Shown here: positions 1-64,000 of the stretch, piece by piece
Layout: every line of letters starts with the position of its first letter
How positions within the stretch are numbered: position 1 is the first letter of the stretch
Assembly: GCA_963731795.1 (NCBI GenBank)
Contig: CAVSWU010000003.1
Coordinates: forward strand, 1,030,216-1,094,215
Direction of reading: 5' to 3'
Length of the DNA stretch: 64,000 bases
DNA from: an uncultured delta proteobacterium
GTDB taxonomy: Bacteria > Myxococcota > Myxococcia > Myxococcales > Myxococcaceae
Translations under genes and position numbers: made by a program
Notes under the pieces: model-generated
What the model saw: only the letters and a program-made list of their open reading frames with translations
What the model was told of the DNA's origin: nothing
Databases searched by the model: none

Positions 1-280
1 CACCATCAGCCGCTGGCCGCCCACCTGCGTCCCGGACTCGCTGCCGAGATCAATCGCCGTCACCCCGCCGTCCTTGTCCACCTTCAGCATCAGGTGGAGG
101 TTGGAGACGCTGGGGTCCTGGAATCTTCACCGCCGCCTGCGCGCCCGAGCCCACGATGACGCTCTCGGCGTCCGCGATGGTCTCCATCGTGGACCCATCC
201 GGTCCGGTGATGCGCAGCCTCAATCCGTTGTTCTTCGCCGCCGCCATGAGGATCGTTCCCTTCCGCCCTTCCACCCCCAA
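1..280 (-). CDS. N-terminal part of an FHA-domain protein (NfsG/GltG-like); continues beyond the left edge; has an apparent +1 frameshift near nt 95-100
   Basis: On the minus strand the ORF 50..280 reads ...RLRITGPDGSTMETIADAESVIVGSGAQAAVKI. After shifting one frame it continues DPSVSNLHLMLKVDKDGGVTAIDLGSESGTQVGGQRL, a textbook FHA core. The gene lies immediately downstream of the NfsF-like gene. Confidence 0.4.
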
Positions 281-305
281 AGAAAACGAGCGTCCCTTTC
301 AGACG

Positions 306-581
306 CTAGAGGTTGTCCACCGACTTCTGCAGCTCGGGGTTGAAGTTGTCGCGGACCTTGATGAGGCTCTGGAAGTTCGTCTTCTTCCGGTTGAGGACGT
401 ACGAGCCCTCTGGCTTGGTGAGCTCGCCCTCGACCGTCACGTCGGTGAAGTCGATGACCGTCTTCTTCTGGTAGACCGTCTTGTCCTCCTCCTGGATGAC
501 CTTCACCTCGTCCTTCTCCTGCGCCACCGCCGTGCCCGCCCACAACGCCGCCGCCACCACCGCCGATGCCAGTCGCTTCAT
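306..581 (-). CDS. small secreted protein (about 92 aa), NfsF/GltF-like by position
   Basis: MKRLASAVVAAALWAGTAVAQ is a signal peptide, followed by a Lys/Glu-rich mature part. It is the last small gene after the three TPR genes in the operon. Confidence 0.5.
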   Translation of the reverse strand: MKRLASAVVAAALWAGTAVAQEKDEVKVIQEEDKTVYQKKTVIDFTDVTVEGELTKPEGSYVLNRKKTNFQSLIKVRDNFNPELQKSVDNL

Positions 582-769
582 CCGCAGCCTCCGTTCACCC
601 ATCGGTTCTGACAGCGGGTCCTCGAAGAGGTTCCCGCGGTTCTTGCAGGAGTCGATCCAACGCCAATCCCTCGGATCGTAGGGAACTTGCCTCGCGCCTG
701 CCATGCCGCCCACCTGAGGAGTGGAAAAATCTTCCCACTGGAGCCGGTCATTTGTCCTATCCGAGCCCC

Positions 770-2272
770 TCAGGGCGCAGGCGAAGGAGCAGGCAAGCTC
801 CCTGGAGCGGGCTCTTTCGTGGGAGCCGCGGCCGGCGCCTCCGGCATCGGGGGGGCTGGAGCAGCGGAGTCCTCCCCGGCGGGAGCGGAGCCGCCAGGAG
901 CCGTGTCCCCCGCGGGTGCTGCCTCCTCGGGCGGAGTGCCCTCCTGGCGCGCCGCATCCTCCGAGACCTTGTCCAGCAGCGAGCTGTCACCGCTCGGGGC
1001 CTGGCGTGGCCTCCTTCTTCGGCTCGGCGGAGGCTGGGGCGCGCCGTTCTTCTTCATGGCCTGGATGCCCTGCACCTTCGCGTCGATCAGCTTCTTGTCC
1101 TGCGCCGAGGTGCTCTGCAGTCCCTTGCAGCGCTCGAGGAAGCTGAGCGCCTTGTCCCAGCCGGCCCGGTCCGCCGCGTAGGCCCAGCCCGCGCCGCAGA
1201 CGGCATCCGGCTGCTCCGGGCGCAGGGCGAGCACCTTCTCGAAGGCCTCGCCCGCGGCGAGGCCCTTCTTCGGATCGCGCCCCTTCTGCCCGTCGAGCGC
1301 GTAGGCGTAGTAGAGGTGGCTCTCGTAGGAGGTGGGATCCAGCTCCACCGCCTTGGCGAAGGCGCGCTCGGCCCCGCGTAGTCGCGGTAGGCCAGCGCCA
1401 TGGCGCCGATGTTCAGGTGGCCCGGAGCGAACTTCTCGTCGAGCGACACGGCCTTCTGGAACTGGGCCAGCGCGCGGGGACGATCGTTCAGCTTCAGGTA
1501 GATCATCCCCAGGTTGTTGTAGACGCCCGGATCGTTCTCCGCGAGCTTGCGCGCGTTGGCGCTCACCACCTCCGCGAGCCGGTACTGCCCCTGGTCGTAG
1601 TAGATGAGCGCCAGGTTCTTGTAGGCCTCGGGGTTGTCCTTGCTGCGCGCCAGCACGCGGCGGGCGGTGGCCTCGGCGAGGTCGAACTTGCCCGCCAGCC
1701 GGTACGCCACGGTGAGGTTGTTGAGCAGCGCCACGTCGTGCTCGTGGCCCGGCGCCTTGAGCGCCTTCTCGTAGAGGCGGATGGCGTCGTCGAACTTGTC
1801 CTGCAGCCGGTACAGCCGGCCCAGGTTCAGCAGCGTGGGCGGGTGGTTCGGATCCTTCGCGAGGACCTGCTCGTAGGCCGCCTGGGCGTCCGCGAGCCGG
1901 CCCTGGCGCTCGGCGATGAGCCCCAGGTTGAACTGCGCGTTGAGGCTCTGCGGCACCTTCGCCACGCACCTTTCGAAGCCCTTGCGAGCGGCGTCGTAGT
2001 CGCCCGCGTCGAACGCGGCGAGCGCCGCCGGGAAGAGGTCCTGCGGCTCCGGCTCCTCGCTGCGGGAGTGGCGGCCGAGGGCGGCGTGGATGCCGCGGTG
2101 GACGGAGCGGCGACCTGCGCGGGAGGCGGCTTGGGCGCCACTCCGCGACCGGCGTGGGCTTGACCTGGGGAGCCGTGGCGCACGCGGTCGTGAAGGCGAG
2201 CGCGGCGGCGGCGAGCGTGCGGGCGATCGTCACGGCGGTCTTCCTTGCGGATACCTTCAGAGAGGTGCGCAT
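770..2272 (-). CDS. TPR-repeat lipoprotein (NfsE/GltE-AglT-like); frameshifted, with at least 2-3 shifts (for example near 1380 and 2100-2230)
   Basis: The N-terminus MRTSLKVSARKTAVTIARTLAAAALAFTTAC has a lipobox, with GGGGGAGG upstream as an SD. The body (ORF 1087..1965) has classic TPR motifs (NLGRLYRLQDKFDDAIRLYEKAL, YNNLGMIYLKL). The C-terminus continues in the frame of ORF 770..4609 down to the stop at 770. Confidence 0.55.
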   Translation of the reverse strand: MRTSLKVSARKTAVTIARTLAAAALAFTTACATAPQVKPTPVAEWRPSRLPRRSPLRPPRHPRRPRPPLPQRGAGAAGPLPGGARRVRRGRLRRRSQGLRKVRGEGAAEPQRAVQPGAHRRAPGPARGRPGGLRAGPREGSEPPAHAAEPGPAVPAAGQVRRRHPPLREGAQGAGPRARRGAAQQPHRGVPAGGQVRPRRGHRPPRAGAQQGQPRGLQEPGAHLLRPGAVPARGGGERQRAQARGERSGRLQQPGDDLPEAERSSPRAGPVPEGRVARREVRSGPPEHRRHGAGLPRLRGAERAFAKAVELDPTSYESHLYYAYALDGQKGRDPKKGLAAGEAFEKVLALRPEQPDAVCGAGWAYAADRAGWDKALSFLERCKGLQSTSAQDKKLIDAKVQGIQAMKKNGAPQPPPSRRRRPRQAPSGDSSLLDKVSEDAARQEGTPPEEAAPAGDTAPGGSAPAGEDSAAPAPPMPEAPAAAPTKEPAPGSLPAPSPAP

Positions 2273-5200
2273 CCACGGCCGGGCCTCCCCCACCGAGGCG
2301 GCGGGCGCGGCGCGGTCTGCGGAGCCGTCTGCGGAGCCTGCCGCGGCTCTGGAGCCTTCGGAGCCGGCGCGGGAGCGGCGGGCTGCGGGCGCGGTCCCCG
2401 CGGTGGCGGAGGGCGCCATGCCCGGATCCTTGGCCACGTCCGAGGTGGCGAAGAACTCGCTGCCGCGGAAGGGCACCTGGCGCACCTGCGCGTAGGCGCC
2501 CGGCTGGTACTTGTTGACCTGCTCCTGCGCGGCGAGCGTCCACTCGTTGTAGATGGACAGCTCGTAGGCCTTGTCGAGCGCCTTCTCCAGCGCCTCGGTG
2601 GACTTGTCCTCCAGCGGGAGCGCCAGGTTCTCCAGCTCGCCGCGGTACATGGCCACCTGCTCCTCGTCCAGCCCCTTGGGATCCGGCGACTCGAGGATGT
2701 TGCGCGCGAAGTCCGCGTACGCGAGCCCGATGCGGGTGAGCGCCGCGATAGCCCACTCGCCCGACGCCGGTGGCGAGCACCGCCGCGTACTCCTTCTCCA
2801 CGCTGCTGGATCTCGCGCTGCTTGGCGACCAGATCGCGCTTGATGGTGGACACGCGGTGAAGCTTGATGTCCGTGTAGCGCTTCCACTGCGGCTCCAGCT
2901 CCAGGAAGCGCGCGTGGGCGTAGGCGTCCAGCACGCTCACGTCCTTGCTGTCCTCGTCGGACAGGCGGGCCCAGCCGCGCACCAGCTCGCCCTGCGCGCG
3001 CTCGGGCTCTGCGAGTTCTTGAGCTGCCGGTACGCGAGCAGCTCGCGGTACTTGGCCAGGTAGACCTGCCCGGCGTGGTGCGCGAGTCGCGGGCGTAGGT
3101 CTCCGCGAAGGAGGCGAAGGCCCTCGCGGCCTCGGCCCACTGCTCGTCCTTCTCGTGGACGAGCGCGATGTTGAAGGCGATCTGCGGCACGTCCTTGCGA
3201 TCCTTGAAGCGCGAGAGGTACGCGTTGTAGGCGGCGATGGCCTTCCGCGACTCGCCCACGCCCTCCCACCAGAGGCCCGCGTTGAAGAGGGCGTCCGCCA
3301 CCCAGCCTCGGCCTCCTTGACGAGCTGCTGGCGCTCGGCGGCGCGCTGCGCGAGCTTCGAGTCCTCGTCCTGCCCGTCCGCTTCTTCGCCGGGCCTTGGC
3401 GATCTTCTTCGCGCGCTTGCCCTTCTTCGCGTCCGGCCCGTCCCCGGCGGCCTCGTCGTAGGCGGCGACGAAGGCCTCGTACATGTCGGCGGACTTCTTG
3501 AACTCGGCCAGTCTTCTCGTAGAAGCCGCGCCAGCGTGTAGCGCACCTTCAGCGCGAACGGGCTGTCCGGGTACTCCTTGAGGACGCGCTCGCCGGCCTC
3601 GACGCCGCGATCCAGCTCGGTGGCCTCCTGGAAGATGATCATCGCGTAGGTGAGCGCGCGGTCCGCGTTCTCGGACCTCGGGAACTCGGTCACGAACTTG
3701 AGGAACAGCTCGGCGGCCTTCTTCGGGTTCTTCTCCTGGCGGTAGACGATCTCGTCCACCCACTTGTACTGGCTGCCCTCCACCACCTTGGCCACGCGCG
3801 CGGCGAAGTCCGTGCCCGGCTTGGTCAGCTTCTTGTTGGCCAGGAACTGGCGCGACAGCTTGTTCAGCTCGAACCACTCCTCGCGGCTCTCGAGCACGAA
3901 CATCGTGAGGTCCGCCGCGTCCCGCGAGCGCCGCTCCTCGGGGAACTTCTCGATGATCTCGCCGAAGCGCCGCGCCGCGTCCACGAAGTGGTTGCGGTCG
4001 TAGAGGATGACCGCCGCCTGGTAGCGCAGGTCGATCTCGTCCTGGTTGTCCGGGTAGAGCGTGTTGTACGTGTCGCAGGCGGCGACCAGGTGCTCCTCGA
4101 AGTTGCGTGAGCGGCTGCTCCTGCTGCTCCTTCGCGTCCTTCTTGACGATGCGCTTCTTCTCGACGTCGCCCTTGTACTTGTTCTCGTCGACCTTCTGGC
4201 CGTCCTTGAGGTCGCTCTTGGCGAGCTGGCCGCGCTCGATCTTCACCAGCTTGTCGTAGGCGAGCACCGCGGCGAACGCGGCGCTCTTGCGGTAGGACTC
4301 GTTGGAGACCTCGCGCGCCGAGTCGCGATCCGGGATCTTGAACGCCACCACGGCGTCGTACTGGGCGGCGGCCTCCTCCCACTCCTCCAGCGCCCAGAGG
4401 ATCTCCGCGTAGAAGAAGCGCAGGTTGAAGGCGGAGTCGGAGACGAACTCCGGATCCTCGCTGGAGGCGAACGCGTCCACGTACTGCTTGTAGATGTCGC
4501 GCGCGAGCCGGTACGTCTCCACCTGGCGCGTCTTCTGCGCCTCCTGGTGGTACTCGGTCACCATCACGCGCATGGCCTCTTCCGTGACGTTGAAGGCGTT
4601 GCGCAGCACGGGGCTTGTTGCCCGCGTTGGCCTGCCACCACGCGCCGCCCGGCCGGTACAGGTCCACCATCTTCTTCATCTCGGCGCGCACCTGCGTGCG
4701 CTGGCGCAGCCCCTCGTACGCGCGGACGATGGCCTGCTGGTACTCGGGCGCGCCCGGGCCCATGGGCTTGTCGTCGATGAGCACGCGGAACATCTTGATC
4801 GCGCTGTCGAAGTGGCCCGCGTCCGCCAGCCCCACGGCCGTCTTCGCGATGCAGCCGCGACTGCCGCTTCTCCGGCGCCTTCTGGCTTGAAGTAGGCGAT
4901 GGCCTCGTTCGGCTGATCGAGCTGCACGTAGAAGACGGTGAGATCGTTGAGCGCCTCGGTGCTTGCAGGTCGCCCAGCTCCTCGCCGCGAGTCTCCGCGT
5001 AGTCCACCACCTCGTGGAGCTTCTTGAGGCCGGCCTCGTAGTCGCCCGCGTTGTAGTCACACCACGCCAGCTTGTAGATGGCGTAGGCGTAGATCTTCGG
5101 CACCCCCGTGTCGCGCGCCTTCTCGTAGTTCTGCTTGGCGGGCATCAGCTTGTTGTTGTCGAAGTAGTAGTTGCCGAGCTGGATGTACGCGTCCGGCATG

Positions 5201-5854
5201 AACTGCGACTTGGGGAAGTCCTTGATCAGCTTCTCGTAGCGCTTCACCGCCTCGGCGCGGCGGCCCAGCTCGTCGAGGTTGTAGCCCAGCGAGAAGAGCA
5301 CCTCGTCGCGGCGCTCGTACTGCGGATAGTCGCGCAGGATGTCCTCGTAGAGGCTCATCGTCTCGCGCGCGGTAGCGCTCGCTGTCGCGGTGGTCCTCCT
5401 TCGGGGCTCCAGCTTCTCGCCGCGCGCGACGCGCCGCGTCGTAGTTCTTCTCCGCCTCCAGGTGCCGGTCCATCTCCAGGCGGTAGAGGTACTTGGACTT
5501 CTCCCGGTACAGCTCGGACAGGTGGTAGAGCAGTCCGCCTTGCGCGAGGTGCCGTCCTCGAGCTTCGGGATCAGGCGCTTGAGGCCCTCGATGGCCTCGT
5601 CGCGCTTCTTGTCCGCGAGCGCATCCTTCTGCGTCCTCGATGCGCGGCAGCTCGGCGAACTTGGCGTGGGCGGGGCTCATCCGCGCCGGGCCCTGCCGCT
5701 CGCTCCTCCGGCGCCGCCGGCGCTCGCCTGGACCTGGCCTTCGCGCCGCCGCAGGCCGCTTGGCCCGCCGCTGCTGCGCCGCCGCCTCGCCCACCCCCCC
5801 TGCGGCGAGCGCCACGCCCACCGCCAGGGCACCGAACCGAAGGACCGCCTTCAT
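2257..5854 (-). CDS. large periplasmic TPR protein of about 1200 aa (NfsD/GltD-AgmU-like), broken into at least 5 reading-frame segments
   Basis: The signal peptide is MKAVLRFGALAVGVALAAGG at 5854. Natural TPR-like segments lie in the frames of ORFs 5057..5854, 4564..5358, 3864..5060, 2257..3984 and 770..4609 (for example YIQLGNYYFDNNKLMPAKQNYEKA and ...RQVPFRGSEFFATSDVAKD). The in-frame garbage between these segments implies indels. Confidence 0.5.
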
Positions 5855-6067
5855 GCGAGCTCCTGCTCTGAAAGGACGCCGAAGCTAAGAGCGACCCACC
5901 GCTCTGAGAAGTGCTACGCCCGAGACAGGTGGCAACAATTCGCCCACCGCGCAGCGGGCTTCCGCACTGAACGAACGACGCACCGCGATCAGGGGAGCGC
6001 GCTCCGAGACGGCGGTGCGTCAGGTACTGACCGACTGCGCGACGCGGATCGCGCCTGGCCGTCGCCC

Positions 6068-7611
6068 TACTCCTGGGCGCTCGCGGGACAGCCGCGCTTG
6101 AGCGTGTACTGGTAGTAGCCGATCTCGTCGATCCAGAACTCGCCCTGGAACTTCCAGTAGTTCCAGTCCGCGCCCGGGCATGGCCGGGCGGTAGAGCGAC
6201 TGGCGCGTCAGCAGCTTCTTCTGGTCCACGCCCGGCCGCAGCAGGTCCTTCTGGTCCAGCGCCGTCTGCACGCGGATGATCTCCGTCTGGTCGCCGAAGG
6301 TGCGCAGGTTGTCCGCGGCCTCCTGCAGGCGGCTCTTGGCCAGGGTGCCGCCCACCTGCAGCAGCGTGTGCGCAGCGTCCTCGAGCGCGGCCACGGTCTC
6401 GGGCGCCAGCGGCGTGCCCTTCCACGCCGACGTGCCGGTGATGGCGCGCTTCTCCTCGTCCATCTGCTCGCAGCCCGCGCATCACGCTCGCGGATGCGCT
6501 CGTTGTTGCGGATCCACAGGTACACCGGGCGCGGCAGCCGCCGGTTCTCCGGGCGGACACCAGGTCGAAGGCAGGCGATCAGCTCCATGTCCTCGCCGTG
6601 AAGCGGCTTGAGCTGCTTCGCCATGGGCCCGTAGACCTCGTCGAAGGCGGCCAGCGTCGTCTTCGACCTCGTCGAAGAGGCAGCTGTAGTAGTAGACGGT
6701 CGCCTTGAGGATCCACGACTCGGGCTGGAAGGCGCCGGCGAACTGCGGCGCGTGCAGCGCCTGCAGGCTGCCGAGCGCCCCGCCGAAGTCCTCGTTCTGG
6801 AAGCGGGCGAAGCCGTTCTCGAAGAGCGCCTGATCCCAGTAGCGCGAGTAGCGCGGCACGGCCTCGTAGGCCTCGCTCGCCTCCTCGTACTCGCCGCGCC
6901 CGTAGTGCAGGCGCCCCAGCCCCAGCAGCGCGAGCTCGCGCGTCTCCTTGAGCTCGATCTGCTGCTCGCCCTGCTGCTTCAGCACCGTCTTGAAGGCGGA
7001 GATCGCGGCCTTGTCCAGCGCCTCCGCCTCACCCGGGCGCCCCGGGAAGCGCGGGTCCGCCAGCACGACGCCCAGCAGGTAGTGCGCCTTGGCGTAGACG
7101 CGGCTGCTCGGGCGGCACCGCCTCCAGCAGCGCGCGCGCCTCCTCGAAGCTGGCCGCGGCGCTGGCTGATGGTGCCCACCAGGTAGTTGATGCGCGCGAG
7201 CACCTCCCGGGGCAGCGTGACCCACTGATCCCTCACCTCTTCCGTGTAGGCCTGGTTGAGCAGGCTGGGGATCAGGTTCTGCTCGTCGAGCTGCTGCTGC
7301 ATGTCGACGAGCCCCTCCACCGCCTCGAGGTACGAGGGGTGCGAGGGCCCCGCCTTCACGATGGCGGCGTAGGTGACGAAGGCGCTCACCGGCAGCCCCT
7401 TCTGCGCGAAGGTCTGCGCCAGGTAGTACTCGGCCTTGCCCTTGATCTCCGGGTCCGAGGCGCCCTCGGAGATCTCGAAGAAGAGCGGCGCGGCGGTGTC
7501 GAGATCGCCCGCGTTGAAGGCGGCGAGCGCGCGGTTGTACGTGGTCACGTCCTGCGCGAGCGCCGCGAGCGGCGCCAGGGCGACGGCGAAGAGTGCGAGC
7601 AGTCGGGACAT
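6068..7611 (-). CDS. TPR-like periplasmic protein of about 510 aa (NfsC/GltC-like); at least 4 frameshifts
   Basis: The signal peptide is MSRLLALFAVALAPLAALAQD. Natural segments are successively in ORFs 6979..7611, 6482..7225, 6208..6624 and 6020..6463. The true C-terminus ...ADWNYWKFQGEFWIDEIGYYQYTLKRGCPASAQE* is in a fourth frame and ends near 6068. Confidence 0.5.
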
Positions 7612-7621
7612 GGCGTTCCCC

Positions 7622-8861
7622 TCAGAAGAGGATCGAGAAGCCGGCGTAGAAGCTCACGTTGTTGAGGACGTCCGAGGAGGGCTCCGCGACCAGGTCCCTC
7701 CCGAGGATGATGTCCTCGCGGTAGTTCTTCTTGGTCTTGGGGTCCACGCCGTCGAACTTCTGGAACTGGCAGCTCCCGCTGAGCCCCAGGTTCTCGAAGG
7801 ACTGGTTGCCGGCGCGCGCGGACTCCATCTTCTCGAAGTCGGCCAGGTTGCAGCCGTCCACCCGGTCCACGCGCGCGGTGTAGACGAGATCCCTCACCTC
7901 GAGGCGCAGCGCGTACGAGTCACCGAACTGCACGCGGAAGCCACCGCCCACCGAGCCCAGGAACTTGAGCCCCGTGTCCCCGAAGCGCGCTGGGACGTTG
8001 TACGTCTCGCCGTCCACCTCGTTGGAAACCTGCGGCCGGATCAGGTGCCGCGTCCCGCCGAGGCCCGCGCCGCCGCTGAGGATCAGGCTGAACTGCGCCA
8101 GGTGGTTCGTCGTAGAAGGCGAACTTGCCGTAGAGCGGCGTCACCTCGACGCCCGCCTGCGCGCCCCACGACAGCAGCAGCGACGAGGCCGCCTGCGCCT
8201 GCTCGCGCACCTTGTCGATCAGCTCCAGGTTGAAGGGGCTCTCGTTGGAGTACCAGTTGTACTGGCCCGTCAGCTGGAGCGCGAAGTTCTCCTGCAGGTG
8301 GTAGATGTAGTTGAGCGCGCTGCCCACGTGGTTGGTGAACTTGCCGTTCACCTGCACCGCCAGCGGGTAGAGCGCGAACTCGTGCCGGCCCTCGTCCGCG
8401 AAGGGCTTCTTCTGGACGATGTGCACGGAGACGTTCGGGTTGTAGAGCGGCGCGCCGTTCACCAGCCGCTGCTGCTCGGGCGTCGTCGTGCGCAGCTCCG
8501 TGTCCACCTCCGCCACCGTGGGCGCGTCCTTGGCCGGCTTCGACTCGGCGGGCGCGGCCGCCTCGGCCGGTGCCGGAGCCTGCTCGGAGGCAGGAGGCTG
8601 GGCGGCCTCGAGCTCCTCGTCCTCGTCTTTCTTGGAGCGCGCACGCGCCGCGGGCTGGGGCTGATCGCCGGGCACGGCCGTCCCCATCTCGCGAGCAGGC
8701 GAGGACTCGGGGCGCGCCCCGGGCGCCGCCGGAGCTGCCGCCTGGGGCGGAACGGAGCCCTCGGCTCCCGGCGCGGGCACCGTGGGTTCGGATTTCACGA
8801 CGGTGGGCTCGGCCCCGACGACCGTCGACAGGAGGACCGCGAAGGACAGGATCGTTCGCAT
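7622..8861 (-). CDS. outer-membrane beta-barrel protein of about 410 aa (NfsB/GltB-like); one frameshift near 8090
   Basis: The signal peptide is MRTILSFAVLLSTVVGA. An Ala/Pro-rich linker is followed by the barrel. The N-terminal part (ORF 7920..8861) is natural up to ...LYGKFAFYDE, and the C-terminal part (ORF 7622..8017) ends ...YAGFSILF with a terminal Phe. Confidence 0.55.
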
Positions 8862-8866
8862 GGGTT

Positions 8867-9688
8867 CTAGAAGAGGAAGGTGTAGCCGACGTCGAACTGG
8901 ACCAGGTGCGTGAGCCCCGGGTGGAGCGCGGGCGTGCCCGTCTCTCGGCCCGCCTCCCAGTCATCCCGAGATAGATCCATGCGGTAGGCGTCGCGGAACA
9001 CCCAGTCCCGCAGCTCCAACTTCACGCCGTGCCGCTCGAAGGCGAAGAACCGGAAGCCCAGCGCCGCGCTCACCACCGGGGCCACCCGCGTCTCCTTCAC
9101 CCAGAAGCTCTCGGTGGCGGTGGAGCGCTCCAGCGGATCCGTGCGGTTGTCGCAGATGCCCAGGTCCCGGTTCACCACGTTGGCGCACTGGATCAGCGAC
9201 TGGCGCTGGAACGAGCCCACCCCGCCCCCCGCCCACAGGTACGCCTGGAAGTGCGCGGGCACCTCCGCCATCAGCGACAGCTTGCCGTACACCGGCGCCC
9301 ACCGCACGCCGATGACGCCGTGGAGATTCATCCGCCACAGGTCCTCGAGCTCGTCGGTGACCTTCTTGTCATCCCGGGTCAGGAAGCTCTCGGAGATGGA
9401 GCGCGCCAGGCCCGTCTGTCGGCTGAACGCGTAGCCCGCCCGGCCTTCCACGGCGAGCGTGTCGAACAGGTTGTAGGCCACGCCCACGTCCATGGTGTAG
9501 TGGGCCGTGAGGTAGGTGAACACCGAGATGCCCAAGCTCGGAGACAGCTCGAGGTTGCCCGCCGGCCGGTAGAGCCGGTTGCGGACGACGGCTGGCTCCA
9601 GGAGCTGCTCCTGCTGCCCGGCGGCGCTCAGGGCCGTCAGGGCCAGGATCATCGTGGAGAGCACGCGAAGCGAACGGACGGTCAACAT
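8867..9688 (-). CDS. outer-membrane beta-barrel protein of about 274 aa (NfsA/GltA-like), intact
   Basis: The signal peptide is MLTVRSLRVLSTMILALTALSAAGQ. It has alternating amphipathic strands and the C-terminus ...DVGYTFLF. It is a paralogue of the adjacent barrel gene. Confidence 0.6.
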   Translation of the reverse strand: MLTVRSLRVLSTMILALTALSAAGQQEQLLEPAVVRNRLYRPAGNLELSPSLGISVFTYLTAHYTMDVGVAYNLFDTLAVEGRAGYAFSRQTGLARSISESFLTRDDKKVTDELEDLWRMNLHGVIGVRWAPVYGKLSLMAEVPAHFQAYLWAGGGVGSFQRQSLIQCANVVNRDLGICDNRTDPLERSTATESFWVKETRVAPVVSAALGFRFFAFERHGVKLELRDWVFRDAYRMDLSRDDWEAGRETGTPALHPGLTHLVQFDVGYTFLF

Positions 9689-9725
9689 GGCGCATCCAAG
9701 TGCACATCCGATGCCCCACGGGCAA

Positions 9726-9757
9726 GATGCACGAGCCCCCCGACCGTGCATTTTTTT
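9726..9757 (+). terminator. intrinsic-terminator-like hairpin (ATGCACG-N11-CGTGCAT) followed by T7, oriented on the plus strand
   Basis: The sequence is gATGCACGagccccccgacCGTGCATTTTTTTcac. A T7 run is rare at this GC content. No annotated plus-strand gene lies upstream of it. Confidence 0.3.
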
Positions 9758-9859
9758 CACGGACGAAGCCCCCATCGCCCGGTGGATGACGTTTCTGTCA
9801 GCTCAAGCGGGAGCCGCAAGGCACGCAACGGGCACACCCCGCGCGGGTTCCACGGTAAG

Positions 9860-10249
9860 ATGGAGTGGGAGGCCAATCCGACCTCAATGAATGAAGCCAG
9901 GAGCCCTGTCGTGAGCGGTCCCGAGCGTCGCCGTCACACCCGCTACAAGGTTCGGCTGAGCATCGAGTTCCTGCGTGGCGAGGCCGAGGTCGCCGGGGAG
10001 ATCTTCAACATCTCCTGCTCCGGCTGCCTGCTCGTCACGCCCGTGGCCCTGCAGGTGGGAGAGCGCGTCGAGGTCTATCTGCCCGAGCTCGGCCGGCCCC
10101 CGGAGGCCTTCCGGGTGGTGCGTACCCGTCCGCTGGGCTCGTGGTACGCCGTGAGCGTGGAGTTCCAACCTCACCTCCCGGACGACGCAGTGCTGGCCAG
10201 GCTCGCCAGCCAGGAAGAGACGCCGGAGGATCCCGAGCAGATCTTCTGA
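9860..10249 (+). CDS. PilZ-domain c-di-GMP receptor (129 aa)
   Basis: It has RRRHTRYKV ... GEIFNISCSGCLLVT, matching the RxxxR and (D/N)xSxxG PilZ motifs. Confidence 0.7.
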   Translation: MEWEANPTSMNEARSPVVSGPERRRHTRYKVRLSIEFLRGEAEVAGEIFNISCSGCLLVTPVALQVGERVEVYLPELGRPPEAFRVVRTRPLGSWYAVSVEFQPHLPDDAVLARLASQEETPEDPEQIF

Positions 10250-10259
10250 GCCGCTCCGG

Positions 10260-11270
10260 CTACCCCGCCTTGCGCGCCAGCAGGAGGTGGAGGCAGCCGG
10301 TGTCCTCGGTGAGCACCTGCGCTTCCGCCACACCGGGCAGCCCGGCCAGCAGCCGCAGCAGATCCTCTGGCTCCCGGTAGATGAGGTACCAGTCCAGCGC
10401 GCTCTCGGTGAAGTGGTGCATGGGGTTGCGCGCGTTGAAGTTGCCCAGCGCCAGCAGCCCGCCCGGGGCCAGCCCCTCCCAGAGCTTCGCGGTGAGAGTG
10501 CGGGCGAAGCGCTCCGTGAGGTAGTCGTAGAGCCCGATGGAGTAGATGAAGTCCTGCGAGGCGGCAGTGAGCTCGCTGCGGTTGCGCAGCAGCCCCAGCA
10601 CCGAGCCGCACCACAGCCGCAGCGCATCGTGCCGGGTGGCGGGCAGCGCGCCCACCCGGGTGAAGTGACCGAGCGCCGCGTCCAGCGCGCCCTTGTCCTG
10701 GTCCATCAGCGTCACGCCCTCGAAGGAGAGCTCGCGCGCCACCGCCACGAGCTCGGGCGCCGAGCCGGAGGCCACATTCATTACCCGGCGGGCCCCTCGG
10801 GCCTGCTCCCTGCGCAGCAGCTCCGCCAGGAGATCCCGGCGATTGCGCACCGCCTGGAAGCCCGGCAGCCCCAGCGCCCACGTGTCCATCCAGCGCTCGG
10901 GGGAGGTGTCGCCGGTGGGGGTGTTCCGGTAGAGCGACTCCATCATCAGGAAGTCCCCCGCGTAGCCGCGGGGCTTCTCCCAGCACCGCCGCAGCACCGC
11001 GCTCTTCCAGAAGCGCGGCCCGGCCTCGGCCCGGAAGCGGACCTGCTCCGGGGAGGCGCGCGCCAACCCCGGTGCTCCGGGCTTGCCTCCTGCCGTCCAT
11101 ACCTCGAACAGCAGCGCGCCGAGCCGCGCCGAATCCGCCTGGGTGGGCGAATCTTTGATCCGATCGGAATTTTCCAGCTCGTCCAGCCAGGCCAGCAGGC
11201 TGGAGAGCGCGGTCCCGAACGCGGAGGGATGATCTTGGGAGGAGGAAGGGAGGCTCGTGGGCGGACTCAA
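10260..11270 (-). CDS. class I SAM-dependent methyltransferase (336 aa)
   Basis: The motifs RVMNVASGSAPE and LALGNF have a Rossmann-type MTase look. The gene appears intact. Confidence 0.5.
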   Translation of the reverse strand: MSPPTSLPSSSQDHPSAFGTALSSLLAWLDELENSDRIKDSPTQADSARLGALLFEVWTAGGKPGAPGLARASPEQVRFRAEAGPRFWKSAVLRRCWEKPRGYAGDFLMMESLYRNTPTGDTSPERWMDTWALGLPGFQAVRNRRDLLAELLRREQARGARRVMNVASGSAPELVAVARELSFEGVTLMDQDKGALDAALGHFTRVGALPATRHDALRLWCGSVLGLLRNRSELTAASQDFIYSIGLYDYLTERFARTLTAKLWEGLAPGGLLALGNFNARNPMHHFTESALDWYLIYREPEDLLRLLAGLPGVAEAQVLTEDTGCLHLLLARKAG

Positions 11271-11352
11271 GGCGACACTACCCTAGCGTGACATGGGAGC
11301 GCGCCCAAAGAGGCGCCAAGTGCATGCCTCGTTGTGACAGAATCCGTGAACC

Positions 11353-11937
11353 ATGCTCTCCCCTGCTCTCCAGGAGCGTGACAGCCGGATACGCGTCACC
11401 CCCGAGACGGCCACCGTCCGCGGGCTCATCTTCAATTCGGTGTTCAAACTGCTCACCCAGCACCTGGGCGAAAACGTGGCGCTGGAGGTGCGATCCACCA
11501 TCTCGAAGAAACCGCTGGTGGACTTCTTCCCCTACCCAGCCCGCGACTTCCTCGTGGTGCTCTACGACGCGGCCGAGCGCCTCACCCCCAAATACGGCTC
11601 CCTGGAGGCGGCCATCCACGCCTGTGGGGCGGCGGCGGTCGGCGGGTTCTTCCAGTCCGCGGTGGGCAAGACACTCACCCACATCATCGGGCGGGGAGAT
11701 CCCAAGAGGCTCTTCTCGAGCGCGCCCACCGCCTACGGCACCACGGTGAGCTATGGCCAGCGGGAGTACACGGCGCTGAGCGAACGCCGCGTGCGCCTGC
11801 ACTTCCGCGGCGACATGCAGCCGGTGGAGTTCCACCAGGGGCTGCTGGCGGAGGCGCTCCGGGCCGTCGGCTGCCAGGGGCAGGTCAAGGCCACGCGGCT
11901 GGGCCTCGACGAAGCCGAGTACCTCATCGAGTGGTGA
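11353..11937 (+). CDS. conserved hypothetical protein (194 aa), possibly the myxobacterial paralogous DUF2378/TIGR02265 family
   Basis: This is a clean ORF with typical codon usage. The family assignment rests on memory of its size and composition only. Confidence 0.3.
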   Translation: MLSPALQERDSRIRVTPETATVRGLIFNSVFKLLTQHLGENVALEVRSTISKKPLVDFFPYPARDFLVVLYDAAERLTPKYGSLEAAIHACGAAAVGGFFQSAVGKTLTHIIGRGDPKRLFSSAPTAYGTTVSYGQREYTALSERRVRLHFRGDMQPVEFHQGLLAEALRAVGCQGQVKATRLGLDEAEYLIEW

Positions 11938-12059
11938 GCGCGAGCCGGGAGGCGCTCCTCACGTTCAGGGCGAGTTACTCCACCCTTCCCGCCCGGGCCG
12001 GCTCGCAGAGGTGGCAGAGCCTGAGCGGGAGCTGGGCATCCCATGGGGCCCGGTAGTCC

Positions 12060-13859
12060 TCACACTGTCGCTCGGGTCGGGAGTTCAGGGCGCGGGCGAC
12101 GTCTGGCAGTCTCCCCGCCGTTGTCCTGCTGGGCAGCGGCGTACCCCTTGAAGTCTTCCTCCCCGGCGTACCAGAACACGCAGAAGCCGGGCTCTTGCCT
12201 CACCTGGCCGTGGAGGAACTGCTCCCACCCACAGTCGAGCGGCGCTTCATCGTAGGTGTGGCTCAGGCTCGCATTCATGAAGTTCATCATCGGCCACGTG
12301 GGGGCAAGCAGCCCTCCGAACGCGGCGCCCTGCTGCGCCAGCGTGGCCTCGATTCGCCGCCACCCTTCCCGATCCGCGAGCGGGATGAGCGAGCGCCAGG
12401 GAGGAGCGCCGGACATCCGCTCGAGGAAGCTGCTCCGGTAGGGCCTGCACGCGGCCTGGAGGTTGAACAGCGAGATGCCCACGACGACGCCCAGAGGCAC
12501 CAGGCCCACATGGGAGAGCCGTTGCTGTCGCCGGGCCCAGCGGACGAGCACCTGCGCCACCAACGCGGAGAGCAGGACCAGCATCGCGCCTAGCACCAGC
12601 ACCACGCCATGCAGGTGGTACTTGAAGAAGTAGTACTCCGGGGTGATCCCCAGCCACAGGTAGAGGATCTGGATGAAGGAGTTGATGGCGCCGAAGACGC
12701 CCGCATACCGGGCCAGGCGCGCCCCCGCCTCCCCCAGCGGCAGCCCCATCCGGCGCGTCGCGAGCGGCAGGACCAGCAGCAGCAACGAGAGCCACGCCTC
12801 TCCCCGGAGCATCGCATAGCCCTTGGGCGCGATGATGGCGCCCGTCACCGGGATGAGCGGCAGCAGCTTCGAGTACGCGAAGAGAGCGGCCCCGCCCAGC
12901 CCAGCGGCCAGCCCGAGAAGTCCCCATCGCAGGCGCCTGTCGTGTGACAGCCCGAACGCCTCGAAGGTCATCAACACGGCGCTGGCGGCGGCGACATCGC
13001 CCAGGTTGAGCCCGTAGGTGAACCGGTGGAGAAGCACGGCGAACAGGAGCGCACCTACCCGCAGGGTACGCGCTCGGAGGATCCCGAAGAGCACCCAGCA
13101 CAGGACGGTGGGGACCAGCCCGAACAGGTGTCCATAGAACCCGTCGGACTGATGGTAGTGCAGGATCCGGAACAGGATGGTGAACCCCAACGCCGCAAAC
13201 CCTCCCAGAAAGAGCCACAGGGAGAGCCGCGCGGGGGCCTGACCGCCCTCCTCCCACGCCCGCGACACGACGAGGAGCGCCGCGAGCATGCAGAGCGTCA
13301 TCAGCAGGGGGATTGAGTAGAAGCCGGCCCGGAATGACTCGAACGCGTCCTGGCGGAAGAGCACCTCCAGCCAGTACGTGAACGAGTAGAAGGTCACGAA
13401 CTTCTGGTAGGTGTCCGGATCACTCTCGAGGAAGTGGCGCCGCAGGGCGACATGGTTGCCCGCATCGCCGCCGCCCACCGACACCATGCCATCGAACGCA
13501 GGAGCATGGAGCGCCCAGAAGACAGCCCCCATCGCCAGCCCCAGCACCAGCACCGCTTGAATGGCCAGGCCCCGGTCCTCCCCCCACGGCCCGCCGCGCA
13601 GGATGACCAGGGCCAACACGCTCAGCGTCAGCACCATCCCGAGGCCCAGGCCCGTGGAGATCCCCACCCCCAGCGTGGCCCGGAGGATCCCGGACAAGAA
13701 CAGCGCGAGCACTGGCAACAGCGGCAGCAGGAGCAGCGTGCCCGGCGCCACCCCACCCTTGCCCTCCTGAAGCGCGCCCGGTGCATCCAGCAAGCCCAGG
13801 ACCCGGCTCAGCCGCTCGCGCAGCGCTTGCGCGGTGTTCGCCATCTGCTCAGCCCCCAA
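12060..13859 (-). CDS. polytopic membrane protein (599 aa), a probable PMT/ArnT-like (GT39/GT83-type) glycosyltransferase that uses a polyprenol-P-sugar
   Basis: It has at least 10 predicted TM helices. It overlaps the stop of the upstream GT2 gene by 11 nt, suggesting an operon. The function is inferred from that pairing. Confidence 0.4.
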   Translation of the reverse strand: MGAEQMANTAQALRERLSRVLGLLDAPGALQEGKGGVAPGTLLLLPLLPVLALFLSGILRATLGVGISTGLGLGMVLTLSVLALVILRGGPWGEDRGLAIQAVLVLGLAMGAVFWALHAPAFDGMVSVGGGDAGNHVALRRHFLESDPDTYQKFVTFYSFTYWLEVLFRQDAFESFRAGFYSIPLLMTLCMLAALLVVSRAWEEGGQAPARLSLWLFLGGFAALGFTILFRILHYHQSDGFYGHLFGLVPTVLCWVLFGILRARTLRVGALLFAVLLHRFTYGLNLGDVAAASAVLMTFEAFGLSHDRRLRWGLLGLAAGLGGAALFAYSKLLPLIPVTGAIIAPKGYAMLRGEAWLSLLLLVLPLATRRMGLPLGEAGARLARYAGVFGAINSFIQILYLWLGITPEYYFFKYHLHGVVLVLGAMLVLLSALVAQVLVRWARRQQRLSHVGLVPLGVVVGISLFNLQAACRPYRSSFLERMSGAPPWRSLIPLADREGWRRIEATLAQQGAAFGGLLAPTWPMMNFMNASLSHTYDEAPLDCGWEQFLHGQVRQEPGFCVFWYAGEEDFKGYAAAQQDNGGETARRRPRPELPTRATV

Positions 13860-14946
13860 TCAGCGATCTGACCCGAAGCCCCAGCAACGCGGTGGTCACC
13901 TTGACCATGAACCGGATGCTCTTGAGCCCGCTCAGGCTCGAGACGCCCTGCGTGCGCGGGTTCATCTCCACCAGGAGCTCGTCGATCCGCAGCCCCCGGA
14001 GCGCGAGGAGCGCGATGGACTCGGGCTCGGGGTACTCATCCGGCATGGAGTGCAGGAGCGCCTGCACGGCCCGCCCCGAGTACACCCGGAACCCCGAGGT
14101 CGGATCGCTCACGCTCGCGGCTCTGCCGAACAGCCCCAGGACGAACGTGACCAGCACCCCGCCCGCGCGCCGCAGCCGGGTGGTGCTCCGGAGCCGATCC
14201 GCAGCCGCCCCCGCGGCGGGCTCGGGCGCCGCGAAGCGCGAGCCGATCAGCAGATCCGATCCCTTCTCCGCCGCGATGGCCGCCAGGCGCGGGATCTCCT
14301 CGATCGGGTGCTGGCCATCCGAGTCACACTGGATGACGTAGTCCGCGCCGACGCTGCGGGCGATCTTGAAGCCCGTCAGCAGCGCCCCGGCGACCCCGAC
14401 GTTCGCGCTGTGCGTGACATGGCCCGACGGGGCCAGCGTGCTCAGCAGGCGGAGCGTCTCATCCGTCGAGCCGTCGTTGATCACGCAGAAGGCAAAGCGC
14501 TCCGGCCCGGTGAGCCGCGCCTGGAGCGCCGTGAGCCGGGGGAGCACCTCCGGGAGCGAGCCGGCCTCGTTGTAGCAAGGCAGGATGATCAGCACCTTGC
14601 GGCTGCCCCCCGCGAGGTGCCGCGCCCCCTCCTCCGGGAACAGCCGGGCCGCGAAGCTGGTGGTGAGCTCGACGATCTGCCGCGAGAAGCGCCTGTTCTC
14701 CGCCTGCTGCTCCACCATCTGGAAGAACAGGAACATCATCATCCCGCCGAGCACGAAGTTACTGACGAGCTCGATCCCCAGCACGCGGATCACCGGGCGG
14801 TACAGACCGGGGTTGATCGCCGCGACGAGCAGGAACAGCGCCACCAACCACCAGATCAGCGAGTTGCGCGCCGGCAGGCGGTGGCCGAACTGCGAGAAGA
14901 GGAGGGCAAAGAATCCCGCGGCGAGCAGGACGACGATCAGGGACAT
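13849..14946 (-). CDS. DUF2304-like membrane domain fused to a GT2 polyprenol-phosphate glycosyltransferase (DPM1/ArnC/GtrB-like), 365 aa
   Basis: The N-terminus has 2-3 TM helices. The GT2 part has LIILPCYNEAG, VINDGSTDET and a CDSDGQH-type DXD motif. Confidence 0.65.
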   Translation of the reverse strand: MSLIVVLLAAGFFALLFSQFGHRLPARNSLIWWLVALFLLVAAINPGLYRPVIRVLGIELVSNFVLGGMMMFLFFQMVEQQAENRRFSRQIVELTTSFAARLFPEEGARHLAGGSRKVLIILPCYNEAGSLPEVLPRLTALQARLTGPERFAFCVINDGSTDETLRLLSTLAPSGHVTHSANVGVAGALLTGFKIARSVGADYVIQCDSDGQHPIEEIPRLAAIAAEKGSDLLIGSRFAAPEPAAGAAADRLRSTTRLRRAGGVLVTFVLGLFGRAASVSDPTSGFRVYSGRAVQALLHSMPDEYPEPESIALLALRGLRIDELLVEMNPRTQGVSSLSGLKSIRFMVKVTTALLGLRVRSLIGG

Positions 14947-14999
14947 GCGTTAGCGGGCTCTAAGGCTACCCCGCTAGCACAACAAGCATTTTCTGCCCT

Positions 15000-15048
15000 G
15001 AAAAACGAACGCCCCGCCAGGAACCCTCGAGGGCTCCAGGACGGGGCG
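15000..15048 (-). terminator. rho-independent terminator downstream of rplC
   Basis: On the minus strand it reads CGCCCCG-N25(containing CCCTCGAGGG)-CGGGGCG followed by TTCGTTTTTC. Confidence 0.45.
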
Positions 15049-15073
15049 TCGGTGCGGCGGCGAAACCCGAAGA

Positions 15074-15751
15074 CTAGCGGGCGGCGCGGCCGGCCTTGTG
15101 CTGCTCGCGCAGCGCCAGCTTCACGCTGGGCTTCACGTAGACGATGGCCTCGTTGTGGCCCGGGACGGCGCCCTTCACCAGCAGCAGGCCCTTCTCCACG
15201 TCCACGTCGACGATGGTCAGGTTCTGCGTGGTCACCTGCTCCACGCCGTAGTGGCCCGGCATCTTCTTGTTCGGGTAGGTACGGCCAGGCGTCTTACGCT
15301 GACCGATGGCGCCCGGGTGACGCTGATACTCGTGCGTACCGTGCGTCTTCGTCTGCGAGCCCTTGAAGCTCCACCGGCGCATGACGCCCTGGAAGCCGCG
15401 GCCCTTGGTCACGCCCGTGACGTCCACGAGCTGGCCCTTGGTGAACAGGTCCGCCTTCACGGCGTCGCCCACGTTGAACTTCGCGGCGTCGTCCGTCGAA
15501 ACGCGGAACTCCTTCAGGTGCCGACGCGCCGGGGCGTTGTTCTTCTTGAAGAACCCCTTCTGCGCGTTGGTCAGCACCTTCTCGCGGATCTCCCCGAAGC
15601 CCAGCGTCACCGCCGAGTACTGATCCTTCTCGGGCGTCCGCTTGCCCACGACCTGGCAGGTGTTCACGTCGATCACGGTGACCGGAACGAGGTTGCCCTC
15701 GTCGTTGAACACCTGGGTCATGCCAATCTTCTTGCCAATCAGACCCTTCAC
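15074..15751 (-). CDS. rplC: 50S ribosomal protein L3 (225 aa), a stand-alone copy outside any ribosomal-protein operon
   Basis: The N-terminus MKGLIGKKIGMTQVF and the motifs VTGVTKGRGFQG and LLLVKGAVPG show clear L3 similarity over the full length. The flanking genes are a GT2 and a coiled-coil gene, not rpsJ/rplD. Confidence 0.85.
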   Translation of the reverse strand: MKGLIGKKIGMTQVFNDEGNLVPVTVIDVNTCQVVGKRTPEKDQYSAVTLGFGEIREKVLTNAQKGFFKKNNAPARRHLKEFRVSTDDAAKFNVGDAVKADLFTKGQLVDVTGVTKGRGFQGVMRRWSFKGSQTKTHGTHEYQRHPGAIGQRKTPGRTYPNKKMPGHYGVEQVTTQNLTIVDVDVEKGLLLVKGAVPGHNEAIVYVKPSVKLALREQHKAGRAAR

Positions 15752-15894
15752 GTCATCCTCACTGCGAGCGCCCGTGGCGCAGAAAACTCAATGAATTCCA
15801 CTGCTTGGCCCGTTTTACGGCCTCCGGGCGGCAGGAAGCGGCGCAATCTAGCAGACACGCCCCTCGCGTCAAGCACCGATAGCAACTCCCACCC

Positions 15895-16677
15895 TCACTG
15901 GGCGCGATCAAGTCTCGGGTAGAACGGCGCGAGCTGGGCATCCGAGATGCGCTGCTTGTAGACGTCCTCGCCGAGCAGGAACAACGCCTGATCCAGGTAG
16001 TCTTCCGCCGCCTGGATCTCGCCCTCCTTCTGGGCGATCGACTGGTCGATCTCGGCCATGCGCTGCTTGAAGGAGTCCTCGTGCTCCTCGGCCTCGTCCT
16101 GGATCTCCAGCAGGCGCTTGTGCGCCAGGATGCCGGGCGCGCCGGGCTGGCCGGGCAGCGGGGTCAGCGCGTTGTTCAGATCGTCCTGGAGGGCCTCGAT
16201 GTCGCGGGAGAGCCGCATCAGCTTGAGGCGGTTCTTCTTCAGGTTCTCGCGCGCGGTGGAGATCTCCAATGGATCCCGGCGAGTCATCTCCATGTCGTGG
16301 ATCTTGCCCTCGAGCTTCTTCAGGCCGTCGTTGCCGTAGCGCAGCTCGGCCTTCTTGGAGGACAGCGACTTGCGCATGTCCTTCACCTTGCCCTCGATGG
16401 CGTCCACGGCCTTCTTGTACTTCTTCACCGTGGCGTTGAGCTCGACCTTCTCCTCCTCCTGCTGGGCCTGGAACTCCTGGTAGCCCGCGTCCTCCTCGTT
16501 CATCTCCTGCTCGAGCGCCGCCAGCTCATCACGACGCGCCACCAGCGCCTCCTCGGCGCGGTAGACGCGCTCCATGGTGCGCGGGCAGTTGGGCTTGCCC
16601 GGCAGCCGGTCCCGCGCCAGGTCCCCCAACTGGAAGATGAGTTCGTCGTAGCTCTCTGCCTTCGCCATGGGGCGCAT
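15895..16677 (-). CDS. coiled-coil protein (about 260 aa)
   Basis: It has heptad-rich Glu/Lys sequence (ELAALEQEMNEED...KKLEGKIHDMEM). Confidence 0.45.
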   Translation of the reverse strand: MRPMAKAESYDELIFQLGDLARDRLPGKPNCPRTMERVYRAEEALVARRDELAALEQEMNEEDAGYQEFQAQQEEEKVELNATVKKYKKAVDAIEGKVKDMRKSLSSKKAELRYGNDGLKKLEGKIHDMEMTRRDPLEISTARENLKKNRLKLMRLSRDIEALQDDLNNALTPLPGQPGAPGILAHKRLLEIQDEAEEHEDSFKQRMAEIDQSIAQKEGEIQAAEDYLDQALFLLGEDVYKQRISDAQLAPFYPRLDRAQ

Positions 16678-16725
16678 TTTTACGCCCAAGGCGCGTGGCC
16701 TGTCAGCAGGAGTGCGCCCGTCAGC

Positions 16726-17196
16726 CTAGGAATCCGCGGGTGCCGCCGCCGCCGAGTCCCCGAGCCCCACCGCCGGGAGCGCCCCTTCGGCCAGGGAGAG
16801 CAGCTCCCGGGACCGGTCCTGCTCCTCGGTGCGGTTGAGCTCGCAGACCCAGGCCGAGGAGAGATCCGCGTGCTGGCGAGCCATCTCCGCGGTGGACTCG
16901 TAGCGAGCCGCGGAGGTGCGAGCGAAGGCTCCCTCCCTGCGCAGCTCCAAGGCCAGATCCGGACCGACCTCCACATCCTCGGAGGGTACGGGCAGCGGGC
17001 CCCGCCCCAGCGCCGCCAGGCGGGCCAGCAATCGAGAAGCATGGGCTCGGCAGAACGCCGCCAGCACCATCAGGCGCGCGCGGGCACGCGGATCCGCGAT
17101 GCGCTCAGCCAGCGCCGTCATGCGCCGAGCCGACACCACCTCGGCTTCCCAGGCAGCAGCCAGCGCGGCCGCCAAGCGAGTATGCCTCGCTCCCAT
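16726..17196 (-). CDS. hypothetical protein, possibly ferritin-like/DUF2383-like (156 aa)
   Basis: It is an Ala/Arg-rich ORF in the operon orientation. The assignment is weak. Confidence 0.3.
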   Translation of the reverse strand: MGARHTRLAAALAAAWEAEVVSARRMTALAERIADPRARARLMVLAAFCRAHASRLLARLAALGRGPLPVPSEDVEVGPDLALELRREGAFARTSAARYESTAEMARQHADLSSAWVCELNRTEEQDRSRELLSLAEGALPAVGLGDSAAAAPADS

Positions 17197-17260
17197 CTGC
17201 TGTCCCCCTTCTCCCTACCTACTACCTTCCGCCGCAAGTTAGGGATGGGTGTCCGTAGAT

Positions 17261-18356
17261 TCAACCGAGGCGCTCCACCAACCACCCTGCGCCAGCGCAG
17301 AGAATGACGAAGGAGAGCACTCGGACCGTCCACACGTTGACCGTGGGTCGGCGCTGGATCAGCCGCACGAGAGGAAGCAGGGCCAGGACGAGGGTGGCCT
17401 GCCCCAGCTCCACTCCGAGGTTGAAGCCGAGCAGGCCGGAAGCCACCTGCTCTCCCAGGCCGTAGGCGCTCAGCGCGCTGGCGAAGCCGAAGCCGTGCAC
17501 CAGCCCGAAGAGGAAGGTGATGACCGCGCGGTGGCGGTGCTCGCGCCGCACCAGGTTCTCGGCCGCCACATAGATGATGGAGACGGCGATGGCGGCCTCG
17601 ACCCAGCGCGCGCGCTCCGCGTCCAGCAGGATGAAGCCCAGCGCGGTGGCTCCCAGCGTGAGCGAGTGCGCGAGCGTGAACGAGGTCACCATCCACAGCA
17701 CCTGCCGGAGCCTGCCTCCCACCAGCAGCAGCGCGATCAGGAAGGCCAGGTGATCGATCCCCTGGAAGATGTGCTTCATCCCCAGCTGGATCCAGCCGCC
17801 GAGCCCCGGGGCGAAGGTCGCAGCCCTGGGTCTCGAGCCCGGGGTACTCGAGCCCGAGGTGCTCCGCTCGGGGATCTCCAGGCTCGGATGGAGCGCGTCC
17901 GCGAAGAGCTGGCCTCCCTCGCCACCGTAGGTGCCAAGCACCACCCGATAGTTGGCCGGCACGAGCGAGAGCACCGTGTACGTCTGCCGCAGCGGCCCCT
18001 GCGGACATATGAAGGTGGCGGTCAGCTCCACGTACGACTCGCGCAGCCGGGCCGCATGCTCCTTGCGCGTGCAGGGCGGCCCCACCGGCGGTGAGCGGCA
18101 GCGCGTCCCACAGCCCTACCTCCAGTGCGGCGCGCCGGGCATCCAGATCCGCCTGCGAGACGGAGCCATCCCCGTCCGCATCCGCGGGCAGGATCAGGCT
18201 CAGCGTGCTCGCCGTCATCGTCAGCAGCACCCGCACCTCGGCGCTGCCCGGCTGGGCGCGTTGAACCTGCGCATAGAGGATGTCCGCGTCGTGCGCGCGG
18301 GCCATGCCCGCCGCCAGCAGCAGGGCGAGTGACGCCGCGAGTCGAGCCTTCCGCAT
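17261..18356 (-). CDS. HupE/UreJ-family (Ni/Co transporter-like) membrane protein; frameshift near 18075
   Basis: The signal peptide MRKARLAASLALLLAAGMARA and the N-terminal domain lie in ORF 17118..18356. The TM core HIFQGIDHLAFLIALLLVG...FGLVHGFGFASAL lies in ORF 17261..18085. Confidence 0.55.
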
Positions 18357-18392
18357 GCTCCGGCCAGCCTGCTCCGGGCGCCCGGGCCGCGT

Positions 18393-18950
18393 CTACTCCT
18401 GGATGAACTCCAGGTGGACCTGCTGCCGGCCGCTCAGCCCCCCGTGGTGTGCCCCGCAGCGTGGGCAGAAGAACGGGCCATCCCAGTCCCAGAGCGCCTT
18501 CACCTCATCGGAGCAGCACACCAGGTGGATGGGGCGCAGATCCTCGGGCTCGTCCGGCATGCACTCCGGCAGCGCGTCCGGCGCCACCACGACGAAGGTG
18601 GGCCGCGGGTTCTGCGACAGCGTGCGCGAGACGTGCGAGAGCTGCTCGTAGCGCACGTGGTTGGCCAGTCCCCTCGCGAGCGACTCCAGATAGGCCACGT
18701 GCTCGCGAACCAGCCACTCGTCCGCCTCGGCCTGGTGGCCGCAGTAGAAGCACGTCCAGCAGGGCACCGGCTCATAGCCCTCGTGCGGATTCTCGAAGGG
18801 GAACAGCGTCACCAGCCTGCGGTGCAGCACGCGCGCGTCGAAGCGGCTCGGCCGCGTCTTGAAGATGCGCAGACAGTTCGGGCACTGCCGGCGCACGAAG
18901 CCGGAGGCATCCCGAGGCAGCTCCACCTCCAGACATTGCGGCGCGCTCAT
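18393..18950 (-). CDS. Cys-rich zinc-ribbon protein (about 185 aa)
   Basis: It contains CPNC, CWTCFYC and CPRC. Its start ATG overlaps the stop of the upstream small gene (ATGA). Confidence 0.45.
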   Translation of the reverse strand: MSAPQCLEVELPRDASGFVRRQCPNCLRIFKTRPSRFDARVLHRRLVTLFPFENPHEGYEPVPCWTCFYCGHQAEADEWLVREHVAYLESLARGLANHVRYEQLSHVSRTLSQNPRPTFVVVAPDALPECMPDEPEDLRPIHLVCCSDEVKALWDWDGPFFCPRCGAHHGGLSGRQQVHLEFIQE

Positions 18951-19093
18951 GTCGACAACCGCCTCCGGCCGTGCTGCGCCAGCGCCACCGTCAGGGCCAC
19001 CATGGAGAAGATCAGCAGCAGGTGAACCCAGTGCCCTTCGGTGGAGCCGCTGATCATTCCCAGCGACCACAGCACGAAGAGGATGATGCTCAT
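18947..19093 (-). CDS. small membrane protein (about 48 aa), lmo0937/DUF5670-like
   Basis: MSIILFVLWSLGMISGSTEGHWVHLLLIFSMVALTVALAQHGRRR matches the pattern of that family (GHW...IH-LL, basic tail). Confidence 0.4.
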   Translation of the reverse strand: MSIILFVLWSLGMISGSTEGHWVHLLLIFSMVALTVALAQHGRRRLST

Positions 19094-19331
19094 CGTCCAG
19101 AACACGCCCGCCCGCCTCCTGGCCACGCACGCCCGTCGGATGTCGGCCAAGCTATGGAGCCCCTCCTGCCGCGGCAAGCCCTCGCGAGGGAAACACCGGT
19201 GCTTTAGACAGCCTCGCGGTGGGTAAACCCCTTCCACACCCGGGCATTTCTACTGCCCTTCCCTGCCCCGCCCCGGCTCACATCAAGGCCTCGCCTTCCC
19301 AGGATCTTAAGGATGCAGAGATAGCGCTCCC

Positions 19332-19352
19332 ATGCTGGCACGCCGGGTGCTT
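19332..19352 (+). promoter_or_regulatory. sigma-54 (-24/-12) promoter candidate
   Basis: cTGGCACGccggGTGCTtg matches TGGCACG-N4-TTGCW with one mismatch (GG to GC spacing of 12). It lies about 55 nt upstream of the transglycosylase ATG. Confidence 0.4.
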
Positions 19353-19405
19353 GAGCAGGCTGCGGGTGTCGAGGGCGCGAAGTCAGGGCGCAGGGGGAGC
19401 GGGCC

Positions 19406-20145
19406 ATGGGGCGTGGGATGGTGGCGGTGGCGGCGGTGGCGTTGCTGACGGGGGCGGCGGTCCCCAGCTTCCCGTTCCAGTTGCCGGATGGTTCGGTGGT
19501 GGAGCCTCCCGAGGTGGCGGAGCTGCGCGCGCAGCTGGCCGAGCGCGAGGCGCAGCTCAAGGACGCCCAGGCGCGCCTGCAGGACGTACGAGGACGAGGC
19601 GCACTACCAGGAGGCGCATGCGCCTGGGGGTGGCGGAGGCGGTGAAGGCCTCGGGCCTGCCGGCGCGGCAGCAGCGGCGCGTGGCGGTGGCCATCGTCCG
19701 CGAGGCCCAGCGCAACAACGTGGACCCGCTGCTGGTGATCGCGCTCATCCGCTGCGAGAGCTCGTTCAACAACTACGCGGTCTCCGGGGTGGGCGCCATG
19801 GGGCTCATGCAGGTGATGCCGGACACTGGCAGCTACCTGGCGGACAAGGCCGGCTACAAGCTGGGGCGCTCCACCAACCTCTTCGATGCGGAGACCAACA
19901 TCGAGTTGGGCACCGCGTACCTGGCCGACCTGATCGAGCGCTTCGGCTCGCTCGAGCACGCGCTGGTGGCCTACAACGCGGGGCCCGGCCTGGCGAAGAA
20001 GATCCTCTCCCAGCGAGAGAGCCGTAAGAAGTTCATGCAGGGCTACCCCGCCAAGGTCGTTCGTGAGTTCCGCAAGCTGAAGGAGAAGCAGCAGCGCGAG
20101 CTGACCCTGCGTGCTCAGCAGGAGACGGAAGACACTCGCGGCTGA
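19406..20145 (+). CDS. secreted lytic transglycosylase (SLT domain); frameshift near 19590-19620
   Basis: It has the signal peptide MGRGMVAVAAVALLTGAAV, and the SLT motif ESSFNNYAVSGVGAMGLMQVMPDTG lies in ORF 19219..20145. Confidence 0.6.
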
Positions 20146-20340
20146 CCGCTGCGCGACACCTCATTCGATGGCTGGCCGACATTCCGGGCGGTTTCTTCAG
20201 GGGGGGGCTACAAATACTCCGGCTTTGCGCGAATTGTTCCGGCCGCGCAGGGCCAGCCCATGGAAATTCCAAGGTTTTCAACGGCCTGGACTGGCTCGGG
20301 AAATGCGAACCGACGCGGCATCGATAGGGAGAACACAACC

Positions 20341-20661
20341 ATGGGGGCGCTGCAGATCCACCAGGAAGAGCGCGCGGGGCGTGTCACCCTCCGGCTCGAG
20401 GGCACGTTGGACTGGCGCACGGCGACGCAGCTGCGTCACTCGCTGGAGGCTCTGGGCTCTCGGGAGGTGTTGCTGGACTTCACCCACCTGCGCGAGTTCA
20501 AGGACACGGCGGTGGTAGTGCTGACGAAGGATCTGCCGGCACACCACAAGATGCAGTTCCGCGGGCTGGCCGGGCACCATGAGCGGATGTTCCGTTATTT
20601 CGGGGTGAGCACGGGCACCTCTCCGCGCGCCTACTACACCCCCGAGGAAGTCCTGGCCTGA
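20341..20661 (+). CDS. STAS-domain protein (anti-sigma-factor antagonist-like), 106 aa
   Basis: MGALQIHQEERAGRVTLRLEGTLDWRTATQLRHSLEAL... has the SpoIIAA-like pattern. Confidence 0.5.
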   Translation: MGALQIHQEERAGRVTLRLEGTLDWRTATQLRHSLEALGSREVLLDFTHLREFKDTAVVVLTKDLPAHHKMQFRGLAGHHERMFRYFGVSTGTSPRAYYTPEEVLA

Positions 20662-20755
20662 AGTTCCCTCTCCCGGGCAGCGAGCGGGCTCGAAGGCCCC
20701 GCTGCCCGGCAAGCTGCCCCGCCAAGGGGACGCCTCGGGTAGACTGCGTGGAGAG

Positions 20756-21736
20756 ATGAACCCACCTGCCCGCGCTCTCGTCCCCGCCCCCACTGTTGCC
20801 TCCGCGCGCTCGGTTCTGGAGCGAATCGCCGCCCACCTGTCGCGCGTGGTGCAGGGAAAGGAGGCGCAAGCCCGCCTCACCGTCACCAGCCTGATCGCCG
20901 GGGGCCACCTGCTCCTGGAGGATGTGCCGGGCGTCGGCAAGACGACACTGGCCGAGGCGCTGGCGCGCTCCTGTGGGTTGAGCTTCGCGCGCATCCAGTT
21001 CACCGCGGACCTGATGCCGGCGGACATCCTCGGCGCGCAGGTGTTCCACGCGGCGAGCGCCACGTTCACGTTCCGGCAGGGCCCCATCTTCCGGCAGCTC
21101 GTCCTGGCCGACGAGCTCAACCGCGCCCCGCCGCGCACCCAGTCCGCGCTGCTGGAGGGCATGGCGCAGGGCCAGGTGTCGCTGGACGGAACCACCTATC
21201 CGCTGCCCGCTCCCTTCTCGGTGGTGGCCACGCAGAACCCGCTGGATCTCACCGGCACGTATCCGCTGCCGGACTCCCAGCTCGATCGCTTCCTCATGCG
21301 GCTGTCGCTGGGACACCCGGCGCCCGAGGTGGAGGCGCGGCTGCTCACCACGCGCGGAAAGACGCCTCCGGTGGAGGAGCTGGAGCCGGTGACAGGGCCC
21401 GAGGAACTGCTCGGCCTGCGCGCGCTCGCCGCGGAGCTGCGGATGGACGAGGCCGTGGCGGAGTACATCGTCCGGCTGGCGAAGGCGACGCGAGAGCACG
21501 GAGACATCGAGCGCGGCGCCTCCACCCGCGCGGTGCTGGCGGTGGGCTCCGCGGCCCGCGCCCATGCCTTGTGGGAGGGGCGCGACTTCGTGACGCCGGG
21601 AGACGTGCGGGCGGTGCTGGTGCCGTGCCTGGCGCACCGGCTGATGCTGCGCAGCAACGTGCAAGGGGCCGCGGCCCGGGAGGAGGCCTCCCACCTGCTC
21701 GAGGAGATCTCCCGGAAGGTGGCGGCGCCACGGTGA
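20756..21736 (+). CDS. MoxR-family AAA+ ATPase (326 aa)
   Basis: It has the Walker A GVGKTTLAEALA, Walker B LADELNRAPPRTQSALLEGM and sensor motifs. Confidence 0.8.
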   Translation: MNPPARALVPAPTVASARSVLERIAAHLSRVVQGKEAQARLTVTSLIAGGHLLLEDVPGVGKTTLAEALARSCGLSFARIQFTADLMPADILGAQVFHAASATFTFRQGPIFRQLVLADELNRAPPRTQSALLEGMAQGQVSLDGTTYPLPAPFSVVATQNPLDLTGTYPLPDSQLDRFLMRLSLGHPAPEVEARLLTTRGKTPPVEELEPVTGPEELLGLRALAAELRMDEAVAEYIVRLAKATREHGDIERGASTRAVLAVGSAARAHALWEGRDFVTPGDVRAVLVPCLAHRLMLRSNVQGAAAREEASHLLEEISRKVAAPR

Positions 21737-22704
21737 GAGCCCGGCTTGCGGCCTTCTGGGCGCGGCTGCGCGTCCTGCTGCGTCCTCCGCGCACCCTGAA
21801 GGTGACGGGCACGGGACGCACGTACCTGGTGCTGACGTTCGGCGTGGGCCTGGGCGCGCTCAACACGGGCAACAACCTGCTCTACCTGGTGCTGGGCCTG
21901 CTGCTGGCCATGGTGGTGGTGTCCGGCGTGCTCTCCGAGCGCTGCCTGCGCCACCTGAGCGTGCGCCGCCTGGGCACCGAGTCCGCCTTTGCCGGCGAGC
22001 CCTTCGCGTACCGCTGGGCCATCACCCGCCGCCAGGGCCACGCCTTCGCCCTCACCCTCTCCGAGGTGGAGGTGCCGCTCAAGGGCGAGGGCTGCGTGGG
22101 CTATCTGCGCGCGGGAGTGGAGCACGTCGTCCGCGCGAACCTCACCGCGCCCAGGCGCGGCCCGATGAGGCTGAGCGGCGTCCGGGTGACCACCACGTGG
22201 CCCCTGGGCCTGTTCGCCAAGACGCGCGTCTTCCATGTCGACGGCACCCTGCTGGTCTTTCCGCGGCGCAGCTATGCGTGCCAGCTCCCGAATGATGCGC
22301 GGCTGGGGCCCATTGGAGACGCGAGCACCCCGCGCCGCAATGACGGCACGGGGGACGTGGCCGGCCTGCGCGAGCTGGGCCCCACCGAGGATGCCCGCCG
22401 CGTGCACTGGCGCAAGAGCGCCGCCGTCGGGAAGCTGATCAAGGTGGAGCGCGAGCGCGAGGAGCGCCGCACCTACGTCCTCACCGTGGACGCGGGCCTC
22501 ACAGGCGACACGCTGGAGCGGCGCTGCGAGGAGGTGGCGGCCCTCTCCCACGAGCTGCTCGAGGCGGGCAACGAGGTGGGCCTGGAGACGCCCGGAGAGC
22601 GCCTGCGCCCCGCTTCAGGCAGCGCCCAGGAGCGGCGCATCCTCCGCGCGTTGGCCTGGGTGGGGTTCGAGCAGCTCCGTCAGGACGGGGTGGAGGCGGC
22701 ATGA
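21733..22704 (+). CDS. DUF58 protein (MoxR partner, vWA-like)
   Basis: It has a GTG start overlapping the MoxR stop (GTGA), two N-terminal TM helices, and a DUF58-like body. Confidence 0.6.
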   Translation: MRARLAAFWARLRVLLRPPRTLKVTGTGRTYLVLTFGVGLGALNTGNNLLYLVLGLLLAMVVVSGVLSERCLRHLSVRRLGTESAFAGEPFAYRWAITRRQGHAFALTLSEVEVPLKGEGCVGYLRAGVEHVVRANLTAPRRGPMRLSGVRVTTTWPLGLFAKTRVFHVDGTLLVFPRRSYACQLPNDARLGPIGDASTPRRNDGTGDVAGLRELGPTEDARRVHWRKSAAVGKLIKVEREREERRTYVLTVDAGLTGDTLERRCEEVAALSHELLEAGNEVGLETPGERLRPASGSAQERRILRALAWVGFEQLRQDGVEAA

Positions 22705-24738
22705 GCGCGCCCTCTCGCCTGCGGCTGGCGCTGAGAGATCTGGGGGCCGGGGCGGCGTTCGGCTCCATGGCGGTGTCCGGCCAGTTCCCGGTGTGGACGG
22801 TCGCGCTGTTCTGCCTGGCGCTGGTGCTCGCGCTGCTGGGCTGGCGCGTGTTCGCCAGGCGCTCCACCCTCACCGCGGTGCTGCTGCTGGGAATGGCCGG
22901 CTTGCTGGGCCTCTCCGTGTACGCGGGGCAGTTGGATCTGGTCGTGGCCGCGTGCGCCTTCGCGGGCCTGCTCTCCGCCCATCGGCTGCTGTCCGCGCCG
23001 AGCGCGCGCACGGATGGGCAGGTGCAGCTCGCCAGCCTGCTGATGGTGGCCGGAGGCGCGGCGCTGTCCGGCGAGCTGATCTTCGTGGTGTTCCTGATGG
23101 CCTTCTGCGTGTGCGCCAGCCTCTCCATGGGGCTGGCCGTGGTGGAGGCCGCCGTCCCCGAGGGCGAGCCGCTGCCGGTGCGCGCCGTGGTGCGTCCGCT
23201 CTCGGTGGGCCTGTTCTTCGCGGTGTGCGGCGCCGCGGCCTTCTTCATCCTCTTCCCGCGCCTCAACTGGAACATGGCCGCGCGGCGGGCCGCCCCGGGG
23301 CTGGGAGCCACCACGGGCCTGTCGGACACGGTGCGCCTGGGCGGCGCCGGAACGCTCAAGAGCAACCCCCGCGTGGTGCTGCGCGCCCACATCACCCCGG
23401 ATCCCGGCGTGGATCAGCTCGGCGCGTACTGGCTCGCCCGCACCTATGACACCTTCGATGGGCAGGAGTGGACGAGCGTCGGTCGGCCTCAAGCGCCTGC
23501 GCCAGCGGGTGACGCTGCGGCCCGGCGGCGAGAGCTCGCTGCACCAGCGCATCGAGCTGCTGCCCGCGTACGGGGCTCGGACGCTGGTGGCGCTGGAGAC
23601 GCCCACGCGCCTGGGCAACGCGGTGGTGCACACGGCCTCGGGCAGCCGGCGCACCTCGCTGGTGGAGCTGGGCGGCGGAGAGGTCCGGTTCGTGGACAGC
23701 GGCCTTGCCTACTCCTACGAGGCCACCAGCCTGCCTCCCGAGGAGGACTCCTCCACGAAGCTGACCGAGGCGGAGCACGGCCAGCTCCTCGCGCTGCCGG
23801 ACAGGCTGGATCCGCGCGTGGCGGAGCTGGCCCGCCAGGTGATCGACGGGGAGAAGGATCCGCTGGCCGCCGCGCAGAAGCTGTCGGCGTGGCTGCAGCG
23901 CGAGTACGCGTACACGCTGGAGCTGGGGGGCGAGGTGGAGGATCCGCTCGCGGACTTCCTCTTCGTGCGCAAGGCAGGCCACTGCGAGCACTTCGCCACG
24001 GCGCTCACCCTCATGCTGCGCACCCAGGGCTTCTCCGCGCGGCTGGCCTCGGGCTTCTTCGGCGGGGAGCGCTCGGGCGAGGACTACATCCTCCGCGCGG
24101 GAGACGCCCATGCCTGGACTCACGTGCTGGTGCCCGGCCGCGGCTTCATCACCGTGGACGCGACGCCCCCGGGCAACCGGGCCAGCCAGTCCATGGCCGC
24201 GCTCCAGTTCCTCACCGGCCTGTACGAGGCACTGGAGGCGCGCTGGCGCTCTTCCGTCGTCGACTTCTCGCTGAAGGATCAGATGGACGCGGCCCAGAGC
24301 CTCGTCCGCCCGCCGGACGAACCCGACTCGCTCCTCGGCTCGCCTGCCGCCTGCGCGTGTCTGGGGCCTGGCCCTGCTCGCCGGCCTGCTCACCTACTCC
24401 GCGTGGCGCCTCCTCTCCGCGCGGCTGTCCGCACCCCAGCCACACGTCGGCCACGCAGCTGGTGGACACCGTGGAGCGCCTGCTGCGCGAGGCCGGCGTG
24501 CGCGCGCGGGAGGGCGAGACGCTGGAGGAGCTCACCGCGCGCCTTGTCCGCGAGCAGCACTCCCTGGCCGAGCCGCTGGCGCCCCTCACCCGGCGCTACC
24601 TGGAGGCCCGCTTCGGACAGCGCCCGCTTCGAGTCGGGAGAGGCAGAGCGCCTGCTCGCGCCCCTGCGCCGCTACCTGGAGGCCCGCCGCGCCACCGCTC
24701 CCGCCTCGGCAGAGGACTCGCGACGCCAGGCCTCCTGA
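22701..24738 (+). CDS. transglutaminase-like membrane protein (TgpA-like; DUF3488 + transglutaminase core); about 4 frameshifts
   Basis: It has multi-TM N-terminal helices. The catalytic region FVRKAGHCEHFATALTLMLRTQGFSARLASGF...GDAHAWTHVLV lies in ORF 23446..24738. The C-terminal segments alternate between two frames. Confidence 0.6.
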
Positions 24739-25010
24739 GCCTCCCCGCTCCCTCTCCGAGGGATCGAACCGCGCCTCCTTCTCGGATGACACCGAACCAC
24801 CCCGTTACAGGGTTGGAAACCAGGGACACACGCACCATCTCATTGGCCCTGGGCTCGGAGGTGACTGGCAGACAGTCGCGAAACTTCTACAGAACGCGTG
24901 GACCGGGGTTTCCGGCAGCGGTCTGTAACCCTTTCCACCCGTGGGTCCCCTTTCCAGCGGGGACCTGACTCAACCCCCTGTCACTCCAGGGGATTTTCCG
25001 CGCAAGAGGC

Positions 25011-25026
25011 TGGCACCGCGGTTGCT
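25011..25026 (+). promoter_or_regulatory. sigma-54 (-24/-12) promoter, near-perfect consensus
   Basis: cTGGCACCgcggTTGCTcc matches TGGCAC-N5-TTGCW. It lies about 80 nt upstream of the sigma-factor ATG. Confidence 0.55.
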
Positions 25027-25108
25027 CCTGGCATGGAGCGTGCGGTCGTCAAGCGGCAGCAACCCACTTCACTGGCCTTCCGAGGCCCCACGTCGGGAGA
25101 ACCCAATC

Positions 25109-26000
<892 letters not shown>

Positions 26001-26119
26001 CCAAGTAGGCCCCTGCCCTACATAGCAGCCGGGAAGTTCTCCGGTTACAGGACTCTCCTGGGGCTCGCGAGAGAGTAGACTCGGGTTTCCCCCACCTCTG
26101 CTCGCTACCCCCAGGACGC

Positions 26120-27892
26120 ATGGCCTCGCCTCAAACTCCCAACTCCCCGCCCTCGGAGCCTTCCGCGGATCCAGTGATACGCGAGAAGGTGGAGCTGGCG
26201 CGGAACTTCAGCTCCCAGCTGCTCAAGGGCATCAAGCAGATCGGGATGTACCGCCACAACGAGGCGAAGTTCCCCGAGTTCCTCGGCCGGGCGCTGGAGG
26301 TCATCGCTGAGTACACGGAGAAGCACGGCCCGCTGTCGCTGAAGGTGGAGCAGCAGAACTTCCTGCTCCACGGCGAGCCGCTGTTCTCCGAGGACACGGC
26401 GCTGCCCTACAAGTTCTTCCGGGACGGCATCCGCCAGCTGATCCTCCGGCCGGGCCTGACGGTGGAGGAGCTGGTCTCCTTCACCCTGATCGCGCTCTCG
26501 GAGCCGGAGCGCGGCGCGGACGACGTGCTCGCCCAGCTGTGGAAGGCAAGCCTGGAGCACGTCGAGTACGTGGTGGTGGAGGGCTTCTCCATGGACGGCA
26601 GCCTCCGACGAGGAGGTGGCCGTCGAGGTGGACAAGGTGGTGGGCTACCTCTACGCCCGCCTGCGGACGAACTCGGAGGACTACCTGCGCTTCGCGCGCG
26701 TGTCCTCGGAGGATCTGGACGCGCAGCTGGAGGGCGTGGAGCAGATCCGCGGCGTGGTGGTGCAGGGCACGTACGCCTCGGACTCGCTGAAGGCGAAGCT
26801 CCAGAAGGAGATCGAGGAGGAGGAGAACTCGCGCCTCTTCCCCAAGCTGGTGAGCGCCATCTTCCAGGTGGTGGAAGGCGGCGTGGATGACGTGTCGCTG
26901 CTGGAGGAGATCTTCGTCCAGCTGCTGGACGCCATGCTCATCCAGGACGACTACGGCACCATCAACCAGATGGTGCTCAAGCTGCGCGCCCTGGCCCAGC
27001 GCGAGGAGGCGGAGGGCAACCCCATCGCGCGGCTGCTGGCCTACTTCGTCCAGAAGATGGGCGACGAGCAGCGCCTGATCCGGATGGGCGAGGGGCTCAA
27101 GTACAGCCAAGCCGAAGAACCCGGCGGACATCACCCGCTACCTCCAGGCGCTGGACGAGCACGCCATCATCCCCCTGCTCACGGTGCTGGAGACGATCGA
27201 GGTGCCGGAGAACCGGATCCTCTTGTGCGACGTGCTCGCGGGCTTCGCCAAGGAGCGGCCGGATCCGTTCGTCATCCGGCTGCAGTCGGACCGGCCGCAG
27301 ACGGTGCGAGACATCGTCTACATCCTGGAGAAGTGCCAGCACCCGGACCGGCTGAAGATGTTCGCCCAGGTGCTCAAGGGGAAGAACCTGGTGGTGAAGC
27401 TGGAGGTGATGAACATCGTCGCCCGCGGCCACACGGCGGAGGCGCGCCAGCTGATCGCCGACCTGCTCCAGGATCCCATCTCCCAGGTGCGGATGCAGGC
27501 GGCCAAGCTGCTGCCGGAGTTCGACCGGGACAAGGCGTACCTGGATCTGATGCGAATCGTGAAGGACGCCGCCTTCGAGAAGAAGACGCCGGATGAGCGT
27601 ACGATCTTCTACGCGGCGCTGGGGGCCACGGCGATCCCCAACGCGCTCACGTGGATGACACAGTTGCTGGCGGTGAAGCCCTCGCTGCTGAACAAGAAGA
27701 AAGTGCATGGACGACAAGCTGCTGGCCATCCAGGGGTTGGCGGCGGCGTGCAACGTCCACTCGTACAAGGTGTTGCAGGGCGTGGTGGAGGACAGGTCGC
27801 AGCCGACGGAGGTGCTCTCCGCGGCGCGCAAGGCGATGTACCAGACACGCAAGGCGCTGTTCGGGGACTCGGCGCTCCCAGAGGAGGCATGA
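26120..27892 (+). CDS. HEAT-repeat protein (about 590 aa); about 3 frameshifts
   Basis: Natural segments lie in ORFs 26120..26890, 26616..27596, 27184..27912 and 27707..27892. PBS-lyase/HEAT-like repeats are present (ARQLIADLLQDPISQVRMQAAKLL). Confidence 0.5.
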
Positions 27893-27896
27893 AGCC

Positions 27897-29216
27897 ATGG
27901 CCGAAAACCTGAAGATCACCCAGGCCCAGGCGGAGAACACCGGCGAGTTCGGCCGCGGCCACTCGGAGAAGCTGCAGGTGTTGGCGCGCGGCATGGTGTC
28001 CGGGCTCTACATGCTGGTGCGCTCCGTGAAGATGTACGATCCGGACAACGCCGTCTTCGAGAAGCCGCTCACCCAGCTGCAGGACATCATCAACCAGATC
28101 ATCTCCAAGGAGGGGCGGCTGGAGCTGGTGGGCGTGAAGGACTCCTTCTACCTGAACAACATGCTGGTGAAGGTGGACCTGAACTCCATCGAGAACCAGC
28201 GCTACCTGCTGTCGGAGATGCGCGCCAAGGACGTGGGCGGCATCACGGTGGCCAAGCCCATCAGCCTGCCCGAGCTGAAGAACTTCGTGTGGATCTTCAG
28301 CAAGGAGCAGACGGCGCAGGCGGACGAGGAGGGGCTGTCGAACCGGAAGCTGCTGAACATGAAGGTGGCCCGGTTCTCCAAGCTCAAGGAGAAGCTGAAC
28401 AAGGAGGCGGACCGGCTCGACAACCCGGACGACCAGAAGGTGGACCGGAAGAAGTACGCGATGACGGTCTACGCTCGCGCGGTGGTCTTCCTGGAGAAGT
28501 ACCTGGAGTCGGTGCGCGCGGGAAAGCCGCTGAACTCGTCCAAGGCGCTGCGCGTCGTCCAGGATCTGGTGGACATCTCCTACGATCAGAAGACGCACTT
28601 CCTGGGGATGACCACGACGAAGCGCGAGGCGGAGTACCTGGTCTTCCATCAGGTGAACGTGTGCCTGACGAGCATCGTGTTCGGCGCGGAGCTGGGGCTG
28701 ACGAAGCCGCAGCTGCGGGATCTGGGATACATCGCGCTGTTCCACGATGCGGGGATGACGACGATCCCGGACGAGCTGGCGACGAAGCGCGGGGCGCTGA
28801 CGGCGGAGGAGAAGGCGCAGATCCAGAAGGCGCCGCTGATCTCGGTGCGCAACATCCTGATGGAGAAGGGCTTCTCGCGCTCGACGCTGCTGCGGGTGGT
28901 GACGACGTTCGAGCACAAGGCGGACTTCGGCACGGCGGTGAGGGACTCGCGCGGCAACATCCAGATGATCATCCCGAAGACGAACCTGGGAGTGTTCGCG
29001 AAGATCATCGCCATCTGCGACGCGTTCGACGCGCTGACGAGCAAGCGGCCGTACCGGGACGCCTACGGGCCCGAGGTGGCGCTGATGCTGATGTGGACGG
29101 AGATGCGCAACAAGTTCGACCCGGAGCTGCTCACCGTCTTCATGCGCGTGATGGCGATCCAGCCGGTGAAGGTGCTCTCGAAGCGCCAGCAGAACGTGTC
29201 CCTCGCAGGCCTCTGA
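27897..29216 (+). CDS. HD-GYP domain protein (predicted c-di-GMP phosphodiesterase), 439 aa
   Basis: It has HD motifs ALFHDAGM ... ICDAFDALTSKRPYR, preceded by a long N-terminal domain. Its start lies 5 nt after the HEAT-gene stop. Confidence 0.7.
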   Translation: MAENLKITQAQAENTGEFGRGHSEKLQVLARGMVSGLYMLVRSVKMYDPDNAVFEKPLTQLQDIINQIISKEGRLELVGVKDSFYLNNMLVKVDLNSIENQRYLLSEMRAKDVGGITVAKPISLPELKNFVWIFSKEQTAQADEEGLSNRKLLNMKVARFSKLKEKLNKEADRLDNPDDQKVDRKKYAMTVYARAVVFLEKYLESVRAGKPLNSSKALRVVQDLVDISYDQKTHFLGMTTTKREAEYLVFHQVNVCLTSIVFGAELGLTKPQLRDLGYIALFHDAGMTTIPDELATKRGALTAEEKAQIQKAPLISVRNILMEKGFSRSTLLRVVTTFEHKADFGTAVRDSRGNIQMIIPKTNLGVFAKIIAICDAFDALTSKRPYRDAYGPEVALMLMWTEMRNKFDPELLTVFMRVMAIQPVKVLSKRQQNVSLAGL

Positions 29217-29225
29217 GTCGCGGCC

Positions 29226-29942
29226 TCAACCCTGGGCGGGCGGTAGCTTGCTCCAGATGTCCTCGCCCAGCGTCGGCGCCACCTTGAACGGATCCATGTT
29301 GCCGGGCGTCAGGATCTCGGCCCAGTGCTTCAGGTGGTTCCAGAAGCCGCCCTGCCTCGGGTTGTAGCGATCCATGTCCACGAATGCGCCCGCAGGCCCG
29401 AAGCCGAGCTGCAGCGCGTACTTGGTGCGGTTCTCGCGCACGCCCCAGTCGCTCACTCCCTGATGGAAGAGCGACAGCGGCTTGTCCTCGGAGAACTTCC
29501 CGGCGCGGACCCCATCCTGCACGCTCGACTTGAAGTGGGCCATCGCCGCGGGATCCGGCTCGAAGAGGAGATCGAACCGGACGTTGTTGCCTCGGATGCC
29601 CTCGGCACCGCCCTTGAGCCGCAGCCCGGCCAGGTCCACCCCGTTGCGCTCGAGCCGCTGGGTCAGCAGGAGGAAGACGCCCCGCTGCTTCGGCGTGAGG
29701 CCCGGGTAGATCTCCCGGCCATTGGGACCCAGCAACCCCTGCTGCACCGCATCCAGCTCGTCGTACGCCTTCAGCCCATCCGCCGGGCGGGTACCGGTGG
29801 CCGTCACCCTCGCGGGAGCGAAGACGTCGACAGGCCGCTGCTCGGGGACGGCGGTGTTGCGCGCGGAGGGAGCACTCTCCACCCGAGCATCGGGCGACTG
29901 CACAGGCCGGAGGGCGGGGCGAGAGGAAATGGGTGTGGTCAT
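29226..29942 (-). CDS. hypothetical protein (238 aa), last gene of the MVP-containing gene string
   Basis: This is a clean ORF with no recognisable motif and no signal peptide. Confidence 0.4.
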   Translation of the reverse strand: MTTPISSRPALRPVQSPDARVESAPSARNTAVPEQRPVDVFAPARVTATGTRPADGLKAYDELDAVQQGLLGPNGREIYPGLTPKQRGVFLLLTQRLERNGVDLAGLRLKGGAEGIRGNNVRFDLLFEPDPAAMAHFKSSVQDGVRAGKFSEDKPLSLFHQGVSDWGVRENRTKYALQLGFGPAGAFVDMDRYNPRQGGFWNHLKHWAEILTPGNMDPFKVAPTLGEDIWSKLPPAQG

Positions 29943-30027
29943 GGAGGTCTCGGCTCCTCTGAGGCGGATATGTCCCGCAGGATACAAGCCTTCTCCCCAC
30001 GGCACGAGGGCAGGATGCCCCGTGTGT

Positions 30028-30795
30028 TCAATTCACCGAGGCCTCCACCTTCGCGAGGAAGCGCCGCGCGAAGACCCACGCATCCCCCGGGAAGCGCGCC
30101 GAGAGGTAGTGGCCATCCTCGACCACGAAGCCAGCCTCGGGGCGAGGGCGCCCACTGAGCACCAGCGGCCCCCGCTCGAACTGGGACGGACGGCTGAGCA
30201 GGGATCGCACCTCGTCCTCCAGATAGGCGTCATAGGTCCGGTAGTGCCGGCCGAGCCGCAGGAACGTCATGGCGTAGGCGCCAAACTCCATGAGCTTCGT
30301 GAGGGCGGTGGTGCGCCGCTCGTACAGGAGGCTGCGCCCGTCCGGGCCTTTCGTGCGCGCCAGCGCCAGGACTCCGTGGCAGATCGCTCCCACCGGCCGC
30401 CCCGAGGCCCAGAAGGCCGCGAGCTTCGCTTGCAGGACAGGACTCTCCAGATACGGGCGCATCCCGGGTGCGTGCCCCCCCGGTAGCAACAGCGCGTCGT
30501 AGGCATCAGGTTCGATGGCCTCCCAGCGGAGCGGTTGCTGGAACGCCGCATCCTTCTCCAACGCTCGGTAGCGTTCGAGCGCCTCGGGGCTGATGAGCAG
30601 TCCTTTCGGAAGCGGTCCTCCCAAGGTCAGGGGATCCGCTCGAGGCGCTCCCTGACCCAACTCGGAGGCGAACACCACCGTGTGCCCGGCCTGCGTGAGC
30701 ACGTGCCACGGGATGGCGATCTCCGTCGGATCGAAGTCACGGTCCGGCAGCGGCGCGAGGATGCGGCGGGAGGAAGGCTGGGAGGCTCCTGGCAT
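30028..30795 (-). CDS. DJ-1/PfpI-family (class I glutamine amidotransferase-like) protein
   Basis: It has LLLPGGHAPGM ... PVGAICHG, a nucleophile-elbow Cys in the DJ-1/PfpI arrangement. Confidence 0.6.
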   Translation of the reverse strand: MPGASQPSSRRILAPLPDRDFDPTEIAIPWHVLTQAGHTVVFASELGQGAPRADPLTLGGPLPKGLLISPEALERYRALEKDAAFQQPLRWEAIEPDAYDALLLPGGHAPGMRPYLESPVLQAKLAAFWASGRPVGAICHGVLALARTKGPDGRSLLYERRTTALTKLMEFGAYAMTFLRLGRHYRTYDAYLEDEVRSLLSRPSQFERGPLVLSGRPRPEAGFVVEDGHYLSARFPGDAWVFARRFLAKVEASVN

Positions 30796-30856
30796 GGTCG
30801 CGATGATCAAGCCAGCGATGCCGCGACGCAACAGGGCTGGGCATTTCTGCAACCCG

Positions 30857-41151: not shown

Positions 41152-41305
41152 GAGGGTCAAGTCTACGGGGGGTTCCCCAAAGGCCGGTAGCAAAACAAGT
41201 GGGCCCGACGGAAGAAGGTACGCAGGGCATGCAAGGGAGTCTCCGGCCGGGAGCGTTGGGGTCCCCTGCTTTCCCGCCACCTCCGCTGCTGATACTGGGA
41301 GAATC

Positions 41306-42916
41306 ATGAAGGGCCTGAGCATTGGCAGCAGGTTGATCCTGTCGTTCGCTGTCCTCATCGTGCTGCTCGTCGGCGTAGGTTGGCTGAGCCTGAGCAGGAT
41401 GGCCGCGCTCGACGAGTCGCTCGAAGAGGTGGCGAGCAAGCGCTGGACCCAGGTGCGCCTCTCGCAGGACGCCATGCACCGGGCGGAAGAGAACAGCCGG
41501 CTCACCCTGGCGATGTTCCTCGTCACGGATCGCGCGGAGCTCGACCGGCTCCTGGCCCAGCAAGAAGAAAACAGGCGCACCATCAACGCGCTGATGAGCA
41601 GAATCGAGGGGGCCCTCGAGCATGCCAGGGGCAAGTCCCTCTTCGCCGACGTGAAGGCCCTGCGAGCCCGCTACGTGGACAGCTTCACGCGCGTCCGCAC
41701 CTTGCTGCAACAGGAGAAGCGGAGCGAGTCGATGGACCTGATGGTCCGAGAGGTGATCCCCAACATCGCGAACCTCGAGCGCGCGTGGTCCGAGTTCGTC
41801 GACTATCAGGGCGAGCTGCTGACCGAGGATGCCGTGCTGAGCACGGTCACGTATCAGCGTGCTCGCGCGCTGGTCCTGGCCATGATCGCCGCGGCGGTGG
41901 TGCTGGCGGCGCTGCTCGGCCTCGCCGTCACCCGCAGCATCACCGTGCCCATTGGCCAGGTGGTGGCGCTGACGGCCCGCATCGCCCAGGGCGACCTTCA
42001 GCAGAAGATCGAGATCACCCGGCACGACGAGACAGGCCAGCTCCAGGCGGCGGTGAAGGAGATGTCCGAGCGGCTGGCGGCGATCATCAGCCAGGTGCGC
42101 GCCGGGGCCACGGCGTTGAACTCCGCGTCAGCGCAGGTCTCGTCCACCGCCCAGCTCGTCGCCCAGGGCAGCAGCGAGCAGGCCGCTTCGGTGGAGGAGA
42201 CCACCGCCAGCCTCGAGGAGATGTCGGCCTCCATCAGCCTGAACGCCGAGAACAGCCGCCGGACCGAGCAGACGGCCCTCCAGGGCGCCCGGGACGCGGA
42301 GGCGAGCGGCAAGGCGGTGAGCGAGACCGTGACGGCCATGAGGGAGATCGTCGAGAAGATCTCGATCATCGAGGAGATCGCCTACCAGACCAACCTGCTC
42401 GCGCTGAACGCCGCGATCGAGGCGGCCCGCGCCAGCGAGCATGGCCGGGGCTTCGCGGTGGTGGCCACGGAGGTGCGCAAGCTCTCCGAGCGGAGCCAGC
42501 TCGCCTCCAAGGAGATCAGCGGGCTGGCGGGCTCGAGCGTCCCCGTGGCCGAGGACTCGGGCCGGCGGCTCACCGCGCTGGTCCCCTCGATCCGGGCCAC
42601 GGCGGAGCGAGTCCAGGAGGTGGCCATGGCCTCCCGGGAGCAGTCGGCCAAGGTGACGCAGATCGGCACGACCATGGGCCTGCTGAACCAGGTCACCCAG
42701 CGCAATGCCTCGGCCGCCGAGGAGCTGGCGGCCACGGCCGAGGAGCTGGCCGCGCAGGCGGACTCGCTGCAGCAGCTCATGTCCTACTTCTCCGTGGACG
42801 TGAGGGCCGAGCTTCTCCCTCCGCGCGCCCAGCCACGCCTGGGGCCTCCGGGCTCCCACCAGGGAGCAAACCGTCACAATCCGGCGGACTTGACCCCGGG
42901 CACCTTGGCGGTGTGA
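41306..42916 (+). CDS. methyl-accepting chemotaxis protein (4HB sensor - HAMP - MA domain), 536 aa, orphan
   Basis: It has two TM segments, a HAMP domain, and the highly conserved MA core [41 protein letters not shown]. Confidence 0.8.
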
Positions 42917-45270
42917 CCGTAGAGCAGCTGGTAGGTGTTGTACGAGCGCAGCACGCGCTTGATGTAGCCGCGTGTCTCGGCGATCGGCACCTCCTCCACC
43001 CACGCGTCCAGCGGCATGCCCTTGCGCTCGGCGCGCCAGCGCATGATCGCTCCGGAGCCCGCGTTGTAGCTGCCCACCGCGAACGGCGCGTTCCCGCCGA
43101 ACTGCTTGACGAGCTGGCCCAGGTAGTGCGCGCCCAGGCGGATGTTCATGTCCGGCTCCAGCAGGGACTCGACGCGGAAGCGCTTGATCTTGAGCTGCTG
43201 GGCCACCGACTTCGCGGTGAAGGGCATCAGCTGGGTGAGCCCCAGCGCGCCGGCCCAGGACAGGGCCTTGGGATCCAGCGCGCTCTCCTCGCGCATCAGC
43301 GCCTGCAGGAGATCCGGCTCCACTCCAGCCTCCTTGGTGTGCTTCTCGATCAGGTTCCGGTACGCGTTCGGATAGGCGATCTCCCACACCGGCCGCGTCT
43401 GCGGGGTGATGCGGCCGCTCAAGTCCCTGCGCAGCGACACGCGCGCCACCGCATGCGCGCCCCGCTCATCCCCCGCCATGGACAACAGGTGGACGATCAG
43501 CCGCGAGGGCTCGGCCGGCAGTCCATTGCGATTGACCGCCAGCAGCTCGGAGGACACCGCCTCCGGGAAGCCCAGGCGCAAGAGCTCCACGCCGGCCAGG
43601 AAGTGCGGATCCTTCTCCATGATGGGCCCGGTGTGCATGGGCCACGGGCTGGCGGACTCCGCGCTGAAGACCAGCTGCGGGGCGATGCGCGCCAGCCGCT
43701 CCTTGTCCACCTCGCCCAGCTGCGCGCGCGCCATCAGCCCGTAGTAGGTGGCCGGGTGATCCACCGCGAGCTTCTCGAAGAGCGCCACCGCTCCCTGCGT
43801 GTCACCGCGCTCCTGCAGCGTCCGCGCCCGCCAGTACCGCGCCCGCTCCACGTCATACGACTCGTCCGCATCGGCGAAGCGCTTCTCGATCTTGTCCAGG
43901 AGGGACAGCCCGCCGTCCGGCACCTTGGAGGTGCGAGCGATCCAGAAGGCCTTGAAGAGCGCCTCGCCCAGGAAGTCTCCCTGCGAGTAGTTCTTCTCCA
44001 GCTCCTCGAGCCGCGCCAGGGCCTGCTCCGGCTGGTCCGTCTTCACGTACAGGTCCGCCGCGTAGAAGAGCGCGTCGTCCGCGAAGGAGTGGCCGGGGAA
44101 CTCGTGGGCGAGCCGCTCGTACACCTGCGCCCCGCGCTTCATGTCCACGATGGAGGCCGACGAGCCCAGCACATACATGGCGCGCGGCAGCAGCTCCGCG
44201 TCCTGGCACTTCTCCACCACCGGTGAGAGCACGGCGATGGCCTTCGTGTGGTTGCGCTCCTTGCGCTGCCCCTTGCCGTAGGCGAAGTGCGCGCGGCACG
44301 CGAGCGGATCCGGCAGCTTCAGCGTGGGCAGCAGCGGCTCCAGCACCGCGAGCCCCTGCTTGTTGCGGTGCAGCTCGATCAGCTGCTCGGCGCGCGCCAC
44401 CTGAGCCTCCAGCGGCGGCTTGATGCCCCTGAGGCGCCGCTCCGCCTGCTTCGTCAGCGGCGAGAGCGGGTACAGCGACCACAGCCGCCACAGGGCCTCG
44501 CGCTCGCGCGGGCGATCCTTCTTCTCCGAGGCGATGTCCGCGACGGCGATGAGCGCCTCGGCCCCCACGTTGCGGCCGAACAGCGGCGCGGGCCGGTTCG
44601 CCAGGGGCGCGAGCGCGGCCATGGCCCCGTCGTAGTCCTTCTTCTTGCGCAGCACGCGCCCGAGCGCCAGGCGCGCGTCCACGTACAGCTTCGAGTCCTC
44701 CGACACGGCCGCGAACCTCTTCGCCGCCTCATCGAACTTGCCGAGATCCTCCAGCGCCATGCCCGCATGCGTGAGGCAGCGATCCCTCAGCGCCGGGTAG
44801 TCCTCCGCCAGGGAGGCCATCTCCACGGCCGCGCGGGTATCGTCCCCCGCACGCACGGCGCTCAGGGCGCGCAGGTAGCGCACCGGCAGCGAGTCTCCCT
44901 CGTTCGCCAGCAGCTCCCGGGACTTGAGGTACAGGCCCCGATCGAAGGCCGCCTTGGCCTCCTTCTTCTTGCCCTCGGCGAAGTAAGGCATCAGCTCCGC
45001 CAGCCCGTAGGCCTTGCCCTTCGGCACCTCGACTTCAACCTTCTTGGGAGGCTCCGCCACCACGGGCATCGGGAAGGCGGGGTTGAAGATCTCCACGTAC
45101 TCCGGCGGCAGCGGAGCCTTCTCCGCGTCCGGGGGCGGAGTCAGCTGCGCCTCGGTAGGAGCGCCGTCGGTCCGGGGTTGGGGCGCACTCGTGGCCTCGG
45201 TGGCCACCGGCTGCGCGGAGGCCAGTGACGCAAAGGAGACGACGGCAATCAGCGAAAGGGCGGATTTCAT
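42874..45270 (-). CDS. soluble lytic murein transglycosylase (Slt70-like: superhelical TPR-like domain + SLT domain), 798 aa
   Basis: It has a signal peptide and the C-terminal catalytic motif [22 protein letters not shown] ... YNAGSGAI. Confidence 0.75.
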
Positions 45271-45378
45271 GGGGGCGGGCTTGCAGCCCTGGTGGATGCG
45301 CTCGGGCACGCCCGAGGACAATGGGAGACACTCGAAAAATTTCCGGACGTGGACACAGGTTAGACTGTTCGCTCGAAC

Positions 45379-47619
45379 ATGGACATCCGAACCCAGAGCG
45401 CGCTCCTCGCGTCCCTCCTCGGCCTGGCGCTCGGGCTGTCGATGCTGCTGCGGCCAGGCAGGCCGCGGGTGGTGACGCTGTATTCCGTCTTCGCCCTGAC
45501 TGTGGCGGGGTACTACCTCGCGCTCTTCTTCGCCGGCATCTTCCCCGAGCCGGGATGGGTGTCCAGAATCGCCGTGGGCGCCACCATCCTGCTGGCCTCC
45601 TTCGTTCCCGGCACGGCCGTCTCCTTCTTCCTGGAGTTCCTGGGTGTCAGCAAGGGCACCCACATGCTCGGCCGGCGGCTGGCCCTGCTCTCGAGCGTGT
45701 TCGGTGTGGTGGTGGCGCGTCACCCCGCTGGCGCAGACGAACTGGGCGCGGCTGGCCACGGGCGGGTGGGTGCTCGGTCACCCTGCTCACCTCGGTGAGC
45801 CTGCTGCTGAACCGGGTGCGCACCCAGGAGTCGCGCATTGAACGGTTGCGGCTCATGTACCTGGCCATCGGGGCCGGGGCCTCCGTCCTGCTGACGGCGC
45901 TGGAGCTGGTGGGCCGGCGCTATGACATCCCCCTGCCTCCGCTGGGGCCCATCTTCTCCACGCTCTACCTCTTCTTCCTGGCCCAGACGCTGCTGCGGCT
46001 GCGGCTGATGGACCTGCACGAGCTGCTGGGGAAGATCGCCTCGCAGACGGTGCTGGCCTTCATCCTCGCCGCCGTCTTCACGGTGCTCACCGCCTGGGTG
46101 AAGGAGAAGACGGGCCTGTTCGTCTTCAACACGGTGGTGGCCGCCTTCGTCATCATCATCCTCATGGAGCCGCTGAGGGTGAAGGTGGAGGAGCAGGTGG
46201 TGGCCATCTTCTTCCGCGAGCGCTTCGAGCTGCTGCGCGCGCTGGGAGCGCTCCGGGCGCGCATGGCCACCGTCATCGACATCTCCGAGGTGACGCGGAT
46301 GCTGCTGGACGCGCTCCACGAGACGGGCCGCATCACCCACGCCTCCGTGTACATGCTGGCGGAGGCTCGGCCGGGCTACCGGCTGCTGGACTCGCGCGGC
46401 CCGCCGCCCGAGGGCTTCCTGGATACGGCCGCGGCGCGCGGGCTGCTCCTGGCGGCCGCCTCGGGACAGAAGGCCGTGCTGCTGGAGAACGTGGAGAACC
46501 GGCTCACGGACGCTGCGGGTGCAGGCCACCGAGGGCAAGCGCTTCCGCGACGAGATCAAGCGCCTGCAGGACACCCGCGCCTCGCTGCTGCAGATGAAGT
46601 CCGGCATCTCCGTGCCCCTGGTGGGCAATGATCGGGTGATCGGCTTCCTGAACCTGTGGGACGAGCGCGTGCCAGAGGCCTACGCCTCGGATGAGATCGC
46701 CCTCATCCTCTCGGTGGCCGAGCGCGTGGCCACGGTGCTGGAGAACTCGAAGCTGTACGAGAAGATCCGCGAGCGCGATCGCCTGGCGGCGCTGGGTGAG
46801 ATGGCGGCGGGCCTGGCGCATGAGATCCGCAACCCGCTGGGCGCCATCAAGGGCGCGGCGCAGTGCCTGGATCCCAAGCGGCTACCGGGCGAGGACGGCG
46901 AGTTCTTGGGCGTCATCGTCGAGGAGGTGAACCGGCTCAACGGTGTGGTGACGGCGTTCCTGGACTACGCGCGCCCGCTCAAGCAGAGCTTCGGGCCCAC
47001 CGATCTCAACGAGGTGGTGGCGCGCACCATGCGCCTCATCCAGAACGACGTGCCCAAGCAGATCGAGTTGGCGCTGCAGTTGGATCTGACGGTGCCGCGC
47101 GTGGACGCGGACGCCGAGCAGCTCAAGCAGGTGCTCATCAACCTGGTGCAGAACGCGGTGCAGGCCACCGGCGAGGCCCCCGGCCGCATCACCGTGGGCA
47201 CGGTGAAGCCGGACCGCTTCAGCGACTTCCGGGGCAACATGAACGAGTTCGTCGAGGTCCAAGTCTCCGACACGGGGCCCGGCATCCCCCTGGACCAGCA
47301 ACAGCACATCTTCGTGCCCTTCTTCACCACCAAACAGAAGGGCACGGGGCTGGGGTTGGCCATCTGTCAGCGCATTGTCAAGAACCATGGCGGCAGCATC
47401 TCCGTCCACAGCAAGCCCGGCGAGGGGTGCTCCTTTGTCATCCGCCTGCCTGCGCTGCCGGCGGAGCCACAGCCGGTAGAGGCCTCCCCTACGGAGGGTA
47501 CGCCCTTGCCCTCGCCCCGGCCTCCGCTCCCTCCTCCAATCGAGGAACCCCGGGAGAGCCCGTCTTCCAAATCCTCAGAGTCCAAGCCCAAGCGAGAAAA
47601 GAAGCGCAAGGCGAGCTGA
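45379..47619 (+). CDS. membrane sensor histidine kinase (multi-TM - GAF - HisKA - HATPase); about 3 frameshifts (about 45715, 45780, 46515)
   Basis: Segments lie in ORFs 45379..45798, 45225..46631 and 46519..47619. The H-box is GLAHEIRNPLGAI, the N-box is LINLVQNAVQA, and G1/G2 are DTGPGIP...GTGLGLAI. There is no receiver domain. Confidence 0.65.
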
Positions 47620-47725
47620 AAGAAGCGCCAGGCAGGCTCATCCAGCTTGATACAGTGGTCGCCGTGAGTCGTAGGCGAGCGGCCCACCCCTGGGGTAGAA
47701 AAGCACCTGGAGTTCGGAGAACCTC

Positions 47726-48763
47726 ATGAGCAAGCCCATCCAAGTCCTCCTCACCGACGATTCCCCCACGATGCTGCAGGTCCTCACGCGGCTGCTGTCA
47801 GCCCAGCCGGACGTGACCGTGGTGGGAACCGCTCGCGACGGCGAGGAGGCCGTCGTGCTGGCGCGCTCCCTGAAGCCGGATGTCATCACCCTGGACGTGC
47901 AGATGCCGGGGATGGATGGCCTGGGCGCCACCGAGCGCATCATGGCGGAGACGCCCTGCCGCATCCTCATGGTCTCGGGCGCGCCGGACACGGACCTGTC
48001 CTTCCGCGCGCTGCAGGCCGGAGCGCTGGAGGTGATCTCCAAGCCGCAGGGCTCGCCGGAGGACGTGGCGCGCTTCGGGGTGCGGCTGCTGTCCGCCATC
48101 CGACTGTTGGCCGAGGTGAAGCTCGTCACCCAGCGCCGCGAGGGCCACGCCACCGCGCCCGCGCTGCCATCGAACGCGCGCGTGGCGGGCTTCGCGCTGT
48201 CCTCGTCCATCGGCGGGCCTACGGCGCTGGCCTCGCTGCTGTGGCTGTTGCCGCGCAGCCTGCCCTTCCCGCTCTTCATCGCCCAGCACATCACCCCGGG
48301 TTTCACCGTGGGCCTGCACCGGTGGCTCTCGTCGCTGTCTCCGCTGCCGGTGGAGATCGCCCGCGCCTCCGAGCAGCCCCGGGCCGGCACCGTCTATCTC
48401 GCGCCGGACGGCCACCACCTCCGGGTGGGCATGCAGGGCGAGCTCGTCATCGAGAAGGCCTCGGGCAGCACCTTCCCCTCGGGAGATCTGCTGCTGGCGT
48501 CGCTGTCGCGCGCCTTTGGCTCCCACGCCGCCGGCGCGGTGCTCAGCGGCATGGGCGAGGAGGGCGCGGTGGGCCTGATGGCCATCAAGCGCGCCGGCGG
48601 GCTCACCTTCGCGCAGGATCCCGAGACGTGCCTGGTGGCGGGGATGCCGGAGGCGGCGCTGCGCAACAAGGCCACCGAGCACCGCGTCTCGCCCGAGGCC
48701 CTGGCCAACATCCTCCGTTCACTCGAGGGCATGCCCCCGCCGGGCACTCCCCCAGGCATCTGA
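47726..48763 (+). CDS. CheB-type response regulator (REC + methylesterase/deamidase domain), copy 1, intact
   Basis: The REC domain has LLTDDSPTML ... DVITLDVQMPGMDG. The CheB catalytic domain has SSSIGGP...FIAQH...GMGEEGAVGL. Confidence 0.75.
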   Translation: MSKPIQVLLTDDSPTMLQVLTRLLSAQPDVTVVGTARDGEEAVVLARSLKPDVITLDVQMPGMDGLGATERIMAETPCRILMVSGAPDTDLSFRALQAGALEVISKPQGSPEDVARFGVRLLSAIRLLAEVKLVTQRREGHATAPALPSNARVAGFALSSSIGGPTALASLLWLLPRSLPFPLFIAQHITPGFTVGLHRWLSSLSPLPVEIARASEQPRAGTVYLAPDGHHLRVGMQGELVIEKASGSTFPSGDLLLASLSRAFGSHAAGAVLSGMGEEGAVGLMAIKRAGGLTFAQDPETCLVAGMPEAALRNKATEHRVSPEALANILRSLEGMPPPGTPPGI

Positions 48764-48842
48764 TCCTGCTCTGGCCGGGAGAATCGTCAGGGCTGTATGG
48801 CACGGTTCCCCGAGCACTCTCGCCCCCCTCTCCGAGGCGCAC

Positions 48843-49895
48843 ATGAGCTCCACCATCCGAGTCCTCATCGCGGACGACTCGCCCACCATGCTGAAGATGT
48901 ACTCGGCACTGCTGTCCTCGGCGCCGGACATCCAGGTCATTGGTACGGCTAAGGATGGAGAGGAGGCCGTAGAGCTGGCGCGCACGCTGAAGCCGGATGT
49001 GATCACCCTGGACGTGCGCATGCCGCGCATGGACGGCATCGAGGCCAGCTCGCGCATCATGAATGAGGCCCCGAGCCGCATCCTGGTCATCTCGGGGGCG
49101 GTGGACGCGGAGATGTCCTTCAAGGCGCTGCAGGCCGGAGCGCTGGAGGTCATGCCCAAGCCGCGCCCCGGCCTGGAGGGCCTGGCCAACTTCGGCGTGA
49201 AGCTGATCCACATCATCCGGACGATGGCCGAGTTGCCGCTGGCCGAGCGCCGGCCGTCTCCCCCTCCCGTCCAGGCTCCAGTGCCCACGGTGCCCGCGCA
49301 GCAGGCCCGGGTGAATGGCTTCGGGCTGGTGGCCTCCACGGGCGGTCCGCCCGCGCTCTGCCTGCTGCTGTCGCTGCTGCCGCCGAAGCTCCCCTACCCC
49401 ATCTTCATCGCCCAGCACGTCTCGGACGGCTTCACCGCGGGGCTGTGCCAGTGGCTGGGCGCCGCCTCCACGCTGCAGCTCGAGGTGGCGCAGACGGGCA
49501 CCCGGCCCCAGGCGGGCTATGTCTACCTGCCACCGGACGGGCACCAGCTGCAGGTGATGCTGACGGGAGAGCTGCTCGTGGAGCCCATCCCGGCCGCCAA
49601 GGCCGCGCTCGGGGATACGCTGCTGGCCTCGCTGGCGCTCGCCTACGGCAACCGGGCCGGGGGCGCGGTGCTCACGGGCATGGGCTCGGATGGAGCCTCG
49701 GGGCTGCTGGCCATCCGTCGCGCGGGAGGGATCACCTTCGCGCAGAGCCCGGAGAGCTGTGTCGTCCCCGGCATGCCCGAGGCGGCGCTGCGCAACGGCG
49801 CCACCGACACCGTCCTGTCGCTGGAGGGCCTGGCCTCGGCCATGCGCGCCCTCACCGGCTCGGCCCCGCCGACGACCCCGCCCGTTCGCAACTGA
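48843..49895 (+). CDS. CheB-type response regulator, copy 2, intact
   Basis: It has the same architecture as copy 1 and is very similar to copy 3. Confidence 0.75.
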   Translation: MSSTIRVLIADDSPTMLKMYSALLSSAPDIQVIGTAKDGEEAVELARTLKPDVITLDVRMPRMDGIEASSRIMNEAPSRILVISGAVDAEMSFKALQAGALEVMPKPRPGLEGLANFGVKLIHIIRTMAELPLAERRPSPPPVQAPVPTVPAQQARVNGFGLVASTGGPPALCLLLSLLPPKLPYPIFIAQHVSDGFTAGLCQWLGAASTLQLEVAQTGTRPQAGYVYLPPDGHQLQVMLTGELLVEPIPAAKAALGDTLLASLALAYGNRAGGAVLTGMGSDGASGLLAIRRAGGITFAQSPESCVVPGMPEAALRNGATDTVLSLEGLASAMRALTGSAPPTTPPVRN

Positions 49896-49994
49896 GCGCC
49901 TCCCCGTTTCAGGCAGGATCGTCTCGGACGTAACAGTCCGCCTCGAGCCCCGCGACTGCGCACGCTACCCAAAGCGTAGGATGCAAGCCACACT

Positions 49995-50009
49995 GCTGGT
50001 AGAATCTAC
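49995..50009. promoter_or_regulatory. perfect palindrome TGGTAGA-a-TCTACCA about 55 nt upstream of the third cheB-like gene
   Basis: This is a 15-bp dyad in the 167-nt spacer, and a candidate operator. Confidence 0.3.
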
Positions 50010-50062
50010 CAAGTAGGCTTTTCGTCCTCCCTGCTGCGCGCCCGACAGCCTCCGAGGTGCTC

Positions 50063-51107
50063 ATGAACAAGCCGATTCAGGTCCTCCTTGCGGATGACTC
50101 GCCCACCATTCTGCGGATGTTCACCGGATTGCTCGCCGCCGCCCCGGACATCCGGGTCATCGGCACAGCGAATGATGGAAAGGAAGCGGTGGCGATGACC
50201 CAGTCGCTCCGCCCGGACATCGTCACCCTGGATGTGCGGATGCCCGCGGATGGACGGCATCGAGGCCAGCTCGCGCATCATGAGCGAGGCCCCGAGCCGC
50301 ATCCTGGTCATCTCGGGGGCGATGGACGCGGAGCTGTCCTTCAAGGCGCTGCAGGCCGGAGCGCTGGAGGTGATGGCCAAGCCGACTCCCGGCAAGGAGG
50401 GCGGCCTGACGGGCTTCGGCAACCAGCTCATCCACACCATCCGGGCGATGGCGGAGATCCCCCTGGCTACACGCAAGCTGGTGCTCGGCCACCCGGCGCC
50501 GCCGCCGCTGCTGCGCGGAGGGCGGGTGAACGGCTTCGGGCTGGTGGCCGCCACGGGAGGCCCGCCCGCGCTGGCCATGTTGCTGTCGCTGCTGCCTCCG
50601 AGCCTTCCGTACCCGCTCTTCATCGCCCAGCACGTGTCGGTGGGCTTCACCTCGGGCCTGCGCCAGTGGCTGAGCGCGGCCTCGCCGCTGCAGCTGGAGG
50701 TGGCGCGCACGGGCACCCGGCCCCAGCCGGGCCACGTCTACCTGGCTCCGGACGGGCACTTGATGCAGGTGCTCATGACGGGCGAGCTGCTCGTGGAGTC
50801 GGTCCACGGCCGCCACGTGACGGCGGGAGACACGCTGCTGACCTCGCTGGCGCGCGCCCATGGAAACCGGGCTGGGGGCGCGGTGCTCACGGGCATGGGC
50901 ACGGACGGAGCCATGGGGCTGCTGGCCATCCGTCGCGCGGGAGGCCTGACGCTCGTGCAGAGCCCCGAGAGCTGTGTCGTCTCGAGCATGCCCGAGTCGG
51001 CGCTGCGCATGAGGGCCGCGGAGACGTCGCTCACCATCGATGCGCTGGCCTCGGCCATGCGTGCGCTCTCGGGCGCGCTGCCCACGGCCCTGGGCATGCG
51101 GAGCTGA
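50063..51107 (+). CDS. CheB-type response regulator, copy 3; one frameshift near 50245
   Basis: The N-terminus is [20 protein letters not shown]...LDVRMP. An indel follows, and the rest lies in ORF 50232..51107 ([25 protein letters not shown]...). The nucleotide sequence around the shift is nearly identical to copy 2. Confidence 0.65.
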
Positions 51108-51276
51108 GCTCCCGGCCTGGCGAAGCGGATCTCGTTTCTTGAGGGTTGGCACTGCCGCCAACCCCGGCGGGATCCGTCAGCCCCAGGGCAGTCGGCCTGT
51201 GCTCGCGCGAACACTGCGCGTGGATCCTCACGCGGTGGGGTCGCGGACTTTTCGCCCCGGATCGAGCTTGGCGGGG

Positions 51277-52596
51277 ATGCAGATCGGCAAATACCAGCTC
51301 ATCCGCAAGCTCGCGACCGGGGGAATGGCCGAGGTCTTCCTCGCCAAGGTCGCTGGCCCCATGGACTTCGAGAAGGAAGTGGTGGTCAAGCGCATCCTGC
51401 CGCACCTCGCGGGGGACGAGGACTTCGTGGAGATGTTCTTCACCGAGGCCAAGCTGGCCGCGCGGCTCAACCACCCCAACATCGTCCAGATCTTCGACTT
51501 CGGTCAGGCCGACGGCACGTACTACCTGGCCATGGAGTACATCGACGGCCTGAACCTGCGCGGGCTCTTGAAGCGGGTGAACGCGCTCGAGATGGCGCTG
51601 TCCCCGGTGCTCTGCTCCCGGCTGATCGCGACGGCCTGCGAGGGGCTGGCCTTCGCCCATGAGCTCCAGGATCCGGACACGGGCCAGCTCCTGGGGCTGA
51701 TCCACCGGGACGTGAGCCTCGACAACATCCTGCTGTCCCGGCAGGGCGCGGTGAAGATCGTGGACTTCGGCATCGCCAAGGCGGCCAACCAGAGCCACCA
51801 CACGTTGACCGGAGTCATCAAGGGCAAGCTCTCGTACATGGCACCCGAGCAGATCCGCAGCAATCCGCTGGATCTGCGGGTGGACGTGTACGCGCTGGGG
51901 ATCGTCTTCTACGAGCTGCTCACCGGCCGCAAGCCATTCAACGCGACCACCGAAGCGAGCATGGCGCAGGCCATCCTCTACGAGCCGCCCGTGCCCGCGG
52001 TGGAGCGCCGGCCGGATCTGCCCGAGGCTGTGTCGAAGATCCTCGAGCGTGCGCTCGCCAAGGAGCGCGAGCAGCGCTACCCGGACTGCCGCGCGTTCCA
52101 GTCGGAGTTGGAGGACTTCATCCTCTCCACGGGGAAGAAGGTGGGCGTGCACCGGATCGCGCAGTTCGTGTCGAAGATCATCGACAGCGCGCCCACGGAG
52201 CCCCCGGCCCCACCGAGCAGCGCGCCGCAAGCCTCACCGCCTCCGCCGCCGCGCATCGCCCTGGTATCACCTCAACGCTTCTCGCCGCCCCCACCTCCGC
52301 CTGCGCGCCCCTTTCCACCGGTTCCGCCGGGGACCGCCGTCACGAAGGCGGAGACGCCTCCGAAGCTCCGGCTCGTCCAGGCCCCGCCCGCGAAGCCGAG
52401 CCCACCTTCGGATGAGCCAAAGCCCCTGCCAGCCCGAGCACTCTTCAAGCCGCACCCGCGAGCCGGGCTGCTGTGGGCCCTCGCCGCCGTGGGGATGCTC
52501 ATGGCGGGAGGAGGTATCGTGGCCTGGCGTATGGGCAACAAGCAGAAGCCCCCGGAGCACACGAACGCGCCCCGGGTGGAACGCAAGCAGGACTGA
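51277..52596 (+). CDS. Ser/Thr protein kinase (Hanks-type) with a Pro-rich linker and a C-terminal TM segment
   Basis: It has the VAIK-like VVKRIL, the catalytic loop [14 protein letters not shown], and the APE-like SYMAPEQ. Confidence 0.8.
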
Positions 52597-52602
52597 GCCC
52601 TC

Positions 52603-54575
52603 TCAGCCCAGGGACGCCGAGGCCGCGGCCAGCTTCTCCTGCGCGGCCTCCCACTCCAGGTACAGCGACTCCAGCTCCTCCTTGCCGGCCCGGTGCGTGT
52701 CCATCAGCGGCTTGGCCCGAGCGAAGTCGTTGTAGAGCTCCGGATCCGCGAGCTGCGCCTCGCGCTCCTTCTGCTCGGCCTCCAGCTTGGAGATCCGCTC
52801 TTCAATCCGCGCGATCTCCTTCTTGATCGGCCCCTCCACCACGCTGCGGCGCTGGCGGGCCTCGGCCTCCAGCCGCTTGCGCTCCTTCTCCGTCACCGGG
52901 CCCGGGGCAAGCTTGTCGTTGCCCTTGCCCTTCTCCCCCACCGCCGCCGCCTCTGCCGCCAGGCGGAGCTGCTCCTGGTGGTACAGGTACTCGTCCAGGT
53001 TGCCCGGGTGCGGCACCACCTTGCCGTCCACCACGTCCCACACCTGGTTGGCCAGCCGGTTCACGAACGCGCGGTTGTGCGAGACGAACAGCAGCGTCCC
53101 GCCGTACTTCGCCAGCGCGTCGATCAGCATCTCCGTCGAGTCCAGATCCAGGTGGTTGGTGGGCTCGTCCATCAGCAGGAAGTTGGAGGGCCGCAGCAGC
53201 AGCTTCGCCAGCGCCACGCGCGCCCGCTCGCCGCCGGACAGCACCCCGATGGGCTTGTCCACGTCATCGCCCGAGAACAGGAACGCGCCCAGCACTCCGC
53301 GCACGTAGCTCTCTGGCTTGTCCGCCGCCAGCGGCCGCACCTCCTCCAGGATGGTGTTGCGCTTGTCCAGCGTGTCCGCGTGGTGCTGCGCGTAGTAGCC
53401 CATCACCACGTTGTGCCCCAGCTTCACCTCTCCGCCGTCCGGCGCCAGCTCTCCCGCCAGGATCTTCAGCAGCGTCGTCTTGCCCGCGCCGTTGGCCCCA
53501 ATCACCGCGATGCGCTGGCCCCGCTCCACCCGCGCGTCCAGCCCCGAGTACACCACGTGGTTGCCGTAGCTCTTCCGGATCCCCTCCAGCATCGCCACGT
53601 CCCGGCCCGAGCGCTCCACCTCCGGGAAGCGGAAGTGCACCGTGTCGCGCTCCTCCAGCAGGTGCACCTCCTCCAGCTTCTCCAGCATCTTCGCGCGGCT
53701 CTGCGCCTGCCGGGCCTTGGTCGCCTTGGCGCCGAACCGATCGATGAAGGACTGCAGCTCGGCGCGGCGGGCCTCCACCTTCGCGGCCCGGGCGCGCAGC
53801 TGCTCCATCTCCTCGGCCCGCAGGCGCTTGTACGCGTCGTAGTTGCCCACGTACGAGCGCAGCCCCTCGATCTCCAGCGAGAGCACCCGCCCCACCTGCC
53901 GGTTGAGGAAGTCCCGATCGTGCGAGATCAGGATCAGCGCCTTGTTCGAGCGGCGCAGGAACTCGTCGAACCACGTGAGCGTCGGCACGTCCAGGTGGTT
54001 GGTGGGCTCGTCCAGCAGCAGCAGATCCGGATCCTGCAGGAGCAGGCCCGCGAGCGCCGCGCGCATCCGCCACCCGCCCGACAGCGCCCCCGTGGGCTTG
54101 GCCAGGTCCGCGTCCCGGAAGCCCAGGCCCTTGAGGATCCGCTCGGCGTGGTGCCGGCCGTAGTGGTCCTCGAAGTGGTCCAGCTCCGTGTGCAGGTCCG
54201 CCAGCTCCTGGGACAGCTCGAGCTGGGTCGGCCTCGTCCGGGGCCTGGGCGAGCGCCTCCTCGGTGCTCTTCAGGCGGGACTCCAGCGAGTCGCGGCCGG
54301 GCACGGTGCTCATCACCGCCTCCACCACCGTCCCCGAGGGCAGGCCGGCCAGCTCCTGCGGCAGGTAGCCCACCCGGGCCCCCCGAGCGAAGGAGATCGT
54401 CCCCGAGTCCGCGTGCTGCACTCCGGCGATGATCTTCATCAACGAGCTCTTGCCCGTCCCGTTGGCACCCACCAGGCCCACGCGATCCCGGGGGCCGAGG
54501 GTGAAGCTGGCGTCGTCGAAGAGGACCTTCTTGCCGTAGGCAGAGGCAGATATCCTGGGCGATGAGGAGGCTCAT
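52603..54575 (-). CDS. ABC-F family ATPase (two ABC domains, no TM; EttA/Uup-like); at least 3 frameshifts
   Basis: Domain 2 and the linker are intact in ORF 52603..54066 (Walker A GANGAGKTTLL, signature LSGGERARVALA). Domain 1 is split between ORF 53264..54481 (GLVGANGTGKSSL) and other frames. The N-terminus MSLLIAQDI is at 54575 in a further frame. Confidence 0.65.
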
Positions 54576-54698
54576 GGCGGCTGGGGGATGTAACAGCCCG
54601 GAGCCCCTTCGGGAACGGTTTGGTTGCCTGCCTGCCTCCCCTGCCCTCAGCGCATCCTCTTTGGGACCCACACGGGGGTTGCCTATACTCCGGCGCCA

Positions 54699-56432
<1,734 letters not shown>

Positions 56433-56599
56433 CGGCCCACCCGGCAGCGGCCTGCTCGCCTGCCAGGCCTCACGGCGGCCTCTTCAGGGGTCGTTTGAGG
56501 CCATATAATTCAGTCTTTTCAGGCGTTTGCACCTGGTAGGAAGCGAGCCAATTTACCCCCCAGGCCCCGCCGTTAGACTCCGGGGCCCCCGGGGACCCG

Positions 56600-57667
56600 A
56601 TGCTCTCGACCTCCCAGCTCACCTTCCGCGAGAAGACCCTCGCCGACCCGCATGAGGCGGCGGACTCACCGCGCCGTCCCGAGCGCGAGGCGCTGCTCCA
56701 GGCGCGCATCAAGGATCTCAAGCTCCACCTGAAGGGCACGGCCCTGGAGCGGTTCATCCAGCAGCTCTACGCCGAGCTCGAGGCCAAGGGCATCTCCTTC
56801 CGGCCGGAGTGCTACCTGTCGGATCAATGGGGCTGCCCCTCCGGCGTGCCGGTGATCGGGCTGCCGTTCTATCTGGCGGACCCGCGGCTGCACTCCATCG
56901 AGGCGGAGCTGAGCGGCGACGCGGAGACAGAGCGCGAGATCCTCATGTACCTGCGCCACGAGGCAGGGCACGCGTTCAACTACGCCTACCGCCTCTACGA
57001 CACGGACGAGTGGCGGAAGATCTTCGGGGACTACTCCAAGCCCTACAACGAGAACTACAAGCCACGGCCGTTCAGCCGGAAGTACGTGGCGCACATCTCC
57101 GGCTGGTACGCGCAGAAGCACCCGGACGAGGACTTCGCCGAGACGTTCGCGGTCTGGCTGACGCCGGGGCTGGATTGGGGCAAGCGCTACGCGGGCTGGG
57201 GCGCGCTCAAGAAGCTCCAGTACGTGGACGAGGTGATCAAGCGCGTGGGCCGTACGCCGCCGCTCGTGCAGCTGGCCGAGCGGGATCTCGACGTGGAGGA
57301 CATGGAGGAGACGGTGCTCGATCACTACCGCCAGCGCCAGCTCGAGGAGCGCGTGGAGCTGTCGCTGCGCGAGCACCTGGATCAGGATCTGCTAGGGCTG
57401 TTCGAGCCGCCGGACACCGCGCCCGCCAGCGCCGAGACGCTCATCCGCGCCGAGCGCCAGTCCCTGATCCAGTCGGTGACGCAGTACAGCGGCGTGGGCC
57501 GCCCGGTGGTGGTGTCGCTGGTGGACCACCTGCTGGAGCGCGCCACCGCGCTGCGCCTCTCCATCCACCTGGACAAGACGCGCGAGTACCTCACCAAGCT
57601 CACCTCGTTGGTGACGGCGCTGGCGATGAACTACCTCTACACGGACCGCTTCTTCGAAGTGGACTGA
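56600..57667 (+). CDS. putative zinc-dependent peptidase of the family usually paired with ATP-grasp ligases (Peptidase_Mx-like)
   Basis: It has the HEAGHAF (HExxH) motif. It lies 70 nt upstream of the ATP-grasp gene. Confidence 0.55.
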   Translation: MLSTSQLTFREKTLADPHEAADSPRRPEREALLQARIKDLKLHLKGTALERFIQQLYAELEAKGISFRPECYLSDQWGCPSGVPVIGLPFYLADPRLHSIEAELSGDAETEREILMYLRHEAGHAFNYAYRLYDTDEWRKIFGDYSKPYNENYKPRPFSRKYVAHISGWYAQKHPDEDFAETFAVWLTPGLDWGKRYAGWGALKKLQYVDEVIKRVGRTPPLVQLAERDLDVEDMEETVLDHYRQRQLEERVELSLREHLDQDLLGLFEPPDTAPASAETLIRAERQSLIQSVTQYSGVGRPVVVSLVDHLLERATALRLSIHLDKTREYLTKLTSLVTALAMNYLYTDRFFEVD

Positions 57668-57736
57668 GCCGCGCGGACGAAAAGTGCGGCGCGCCCGGGT
57701 GCACCGGGCGTGCCGAGGGCTTACACTTGAGAGGTC

Positions 57737-58813
57737 ATGCCGGTACCGCCTCTCAAGATCGCCATCCTGCACTACCAGCCGGACGGAGAGCCGGTGGACC
57801 CCGTCGTCACCCAGGTGGGCGAGGCCCTCAAGCAGCTGGGCCATGAGGTGTGCACCATCGCCGTGAGCGACCGCGTCTTCGACATCCTGCACGAGATCGA
57901 TCGCTCGAAGTGCGGCCTGGTGTTCAACCTCTGCGAGACGTTCGCGGAGGACTACCGGATGGAGGTGAACGTCGCGGCGCTGATGGAGATGGCGCGGGTG
58001 AAGTTCACCGGCTCGGGGACGGCGGGGCTGCTGCTGGCGCAGGACAAGATCCTCACCAAGCAGCTGCTGGAGTACCACGAGATCCCCACGGCCGACTTCG
58101 CCACCTTCGACGGCGTCACCGTGGAGACCCATGGGGGCCTGGAGTTCCCGCTCATCGTGAAGCCGTCGCGCAGTGATGCGTCCATCGGCATCGGGAAGAA
58201 GTCGCTGGTGCGCACGTGGGAGGAGCTGACGCGACGGGTGCAGGAGATCCGCAAGGAGCTGCAGGACGAGGCGCTCGCGGAGGAGTTCATCGAGGGGCGC
58301 GAGGTATATGTGGGCGTGATCGGCCCCAAGGAGATGCCGGAGATCCTCCCGATCGTCGAGCTGGACTTCGGCAACTGGGACAAGAGCAAACCGACCATCT
58401 CCGACCGGGAGGTGAAGTTCGGCCCTGAGACGGAGGGCTCTCCGAAGCTCGTGATCGCGAGGAACATCCCGCCGGAGCTGCGCGAGCGCGTGGAGCGGGC
58501 CGCCCTGCTGGCCTACCGGGCGCTCAAGCTGCAGGACTACGCGCGCATCGACTTGCGCATCTCGGAGGAGGGAGATCCGTACGTCCTCGAGGTGAACCCG
58601 AACCCGTACCTGGAAGACAAGAGCGAGCTGGCGCTGGGAGCCCGTGAGAAGGGCATGTCCTTTACGCAGCTCGTGGGGCGCATCCTCGAGTCGGCGGCGA
58701 AGCGCTACGGGCTGCTGCAGAAGGCGGAGAAGACGCCGGCGGCCTCGAAGGCCGAGCATCCCGCCTCGAAGGCCGAGCCCGAGATTCCGCCCACGGCGAA
58801 CGCAGCCGGCTGA
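57737..58813 (+). CDS. ATP-grasp ligase (D-Ala-D-Ala ligase / RimK-like fold)
   Basis: The N-terminus is a pre-ATP-grasp, and the central domain is FPLIVKPSRSDASIGI...EFIEGREVYVGVIG...LEVNPNP. Confidence 0.65.
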   Translation: MPVPPLKIAILHYQPDGEPVDPVVTQVGEALKQLGHEVCTIAVSDRVFDILHEIDRSKCGLVFNLCETFAEDYRMEVNVAALMEMARVKFTGSGTAGLLLAQDKILTKQLLEYHEIPTADFATFDGVTVETHGGLEFPLIVKPSRSDASIGIGKKSLVRTWEELTRRVQEIRKELQDEALAEEFIEGREVYVGVIGPKEMPEILPIVELDFGNWDKSKPTISDREVKFGPETEGSPKLVIARNIPPELRERVERAALLAYRALKLQDYARIDLRISEEGDPYVLEVNPNPYLEDKSELALGAREKGMSFTQLVGRILESAAKRYGLLQKAEKTPAASKAEHPASKAEPEIPPTANAAG

Positions 58814-58856
58814 GCCGGAGCGGCCCTCCCCCGCCCCCCCGCTCTCCGGGAGAGGC

Positions 58857-59258
58857 TCACGGCTGCCGGAAGGCCTCGCTCACGGCGGCAGTGTCCCCAA
58901 AGACACGGACGGACACAGCCTTCCCGCCACGCAACGTCCAGACGTGCACCCAGGCGTTCTCATAGGTGCGACCGGTCGGCTTTGCTCGCACCTTCTCCCA
59001 ACCGAGCACCACCACCTGCTCGCCCTGGGCGATGAACTCCCGGGGCTCGAATGTCAGCGACTCGCTCGAGCCCTTGATGGCGCTCACGAGCCGCCGGATG
59101 CCCTCATGCCCCTTGAACTCGCCAGCCAGGGGCACATGGGCCGGGTATGGGTTGGCCCAGACGATGTCCGTCGAGAACCCGGCCAGCACGGCCTCGAGGC
59201 TCCCGCTGTCATAGGCCGCGTAGACGTCCTTCACCGCTCTCAGGTTGGACTCGATCAT
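58857..59258 (-). CDS. SnoaL-like / NTF2-fold protein (133 aa)
   Basis: It has the size and pattern typical of polyketide-cyclase-like NTF2 proteins. Its start is 3 nt after the stop of the upstream LLM gene. Confidence 0.5.
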   Translation of the reverse strand: MIESNLRAVKDVYAAYDSGSLEAVLAGFSTDIVWANPYPAHVPLAGEFKGHEGIRRLVSAIKGSSESLTFEPREFIAQGEQVVVLGWEKVRAKPTGRTYENAWVHVWTLRGGKAVSVRVFGDTAAVSEAFRQP

Positions 59259-59260
59259 GC

Positions 59261-60310
59261 TCAGCCCGCGGCGACACGGCGCTCCGTAGCAGGTACCTGG
59301 GTGCTCGGGGACAGGCGCACCGAGGCCTGCTTCAACGCCAGGTCGATGTGGTGGAACTCCTCTTCGTGCGGAGGAACATCGAGGATGAGGGTGTCGATCC
59401 CCCGCTGCACCAGTGAGTTGATGAGCGCGGCGACCTGGGCGTGATCGCCCACGAAGTACGGGCAGTCGGCCTTGAAGTTGCGGAACGGCTCCAGCCAGAA
59501 GCCTTGCCGCGCCGCGGCGGCTCCCTCCGCGACCATCTTCATCCGCCACTTCCACTCGGCGTCGGTGTTGCGCATGGAGAGCTCGAGCACGCTCTGCCCC
59601 AGAGGATCCTCGGGGAACAGGGCGCGAGCGGCCTCCCAGGCCTCGGCCTCCCGCGGACGGGTGATGATGCCGAAGTGGACGCCACGCACGCCCGCGCGCA
59701 GCCCCTGCTCCAGCGTGGCCGGCAGCATCTGCATGCTCACCGCGCCGAGCGCCCCCGCCGTCCGCAGGGCCGCCTCCGACTGGCCAGCCAGCAGCAGGCC
59801 CGGCTGGAGCGCCTGGGGAGTCCTCGGCAGGAGCTGCAGGTTGGACACGCGGTAGTGCTTCCCCTCGTACGTGACGGAAGGCTCGGCGAGCAACCGCTTC
59901 ATCACCTCGGCGTACTCGCGCAGCCGATCGTACCGCTCGTCGTGCGGCAGCCGATCGTCCATGGACTGCTGGTAGCTGAGCGCCGCGCCCGTGACGAGGT
60001 TCACGTACGTCCGGCGCCCGTAGAGGTGGGCGAACGAGGAGATGAACTTCGCTGCCGTGAACGGGTGCATGTAGATGGGGTTGATGGCCACCAGCGGCGA
60101 GAGCTGCTTCGTCTCGGCCATCACCCGCTGCGCCACCACCCAGGGCTCGATGATGACATCGTTGCCCGTGAAGATGAGCAGGCCGGTGTAGCCGTAGCGG
60201 TCGCTCAGCCGCATGACGGTCTCGATGTTCTTCCAGTACAGCGATTCGTCCGGGGTGCGAGGGCTGACCGTGAAGAGCTCCACTGCACCGTGAGCCAGTT
60301 CGAGTTTCAT
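59261..60310 (-). CDS. LLM-class (luciferase-like) flavin-dependent oxidoreductase (349 aa)
   Basis: It has a TIM-barrel LLM pattern and a strong SD (AGGAGG) 6 nt upstream. Its ATG overlaps the FMO stop. Confidence 0.6.
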   Translation of the reverse strand: MKLELAHGAVELFTVSPRTPDESLYWKNIETVMRLSDRYGYTGLLIFTGNDVIIEPWVVAQRVMAETKQLSPLVAINPIYMHPFTAAKFISSFAHLYGRRTYVNLVTGAALSYQQSMDDRLPHDERYDRLREYAEVMKRLLAEPSVTYEGKHYRVSNLQLLPRTPQALQPGLLLAGQSEAALRTAGALGAVSMQMLPATLEQGLRAGVRGVHFGIITRPREAEAWEAARALFPEDPLGQSVLELSMRNTDAEWKWRMKMVAEGAAAARQGFWLEPFRNFKADCPYFVGDHAQVAALINSLVQRGIDTLILDVPPHEEEFHHIDLALKQASVRLSPSTQVPATERRVAAG

Positions 60311-61389
60311 GCTGCCTCCTGCTGAGGGTGTGAGGGGCCCACCGGAATGGCGCGGCCCGAGCGCTCGGCGATATGGGAGGCGAGGAAGGCGGCATCCCGC
60401 CCCACGCCTCCGAGAAGAGAAGAGTTGGCCCGGTAGAGCCACTTGAGGCCGAGGAAGTAGAGCCCCGGGCGCGCGGTGACGCCCCGTGAATGAACGGGCC
60501 TGCCGCCCGCGTCGAGCACGGGCACCTCCAGCCAGGAGTAGTCCGGGCGGAAGCCGGTGGCCCAGACGATGGCGTCCACCTCCAGCGCCTGCCCATCCAC
60601 GAAGGTGACGCGGTGCCCCTCCACGTCCTTCACCCGAGGCCGCAGCACCAGGCCGTGCATGCGCGCCAGCTCCTCGGGCCCCGGGCCGATGATGCCATCC
60701 GGCCCCTGGCTCATCCGCCGGCCCAGCCAGGAGTCCACGGTGACCTCCGTGAGCCGCAGCAGGTGGGCCCACCAGAAGTAGTCCCGCCCCAGCATGCGCC
60801 GCGGGCTGGCCGCCGTCCTCCCGAGCGCGAGGTGCACCTCGTGGCTGGCCGCCAGCTCCCGGGCGATGCCCGCCCCGGAGTTGCCGCAGCCGACCACGAG
60901 CACCCTCCCCCGCGGGAGCTGCGACGGGTTGCGGTACAGGCTGCTGTGGAGCTGAACCAGCTGGGGGCTGGCCCGCTCCAGGCTCACGGGCAGTAGCGGC
61001 CGCGTGAAGGGCCCCGTCGCGCAGACGACGTTGCGCGCCTCGAAGACGGTGTCCGCCGTACGCACCACGTAGGCGTCCCCCTCCGCGCGCACGGAGCTCA
61101 CCCGCGTCCCCAGCCGCAGGGGCAGCTCGAAGGCCCTGGCATAGCTCTCGAGGTAGTCCGCCACCTCGTCCTTGCTGGGGAAGGTCCACGGCTCCCTCGG
61201 GAACGGCATCCCAGGGAGATCGTTGTACGGGCACGGCGTGATGAGCCGGAGCGAATCCCACCGGGATCGCCAGGAATGGCCCACCTGCTCCGCCGCCTCC
61301 AGGATGAGGAAGCGTCGGCCCTGCCGAGCGAGCTGGTAGCCCAGGGCGAGGCCGGCCTGACCTCCGCCGATGATGAGGACGTCGTGCAT
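60307..61389 (-). CDS. FAD/NAD(P)-binding flavin-containing monooxygenase-like oxidoreductase (361 aa)
   Basis: It has VLIIGGGQAGLALG (FAD GxGxxG) and a second VLVVGCGNSGAGIA (NADPH) motif. Confidence 0.65.
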   Translation of the reverse strand: MHDVLIIGGGQAGLALGYQLARQGRRFLILEAAEQVGHSWRSRWDSLRLITPCPYNDLPGMPFPREPWTFPSKDEVADYLESYARAFELPLRLGTRVSSVRAEGDAYVVRTADTVFEARNVVCATGPFTRPLLPVSLERASPQLVQLHSSLYRNPSQLPRGRVLVVGCGNSGAGIARELAASHEVHLALGRTAASPRRMLGRDYFWWAHLLRLTEVTVDSWLGRRMSQGPDGIIGPGPEELARMHGLVLRPRVKDVEGHRVTFVDGQALEVDAIVWATGFRPDYSWLEVPVLDAGGRPVHSRGVTARPGLYFLGLKWLYRANSSLLGGVGRDAAFLASHIAERSGRAIPVGPSHPQQEAA

Positions 61390-61400
61390 GATCCTCTCCG

Positions 61401-64000
61401 TTACCGAGGCTCGGCGCGCGCCACGGACATCCGCAGCGTCGCCGCCAGGGAATCCACGCCCGACGAGGCGAGGAGCGAGTAGTGGTCTCCCGCGAGGGTG
61501 CGCGTCTCCAGGCGGCCCACCCAGGGACGCCAGCCCGCGTCCTCCGCGCGCGCCAGGGGATCGTCCGCCGCCCGCAGGGACACCACGGGGACGTCCACCT
61601 TCCGAGGCGTCCATTGATCCATGGCCCGCGTGTGGGCCTCGAAGACCCCCAGCAGGCGCTGGAGCTGCGGCAGGTCCACATCTCGCGCCACCAGGTCGGC
61701 TTCGTGCGCCTGCTCCAGCGCGAAGGCCAGCCGCGCCTCGGCCTTCAGCGACCGAAGCTGCGCCACTGGCAGGGTGAAGGGCTTGCCGCCCGTGCTGGCG
61801 ATGTCCTGGATGAACCAGGCCACGCGCTCCGCGTCATCCACCCGAGCCAGCTTCCCGGGCGCTGGGCTGTCGATGAGCGCCACCAGCGCCACCTCCTGCC
61901 CGAGTTCACGCAGCCGACGCGCCATCTCCAGCGCGACCAGTCCGCCCATGGACCAACCGCCCAACAGGTACGGCCCCGAGGGCTGCACCGAGCGCACGGC
62001 CTCGACGTACTCGTGTGCCATGGCGACCAGGTCCTCCCGAGGCTCCTGATCCCCGAGGAAGCCCCGCGCCTGCAGTCCATAGACGGGGCGCTCCCGGCCG
62101 AACCGCTGCGCCAGCTCGCGGTAGCACAGGACATTGCCGCCCACCGGGTGCACGAGGAAGAGCGGCCTGCCCTGGCCCTGCGAGTGCAGGAGCACCAGCG
62201 GCGACCACGCGGCGGCGGGCGCACTGCCGCGCACCAGGGACGCGAGGTGCGCGAGCGTGGGCTCCTGCACCAGCGCCGTGAGTGGGAGCTCCCGCCCGAA
62301 CTGCTGGCGGATGCGCCCCATCACCCGCACCAGCGCGAAGGAGTGCCCGCCCAGCTCGAAGAAGTTGTCATGCCGGCCCACCTGGGAGACGCCCAGCACC
62401 TCTTCCCAGATACGGGCCAGCGCCTGCTCCAGCTCGTCCCTCGGGGCCTCGAGGCCACGCTCGCGCCGGGCGCCTGGCTCCTCCGGGGCCGGGAGCGCCT
62501 TGCGGTCCACCTTGCCATTGGCCGTCAGGGGCAGCCGCTCCAGCGGGAGGAAGAGCGAAGGCACCATGTAGCGCGGCAGCTTCGTCTCCAGGTACGCGCG
62601 CAGCTGCGCGAGGGTGTCGGCGGGATCGCCGTCAATGACGACATAGGCCACCAGGCGCTTGTCCCCCAGGCGCTCCCCGTGGGCCGTCACCACCGCCGCG
62701 CGCACGGCCGGGTGCCGCTCCAGGACGGTCTCGATCTCGCCCAGCTCGATGCGGTAGCCCTGCACCTTCACCTGGAAGTCCGCGCGGCCCTGGAACTCGA
62801 TCGAGCCGTCTGGCAGGGAGCGCCCCAGATCTCCCGTCCGGTAGAGGCGCTCCCCCGTCACAGGGTGGCGGACGAAGCGCGCCTCCGTCTTCGCCGAGTC
62901 CTTCCAGTAGCCCTTCGCCAGGCCCACGCCGGCGATGAACAGCTCGCCGGTGACCCAGGTGGGGCGCGGCGCCAACGCCTCATCGAGCACATGGAAGCGC
63001 TGGTTCTTCAGGGGCTTGCCGTAGGGGATGCTCTGCCAGCCGGGATCCACCCGGTCGATGGGGTGGAGGATGGACCAGATGGAGGCCTCGGTCGCCCCGC
63101 CCAGGCTCATCACCTGGATGCCGGGGCGCAGGGCTCGGATGCGATCCGGCAAGGCCACGGGGATCCAATCGCCGCTGAGCATCACCGTGCGCAGCGCCAG
63201 CTCCCCGAGCCACTCCTTCTGTCCCTCCGCGTATTCCACGAGGAGCTGCATGAGGGCCGGCACCGAGTTCCACAGGGTGACCTTCTCCATCCTGAGCAGC
63301 TTCAGCCAGTGGGCCGGATCCTTGGCGGCCCCGGGCGCGGGCAGGACGAGGGCGCCGCCCGCGGCGAGCATGCCGAAGAGATCGTAGACGGACAGATCGA
63401 AGGTGAGCGCCGAGAGCGCGAGCACCCGATCCGAGGGCCCCACGCCGAACCGCTCGTTGAGATCCACGAGGGTGTTGGCCGCGCCGCGATGGTCGATCAT
63501 CACGCCCTTGGGCTCACCCGTGGAGCCCGAGGTGAAGATGACGTAGGCCAGATCCTCCGGCCGCTGGACGGAGCGGAGGCACGCGTCGCTCTCCCCCTCC
63601 AAGGTCTTCTCGGAGACGGCGATCCGCTGGATGCCCTCGGGCCAGGGGATCCGCGCCTCCAGCCAGGGCTGGGTGAGGACGATGCGGACCTCGCCCTGCC
63701 GCAGCAGGTGGTGGATGCGCTCCGTCGGCCACTCCGGATCAATCGGCAGGTAGGCAGCACCCGCGCCGAGCACGCCGAGCGCGGCCACCACCTGCTCCCA
63801 GCCCTTCTCCATGACGATGGCCACCAGGGTGTTGGGGACCGCGCCGAGCGCGCGGAGCCGGTGGGCCAGCTGGTGGGCCCGTCGCTGCACGGTGCCGTGG
63901 CTGAACGTGCCACGCGGCTCGATGACGGCCGGGTGATCCGGCCGGGCCTCCGCCTGCGCGGCGACGAGCTCGTGGAGGAGCACCTGGGGAATGGGAGCCT
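61401..64000 (-). CDS. terminal NRPS module: adenylation - PCP - thioesterase (C-terminal 860+ aa; the gene continues past the right edge)
   Basis: The A-domain cores are LPIDPEWP (A2), YVIFTSGSTGEPKGV (A3), SGDW..., GELFIAGVGLAKGY (A5), YRTGDL (A7), KVQGYRIELGEIE (A8) and LPLTANGKVDRKAL (A10). The PCP motif is FFELGGHSFAL and the TE motif is GGWSMGG. Confidence 0.85.
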   Translation of the reverse strand, partial: APIPQVLLHELVAAQAEARPDHPAVIEPRGTFSHGTVQRRAHQLAHRLRALGAVPNTLVAIVMEKGWEQVVAALGVLGAGAAYLPIDPEWPTERIHHLLRQGEVRIVLTQPWLEARIPWPEGIQRIAVSEKTLEGESDACLRSVQRPEDLAYVIFTSGSTGEPKGVMIDHRGAANTLVDLNERFGVGPSDRVLALSALTFDLSVYDLFGMLAAGGALVLPAPGAAKDPAHWLKLLRMEKVTLWNSVPALMQLLVEYAEGQKEWLGELALRTVMLSGDWIPVALPDRIRALRPGIQVMSLGGATEASIWSILHPIDRVDPGWQSIPYGKPLKNQRFHVLDEALAPRPTWVTGELFIAGVGLAKGYWKDSAKTEARFVRHPVTGERLYRTGDLGRSLPDGSIEFQGRADFQVKVQGYRIELGEIETVLERHPAVRAAVVTAHGERLGDKRLVAYVVIDGDPADTLAQLRAYLETKLPRYMVPSLFLPLERLPLTANGKVDRKALPAPEEPGARRERGLEAPRDELEQALARIWEEVLGVSQVGRHDNFFELGGHSFALVRVMGRIRQQFGRELPLTALVQEPTLAHLASLVRGSAPAAAWSPLVLLHSQGQGRPLFLVHPVGGNVLCYRELAQRFGRERPVYGLQARGFLGDQEPREDLVAMAHEYVEAVRSVQPSGPYLLGGWSMGGLVALEMARRLRELGQEVALVALIDSPAPGKLARVDDAERVAWFIQDIASTGGKPFTLPVAQLRSLKAEARLAFALEQAHEADLVARDVDLPQLQRLLGVFEAHTRAMDQWTPRKVDVPVVSLRAADDPLARAEDAGWRPWVGRLETRTLAGDHYSLLASSGVDSLAATLRMSVARAEPR

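Follow-up and report, generated by a model that had tools for sequence, protein, structure and literature searches.

The window, which is the whole 64,000-nucleotide stretch of DNA analysed here, comes from a Hyalangium-like myxobacterium and carries roughly 55 genes, about 16 of which are mis-predicted as fragments. Relative to five or six genomes of Hyalangium and other Archangiaceae (Illumina isolates, MAGs and JGI/ENA contigs), at least 75 frame-disrupting indels, within 16 genes, are private to the window. An indel is called where only the window differs and the relatives agree in nucleotide alignments, with two to six relatives at each coding site, and events are assigned to coding sequence or spacers by gene intervals. 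Frame jumps are traced by tblastn with the intact proteins of relatives as queries. The genes concerned, and the events called in each, are as follows.

1-262, minus strand: FHA-like gene; one indel (118)
309-620, minus strand: small secreted protein; member of the block 1 operon
770-2290, minus strand: NfsE-like; 7 indels
2291-5868, minus strand: NfsD-like; 26 indels
6034-7612, minus strand: NfsC-like; 11 indels
7625-8948, minus strand: NfsB-like; one indel (8104)
17264-18330, minus strand: HupE; one clear indel, +1 at 18074
19406-20142, plus strand: small SLT lytic transglycosylase; +1 at 19585 and 19616, and a compensated -2/-1
22701-24720, plus strand: transglutaminase; +1 at 23481, 24446 and 24628, a compensated -2/+2 pair at 24351/24360, and at least one further break
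25109-25997, plus strand: SigB-like sigma factor; +1 (extra C) at 25266
26120-27889, plus strand: HEAT protein; +1 at 26601, 27106 and 27706
37337-39083, minus strand: Cys-rich repeat lipoprotein; -1 and +2 within 6 nt (37636/37641), net +1, one frame break
45379-47616, plus strand: GAF-HisKA sensor kinase; +1 at 45718, 45775 and 46510
50063-51104, plus strand: CheB copy 3; +1 at 50243 (CC to CCC)
52606 to about 54575, minus strand: ABC-F ATPase; +1 at 54228 and 54542, relative to L028 alone

A first-pass annotation made from the sequence had reported frame jumps in a set of named genes. In every one of these, successive tblastn HSPs fall in different frames of the window and the nucleotide alignments agree. 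Its practical concern over trust in protein predictions is fully supported: those made here are not to be trusted. Its total of 25 to 30 frameshifts is too low, and the roughly 12 shifts that it saw in the nfs-like operon become about 45, because the eye misses short stretches that are out of frame. The density averages about one frame-breaking indel per kb and reaches about 6-7 per kb where the damage is densest. HSP coverage in tblastn itself under-calls coding events, since HSPs are trimmed at frameshifts.

The indels lie in kb-scale blocks, at 118-8104, 18074-19616, 23481-27706, 37636-37641, 45718-46510, 50243 and 54228-54542. The clustering noticed earlier is borne out by over-dispersion in 1-kb bins (variance/mean 2.64, p=1.6e-7), 13 of which are empty where 6.2 are expected. 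Blocks 1 to 3 and the two control stretches are described below.

118-8104, minus strand: block 1, nfs/glt-like operon; 46 genic frame-disrupting indels and 5 in spacers (637, 5869, 5926, 5934, 7614)
18074-19616, unstranded: block 2, HupE and the small SLT gene; private indels also in the spacers 19121-19450 and 20326-20751, where they are indistinguishable from natural non-coding variation
23481-27706, plus strand: block 3, the 3' two-thirds of the transglutaminase gene, the SigB-like sigma gene and the HEAT gene, with upstream spacer events at 25052-25107
8105-17800, unstranded: clean control; NfsA-like, two ORFs, GT2 island, L3-like and two hypotheticals, used as the substitution-rate baseline
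38860-45700, unstranded: clean control; HNH, SelA, MCP and SLT-TPR

The earlier description of the damage as gene-specific does not hold. The blocks are regional, spanning several neighbouring genes together with intergenic spacers, and the edges of block 3 lie inside genes, 780 nt into the transglutaminase gene (23481) and 183 nt before the HEAT stop codon (27706). The G+C content is similar in dirty and clean blocks, so it was rejected as the cause of the blocks.

The zones previously listed as free of breaks remain so in the alignments, with few exceptions. The stretch 9860-17200 has just two events, both non-coding (15004 and 16669), and 27897-37300 has, where testable, a single compensated -1/+1 pair (34994/35010), while 39161-45270 is clean. 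The stretch 54699-64000 is clean in the alignment with L028, the sole relative available for the ABC-F gene, as far as 56836, and beyond that point by full-length Pfam domains and a continuous frame plot. Other clean stretches are 8105-9797 and 20756-23480. The alignment of relatives gives no coverage of 11953-14998, 29228-33300, 41165-42860, 51116-52602 and 56836-64000. Two apparent breaks prove to be gene boundaries: the three successive minus-strand frames at 58.9-61.6 kb are three genes with full-length SnoaL_2, luciferase-like and flavin monooxygenase domains, and 29.2-30.9 kb holds two genes. At 69% G+C, the raw ORF list and a whole-ORF GC3 filter are uninformative, and they were dropped in favour of the frame plot and homology. 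Rfam finds no RNA genes within the window.

At the orthologous loci, a comparison that the first-pass annotation had proposed as a check, the relatives have intact genes, and a base is gained or lost in the window alone (about 75 coding sites). When the indels alone are reverted, 9 of 14 genes give a single-frame, full-length match with no internal stops, and each of the other five retains one residual, missed break. The NfsD-like protein, which matches at 57-91% in pieces before repair, then aligns over query residues 122-1244 without a stop or a change of frame, at 88% identity. Single frames are likewise recovered for SigB (1-296), the HEAT protein (1-589), the GAF-HisKA kinase (query 1-705) and the ABC-F protein (query 1-656, 92%). 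In SigB, the extra C stands at 25266 exactly as had been proposed, and its removal brings back the conserved ...LVTSNLRF... motif. In CheB copy 3, the insertion falls in the conserved D-x-x-M-P-x-M-D-G receiver motif. For the ABC-F gene, two repairs suffice where at least three breaks had been claimed, and the lesion at atctgcctctgcc, read earlier as a loss of 2 nt, is a gain of 1 nt. A 5-nt "insertion" in HupE at 17841 lies in a variable region and is probably natural; reverting it produced a new break.

These results bear on whether the shifts exist as lesions at all. That the window is correct and the relatives wrong, or that the indels are an alignment artefact, could be argued from the Ala/Pro-rich low-complexity linkers, where gap placement is ambiguous and the relatives disagree on the "missing" base. 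This explanation is effectively refuted: five or six assemblies, made independently in separate projects and on different platforms, concur and encode intact proteins, the tblastn frame jumps do not depend on the placement of DNA gaps, and repair raises identity, as in the NfsD-like protein. Programmed recoding, by which ribosomal frameshifting or transcriptional slippage would restore the proteins in vivo, has nothing in its favour beyond the presence of +1/-1 shifts, and can hardly be entertained, since the roughly 75 sites share no common slippery motif and lie mostly outside runs. The orthologues in all relatives are single-frame at the same positions, which means that the shifts are not conserved.

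A genuine, very recent pseudogenisation would leave 16 genes dead, among them the nfs-like operon, SigB, ABC-F, the kinase and CheB3. The frameshifts are physically present in the sequence, and they are concentrated in an operon that might be lost whole. None of the affected genes is provably essential, since model species can do without a SigB-type sigma factor, Nfs-like machinery for sporulation or motility, one of three CheB copies and ABC-F. Even so, pseudogenisation is very unlikely. The densest block has no excess of lineage-specific substitutions at codon positions 1+2 (18/2515 against 23/2218 in its clean neighbours, Fisher p=0.27). Window-unique changes at sites invariant among the relatives amount to 0.9/0.5/1.8% at codon positions 1/2/3 in this block and to 1.6/0.5/1.6% and 1.8/0.4/2.4% in the clean neighbours. 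The natural indel:substitution ratio in bacteria is about 1:5, with indels mostly in repeats (PMC5854121). If the indels were natural, at a substitution:indel ratio of 5:1, about 106 changes at positions 1+2 would be expected (P=4e-26). Excess substitutions are at most 0.04% per site against 0.64% for indels, a ratio of at least 17 indels to each excess substitution.

The affected genes also keep a normal codon-position signature of selection and, once the indels are repaired, have no nonsense codons. The dN/dS values, suggested earlier as a test for decay, are 0.16-0.59 for broken genes (0.17 for SigB and 0.16 for ABC-F) and overlap the 0.04-0.47 of intact genes; relaxed selection, in the form of a non-synonymous excess or a dN/dS near 1, is not seen in the broken genes. 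Moreover, the blocks ignore gene borders, and one gene carries up to 26 lesions, though one suffices to kill.

The spectrum of the indels is unlike those of natural bacterial mutation or of pseudogenes. Ninety per cent are 1 nt long, and insertions outnumber deletions 49:24 overall and 36:7 among fully supported events. Many of the deletions in variable linkers have the weaker backing of three to four of five relatives, and some may be natural. Outside block 1, every one of the 16 clear events in coding sequence is +1. The earlier impression that the lesions are not obviously in homopolymers is correct: run lengths at insertions are the same as at random positions, and 62% of inserted bases are unlike both neighbours, against 57% at random positions. 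In the pseudogenes of Burkholderia leaf-nodule symbionts, as in the window, several frameshifting indels occur per gene and adjoining genes are affected, but there 396 deletions (7,421 nt in total) exceed 300 insertions (1,340 nt in total), sizes are long-tailed, genes have about 4-5 indels each and non-synonymous change is accelerated (PMC6054270). In the window the bias is towards 1-nt insertions outside repeats, contrary to what natural indels show (PMC6054270, PMC5854121), and neither such acceleration nor an association with repeats or microhomology is seen. A real and recent insertion-biased process, such as error-prone repair or recombination synthesis, that struck kb-scale tracts without substitutions and killed about 16 genes is highly improbable.

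Very probably the organism itself carries no such mutations, and the frameshifts are indel errors that a long-read assembly left in its consensus. The technical cause is inferred from the comparison with relatives. The SLT-TPR product equals a database protein (P0001) encoded on a contig of 4,253,742 bp, a length that suggests, indirectly, an assembly made from long single-molecule reads. Where depth or polishing was locally poor, random 1-nt insertions and fewer deletions may have persisted into the consensus, so that surviving errors would form kb-scale blocks beside error-free stretches, and gene callers would then break each affected gene into fragments. Gene-fragmenting indels have been documented in long-read assemblies (Watson & Warr 2019, as cited in PMC12007338). 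In those treated with Kastor, likewise, genes are split into adjoining fragments, the errors are detected against close relatives, substitution errors are few, and correction lengthens proteins and raises similarity (PMC12007338); Kastor automates, in effect, the comparative repair made here.

The platform is less certain. Nanopore R9.4 errors are mainly homopolymer deletions (PMC12007338), whereas those of the window are mainly non-homopolymer +1 insertions, blocked rather than evenly spread. The absence of a homopolymer signal argues against a profile typical of nanopore, not against error as such. In PacBio CLR, errors are stochastic and insertions commonest, with substitutions, insertions and deletions at 22:45:33 (PBSIM3, PMC9713900), and the window resembles this spectrum in its predominance of insertions, its slight context dependence and its few substitutions. 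That spectrum is one of raw reads, and a consensus with normal coverage and polishing loses nearly all such errors, so that very low effective depth or unpolished segments would have to be assumed locally. With less certainty, then, the platform may have been PacBio-CLR-like and the blocks may reflect depth or polishing. Block-wise error would be unexpected for an evenly covered, polished isolate, and requires the additional assumption of uneven depth, bridges left unpolished or a mixture of strains.

Another artefact is conceivable, in which the consensus is collapsed from two or more co-assembled strains of a MAG, with spurious indels where the strains differ. Strain-variable segments would naturally give blocks, the source record is unannotated in NCBI/ENA, like many MAGs, and some lesions are either messy multi-base rearrangements (4959-4965 and 6467-6486) or close -1/+1 pairs, of which 11 span at most 20 nt. 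Such a collapse is nevertheless unlikely, since strain-variable segments should show extra mismatches, and window-unique substitutions are not raised in the blocks; at most sites the lesion is a clean +1 insertion standing alone. No independent sequence of the same species was found: the members of the P0001 cluster are 92-93% identical and hence belong to other species, a metagenome scan with an NfsD-like fragment yields just 82-83% relatives, and a search with the sigma factor finds no near-identical copy.

The first-pass annotation had left the choice between error and decay to the reads. Error was rightly among its options, but the comparative evidence already decides strongly for it: the question can be decided without reads, by setting private indels against private substitutions and by examining the pattern across codon positions, the spectrum of indels and whether repair restores the genes. 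The importance of the finding is practical rather than biological, in that the proteins need repair before use. Analyses of pseudogene counts, pan-genomes, gene families or operons based on this assembly would mislead, for instance by making the nfs-like sporulation/motility operon, SigB or ABC-F seem lost. Once polished or comparatively repaired, the sequence is usable.

The frame plot of GC3 has many short frame switches in 1-9800 and in other places, and long unbroken frames elsewhere. When intact proteins of the relatives are matched to the window by tblastn, consecutive match segments lie in differing frames in every gene that the first-pass annotation had listed as broken, and that list is therefore right. 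In the DNA alignment of 1-9900 with five relatives, the frames break because single bases are gained or lost in the window alone, amid well-conserved sequence in which the relatives are unanimous. A filter on blastn gaps that required agreement of two or more relatives, making up no less than 60% of those covering the site, leaves 112 window-specific indels, of which 94 have lengths not divisible by three. The frame-disrupting indels within genes number 73, or at least 75 with two more in ABC-F relative to its single relative. The earlier figure of 25-30 was too low, chiefly owing to the nfs-like operon, in which there are about 45 lesions where about 12 had been counted.

Frame-disrupting indels by gene
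FHA-like, 1 (the repaired fragment matches Pfam FHA)
NfsE-like, 7
NfsD-like, 26
NfsC-like, 11
NfsB-like, 1
HupE, 1 clear indel
Small lytic transglycosylase (SLT), 2 and a compensated pair
Transglutaminase, 3, a compensated pair and at least one further break
SigB-like sigma factor, 1
HEAT, 3
Cys-rich lipoprotein, 1 net
GAF kinase, 3
CheB3, 1
ABC-F, 2 (one relative)

The sigma lesion is an extra C, as originally identified. In ABC-F, where at least three shifts had been read, two repairs suffice, and the lesion atctgcctctgcc, taken for a 2-nt loss, is a 1-nt gain in the alignment. At the NfsB-like/NfsC-like stop/start junction (7612-7625), a 4-nt window-only deletion leaves 8 nt where the relatives have TGA-N12-ATG; it alters the spacer and a putative ribosome-binding site, changes no reading frame and is probably another consensus error. 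A hidden break suspected at 58.9-61.6 kb was rejected, the region holding three separate intact genes.

The relatives comprise 26 syntenic loci from a genome scan with the intact ORF 8870-9802, the closest being a Hyalangium MAG (L001, 91% amino acid identity) and then H. versicolor H56D21 (L003, 87%), together with H. minutum DSM 14724 (L027), a JGI contig (L028), H. rubrum (L030) and JGI and ENA contigs (L031, L032) found by homology or by exact-protein look-up. Coverage is by at least two relatives in 1-9800, 15000-29200, 33300-41150 and 42860-51100, and by one in 9800-11950 and 52600-56800; 11953-14998, 29228-33300, 41165-42860, 51116-52602 and 56836-64000 were checked by frame continuity and domain completeness only. 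The zones first described as clean are clean wherever relatives allow the test, and elsewhere have continuous frames and full-length domains. G+C, 69% in the window, is similar in dirty and clean blocks and does not tell them apart. Gene content is typical of myxobacteria, with an nfs/glt-like operon, Ser/Thr kinases, a bacterial major vault protein, three tandem CheB genes and an NRPS end. The NfsA-like gene has about 60-100 nt more at its 5' end (window 9689) in L001, L003, L004 and L006 than in the window and L002, either natural length variation where the operon begins or a different choice of start codon. Other features are as follows.

11953-14998, about 3 kb without counterpart in any fetched relative
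13852-14949 (-), ORF with a DUF2304 domain (aa 3-100) joined to a glycosyltransferase domain of family 2 (aa 121-243), which may be a natural fusion or may reflect an unseen error that merged two genes
25109-25997 (+), 'sigma-32-like' gene, orthologue of Myxococcus xanthus SigB (95% amino acid identity over 243 residues), extremely conserved across Myxococcaceae and Archangiaceae
30860-33253 (-), full-length, intact homologue of the eukaryotic major vault protein (matches to Pfam Vault, Vault_2/3/4 and MVP_shoulder, the best with E of 3e-45); H. minutum also encodes one, near RluA (L027 21469-)
37337-39083 (-), Cys-rich repeat lipoprotein, the Cys-repeat lipoprotein of the first reading (566 residues, of which 86 are Cys; lipobox LALAFSIVGC; recurring C-x-x-x-x-C-C-x-x-x-C motifs); it matches no Pfam family, and its orthologues in H. 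minutum and L028 are about 545-550 aa long
40754-42913 (+), methyl-accepting chemotaxis protein gene between SelA and the SLT-TPR gene, a gene-content difference from the relatives
45379-51104 (+), GAF-HisKA sensor kinase and three tandem CheB (receiver-methylesterase) paralogues, an unusual module kept in H. minutum, H. rubrum and metagenome contigs (L027, L028, L030)
51013-52593 (+), Ser/Thr kinase gene between CheB3 and ABC-F, likewise a gene-content difference

The chemotaxis-protein and Ser/Thr-kinase genes lie in stretches of the window to which none of the fetched relatives aligned. ABC-F occupies this position in L028 only, and is absent there from H. minutum and H. rubrum.

The lesions are over-dispersed: across 39 bins of 1 kb the variance is 2.64 times the mean (p=1.6e-7), and 13 bins are empty where 6.2 would be expected. 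They fall in three blocks and some small groups.

118-8104, block 1, about 6-7 lesions per kb
18074-19616, block 2
23481-27706, block 3, about 3 lesions per kb
37636-37641, 45718-46510, 50243 and 54228-54542, small groups

Block 1 covers six genes in a row, spacers included. Block 3 begins 780 nt inside the transglutaminase gene, crosses a spacer and the sigma gene and ends 183 nt upstream of the HEAT stop, while the flanking genes (MoxR, DUF58-like, HD_5) are free of lesions. The blocks are regional, not gene-specific.

Four tests, of private substitutions, selection, repairability and spectrum, agree in direction: error, not decay. At sites invariant among relatives, private substitutions at codon positions 1/2/3 are 0.9/0.5/1.8% in block 1 and 1.6/0.5/1.6% and 1.8/0.4/2.4% in adjacent indel-free blocks; no excess is found in block 1 at positions 1 and 2 (18/2515 vs 23/2218 in clean blocks, Fisher p=0.27). 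Indels in wild-type bacteria occur about one-fifth as often as substitutions, chiefly in simple repeats, and single-nucleotide events make up only 20-36% of them (PMC5854121). Were the 51 block-1 indels natural, about 106 private changes would be expected at positions 1 and 2, where 18 are seen (P=4e-26); excess substitutions are at most 0.04% per site (upper 95% bound) against 0.64% for indels, a ratio of indels to excess substitutions of at least 17:1, where the natural ratio is about 1:5. A collapsed multi-strain consensus in a metagenome-assembled genome, a variant of the technical reading, is improbable, as the blocks carry no extra mismatches. The signature of selection is kept: block 1 retains the pattern pos2 < pos1 < pos3, and Nei-Gojobori dN/dS over in-frame pieces is 0.16-0.59 in broken genes (SigB 0.17, ABC-F 0.16, kinase 0.20) and 0.04-0.47 in intact ones, the higher Nfs values being plausibly inflated by short out-of-frame stretches. 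SigB, with 95-97% protein identity across genera, is equally conserved on either side of its lesion.

When the inferred indels alone are reverted, the fragments become single-frame full-length matches to the relatives' proteins, with no internal stop codons in the restored genes. NfsD-like, in five pieces at 57-91%, becomes one match over query residues 122-1244 at 88%; SigB is restored over 1-296, HEAT over 1-589, ABC-F over 1-656, the kinase over 1-705, SLT over 1-245 and CheB3 over 1-347, and the Cys-rich lipoprotein and NfsB-like likewise. The one residual break in each of five repaired genes is a lesion missed or mis-specified by the conservative filter.

Among the 73 in-gene events, 66 are 1 nt in size and insertions outnumber deletions 49:24, or 36:7 where every covering relative backs the event; outside block 1, all 16 clear coding lesions are +1 insertions. 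The inserted base differs from both neighbours in 20 of 32 scored insertions, and random positions are 57% singletons. Run lengths thus match random positions and the insertions are not homopolymer-length errors, as first noted. Inserted bases track base composition (G 14, C 10, T 5, A 3), and in 11 cases two opposite or complementary events are no more than 20 nt apart. In genuine bacterial pseudogenes, 396 deletions remove 7,421 nt and 300 insertions add 1,340 nt, sizes are long-tailed and each gene has a few indels (PMC6054270), whereas the window is insertion-biased and 1-nt-dominated, with up to 26 indels in one gene. In mismatch-repair-deficient lines, single-base indels fall in homopolymers (PMC5854121); here they show no association with them. 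On each count the spectrum is the opposite of natural pseudogene and mutation spectra. Natural variation may account for some of the weakly supported deletions in variable Ala/Pro-rich linkers and for all of the spacer indels.

On this comparative evidence, consensus indel error in a long-read assembly is the best explanation of the frameshifts, and a technical rather than biological origin is very probable. The window SLT-TPR protein is a database protein (P0001) on a single 4,253,742-bp contig; a contig of 4.25 Mb from a GC-rich myxobacterium points to long reads, whose assemblies are known to carry indels that fragment genes (PMC12007338). Random read insertions left in the consensus would give a stochastic, insertion-dominated, substitution-poor profile such as the window has, and effective depth or polishing that varied on a read-length scale would give blocks a few kilobases long with edges unrelated to genes. 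Candidate causes are low-depth stretches, long-read bridges between accurate segments, or segments out of reach of short-read polishing. PacBio continuous-long-read errors, regarded as stochastic, have a substitution:insertion:deletion ratio of 22:45:33 (PMC9713900), while nanopore consensus has a homopolymer-deletion profile (PMC12007338, PMC9713900), unlike the non-homopolymer insertions of the window, whose profile resembles PacBio more and would suggest that platform. The specific scenario of platform and depth stands at about even chances.

The frameshifts of the first-pass annotation are thus real features of the assembly and more numerous than it held, while gene-specific decay of essential-looking genes is unsupported, since the blocks are regional, substitutions are not in excess and the genes are repairable. 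There is no biological novelty in the breaks; gene calls in 118-8104, 18074-19616 and 23481-27706 are to be repaired before any use, and those in 37636-37641, 45718-46510, 50243 and 54228-54542 need the same repair.

What the first reader, a model, noticed from the sequence alone, without database searches (positions are those of the whole stretch)
14946..15894. Stand-alone ribosomal protein L3 gene with its own terminator, embedded among glycosyltransferase and envelope genes
A full-length, intact rplC (225 aa, with a basic C-terminal extension LALREQHKAGRAAR) has no rpsJ upstream or rplD downstream. It lies between a coiled-coil protein gene and a DUF2304-GT2 gene, has about 140 nt of upstream non-coding DNA, and is followed by a good intrinsic terminator. 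Bacteria normally carry a single rplC inside the S10 operon. An extra, independently transcribed L3 could be a specialised paralogue (ribosome heterogeneity, or L3-targeting antibiotic self-resistance as for pleuromutilin/tiamulin-type compounds, plausible in an antibiotic-producing myxobacterium), or the S10 operon may have been rearranged in this lineage.
Basis: partly seen in the sequence, partly recalled or inferred. Interest (0 to 1): 0.55.

Follow-up and report, generated by a model that had tools for sequence, protein, structure and literature searches.

The report
Relocated sole ribosomal protein L3 gene
This is most likely the ordinary, only copy of the ribosomal protein L3 gene, which in Myxococcus-type bacteria left the usual ribosomal gene cluster long ago and is transcribed on its own; nothing suggests an extra or antibiotic-resistance copy.

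Summary
An intact rplC (225 aa, minus strand, 15074-15751) lies between a coiled-coil gene and a DUF2304-GT2 gene. It has 143 nt of upstream spacer, a sigma-70-like promoter and a strong intrinsic terminator, with no rpsJ or rplD anywhere in the window.

The paralogue and self-resistance reading is not supported. The locus is syntenic with M. xanthus MXAN_3370. Published DK1622 coordinates put S10 (MXAN_3299) 53 nt from L4 (MXAN_3300), and L3 alone about 58 kb away. That paper does not list L3 among the duplicated ribosomal proteins.

All 80 related Myxococcaceae genome loci carry a stand-alone rplC, one hit per genome. So do six contigs of a deeper, uncultured Myxococcales lineage. The gene that follows is normally the first gene of the nfs/glt-type envelope-machine operon. 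In this window a 5.4 kb strain-variable insertion, which includes the GT2 gene, separates the two.

The loop near the peptidyl-transferase centre (GQRKTPGR) almost matches that of Thermus L3. M. xanthus RNA-seq shows rplC tracking the other ribosomal protein genes.

Verdict: an old, lineage-wide break-up of the S10 operon, already visible in public annotation. I could not search this genome itself for a second copy. The one mildly new item is a conserved, structured 5' leader of about 90 nt whose role is unknown.

The parts
15845..15872 (-). Sigma-70-type promoter: -35 TTGACG (15872-15867), 16-nt spacer with TG (extended -10), and -10 TAGATT (15850-15845). A G+C-rich discriminator, GCGCCGC, follows.
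   Evidence: 9/12 match with TG, 1 site found against 0.1 expected. GCTTGAC, GCTA..TT and GCGCCGCTTC are invariant in 43 leaders from Hyalangium, Myxococcus, Corallococcus, Pyxidicoccus, Archangium and others. The transcription start (about 15838-15840) is inferred, not mapped.
15752..15840 (-). Predicted 5' leader of about 89 nt. It contains hairpin 1 (about 15797-15837), a single-stranded AUUCAUUG plus U-run, hairpin 2 (15768-15780), and the Shine-Dalgarno sequence GAGGA (15756-15760). The 5' CUUCCU could pair with the Shine-Dalgarno region.
   Evidence: both hairpins are present in all 43 leaders despite sequence change; 84.8% of cells are paired; covariation is 0.106 against 0.064 in shuffles (0/500) and 0.035 or less when the pairing is slid; 5 pairs show changes on both sides; no Rfam family matches; covariance model R1 hits the window once, here. 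Function is unknown.
15074..15751 (-). rplC, encoding ribosomal protein uL3 (225 aa, GTG start); inferred to be the sole housekeeping copy.
   Evidence: Searches identify the family. Searches show synteny with MXAN_3370 and single-copy status in M. xanthus.
15001..15049 (-). Intrinsic terminator: hairpin ACGCCCCG...CGGGGCGU (15009-15049) followed by UCGUUUUU.
   Evidence: -39.1 kcal/mol for the 79-nt stretch; the same outer stem plus a U-rich tail passes a strict scan in 41 of 80 sequences checked. In M. xanthus, expression drops from about 1040 RPKM (rplC) to about 43 (nfsA).
15895..16689 (-). Context: conserved upstream neighbour, a coiled-coil protein of 264 aa corresponding to M. xanthus MXAN_3368.
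   Evidence: present just upstream of rplC in about 50 genomes..
9615..15000 (.). Context: a 5.4 kb strain-variable insertion between the rplC terminator and the nfsA homologue. It holds DUF2304-GT2 (13849-14946, minus), a 599-aa membrane protein (12060-13859, minus), DUF2378 (11353-11937, plus) and a 336-aa ORF (10260-11270, minus).
   Evidence: in L012 the matching gap is about 180 nt. L001 (L3 98% identical) has a different 3 kb in place of 11953-14998..
8867..9775 (-). Context: nfsA/gltA-type gene, the first gene of the envelope-machine operon that normally follows rplC directly.
   Evidence: 65-70% identical to the gene right after rplC in Myxococcus and allies, and 27-30% identical to the gene right after rplC in the sister lineage; in DK1622 that gene is nfsA (MXAN_3371).

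Best explanation
This is the organism's normal and, by inference, only uL3 gene. In an ancestor of the Myxococcaceae and of at least one deeper Myxococcales lineage, rplC left its place between rpsJ and rplD. It has since persisted as a single-gene transcription unit placed just upstream of the nfs/glt-type envelope-machine operon.

How it most likely works (inferred unless marked): transcription starts from its own strong sigma-70-type promoter, which has an extended -10 and a G+C-rich discriminator of the kind associated in E. coli with stringent, growth-rate control. The mRNA carries a structured leader of about 90 nt with a strong Shine-Dalgarno sequence, and transcription stops at a strong intrinsic terminator. 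Coordination with the other ribosomal protein genes therefore comes from promoter-level control rather than co-transcription. Shown in the sequence: the gene, spacer, promoter-like site, hairpins and terminator. Shown in the literature for M. xanthus: the gene order, and expression that parallels other ribosomal protein genes.

The GT2 and membrane-protein genes next to rplC in this window are a later, strain-specific insertion unrelated to rplC.
For: - Identity: TIGR03625 equivalog at 270.7 bits against a 142.9 cutoff, full model length. Full-length alignment to L3 chains of solved ribosomes.
- M. xanthus DK1622 coordinates (PMC6791715 supplements): EF-Tu MXAN_3298 at 3853234-3854424; S10 MXAN_3299 at 3854626-3854934; L4 MXAN_3300 at 3854988-3855611; L23 and L2 follow. 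L3 is MXAN_3370 at 3913660-3914304, flanked by MXAN_3367, MXAN_3368 and nfsA (MXAN_3371).
- The same paper lists paralogues only for S1, S4, S14, L28 and L33.
- The window keeps that neighbourhood: HupE, a 156-aa ORF, the coiled-coil gene, rplC, then nfsA-D homologues.
- All 80 related genome loci have rplC with no S10, L4 or L2 within 6 kb, one locus per genome.
- Six contigs of a sister lineage (L3 49-56% identical) also have a lone rplC followed about 95 nt later by the same four-gene set.
- Own transcription unit: the promoter is invariant across genera and the terminator is conserved. M. xanthus vegetative RPKM is 270 for MXAN_3368, 1043 for rplC and 43 for nfsA.
- rplC falls in the same developmental expression group (6) as S10, L4 and L23.
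- The loop near the peptidyl-transferase centre, GAIGQRKTPGR, compares with Thermus GSIGNRKTPGR.
Against: - I could not read the S10 operon of this genome or of any Hyalangium. Single-copy status here is therefore inferred from M. xanthus plus conserved synteny.
- The genome scan found loci through exact 8-residue peptide words and kept only the best 80 of 167. A divergent second copy would have been missed.
- The transcription start and the terminator's function are predicted, not mapped. No TSS entry for MXAN_3370 was found in the supplementary files held for the M. xanthus Cappable-seq paper.
- At 6 h of starvation rplC falls less (1043 to 690) than S10 (3283 to 646) or L4 (1455 to 522), so co-regulation is not perfect.
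Confidence: 0.9

Rival explanations
1. An additional, specialised L3 paralogue (ribosome heterogeneity, or self-resistance to an antibiotic that targets L3 or the peptidyl-transferase centre), alongside a canonical rplC in the S10 operon.
For: The gene is stand-alone with its own promoter and terminator. M. xanthus does have differentially expressed paralogues of other ribosomal proteins (S4, S14, L28, L33). An NRPS-like gene lies at 61401-63983.
Against: - In M. xanthus the syntenic gene is the only L3 entry found, and the 53-nt S10-L4 gap excludes a second copy there.
- There is one hit per genome in 80 genomes.
- The gene scores as a full equivalog.
- Loop residues match Thermus L3.
- Expression is at ribosomal-protein level and profile.
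- The conserved neighbours are nfs genes, not a biosynthetic cluster. The NRPS-like gene is 45 kb away.
Confidence: 0.03
2. An assembly or binning misjoin placed rplC in a foreign context.
For: The window shows several apparent frameshifts in conserved genes, so the sequence is of draft quality. The 5.4 kb downstream of rplC is not shared with relatives.
Against: The same HupE / 156-aa ORF / coiled-coil / rplC / nfs order recurs in about 50 independent genomes, including complete chromosomes, and in DK1622. Both edges of the insertion join conserved sequence.
Confidence: 0.01
3. The relocation came about by xenologous replacement. A foreign rplC was inserted upstream of the glt/nfs-type operon, and the native copy in the S10 operon was then deleted.
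For: rplC is cleanly missing between rpsJ and rplD, which is easier to explain by gain elsewhere followed by loss than by a single rearrangement. Outside Myxococcales the best cluster representatives are only about 50% identical. Among solved structures Thermus L3 scores better than E. coli L3 (E 5.9e-60 against 1.4e-49).
Against: No donor lineage is apparent. Duplication and loss, or transposition of the native gene, explains the data equally well. No phylogeny was made. In either case the gene is the working housekeeping copy.
Confidence: 0.1
4. An addition to the main explanation rather than a replacement: the conserved structured leader is a cis-regulatory RNA, for example a translational operator that hides the Shine-Dalgarno sequence in response to free L3 or another factor. 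It would have evolved because rplC is no longer translationally coupled to an operon.
For: - Two hairpins are kept at fixed positions with compensatory changes.
- Single-stranded motifs are invariant, and the 5' CUUCCU can pair with the invariant GAGGA of the Shine-Dalgarno sequence.
- The element occurs only upstream of rplC in the sequence searched.
Against: - The proposed anti-Shine-Dalgarno helix is invariant, so it has no covariation support.
- Hairpin 1 differs in design between genera, as expected for a generic stabilising stem-loop.
- Folding z-scores are modest (means -1.3 and -0.8).
- The leader is not recognisable in deeper lineages that also have a lone rplC.
- To my knowledge no L3-responsive leader has been described.
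- The invariant 5' end may simply be promoter and initial transcribed sequence.
Confidence: 0.1

Closest known systems
M. xanthus DK1622 MXAN_3370 (MXAN_RS16315), annotated 50S ribosomal protein L3
   Same: Syntenic equivalent: about 84% identity in M. xanthus strains, the same upstream genes (MXAN_3367 and MXAN_3368) and the same downstream nfs operon. The promoter, leader and terminator are conserved.
   Different: The window has a 5.4 kb accessory insertion between rplC and nfsA. RefSeq starts MXAN_3370 at the internal Met11 (645 nt), whereas the conserved MKGLIGKK N-terminus needs the GTG 30 nt upstream.
Canonical bacterial rplC, the second gene of the S10 operon (rpsJ-rplC-rplD-..., E. 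coli; PMC3616713)
   Same: Same protein family and presumably the same role in the 50S subunit.
   Different: It is not in the operon: there is no rpsJ upstream and no rplD downstream. It is monocistronic. It cannot be under L4-mediated control of an S10 leader, which in any case is confined to Gammaproteobacteria (PMC3616713).
Alternative ribosomal protein paralogues (in M. xanthus S1, S4, S14, L28 and L33; zinc-independent paralogues in other bacteria)
   Same: It is a ribosomal protein gene that stands outside the main clusters and has its own promoter.
   Different: Those are second copies with divergent sequence and expression. This gene is a single copy in M. xanthus and tracks bulk ribosomal protein expression.
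Ribosomal-protein autoregulatory leaders (Rfam L10, L13, L19, L20, L21, S15 and others)
   Same: It has a structured 5' UTR directly upstream of a ribosomal protein gene, with possible occlusion of the Shine-Dalgarno sequence.
   Different: It matches no Rfam family. No binding partner is known, covariation is modest, and its range is restricted to the core Myxococcaceae genera.

Membership tests
Bacterial ribosomal protein uL3 (TIGR03625 L3_bact, equivalog) | Whole-protein score above the curated cutoff, covering the full model | tested here: met
   270.7 bits against a cutoff of 142.9; model positions 1-202 of 202, protein residues 3-207. The archaeal models score far below their cutoffs.
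Bacterial ribosomal protein uL3 (TIGR03625 L3_bact, equivalog) | End-to-end similarity to L3 chains of solved 70S/50S structures, including the extended loop that reaches toward the peptidyl-transferase centre | tested here: met
   66 distinct PDB sequences at E <= 1e-20. T. thermophilus scores 5.9e-60 over residues 1-212. The loop HPGAIGQRKTPGRTY aligns with HPGSIGNRKTPGRVY. Against E. coli the identity is 44%; window R152 and K153 align with Ec N149 and Q150.
Bacterial ribosomal protein uL3 (TIGR03625 L3_bact, equivalog) | Single housekeeping copy in the genome | tested here: inconclusive
   Met for M. xanthus by published annotation, and there is one hit per genome in 80 relatives. The genome the window comes from could not be searched.
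S10 ribosomal protein operon (rpsJ-rplC-rplD-rplW-rplB-...) | rpsJ immediately upstream of rplC | tested here: not met
   No S10 match in the window or in any of 80 loci. No Ribosomal_S10 Pfam hit in six sister-lineage contigs.
S10 ribosomal protein operon (rpsJ-rplC-rplD-rplW-rplB-...) | rplD immediately downstream of rplC, co-transcribed | tested here: not met
   No L4 or L2 match. A strong terminator follows rplC. In DK1622, L4 follows S10 directly.
Specialised or self-resistance ribosomal protein paralogue | A canonical copy coexists in the same genome | tested here: not met
   In M. xanthus the S10-L4 gap is 53 nt and L3 is not among the duplicated ribosomal proteins. This was tested in the model relative, not in this genome.
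Specialised or self-resistance ribosomal protein paralogue | Divergence at the drug-contacting loop, or linkage to a biosynthetic gene cluster | tested here: not met
   The loop is nearly identical to that of Thermus L3. The conserved neighbours are hypothetical genes and nfs genes. The nearest NRPS-like gene is 45 kb away.
Known ribosomal-protein leader RNAs (Rfam) | Match to a curated covariance model | tested here: not met
   There is no hit in the leader even at E <= 10, and none at gathering score anywhere in the window.
Known ribosomal-protein leader RNAs (Rfam) | Conserved secondary structure supported by covariation | tested here: inconclusive
   5 of 18 pairs show changes on both sides, and the covariation score exceeds all shuffles and slid controls. 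However, the sequences are related, the alignment is not structural, and the helix over the Shine-Dalgarno sequence never varies.
Known ribosomal-protein leader RNAs (Rfam) | Binding of the encoded ribosomal protein and feedback repression | not testable with these tools
   This needs in vitro binding and reporter assays.
Intrinsic (Rho-independent) terminator | G+C-rich hairpin followed directly by a U-tract, downstream of the stop codon | tested here: met
   Hairpin at 15009-15049 plus UUCGUUUUU. It is conserved in relatives. A roughly 25-fold expression drop across it in M. xanthus is consistent.

The most novel reading that the evidence does not exclude
After rplC escaped the S10 operon, the core Myxococcaceae evolved a dedicated 5' leader of about 90 nt: two covarying hairpins, invariant single-stranded motifs, and a 5' CUUCCU able to sequester the Shine-Dalgarno sequence. 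On this reading the leader acts as a feedback operator for uL3, or a sensor of ribosome-assembly status. It would be the first L3-responsive ribosomal-protein leader.
Probability: 0.08. Interest if true: 0.5.

Novelty: already known. Interest (0 to 1): 0.13.

Why it matters
It matters little beyond book-keeping. S10-L3-L4 is one of the most conserved gene orders in bacteria, so a clean, ancient excision of rplC across a whole lineage is a useful curiosity for work on gene-order evolution and on how ribosomal protein stoichiometry is kept without co-transcription.

It also warns genome scanners that a ribosomal protein gene outside its operon is not by itself evidence of a paralogue. The promoter, leader and terminator form a compact, conserved, highly expressed unit that might be handy for engineering myxobacteria.

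The tight, ancient adjacency of rplC to the nfs/glt-type envelope-machine operon is unexplained and probably has no functional meaning.

Tried and rejected
- An exact-sequence look-up of this L3 in public assemblies found nothing.
- I could not fetch a myxobacterial S10-L4 junction directly. I used published DK1622 coordinates instead.
- I tried to reach Anaeromyxobacter and other families to date the relocation. A search seeded with a 65%-identical L3 stayed inside the Myxococcaceae radiation. A seed taken from the 50%-cluster search reached one uncultured sister lineage but no named outgroup. The outer limit of the relocation is therefore unknown.
- The supplementary files held for the M. 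xanthus Cappable-seq paper had no entry for MXAN_3370.
- Literature searches found no paper that discusses the rplC relocation.
- Rfam gave no match for the leader.
- RNAalifold on the MAFFT alignment gave only a weak consensus (-8 kcal/mol), because hairpin 1 differs in design between genera.
- I considered co-transcription with the coiled-coil gene and rejected it. The promoter is conserved, and rplC is expressed at 4 times the level of the upstream gene in M. xanthus.
- I did not predict a structure, because the family assignment is unambiguous.
Full report
THE OBSERVATION

The window has one open reading frame at 15074..15751 on the minus strand (GTG start, 225 aa). It matches the NCBIfam equivalog model for bacterial L3 (TIGR03625) at 270.7 bits against a cutoff of 142.9, over the whole model, and it matches Pfam Ribosomal_L3. 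It aligns end to end with the L3 chains of solved ribosomes; the best is T. thermophilus (E 5.9e-60), and it is 44% identical to E. coli L3.

The upstream gene (15895-16689, minus strand) is a coiled-coil protein with no real family. The downstream gene (13849-14946, minus strand) is DUF2304 + GT2. The upstream spacer is 143 nt. A consensus scan finds one sigma-70-like promoter in it, TTGACG-16-TAGATT with a TG motif, against 0.1 sites expected by chance. A long G+C-rich hairpin followed by UUCGUUUUU lies 25 nt after the stop codon. tblastn with E. coli S10, L4 and L2 finds nothing in the 64 kb.

IS IT AN EXTRA COPY?

The closest are Hyalangium at 92-98%. None has S10, L4 or L2 within 6 kb. 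About 50 keep the same upstream order: HupE, a 156-aa ORF, the coiled-coil gene, then rplC.

Supplementary tables of the M. xanthus developmental transcriptome paper (PMC6791715) give DK1622 coordinates:
- EF-Tu, MXAN_3298: 3853234-3854424
- S10, MXAN_3299: 3854626-3854934
- L4, MXAN_3300: 3854988-3855611, followed by L23, L2 and the rest
- L3, MXAN_3370: 3913660-3914304

The S10-L4 gap is 53 nt, so rplC cannot be there. L3 lies about 58 kb away, flanked by MXAN_3367 (157 aa), MXAN_3368 (256 aa) and nfsA, MXAN_3371. That is the same neighbourhood as in the window. The paper states that only S1, S4, S14, L28 and L33 have paralogues. The window's gene is thus the syntenic equivalent of the only L3 gene reported for the model species.

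Its loop near the peptidyl-transferase centre (GAIGQRKTPGR) is almost the Thermus sequence (GSIGNRKTPGR). The residues that align with E. coli N149 and Q150 are R and K, as in Thermus. Nothing suggests a resistance variant, and no biosynthetic cluster is linked to the gene.

HOW OLD IS THE ARRANGEMENT?

A search of 50%-identity cluster representatives gave one near neighbour, P0234, at 57% identity. Its relatives form a lineage of uncultured 'Myxococcales bacterium' genomes. In six contigs of that lineage rplC is again alone, with no S10 or L4 family within 5-6 kb. Upstream neighbours vary; rpoC plus an aldehyde dehydrogenase gene occurs in four of the six. Downstream there are always four genes of about 280, 360, 510 and 1140 aa (the last with TPR repeats), starting about 95 nt after rplC.

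These four genes are homologous (27-47% identity) to window ORFs at 8867-9775, 7622-8861, about 6480-7611 and from about 4609 downward. Those window ORFs in turn match the genes directly after rplC in Myxococcus, which DK1622 annotation names nfsA-D. The lone rplC placed in front of an nfs/glt-type envelope-machine operon therefore predates the split of these lineages. I could not reach a named outgroup such as Anaeromyxobacter, so the outer boundary is unknown.

THE LOCAL CONTEXT IN THIS WINDOW

In L012, L004, L007 and L019 the rplC terminator is followed, after roughly 0.2-0.5 kb, by the nfsA homologue. In the window 5.4 kb (about 9615-15000) lies between them. The insertion holds the DUF2304-GT2 gene, a 599-aa multi-pass membrane protein, a DUF2378 gene and a 336-aa ORF.

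The closest relative, L001 (L3 98% identical), shares the half of the insertion nearer nfsA. It has a different 3 kb, including an ABA4-like gene, in place of the GT2 and membrane-protein pair. H. versicolor (L022) has yet other genes there. 'Embedded among glycosyltransferase genes' is thus a strain-level accident at a variable spot. It is not a property of rplC.

HOW THE UNIT WORKS

An alignment of 43 distinct upstream regions shows an invariant -35 (GCTTGAC), an extended -10 (TGCTAnnTT) and an invariant G+C-rich stretch, GCGCCGCTTC, immediately after it. From established E. coli knowledge, G+C-rich discriminators mark promoters of rRNA and ribosomal protein genes that respond to ppGpp/DksA. 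Applying that to myxobacteria is inference.

The predicted leader of about 89 nt contains two hairpins. Both are present in every sequence even though their sequences, and for hairpin 1 its design, differ between genera. Invariant single-stranded segments (AUUCAUUG and a U-run) and the Shine-Dalgarno region GUGAGGAYGAC lie between and after them.

On the MAFFT alignment, 84.8% of cells are paired and 5 of 18 pairs show changes on both sides. The covariation score of 0.106 exceeds all 500 shuffles (mean 0.064) and all slid controls (0.035 or less). RNAalifold also pairs the invariant 5' CUUCCU with the Shine-Dalgarno sequence, but those pairs never vary, so they are untested. Rfam has no match. 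A covariance model of the leader hits the window once, at rplC. It also hits held-out loci of the same genera, but only weakly or not at all in deeper lineages.

The terminator's outer stem (ACGCCCCG/CGGGGCGU) and U-rich tail recur across genera.

M. xanthus expression supports an independent unit. Vegetative RPKM is 270 for the upstream gene, 1043 for rplC and 43 for nfsA. rplC sits in the same developmental expression group (6) as S10, L4 and L23, though its drop at 6 h is shallower. The L4-responsive S10 leader of E. coli is confined to Gammaproteobacteria (PMC3616713), so leaving the operon need not have broken that known feedback circuit.

VERDICT

The feature is real and correctly described, and it is ordinary. 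It is the housekeeping rplC of a lineage in which the S10 operon lost this gene long ago, an arrangement already visible in public annotation (MXAN_3370).

- The paralogue or self-resistance idea: about 3%.
- The artefact idea: about 1%.
- Origin of the relocated gene by replacement with a foreign rplC: possible (about 10%) but untested.
- The conserved structured leader as a feedback operator: I give this about 8-10%; it would be moderately interesting if true.

The main limitation is that single-copy status was established in M. xanthus and inferred by synteny. It was not verified in the genome the window comes from.

Noticed in passing
window 9615-15000: A 5.4 kb strain-variable insertion lies between the rplC terminator and the nfsA homologue. 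It holds a DUF2304-GT2 gene (a polyprenyl-phosphate glycosyltransferase-like enzyme) overlapping a 599-aa multi-pass membrane protein, which may form a two-gene surface-glycan modification module. It also holds DUF2378 and a 336-aa ORF. Close relatives carry different genes at the same spot (L001: ABA4-like; L022: others).
   Followed up: partly
window 770-9775 (minus strand); L081-L086 downstream of rplC: rplC is immediately followed by an nfs/glt-type four-gene set (about 280, 360, 510 and 1140 aa, the last with TPR repeats). This holds both in Myxococcaceae and in a sister lineage whose L3 is only about 50% identical. It is an unexpectedly old adjacency with no obvious functional reason.
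   Followed up: partly
window about 8106, about 7105-7156, about 6662, about 4100; 52603-54481: There are apparent frameshifts relative to single ORFs in Myxococcus: the nfsB homologue changes frame once, nfsC twice, and nfsD at least once. An ABC-F gene is split between ORFs 53264-54481 and 52603-54066. These are either draft-quality indels or pseudogenes. rplC is intact.
   Followed up: partly
L081, L083/L084 and a JGI contig: In the sister lineage rplC lies downstream of rpoC and an aldehyde dehydrogenase gene: about 160-230 nt after the dehydrogenase gene in two contigs, and about 1.8 kb after it, beyond a phosphoribosyltransferase gene, in L083/L084. This may be a relic of the path by which rplC left the rpoBC-str-S10 region, or coincidence.
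   Followed up: no
M. xanthus MXAN_3370 (3913660-3914304) compared with window 15722-15751: RefSeq annotates the M. xanthus L3 from the internal Met11 (645 nt). The universally conserved MKGLIGKK N-terminus requires the GTG 30 nt upstream, preceded by GAGGA. The start codon is probably mis-annotated.
   Followed up: partly
window 15790-15805 and aligned leaders (A1 columns 90-110): In Myxococcus and Corallococcus the leader DNA carries TCATTG twice at 10-bp spacing (GTTCATTGAATTCATTGGG). In Hyalangium the first copy is degenerate (CAGTGG). This could be a DNA operator rather than an RNA feature.
   Followed up: no
window 47726-51107 (plus strand): Three tandem CheB-type methylesterase genes occur here, two of them with receiver domains.
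   Followed up: no
window 60307-63983 (minus strand): An NRPS-like adenylation-thiolation-thioesterase protein (860 aa, running toward the window end) lies next to a flavin-dependent monooxygenase. This may be a small secondary-metabolite locus. It is 45 kb from rplC and not linked to it.
   Followed up: no
window 51040-52596 and 54624-56432 (plus strand); 56600-58813: Two Ser/Thr protein kinases flank the ABC-F gene. A Peptidase_Mx-like protein and a D-Ala-D-Ala-ligase-like ATP-grasp protein follow.
   Followed up: no

Follow-up and report, generated by a model that had tools for sequence, protein, structure and literature searches.

How bacteria with many chemosensory systems assign their adaptation enzymes to receptor arrays, and keep them apart, is an open question. 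The CheB proteins of Salmonella (1A2O) and Pectobacterium (6YMZ) combine a receiver (REC) domain with a methylesterase domain. The three CheB-type proteins described here have the same build, the same receiver residues and the same His190. Unlike canonical CheB, however, they are encoded outside a che cluster and in three tandem copies, of which CheB1 has Glu at position 286 and CheB3 has Ala at position 164. Their nearest canonical relatives are Che5-type CheBs of Myxococcaceae, such as H. minutum P0086 and Myxococcus sp. Y35 P0068, whose gene order suggests that they are of the M. xanthus CheB5 (MXAN_6028) cluster type. Unlike the trio, these proteins are encoded between CheA and an MCP, together with CheR, CheW and CheY, and all of them have a Ser-His-Asp (S-H-D) triad, an intact PSxD motif and other alpha-1 residues.

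Several other systems provide useful comparisons. In M. xanthus, orphan or REC-less CheBs exist, and the gene for CheBa (MXAN_0714) lies apart from all che operons (PMC3945109). CheBa and FrzG resemble the trio in being CheB homologues from myxobacteria with a non-textbook form, but both lack a receiver; the trio shows the opposite, i.e., a receiver that is kept and catalytic residues that are degraded. In part of the Myxococcales, a chemosensory module has likewise been inserted beside a conserved kinase of the NtrB type, giving the CrdS/CrdA-Che3 system of M. xanthus and S. aurantiaca (PMC3147164). What was inserted there is a complete CheA/CheW/CheB/CheR/MCP set, which experiments showed to be coupled through an NtrC-type regulator, whereas the present locus has CheB genes only. 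Lastly, S. meliloti CheY1 and R. sphaeroides CheY6 and CheB2 are receivers whose chief role is to accept phosphoryl groups or hand them on (PMC2924250). These proteins are characterised and encoded in che clusters; a sink role for CheB3 is proposed from residue conservation. Against this background, the trio is a natural case of CheB paralogues leaving the cluster and multiplying, with a strongly constrained receiver and a catalytic nucleophile or acid that has been repeatedly lost or altered.

The features of the locus are collected in Table 1. Pfam searches of the window, that is, the whole 64,000-nucleotide stretch of DNA analysed, bear out the layout and coordinates given in the preliminary description: a membrane GAF kinase followed by three tandem, full-length CheB-type genes, with an orphan MCP beyond an SLT/TPR lytic transglycosylase gene. 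Its statement that CheA, CheW and CheR are missing likewise holds. Apart from the trio and the MCP, no domain of these or other Che proteins was detected in the GC3-supported ORFs and frame-corrected stretches of the window. A Che set is absent from the 45 kb upstream and the 13 kb downstream of the locus, and the trio is not encoded together with a chemosensory cluster.

Table 1. Positions of the kinase, the CheB genes and neighbouring features in the window.
Feature	Position	Strand	Evidence
Orphan MCP (4HB_MCP-HAMP-MCPsignal)	41306..42916	+	Pfam
TPR + SLT lytic transglycosylase, divergent from kinase	42874..45270	-	Pfam
Membrane GAF histidine kinase	45379..47619	+	GC3 frame plot, Pfam, orthologue alignment
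Upstream element of cheB1 (putative)	47666..47701	+	Spacer conservation
CheB1, REC + CheB_methylest, 345 aa	47726..48763	+	Pfam, residue mapping
CheB2, REC + CheB_methylest, 350 aa	48843..49895	+	Pfam, residue mapping
CheB3, REC + CheB_methylest, 347 aa minus extra base	50063..51107	+	Pfam on two halves
Ser/Thr protein kinase downstream of CheB3	51290..52596	+	Pfam, synteny

A frameshift previously noticed in the third cheB copy is indeed present in the sequence. Comparison with four intact orthologues shows it to be one extra base at 50246, directly 3' of the phospho-acceptor motif TLDVRMP, in a gene whose true start is the ATG at 50063. In the DNA alignment, single extra bases at 45718, ~45775 and ~46510 split the kinase gene over three frames, which the preliminary description did not mention; their net effect is +3, so that the N- and C-terminal parts lie in one frame. 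Four uncompensated single-base insertions in 5.7 kb could mean that the locus is decaying, i.e., that the frameshifts are real and that the source strain carries the kinase and CheB3 as pseudogenes. CheB3 is also the fastest-evolving copy, with 81% identity to its nearest orthologue versus 93-94% for CheB1 and CheB2. Nevertheless, we consider decay highly improbable. Leaving the insertions aside, neither the kinase nor CheB3 shows an excess of amino-acid change (dN/dS 0.18-0.31), GC3 remains near 0.9 in the shifted frames of this region (GC3 frame plot), the 4.25-Mb source contig fits a long-read assembly, and the orthologues are all intact, those of the trio as well as those of the kinase, which are single ORFs of 740-755 aa. 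Moreover, similar one-base shifts split other genes of the window, TgpA-like and ABC-F. Because the shifts involve single bases and affect unrelated genes as well, they are probably sequencing errors, and that in CheB3 is most likely an artefact of this kind and not the mark of a pseudogene. The practical lesson is that this eye-catching frameshift is probably one of many single-base errors in the assembly.

Response_reg and CheB_methylest are recognised in all three copies with E-values of 1e-47 to 1e-48 (Pfam; CheB3 as the two halves of 50057-51107), and the alignment of CheB1 with 1A2O/6YMZ spans ~residues 4-317 of 345 (33% identity, E ~1e-47). In the trio and in all full-length orthologues, the receiver residues D10, D11, D56, S83 and K107 (Salmonella numbering) are kept as D-D-D-S-K. 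The trio also conserves His190 and the FIAQH and GMGxxG motifs; PSxD is altered to ALGD in CheB2 and to TAGD in CheB3. Residue mapping of the catalytic triad gives a different result for each copy. CheB2 of the source genome has the canonical Ser-His-Asp, so the triad is not lost throughout the trio, but CheB1 has Ser-His-Glu (D286E) and carries Ile instead of Thr165, and CheB3 has Ala-His-Asp, with Ala in place of the catalytic Ser164. In a residue census that takes in related sequences, S-H-E is found in 14 of 14 B1-type proteins and A-H-D in 18 of 22 B3-type proteins; the 28 B2-type proteins comprise 22 with S-H-D, five with A-H-D and one with A-S-E. By comparison, the triad is S-H-D in 148 of 150 nearest family representatives; the other two are a truncated fragment and a representative of the lineage of the trio itself. 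That is, the changes of nucleophile and acid are not seen in the 148 nearest representatives outside the lineage. The receiver residues are strictly kept, while two of the three copies have another residue in place of the catalytic Ser or Asp; the earlier suggestion of a phosphate sink or other non-canonical role gains support from this.

Across comparisons, dN/dS ranges from 0.09 to 0.38, with values of 0.09-0.22 for CheB1 and 0.25-0.31 for CheB3; in 10 of 12 comparisons, REC has the lower value and the catalytic domain the higher. CheB3 is therefore still under purifying selection. Against the NCBIfam CheB subfamily models NF009206 and NF001965, the trio scores 245-274 bits, below the cut-offs (293 and 342). 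Genuine CheBs of Che5 clusters do not reach them either on the same models (275-293 bits), and these cut-offs were therefore dropped as a test of membership.

The three proteins are paralogues, as had been proposed. Pairwise identities are 55% (CheB1-CheB2), 55% (CheB1-CheB3) and 69% (CheB2-CheB3), and thus the trio consists of old paralogues and not of recent copies. In a neighbour-joining tree, drawn without support values, the trio is monophyletic, and its sister group is that of the Che5-type CheBs, which share 48-52% identity with it and sit in CheY/CheW/CheR/CheA/MCP clusters. Besides the window, the trio occurs in 6 of 62 evaluable kinase loci, all in the Hyalangium clade. Stigmatella aurantiaca, in a strain of which gene deletions have been made, has a simpler version, with CheB1 alone beside the kinase, and a 72%-identical CheB1 homologue stands by itself at an unrelated locus, without this kinase alongside. 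The spot downstream of the kinase is variable and is occupied by unrelated genes in other genera. These comparisons show that the trio was inserted, in one lineage, beside an old unpaired kinase.

The kinase consists of GAF, HisKA and HATPase_c domains in both the raw and the repaired protein (Pfam), with the H-box AHEIRNPL in HisKA; its core best fits the AtoS/ZraS/NtrB models, and its dN/dS is ~0.2. It contains no REC, and a hydropathy scan of the first 270 aa shows ~8 hydrophobic segments, consistent with its description as a receiver-less membrane kinase. Synteny with relatives holds for a different pair of genes than the one first highlighted. The kinase and the divergent lytic transglycosylase are kept together in 80 Myxococcaceae/Archangiaceae loci, and the SLT gene adjoins the kinase in essentially all loci with upstream sequence; this is the conserved pairing at the locus. 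The pairing with CheB does not extend beyond the Hyalangium/Stigmatella clade: among the 62 loci whose sequence extends far enough past the kinase, 56 have no CheB downstream of it, and at 74 of 80 loci the kinase has no receiver gene as a neighbour. The DHp (phosphotransfer) helices are essentially invariant among 69 full-length orthologues, with or without CheBs. This invariance gives no sign that the kinase was re-wired, although the receivers may still have adapted to it. The kinase is thus an ancient orphan of the NtrB/AtoS type.

Kinase and cheB1 are adjacent on the same strand in all eight Hyalangium/Stigmatella members examined, with the kinase stop and the cheB1 start separated by 106 bp in the window and by 67-89 bp in relatives. 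No terminator-like site is predicted between the kinase and the CheB genes, and a scan for promoter and terminator consensus sequences returned nothing beyond shuffled expectation. The spacer nevertheless contains an element, GAGTCGTAGGCGAG-N12-GGGGTAGAA, located 25-60 nt ahead of the cheB1 start codon, which is present at 8 of 8 cheB1 loci, Stigmatella included. Its 14-nt core is exact in seven fetched loci, all with cheB1, is one base off in L001, and has no match in loci without cheB1. A near-identical motif precedes the lone cheB1-like gene in L084, a locus that lacks this kinase. The element travels with cheB1 and is a putative promoter or operator; neither the sigma-54 nor the sigma-70 consensus fits it cleanly.

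The explanation we favour, with moderate confidence, is that the trio consists of intact, lineage-specific orphan paralogues of a cluster CheB, driven through their receivers and fed by CheA, with CheB3 being non-catalytic. It draws on the gene content of the locus, the intactness, ancestry and insertion history of the genes, their residue states and the purifying selection described above. Relatives of Che5-type CheBs were inserted, together with their own putative upstream control element, in a variable spot downstream of an NtrB/AtoS-type kinase. All three copies have fully competent receivers, and phosphorylation is therefore likely to be central to their role. CheB2 would still hydrolyse methyl-glutamate or glutamine on chemoreceptors, and CheB1, with Glu in the triad, probably does so too. 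The standard mechanism would be closed to CheB3. Most likely, this copy can be phosphorylated but has no catalytic activity, and tunes the active copies by competing with them or by accepting phosphate; the shuttling of phosphate between kinases by CheB receiver domains has a precedent (PMC2924250). The likeliest phosphodonor would be a CheA that belongs to a chemosensory system of the source genome, rather than the kinase next to the trio. If inactive copies do compete or accept phosphate, they would add a new regulatory layer to receptor methylation.

The adjacency of kinase and cheB1 on the same strand, with a short gap, is a classic signature of a cognate pair, and it counts against this explanation. 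For the earlier proposal, that the CheBs are outputs of the neighbouring kinase, comparative support is slight, given the orphan kinase, the invariant DHp, the variable spot and the separate upstream element. In its clade-specific form, the proposal is that the GAF kinase captured the CheB paralogues as response regulators in the Hyalangium/Stigmatella clade, so that a membrane or GAF signal, and not CheA, would set methylesterase activity, coupling an envelope signal to chemoreceptor adaptation through a CheA-independent input. We consider this possible but rather doubtful. The adjacency in every clade member and the lack of a predicted terminator argue for it, and a kinase with no partner beside it in most loci could be free to adopt one. 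The alpha-1 residues of all three receivers are unlike those of Che5-type CheBs, a difference that would fit a change of phosphodonor, and CrdS/CrdA-Che3 is a myxobacterial precedent for an inserted module coupled to an NtrB-type kinase (PMC3147164). However, the DHp specificity surface is the same with and without CheBs, the insertion site is variable, and cheB1 has its own upstream element and also occurs without this kinase at its side. Furthermore, alpha-1 of CheB1 (LQVLTR) differs from that of CheB2 and CheB3 (LKMYSA and LRMFTG), which makes an equally good fit of all three to one kinase unlikely.

Two further readings depart from the standard CheB role. In one, which we regard as unlikely, the trio are phosphorylatable pseudo-CheBs that control chemoreceptor adaptation by competing for receptor sites or draining phosphate, and may have been captured by the envelope-associated, transglycosylase-paired kinase; CheB3 would have given up catalysis clade-wide, and CheB2 in some species. 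If both parts were true, cell-wall status would be linked to chemosensory memory without CheA. In the other, which seems to us quite improbable, the methylesterase fold is re-purposed to bind or modify a non-chemoreceptor substrate, or serves purely as an array of receiver buffers. The degenerate triad in two of three copies, the altered PSxD of CheB2 and CheB3, the lack of such degeneracy in the 148 other nearest representatives, the absence of CheR, CheW and CheA nearby, and purifying selection on catalytic domains despite a lost nucleophile are all consistent with re-purposing. The conserved catalytic-domain motifs, the alignment with solved CheB structures and the fully canonical CheB2 of the source genome argue against it; in addition, myxobacteria have many orphan MCPs and CheRs, which could be substrates or partners (PMC3945109).

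Three features elsewhere in the window were set aside. A possible extra frameshift near 37640, with a net +1 in all four comparisons, was left out of the count; the coding strand there is ambiguous and the shifted frame has stops. The Ser/Thr kinase gene downstream of CheB3 is shared with H. versicolor (L006) alone and is therefore no part of the conserved unit; a link with the trio was dropped. So was a link with the orphan MCP, which is missing in every trio-bearing relative. This gene is an insertion private to the source genome: L001, L004, L005 and L006 have ~120 bp in place of the 1.7-kb MCP stretch, and the Stigmatella locus also lacks it. The encoded protein lacks a C-terminal pentapeptide, and its identity to the MCP of the Che5-type cluster is only 28%; the proteins closely related to it are orphan MCPs encoded elsewhere.

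Gene models for this region, where window G+C is ~69%, were built from third-position GC phase (GC3) and Pfam matches. They bear out the arrangement given in the preliminary description, namely three tandem CheB genes behind a GAF-domain histidine kinase. That observation stands because no CheA, CheW or CheR domain was found in the 64 kb by Pfam searches that covered all GC3-supported ORFs as well as stretches corrected for frame; i.e., the feature is real and correctly located. CheB1 aligns with the solved CheB structures 1A2O and 6YMZ over approximately residues 4-317 of its 345 (E ~1e-47).

Genes around the kinase and the CheB trio (window positions)
Feature	Position	Strand	Basis
MCP (4HB_MCP-HAMP-MCPsignal)	41306-42916	+	Pfam, GC3
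TPR+SLT lytic transglycosylase	42874-45270	-	Pfam, GC3
Histidine kinase	45379-47619	+	Pfam, GC3
CheB1 (Response_reg+CheB_methylest)	47726-48763	+	Pfam, GC3
CheB2 (Response_reg+CheB_methylest)	48843-49895	+	Pfam, GC3
CheB3 (Response_reg+CheB_methylest)	50063-51107	+	Pfam, GC3
Ser/Thr kinase	end at 52596		Pfam, GC3

At the six most similar loci, the kinase reads as a single ORF (740-755 aa) and each of the three CheBs is intact. DNA alignment locates the frameshift reported earlier for the third copy at a single extra base at 50246, and reveals three single-base insertions in the kinase, at 45718, ~45775 and ~46510, that had escaped notice. These frameshifts are most likely assembly errors, since the shifted frames keep a GC3 near 0.9, since the kinase and CheB3, insertions aside, are under ordinary purifying selection (dN/dS 0.18-0.31; pairwise Nei-Gojobori values, rough because of the strong codon bias of the genome), and since unrelated genes are likewise split. 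In a TgpA-like gene (22344-24965, +), the transglutaminase core lies in a different frame from that shared by TgpA_N and DUF4129; the Walker A segment of an ABC-F ATPase (52606-54520, -) is out of frame with the remainder of the protein; and TPR proteins at 773-5676 (-) are probably split by single-base frameshifts too. The split unrelated genes suggest that indel errors are a general problem of the source assembly. Once repaired, the kinase consists of ~8 hydrophobic segments followed by GAF, HisKA and HATPase_c domains, with no receiver domain found by Pfam, and its catalytic core is nearest to the AtoS/ZraS/NtrB models.

The receiver residues D10, D11, D56, S83 and K107 (Salmonella CheB numbering) are kept in all three copies. 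The catalytic triad maps as Ser-His-Asp only in CheB2; it reads Ser-His-Glu in CheB1 and Ala-His-Asp in CheB3. Database relatives, counted as related sequences and not as independent events, are S-H-E in all 14 of the B1 type; S-H-D in 22, A-H-D in five and A-S-E in one of 28 of the B2 type; A-H-D in 18 and S-H-D in four of 22 of the B3 type; and S-H-D in all 57 of the cluster type. In an exhaustive search, 148 of the 150 best matches among 50%-identity representatives were S-H-D, the two others being the B3 representative and a truncated fragment. The conserved PSxD motif is altered in CheB2 and CheB3. Across the CheBs, dN/dS is 0.09-0.38, again in rough pairwise terms; in 10 of 12 comparisons the receiver has a lower value than the catalytic domain. 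These patterns fit a CheB array whose constrained function would be receiver phosphorylation, with catalysis kept in one copy, probably kept through the Glu variant in another, and probably dispensable in the third. Paralogues with degenerate triads are modestly novel within a known protein family.

Beyond the Hyalangium/Stigmatella clade, the trio is most closely related (48-52% identity) to CheBs in complete clusters with the gene order CheY, CheY-CheW, CheR, CheW, CheA-REC, CheB, MCP; from this order we infer that these clusters correspond to the Che5 set listed for M. xanthus (PMC3945109). By neighbour-joining, without support values, CheB1 and a CheB2-CheB3 pair group together as sister to these Che5-type CheBs.

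With its C-terminus as query, the kinase was found at 80 loci (L001-L080) in species-representative genomes of Myxococcaceae and Archangiaceae, the closest being from Hyalangium (88-89% identity). Window proteins were compared with these loci by tblastn. A block comprising ParA-like, HNH, SelA, SLT, kinase, ABC-F, Ser/Thr kinase, metallopeptidase-like and ATP-grasp genes is common to both families, and within it the divergent SLT/kinase pair (42874-47619) is kept across both. Sequence downstream of the kinase reaches 3.5 kb or more at 62 loci, and only six of these, all Hyalangium-like, have CheB genes behind the kinase. In several genomes the ABC-F gene or the next conserved gene follows the kinase directly, so the space behind it is a variable insertion spot. 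At the 74 loci other than the six CheB-bearing ones, searching for receiver domains gave no response-regulator gene adjoining the kinase, and none of its conserved neighbours is a response regulator, which indicates that the kinase is an old, widely conserved orphan.

At the kinase locus of Stigmatella aurantiaca DW4/3-1 (L081; CP002271, 4539946-4560983), after SelA, SLT, kinase and CheB1 come a zinc-ribbon gene and a fragment of a DDE transposase, where synteny with Hyalangium breaks downstream of cheB1; CheB2 and CheB3 are absent. Because the split between CheB1 and CheB2-CheB3 is much older than that between Hyalangium and Stigmatella, this suggests loss through rearrangement rather than original absence. 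The kinase-cheB1 spacer holds a conserved element, GAGTCGTAGGCGAG-N12-GGGGTAGAA (47666-47701), that fits no simple sigma-70 or sigma-54 consensus. It is found in all cheB1 loci, is missing from kinase loci without cheB1, and recurs 5' of a lone cheB1-like gene at an unrelated locus (L084, 9955-9990); cheB1 thus brings its own putative control region. This lone gene encodes a CheB1 homologue (72% identity) and lies beside IleRS and LspA; its contig is of metagenomic origin.

The headline interpretation of the preliminary description, i.e., that the adjacent kinase drives the three CheBs as outputs, is only partly supported. Within the clade the kinase and CheB genes are consistently adjacent, prediction gave no terminator, and the alpha-1 residues of the trio receivers are unlike those of Che5-type CheBs; moreover, a myxobacterial chemosensory module inserted next to an NtrB-type kinase did become coupled to it (PMC3147164). 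However, the H-box and both phosphotransfer (DHp) helices of the kinase are essentially invariant among 69 orthologues with or without CheBs, the alpha-1 helix of CheB1 differs from those of CheB2 and CheB3, and cheB1 is independently mobile with its own upstream element. We consider kinase-driven outputs the less likely scheme. The data fit an orphan, lineage-specific CheB array, in which a CheA could be the phosphodonor and CheB3 could be non-catalytic, serving as a competitor or taking up phosphate; this is the scheme that we favour, and we give it about an even chance. In Rhodobacter, CheB receiver domains are able to pass phosphate between kinases (PMC2924250).

The nearby MCP is evidence neither for nor against a link to the trio. 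Its insertion (41153-42880) is private to the source genome, Hyalangium relatives and Stigmatella holding ~120 bp there, and it was not found in any relative with the trio. It shares only 28% identity with the Che5-type MCP. The homologues closest to it (81-86%), orphan MCPs themselves, occupy other loci in a few Myxococcaceae MAGs. Those of the following tier (~50-60%) come mostly from Anaeromyxobacteraceae, a distribution that hints at horizontal acquisition.

Elsewhere in the window, a gene at 37338-39233 is found in Hyalangium-like loci and missing from Stigmatella. It has no Pfam matches and long ORFs open on both strands, leaving its coding strand ambiguous; its GC3 phase shifts near 37660, a point at which 4/4 relatives show a net difference of one base. 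A homologue of the eukaryotic major vault protein (~800 aa; 30857-33253, -) contains Vault, Vault_2, Vault_3 and Vault_4 repeats and the MVP shoulder domain. Finally, a small biosynthetic-looking group (58860-63998, -), comprising SnoaL-like, luciferase-like monooxygenase, flavin monooxygenase and NRPS-like adenylation-carrier-thioesterase proteins, continues past the window end.

Follow-up and report, generated by a model that had tools for sequence, protein, structure and literature searches.

A probable downstream end of a small orphan NRPS cluster, with a predicted cysteine module and two flavoenzyme genes, in a Hyalangium-like myxobacterium

Results

Operon organisation

The right-hand end of the window, the whole stretch of 64,000 nucleotides that was analysed, is occupied by four consecutive minus-strand coding frames (58857-64000). 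The GC3 frame plot switches between them at ~59260, ~60310 and ~61400. The features of this region are as follows.

58857..59258, minus strand: SnoaL_2/NTF2-fold protein (SnoaL-like), 133 aa, last gene of the operon (PF12680, 64.5 bits)
59261..60310, minus strand: luciferase-like (LLM) flavin-dependent oxidoreductase, 349 aa (PF00296, Bac_luciferase, 122 bits)
60307..61389, minus strand: FAD/NAD(P)H two-dinucleotide-binding flavoprotein monooxygenase (FMO), type II FMO/CzcO-like, 360 aa (Pfam, motifs)
61390..61400, minus strand: NRPS/FMO spacer of 11 nt with a GGAGAGG ribosome-binding site (junction sequence read)
61401..64000, minus strand: 3′ part of an NRPS gene, A(Cys)-T-TE, stop codon at 61401-61403 (Pfam and NCBIfam domains)
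61434..62168, minus strand: type I thioesterase (TE) release domain (PF00975, 120 bits; GWSMG nucleophile, GDH histidine)
62235..62426, minus strand: peptidyl carrier (T) domain (PF00550, 65 bits; phosphopantetheine-attachment serine of GGHS at aa 550)
62511..63962, minus strand: adenylation (A) domain (Pfam; AMP-binding at aa 13-365, AMP-binding_C at aa 421-496)

The frame plot and the junctions bear out the single minus-strand operon of four packed genes described in the earlier note, and its domain calls for all four genes (NRPS, FMO, LLM and SnoaL-like) agree with Pfam and NCBIfam. The spacing it gave, 3-nt gaps or 4-nt overlaps, holds only in part: the FMO stop does overlap the LLM start by 4 nt (ATGA), but the two gaps measure 11 nt (NRPS/FMO) and 2 nt (LLM/SnoaL). 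The strong Shine-Dalgarno sequence that it placed before the LLM gene is present as AGGAGG. No promoter-like site or credible terminator was found inside the four-gene operon. The next genes on the left, encoding a Ddl-like ATP-grasp protein (57737-58813) and a Peptidase_Mx protein (56600-57667), are convergent plus-strand genes, and 58857 is therefore taken as the end of the operon.

The NRPS module

The NRPS frame runs for 866 codons to base 63998 with no stop, which means that the window edge cuts the gene; the truncated frame opens precisely with the A-domain N-terminus (APIPQVLLHELV). Pfam matches on 61401-63998 (minus strand) are AMP-binding (283.6 bits), AMP-binding_C, PP-binding (65 bits) and Thioesterase (120 bits). 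The A core motifs are intact (A3 FTSGSTGEPKG, A7 YRTGD, A8 and A10 NGKVDR). The specificity code, whose extraction had been proposed in the earlier note, was read by alignment to GrsA, a procedure that recovered DAWTIAAICK in the control. The code obtained, DLYNMSLIWK, is tabulated for Cys-activating A domains (PMC12283262). From this code the A domain of the window (A2) is predicted to adenylate L-cysteine and to load its own carrier domain. The terminal TE is predicted to be hydrolytic or cyclising.

Relatives and the upstream part of the cluster

A Hyalangium sp. contig (L080) stays colinear with positions 58863-64000 as far as the window edge, at 90.5% nucleotide identity; on the other side, similarity to the relatives stops at 58863, within the SnoaL gene. 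Its NRPS is 90.8% identical to that of the window across all 865 aa, and upstream of the equivalent part its ORF encodes Cy, T and A domains and the last part of a C domain. More distant relatives (78-82% protein identity) carry a single 2416-aa NRPS organised as C-A1-T-Cy-A2(Cys)-T-TE. The full cluster reads LysR/2416-aa NRPS/FMO/LLM/PanP/SnoaL in L079 and L083-85, and NRPS-FMO-LLM-PanP-LysR, with no SnoaL gene, in the Sorangium version. Gene order is kept at NRPS identities between 91% and 55% (Hyalangium, Archangium, Sorangium) while both flanks change; since the flanking genes differ in every relative, LysR and SnoaL are taken as the cluster boundaries.

By colinearity with these relatives (78-91% identity), the window NRPS would continue rightward as C-A1-T-Cy, giving one bimodular synthetase behind a LysR regulator. 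That the upstream ORF is NRPS, and the enzyme not a stand-alone A-T-TE protein, is thus answered by the relatives only (L080 and the 2416-aa proteins). The domains of the terminal A-T-TE module noted earlier stand, but the relatives make it a Cy-A(Cys)-T-TE module. They likewise place the remainder of the cluster to the right, as had been claimed, but it is small: ~4.7 kb of the same NRPS gene plus the LysR regulator, so that only ~5-6 kb of the cluster would be missing from the window. The N-terminal C domain of the relatives resembles elongation and not starter C domains, and no donor module for it is encoded nearby in their clusters.

The closest solved structures to the Cy domain of the relatives are EpoB-Cy, Irp2 Cy2 and BmdB Cy2. 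Three conserved sites of the domain are off consensus: DxxxxD has lost its first Asp (PxxxxD), the dyad Thr is replaced by Ala, and GDFTS reads GNFSTT. Cyclodehydration is therefore not assured, and mutations of the Asp-Thr dyad severely impair it (PMC9547227). The catalytic Asp-His-Gln stretch is retained (Asp of TPHVWIDHQ and the helper Gln), and a large clade of cyanobacterial Cy-A-T-TE proteins shows these deviations throughout.

The A1 code of the relatives, VIWQVTADDK, lacks Asp235, a residue kept in all A domains that activate alpha-amino acids (PMC12283262). Their operons often include, between the LLM and SnoaL genes, a PanP aspartate 1-decarboxylase (624.9 bits on TIGR03799, curated cut-off 606.1), which is absent from the window operon. 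These two observations make beta-alanine, or a different omega-amino acid such as GABA, the most likely substrate of A1; in the window genome it would be supplied by primary metabolism. The VIWQVTADDK pocket counts against beta-alanine in that it differs from VD[FW]V[VI]S..DK, which we take to be the canonical beta-alanine pattern, and presumably resembles a Dab pocket more; GABA or another substrate is thus possible.

The flavoenzymes and the SnoaL-like protein

The FMO start codon is fixed by the GC3 frame switch and by homologues of 359-361 aa. Pfam matches are Pyr_redox_3 (114.5 bits), FMO-like and Lys_Orn_oxgnase, and the motifs GGGQAG, GCGNSG and ATGF are intact. In its length of ~360 aa, its two Rossmann motifs and its best PDB matches the protein is like the bacterial type II FMOs SMFMO (4A9W), CFMO (4USQ) and PSFMO (4USR); weak matches to thioredoxin-reductase-like proteins were also obtained. 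Its best NCBIfam matches, ArsO (210 against a cut-off of 425) and MSMEG_0569 (260 against 498), fall below their thresholds, and the context differs from that of these families in having no ars or MSMEG_0567-0572 genes.

A protein identical to the LLM is present in the public collection (P0121). Its nearest solved relative is the FMNH2-dependent alkanesulfonate monooxygenase SsuD of E. coli (1M41, profile E 3.8e-31), with which it shares the TIM-barrel LLM superfamily. However, it scores 116-118 bits against curated SsuD cut-offs of 510-518; its clade lacks Arg226 and His228 of SsuD, both of which fall inside a 4-residue segment missing from the clade, and does not conserve Cys54. Its gene lies in an NRPS context instead of an ssu/tau one. 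Among LLM loci with an A domain in the flank, 33 of 41 have near the LLM gene an A domain with a V235 code, which lacks Asp235. Some loci of this clade, in which no Cys-type code turned up, have a Cy-less NRPS by Pfam: C-A(VDFVVSSADK)-T-TE at L086 and L098, A-T-C-A-T-C at L136 and others like it. The nearest solved structures to the SnoaL-like protein are 3fgy and TerC (6d34).

Discussion

No paper on this NRPS cluster was found, but several characterised systems share parts of its layout. The last NRPS in lyngbyapeptin B and barbamide biosynthesis (LynB6, BarG) is C-A-PCP-Cy-A(Cys)-PCP-TE, as in the relatives; its TE frees a 2-substituted thiazoline-4-carboxylic acid, on which a separate downstream oxygenase (LynB7, BarH) then acts (PMC10127204). 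In contrast, no diiron (amidohydrolase-fold) oxygenase of the LynB7/BarH type was seen here, where tailoring would fall to the NTF2-fold protein, the FMO and the LLM; module 1 belongs to the omega-amino-acid type instead of Ala, an upstream PKS/NRPS assembly line is lacking, and the Cy motifs are off consensus. The bacillamide system BmdA/BmdB/BmdC (5T3E, 7LY4) is likewise small, with three parts: a substrate-preparing PLP decarboxylase, a Cy-A(Cys)-T NRPS and a flavin oxidase (PMC8795117). For both the A and Cy parts, BmdB is one of the best solved matches. However, where Bmd has an aromatic amino acid decarboxylase the relatives have PanP, which takes aspartate to beta-alanine, the flavoenzyme families differ, and release is by a TE here and by a terminal C domain there.

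A beta-alanine-type module followed by a Cys heterocyclisation module, as in the relatives, is also found in bleomycin BlmIV, C-A(beta-Ala)-PCP-Cy-A(Cys)-PCP-Cy, whose A domain without Asp235 precedes the Cys heterocyclisation that gives an aminoethyl-thiazoline unit. BlmIV sits within a very large assembly line and has an associated Ox domain, and its code is of the VDWVISLADK type, unlike VIWQVTADDK. In pairing a compact two-module NRPS that ends in a TE with a neighbouring flavin monooxygenase, the cluster recalls those of pyrrolizixenamide/legonmycin type, in which a C-A-T-C-A-T-TE NRPS with Ser/Thr and Pro modules is accompanied by one flavin monooxygenase, of Baeyer-Villiger type, that remodels the product after its release. 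It differs from them in its Cy-A(Cys) second module and in having two different flavoenzymes.

We propose that the Cy-type domain would join an omega-aminoacyl unit to Cys-S-T and probably cyclodehydrate the joined product to a 2-(aminoalkyl)thiazoline. The TE may then free the thiazoline-4-carboxylic acid, like LynB6 and BarG. The FMNH2-type LLM would oxygenate the part derived from the omega-amino acid, because its clade travels with Asp235-less A domains even where there is no Cys module. The NAD(P)H/FAD FMO may carry out N- or S-oxygenation, and the NTF2-fold protein may dehydrate or isomerise the oxygenated intermediate. These three reactions are putative assignments by family resemblance and co-occurrence only.

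Alternatively, the LLM and the SnoaL-like protein, as dehydratase, might form a flavin route from the Cys-thiazoline to a thiazole by C5 hydroxylation and loss of water, with or without decarboxylation. Their genes do lie directly behind the Cy-A(Cys)-T-TE module, neither an Ox (nitroreductase-type) domain nor a LynB7/BarH homologue was seen when the relatives' clusters were annotated with Pfam, and TerC is, we presume, a dehydratase. LynB7 provides a precedent for hydroxylation at C5, dehydration and decarboxylation after release (PMC10127204). The LLM would then match the diiron LynB7/BarH, or NRPS Ox domains, in function but not in ancestry. We nevertheless regard this route as unlikely: the LLM clade also sits in clusters with a Cy-less NRPS, the LLM co-varies with the Asp235-less A domain and not with cysteine, and the Sorangium version has no SnoaL gene.

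The deviant Cy motifs raise the question of whether the domain only condenses and leaves a free Cys thiol. The FMO could then S-oxygenate it to a sulfenate or sulfinate and the SsuD-like LLM perform sulfur-centred or C-S chemistry, to give a sulfinate, sulfonate or dehydroalanine-type product. Among solved structures the LLM comes nearest to sulfonate and sulfone monooxygenases, and the FMO to bacterial FMOs (4usq, 4usr, 4a9w) that presumably catalyse sulfoxidation. The retained catalytic Asp and Gln, the identical deviations across the cyanobacterial clade, the missing SsuD residues and low SsuD scores, and the presence of the LLM clade beside NRPSs with no Cys-type code make such chemistry decidedly unlikely.

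It is highly improbable that the FMO is an NAD(P)H:flavin reductase feeding reduced flavin to a two-component LLM, and not a tailoring oxygenase. The ATGA overlap, the FMO-LLM adjacency kept in L079, L080, L083, L088, L092 and L094, the lack of a canonical flavin reductase gene in the cluster and the weak thioredoxin-reductase-like matches would suit such a role, but the best FMO matches are deposited as monooxygenases and most of the more distant LLM loci have no such partner. Finally, although the three small genes have no curated functional assignment and miss every equivalog cut-off, their translational coupling and near abutment, and an order conserved while the flanks change, make it extremely improbable that they are unrelated neighbours (e.g. 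catabolic enzymes) outside the NRPS pathway.

Taking cluster and proposed pathway together, we consider it probable that 58857-64000 is the downstream end of a small orphan NRPS cluster of a Hyalangium-like myxobacterium. The cluster is a real, fairly ordinary orphan natural-product cluster with a few unusual enzyme details, and its product would be a cysteine-containing, oxidatively tailored non-ribosomal peptide.

Structure of the operon

Because the window has a G+C content of about 70%, raw ORF lists are full of spurious frames. In the third-position GC plot, four coding frames follow one another on the minus strand from 58857 to the window end, with switches near 59260, 60310 and 61400:

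58857-59258, minus strand: SnoaL_2/NTF2 protein, 133 aa
59261-60310, minus strand: luciferase-like monooxygenase (LLM), 349 aa
60307-61389, minus strand: two-Rossmann flavoprotein monooxygenase (FMO), 360 aa
61401 to beyond 64000, minus strand: NRPS fragment, stop-free for 866 codons

The minus-strand operon of an NRPS A-T-TE end, FMO, LLM and SnoaL-like gene, which the earlier note had read from the sequence, is confirmed by these frames, and all four gene assignments are upheld by Pfam and NCBIfam. The visible NRPS fragment opens exactly at the N-terminus of the adenylation domain. The AMP-binding, PP-binding and Thioesterase domains of this termination module all score above the Pfam gathering thresholds, and the A3, A7, A8 and A10 motifs, the carrier Ser and the GxSxG nucleophile and His of the TE are all intact. 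The genes are tightly packed, as had been claimed, but spacings of 3-nt gaps or 4-nt overlaps describe them only in part. The NRPS/FMO junction is an 11-nt spacer carrying GGAGAGG, FMO and LLM share an ATGA overlap with AGGAGG ahead, and a gap of 2 nt separates the LLM and SnoaL genes. No promoter-like site or credible terminator was found inside the operon. Between the convergent gene ends at 58805-58865, a search for a terminator gave a hairpin whose folding does not exceed that of shuffled controls (z = -0.52).

To its left the operon meets convergent genes, which encode a Ddl-like ATP-grasp protein, a Peptidase_Mx protein, two Ser/Thr kinases, an ABC-F protein and three CheB-like proteins. 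They were considered as cluster members and rejected, being found beside the operon in no relative. The nearest two, both on the plus strand, are a putative zinc metallopeptidase (56600-57667, Peptidase_Mx, 41.9 bits) and a D-Ala-D-Ala-ligase-like ATP-grasp protein under all Ddl cut-offs (57737-58813, 138.6 vs 243); as a pair (56600-58813) they are not kept beside the cluster in relatives.

Other genes in the window

A 798-aa ORF at 30857-33253 (minus strand) encodes a bacterial homologue of Major Vault Protein (MVP), the shell protein of eukaryotic vaults, with the full MVP domain set: MVP_shoulder (153.5 bits) and Vault_2, Vault, Vault_3 and Vault_4 repeats. The CheB-like methylesterase genes stand in tandem on the plus strand at 47726-48763, 48843-49895 and 50232-51107 (CheB_methylest at 161-163 bits in all three); receiver domains are present in the first and second. 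Ahead of the tandem stands a GAF histidine kinase gene (46519-47619), with an MCP gene in the neighbourhood (40754-42916). SelA (L-seryl-tRNA selenium transferase) is found at 39751-41670 on the minus strand (476.7 bits); the frame runs 639 codons from stop to stop, has the domain at residues 259-617 and overlaps the oppositely oriented MCP frame.

Extent of the cluster in relatives

Everything to the right of the window edge is read from the sequences of relatives. A Hyalangium sp. contig (loci L001, L080 and L090) is colinear with window positions 58863-64000 to the last base, at 90.5% nucleotide identity and 87.5-92% protein identity over the four genes. In L080 the NRPS ORF extends upstream into a heterocyclisation (Cy) domain, then T and A, and reaches the last part of a C domain. 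The whole locus is visible in a metagenome contig (L079) and in Archangium sp. (L083-85), whose NRPSs are 78-82% identical. It comprises a LysR gene, a 2416-aa C-A1-T-Cy-A2-T-TE NRPS, FMO, LLM, a PLP-dependent decarboxylase and the SnoaL gene, and the flanks of these loci are unrelated. Sorangium sp. So ce1078 carries NRPS, FMO, LLM, decarboxylase and LysR genes at 55-61% identity, without a SnoaL gene. Since the similarity of the relatives to the window ends at 58863 and both flanks differ in every relative, the cluster spans LysR to SnoaL. As the earlier note had expected, its remainder thus lies to the right of the window, where only some 5-6 kb more is needed. In no relative does the upstream ORF continue as something other than an NRPS, or the A-T-TE unit stand alone. 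A Cys-loading, TE-terminated NRPS end followed by three co-oriented genes, translationally coupled or abutting, is demonstrably an arrangement kept across genera.

At about 9329-9984 of L079, the 78% relative, the NRPS is split into two overlapping frames within A1; an error of one base in the metagenome assembly is the most likely cause, since the same gene is one 2416-aa ORF in L083-85. Directly after the SnoaL gene of L080 lies a plus-strand gene (8521-9195) whose 224-aa product has a GFP match (PF01353) in precomputed Pfam data; the gene occurs also in loci L081 (1969-2643) and L082 (1929-2603). All 34 PDB sequence matches of the L080 protein are GFP-like fluorescent proteins, all weak (best E 2e-4, residues 11-200); fresh Pfam and NCBIfam scans of this protein gave no match, and tblastn found no copy of the gene in the window.

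Substrates of the two modules

Adenylation codes were extracted by alignment to a GrsA fragment; the control returned the textbook code DAWTIAAICK. The code of the A domain in the window, whose extraction had been proposed earlier, is DLYNMSLIWK. It fits the DLYN[LM]SLIWK type of Cys heterocyclisation modules and is listed for Cys-activating domains (PMC12283262). A Sorangium A2 code first read as 'DLYSAAA--K' was discarded as an alignment artefact; direct alignment to the window protein reads DLYSMSLIWK.

The A1 code of the relatives is VIWQVTADDK and lacks Asp235, a residue conserved in all α-amino-acid-activating A domains (PMC12283262). The decarboxylase of the relatives passes the equivalog model TIGR03799 for PanP, the PLP-dependent aspartate 1-decarboxylase (624.9 vs a cut-off of 606.1 bits). 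From these two features we infer that module 1 probably loads β-alanine; a longer ω-amino acid such as GABA would fit its pocket too, which has Asp330 and Asp331. Neither the window nor L080 has a PanP gene: the LLM gene lies 2 nt from the SnoaL gene or overlaps it, so that in these strains the substrate must come from primary metabolism. The N-terminal C domain of the relatives' NRPS has an intact HHxxxD motif and is far nearer to elongation C domains (Txo1, Txo2, TycC) than to starter C domains (CDA, RzmA). No donor module for it is encoded nearby.

A variant Cy domain

The Cy domain, which lies upstream of the window, was examined in L001/L080, L079, L083 and one further locus, L088. Its family membership is clear, with 327 bits for EpoB-Cy, 269 for Irp2 Cy2 and 253 for BmdB Cy2 vs at most 52 bits for C domains. 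Several motif positions deviate: the DxxxxD position reads PLLMGD, with the first Asp replaced by Pro, the Thr of the dyad is Ala (FASTL), and GNFSTT replaces GDFTS. In TPHVWIDHQ the Asp of the dyad and the helper Gln persist; the roles of these residues, including the Asp-Thr dyad and helper Gln, have been described (PMC9547227). The same deviations recur throughout the next-closest relatives of the terminal module, Cy-A-T-TE proteins from cyanobacteria that are about 1400 aa long and begin with a TubC-type docking domain. Proteins annotated 'pyochelin synthetase' retain canonical Cy motifs.

The LLM clade

The LLM belongs to the luciferase-like superfamily PF00296 (122.3 bits vs a cut-off of 27.9). 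It is nearest to SsuD yet far under the cut-offs (TIGR03565, 116.5 vs 518.2 bits; NF001939, 118.3 vs 510 bits). When a 30-member clade profile was compared with E. coli SsuD, Arg226 and His228 fell in a four-residue segment absent from the clade, and Cys54 was not conserved; we take these three to be the catalytic residues of SsuD. Given these scores and missing residues, the LLM is not an alkanesulfonate monooxygenase.

The LLM matches 259 proteins at E ≤ 1e-20, and one metagenome scan gave 80 loci. Most loci with enough flank have an NRPS within 10 kb of the LLM. An A-domain code beginning with Val235 occurs in 33 of 41 LLM loci, the 41 being those metagenome loci and L079-L089 in which a flanking A domain was detected. 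These codes are of two kinds, VIW[QE]xT[AT]DxK, which A1 of the relatives also follows, and VD[FW]V[VI]S..DK, the canonical β-Ala pattern. Three NRPS architectures accompany the clade, namely C-A-T-Cy-A(Cys)-T-TE, C-A-T-TE (L086, L098) and A-T-C-A-T-C with a PPTase (L136 and loci like it). It is therefore the module without Asp235, and not the cysteine module, that the LLM follows. A tie of the clade to Cy-A(Cys)-T-TE was rejected in favour of this link: the 1398-aa NRPS of L086 is C-A-T-TE with the code VDFVVSSADK, and the NRPSs at most of the distant LLM loci are without a Cys-type code.

Around the same LLM clade, soil metagenomes hold a different cluster (L086/L095, 1844-21068, and L098) with a radical SAM protein, an aminotransferase, a glycosyltransferase, a C-A(VDFVVSSADK)-T-TE NRPS, the LLM, an ABC transporter, an MbtH-like protein, an ankyrin protein, a penicillin amidase and two carbamoyltransferases. 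Protein P0133 is a fusion of LLM and ankyrin. Metagenome loci L136, L145, L134, L150 and others like them carry a 2155-aa A-T-C-A(VIWEITADDK)-T-C NRPS with the LLM. The first A domain of this NRPS type has unusual codes, e.g. SASTRATSQK, and the PPTase was confirmed in the L136 cluster. Locus L126 has an additional 555-aa Pyr_redox_3 protein.

FMO and SnoaL-like protein

The FMO is a class B-like flavoprotein monooxygenase with two dinucleotide-binding sites: it has the GxGxxG motifs for FAD and NAD(P)H, the ATG motif and Pyr_redox_3/FMO-like Pfam matches. Its nearest solved structures are the bacterial FMOs 4usq, 4usr and 4a9w, and it falls under the NCBIfam cut-offs for ArsO (210.2 vs 425) and MSMEG_0569 (260 vs 498.35). 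It partners the LLM only in the PanP-containing sub-group. The SnoaL-like protein has SnoaL_2 (PF12680, 64.5 bits) as its sole SnoaL-type Pfam match, SnoaL proper being PF07366. Its nearest solved structures are the uncharacterised NTF2-like protein 3fgy and TerC, and its gene is confined to the Hyalangium/Archangium group.

Proposed pathway

We propose that the Cy-type domain would condense a β-alanyl, or other ω-aminoacyl, unit with Cys-S-T, probably with subsequent ring closure to a 2-(aminoalkyl)thiazoline. The TE would release this as the 4-carboxylic acid, as LynB6 and BarG release thiazoline-4-carboxylic acid (PMC10127204). The LLM may oxygenate the ω-amino-acid part and the FMO may carry out an N- or S-oxygenation, while the NTF2-fold protein might dehydrate or isomerise an intermediate.

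Rival readings concern individual steps. The Cy domain, with its altered motifs, might only condense, sulfur oxidation following; cyclisation by this domain is the reading we prefer. The FMO might act as a flavin reductase instead of as an oxygenase. Against conversion of the thiazoline to a thiazole by the LLM speaks that the LLM follows the module without Asp235 rather than the cysteine module. Our preferred assignment of the LLM to the ω-amino-acid part has a broader form, which is possible if somewhat doubtful: the LLM would represent an uncharacterised, widespread SsuD-like clade, without Arg226, His228 and Cys54, tied in at least three NRPS architectures to Asp235-less modules of the β- or ω-amino-acid type and performing a new tailoring of β-alanyl or ω-aminoacyl units (such as α-hydroxylation, desaturation or amine oxygenation), with a new β-Ala/Cys heterocycle made by the Hyalangium operon through a non-canonical Cy.

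The closest known architecture is that of LynB6/LynB7 and BarG/BarH, where a diiron amidohydrolase-fold oxidative decarboxylase of the LynB7/BarH type stands beside Cy-A(Cys)-T-TE (PMC10127204). The present cluster differs in having no diiron oxygenase, none of this type being found among the Pfam matches, whether in the operon or in the clusters of relatives. The idea that BarH itself is an LLM was rejected, as BarH is a diiron enzyme (PMC10127204). Bacillamide synthesis has a similar outline (decarboxylase, NRPS, flavin oxidase), but the enzyme families differ. BlmIV, which has a β-Ala module followed by a Cys module, also resembles the cluster described here.

Significance

Literature searches for the cluster yielded no paper about it. 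Its parts are of known kinds; orphan NRPS clusters are common in myxobacterial genomes, and as a class this one is unexceptional. The parts most worth following up are the association of the LLM with Val235 codes and the variant Cy domain. With one bimodular NRPS and three or four enzymes in about 11-12 kb the cluster is very small, which makes heterologous expression easy. Its conservation reaches from Hyalangium and Archangium as far as Sorangium, and many soil metagenomes contain it. Combining a cysteine module with an atypical Cy, an ω-amino-acid module and an LLM clade that regularly accompanies such modules, it is a reasonable target for genome mining. Its product, once solved, would assign functions to the LLM clade, its CzcO/type II FMO partner and the variant Cy.
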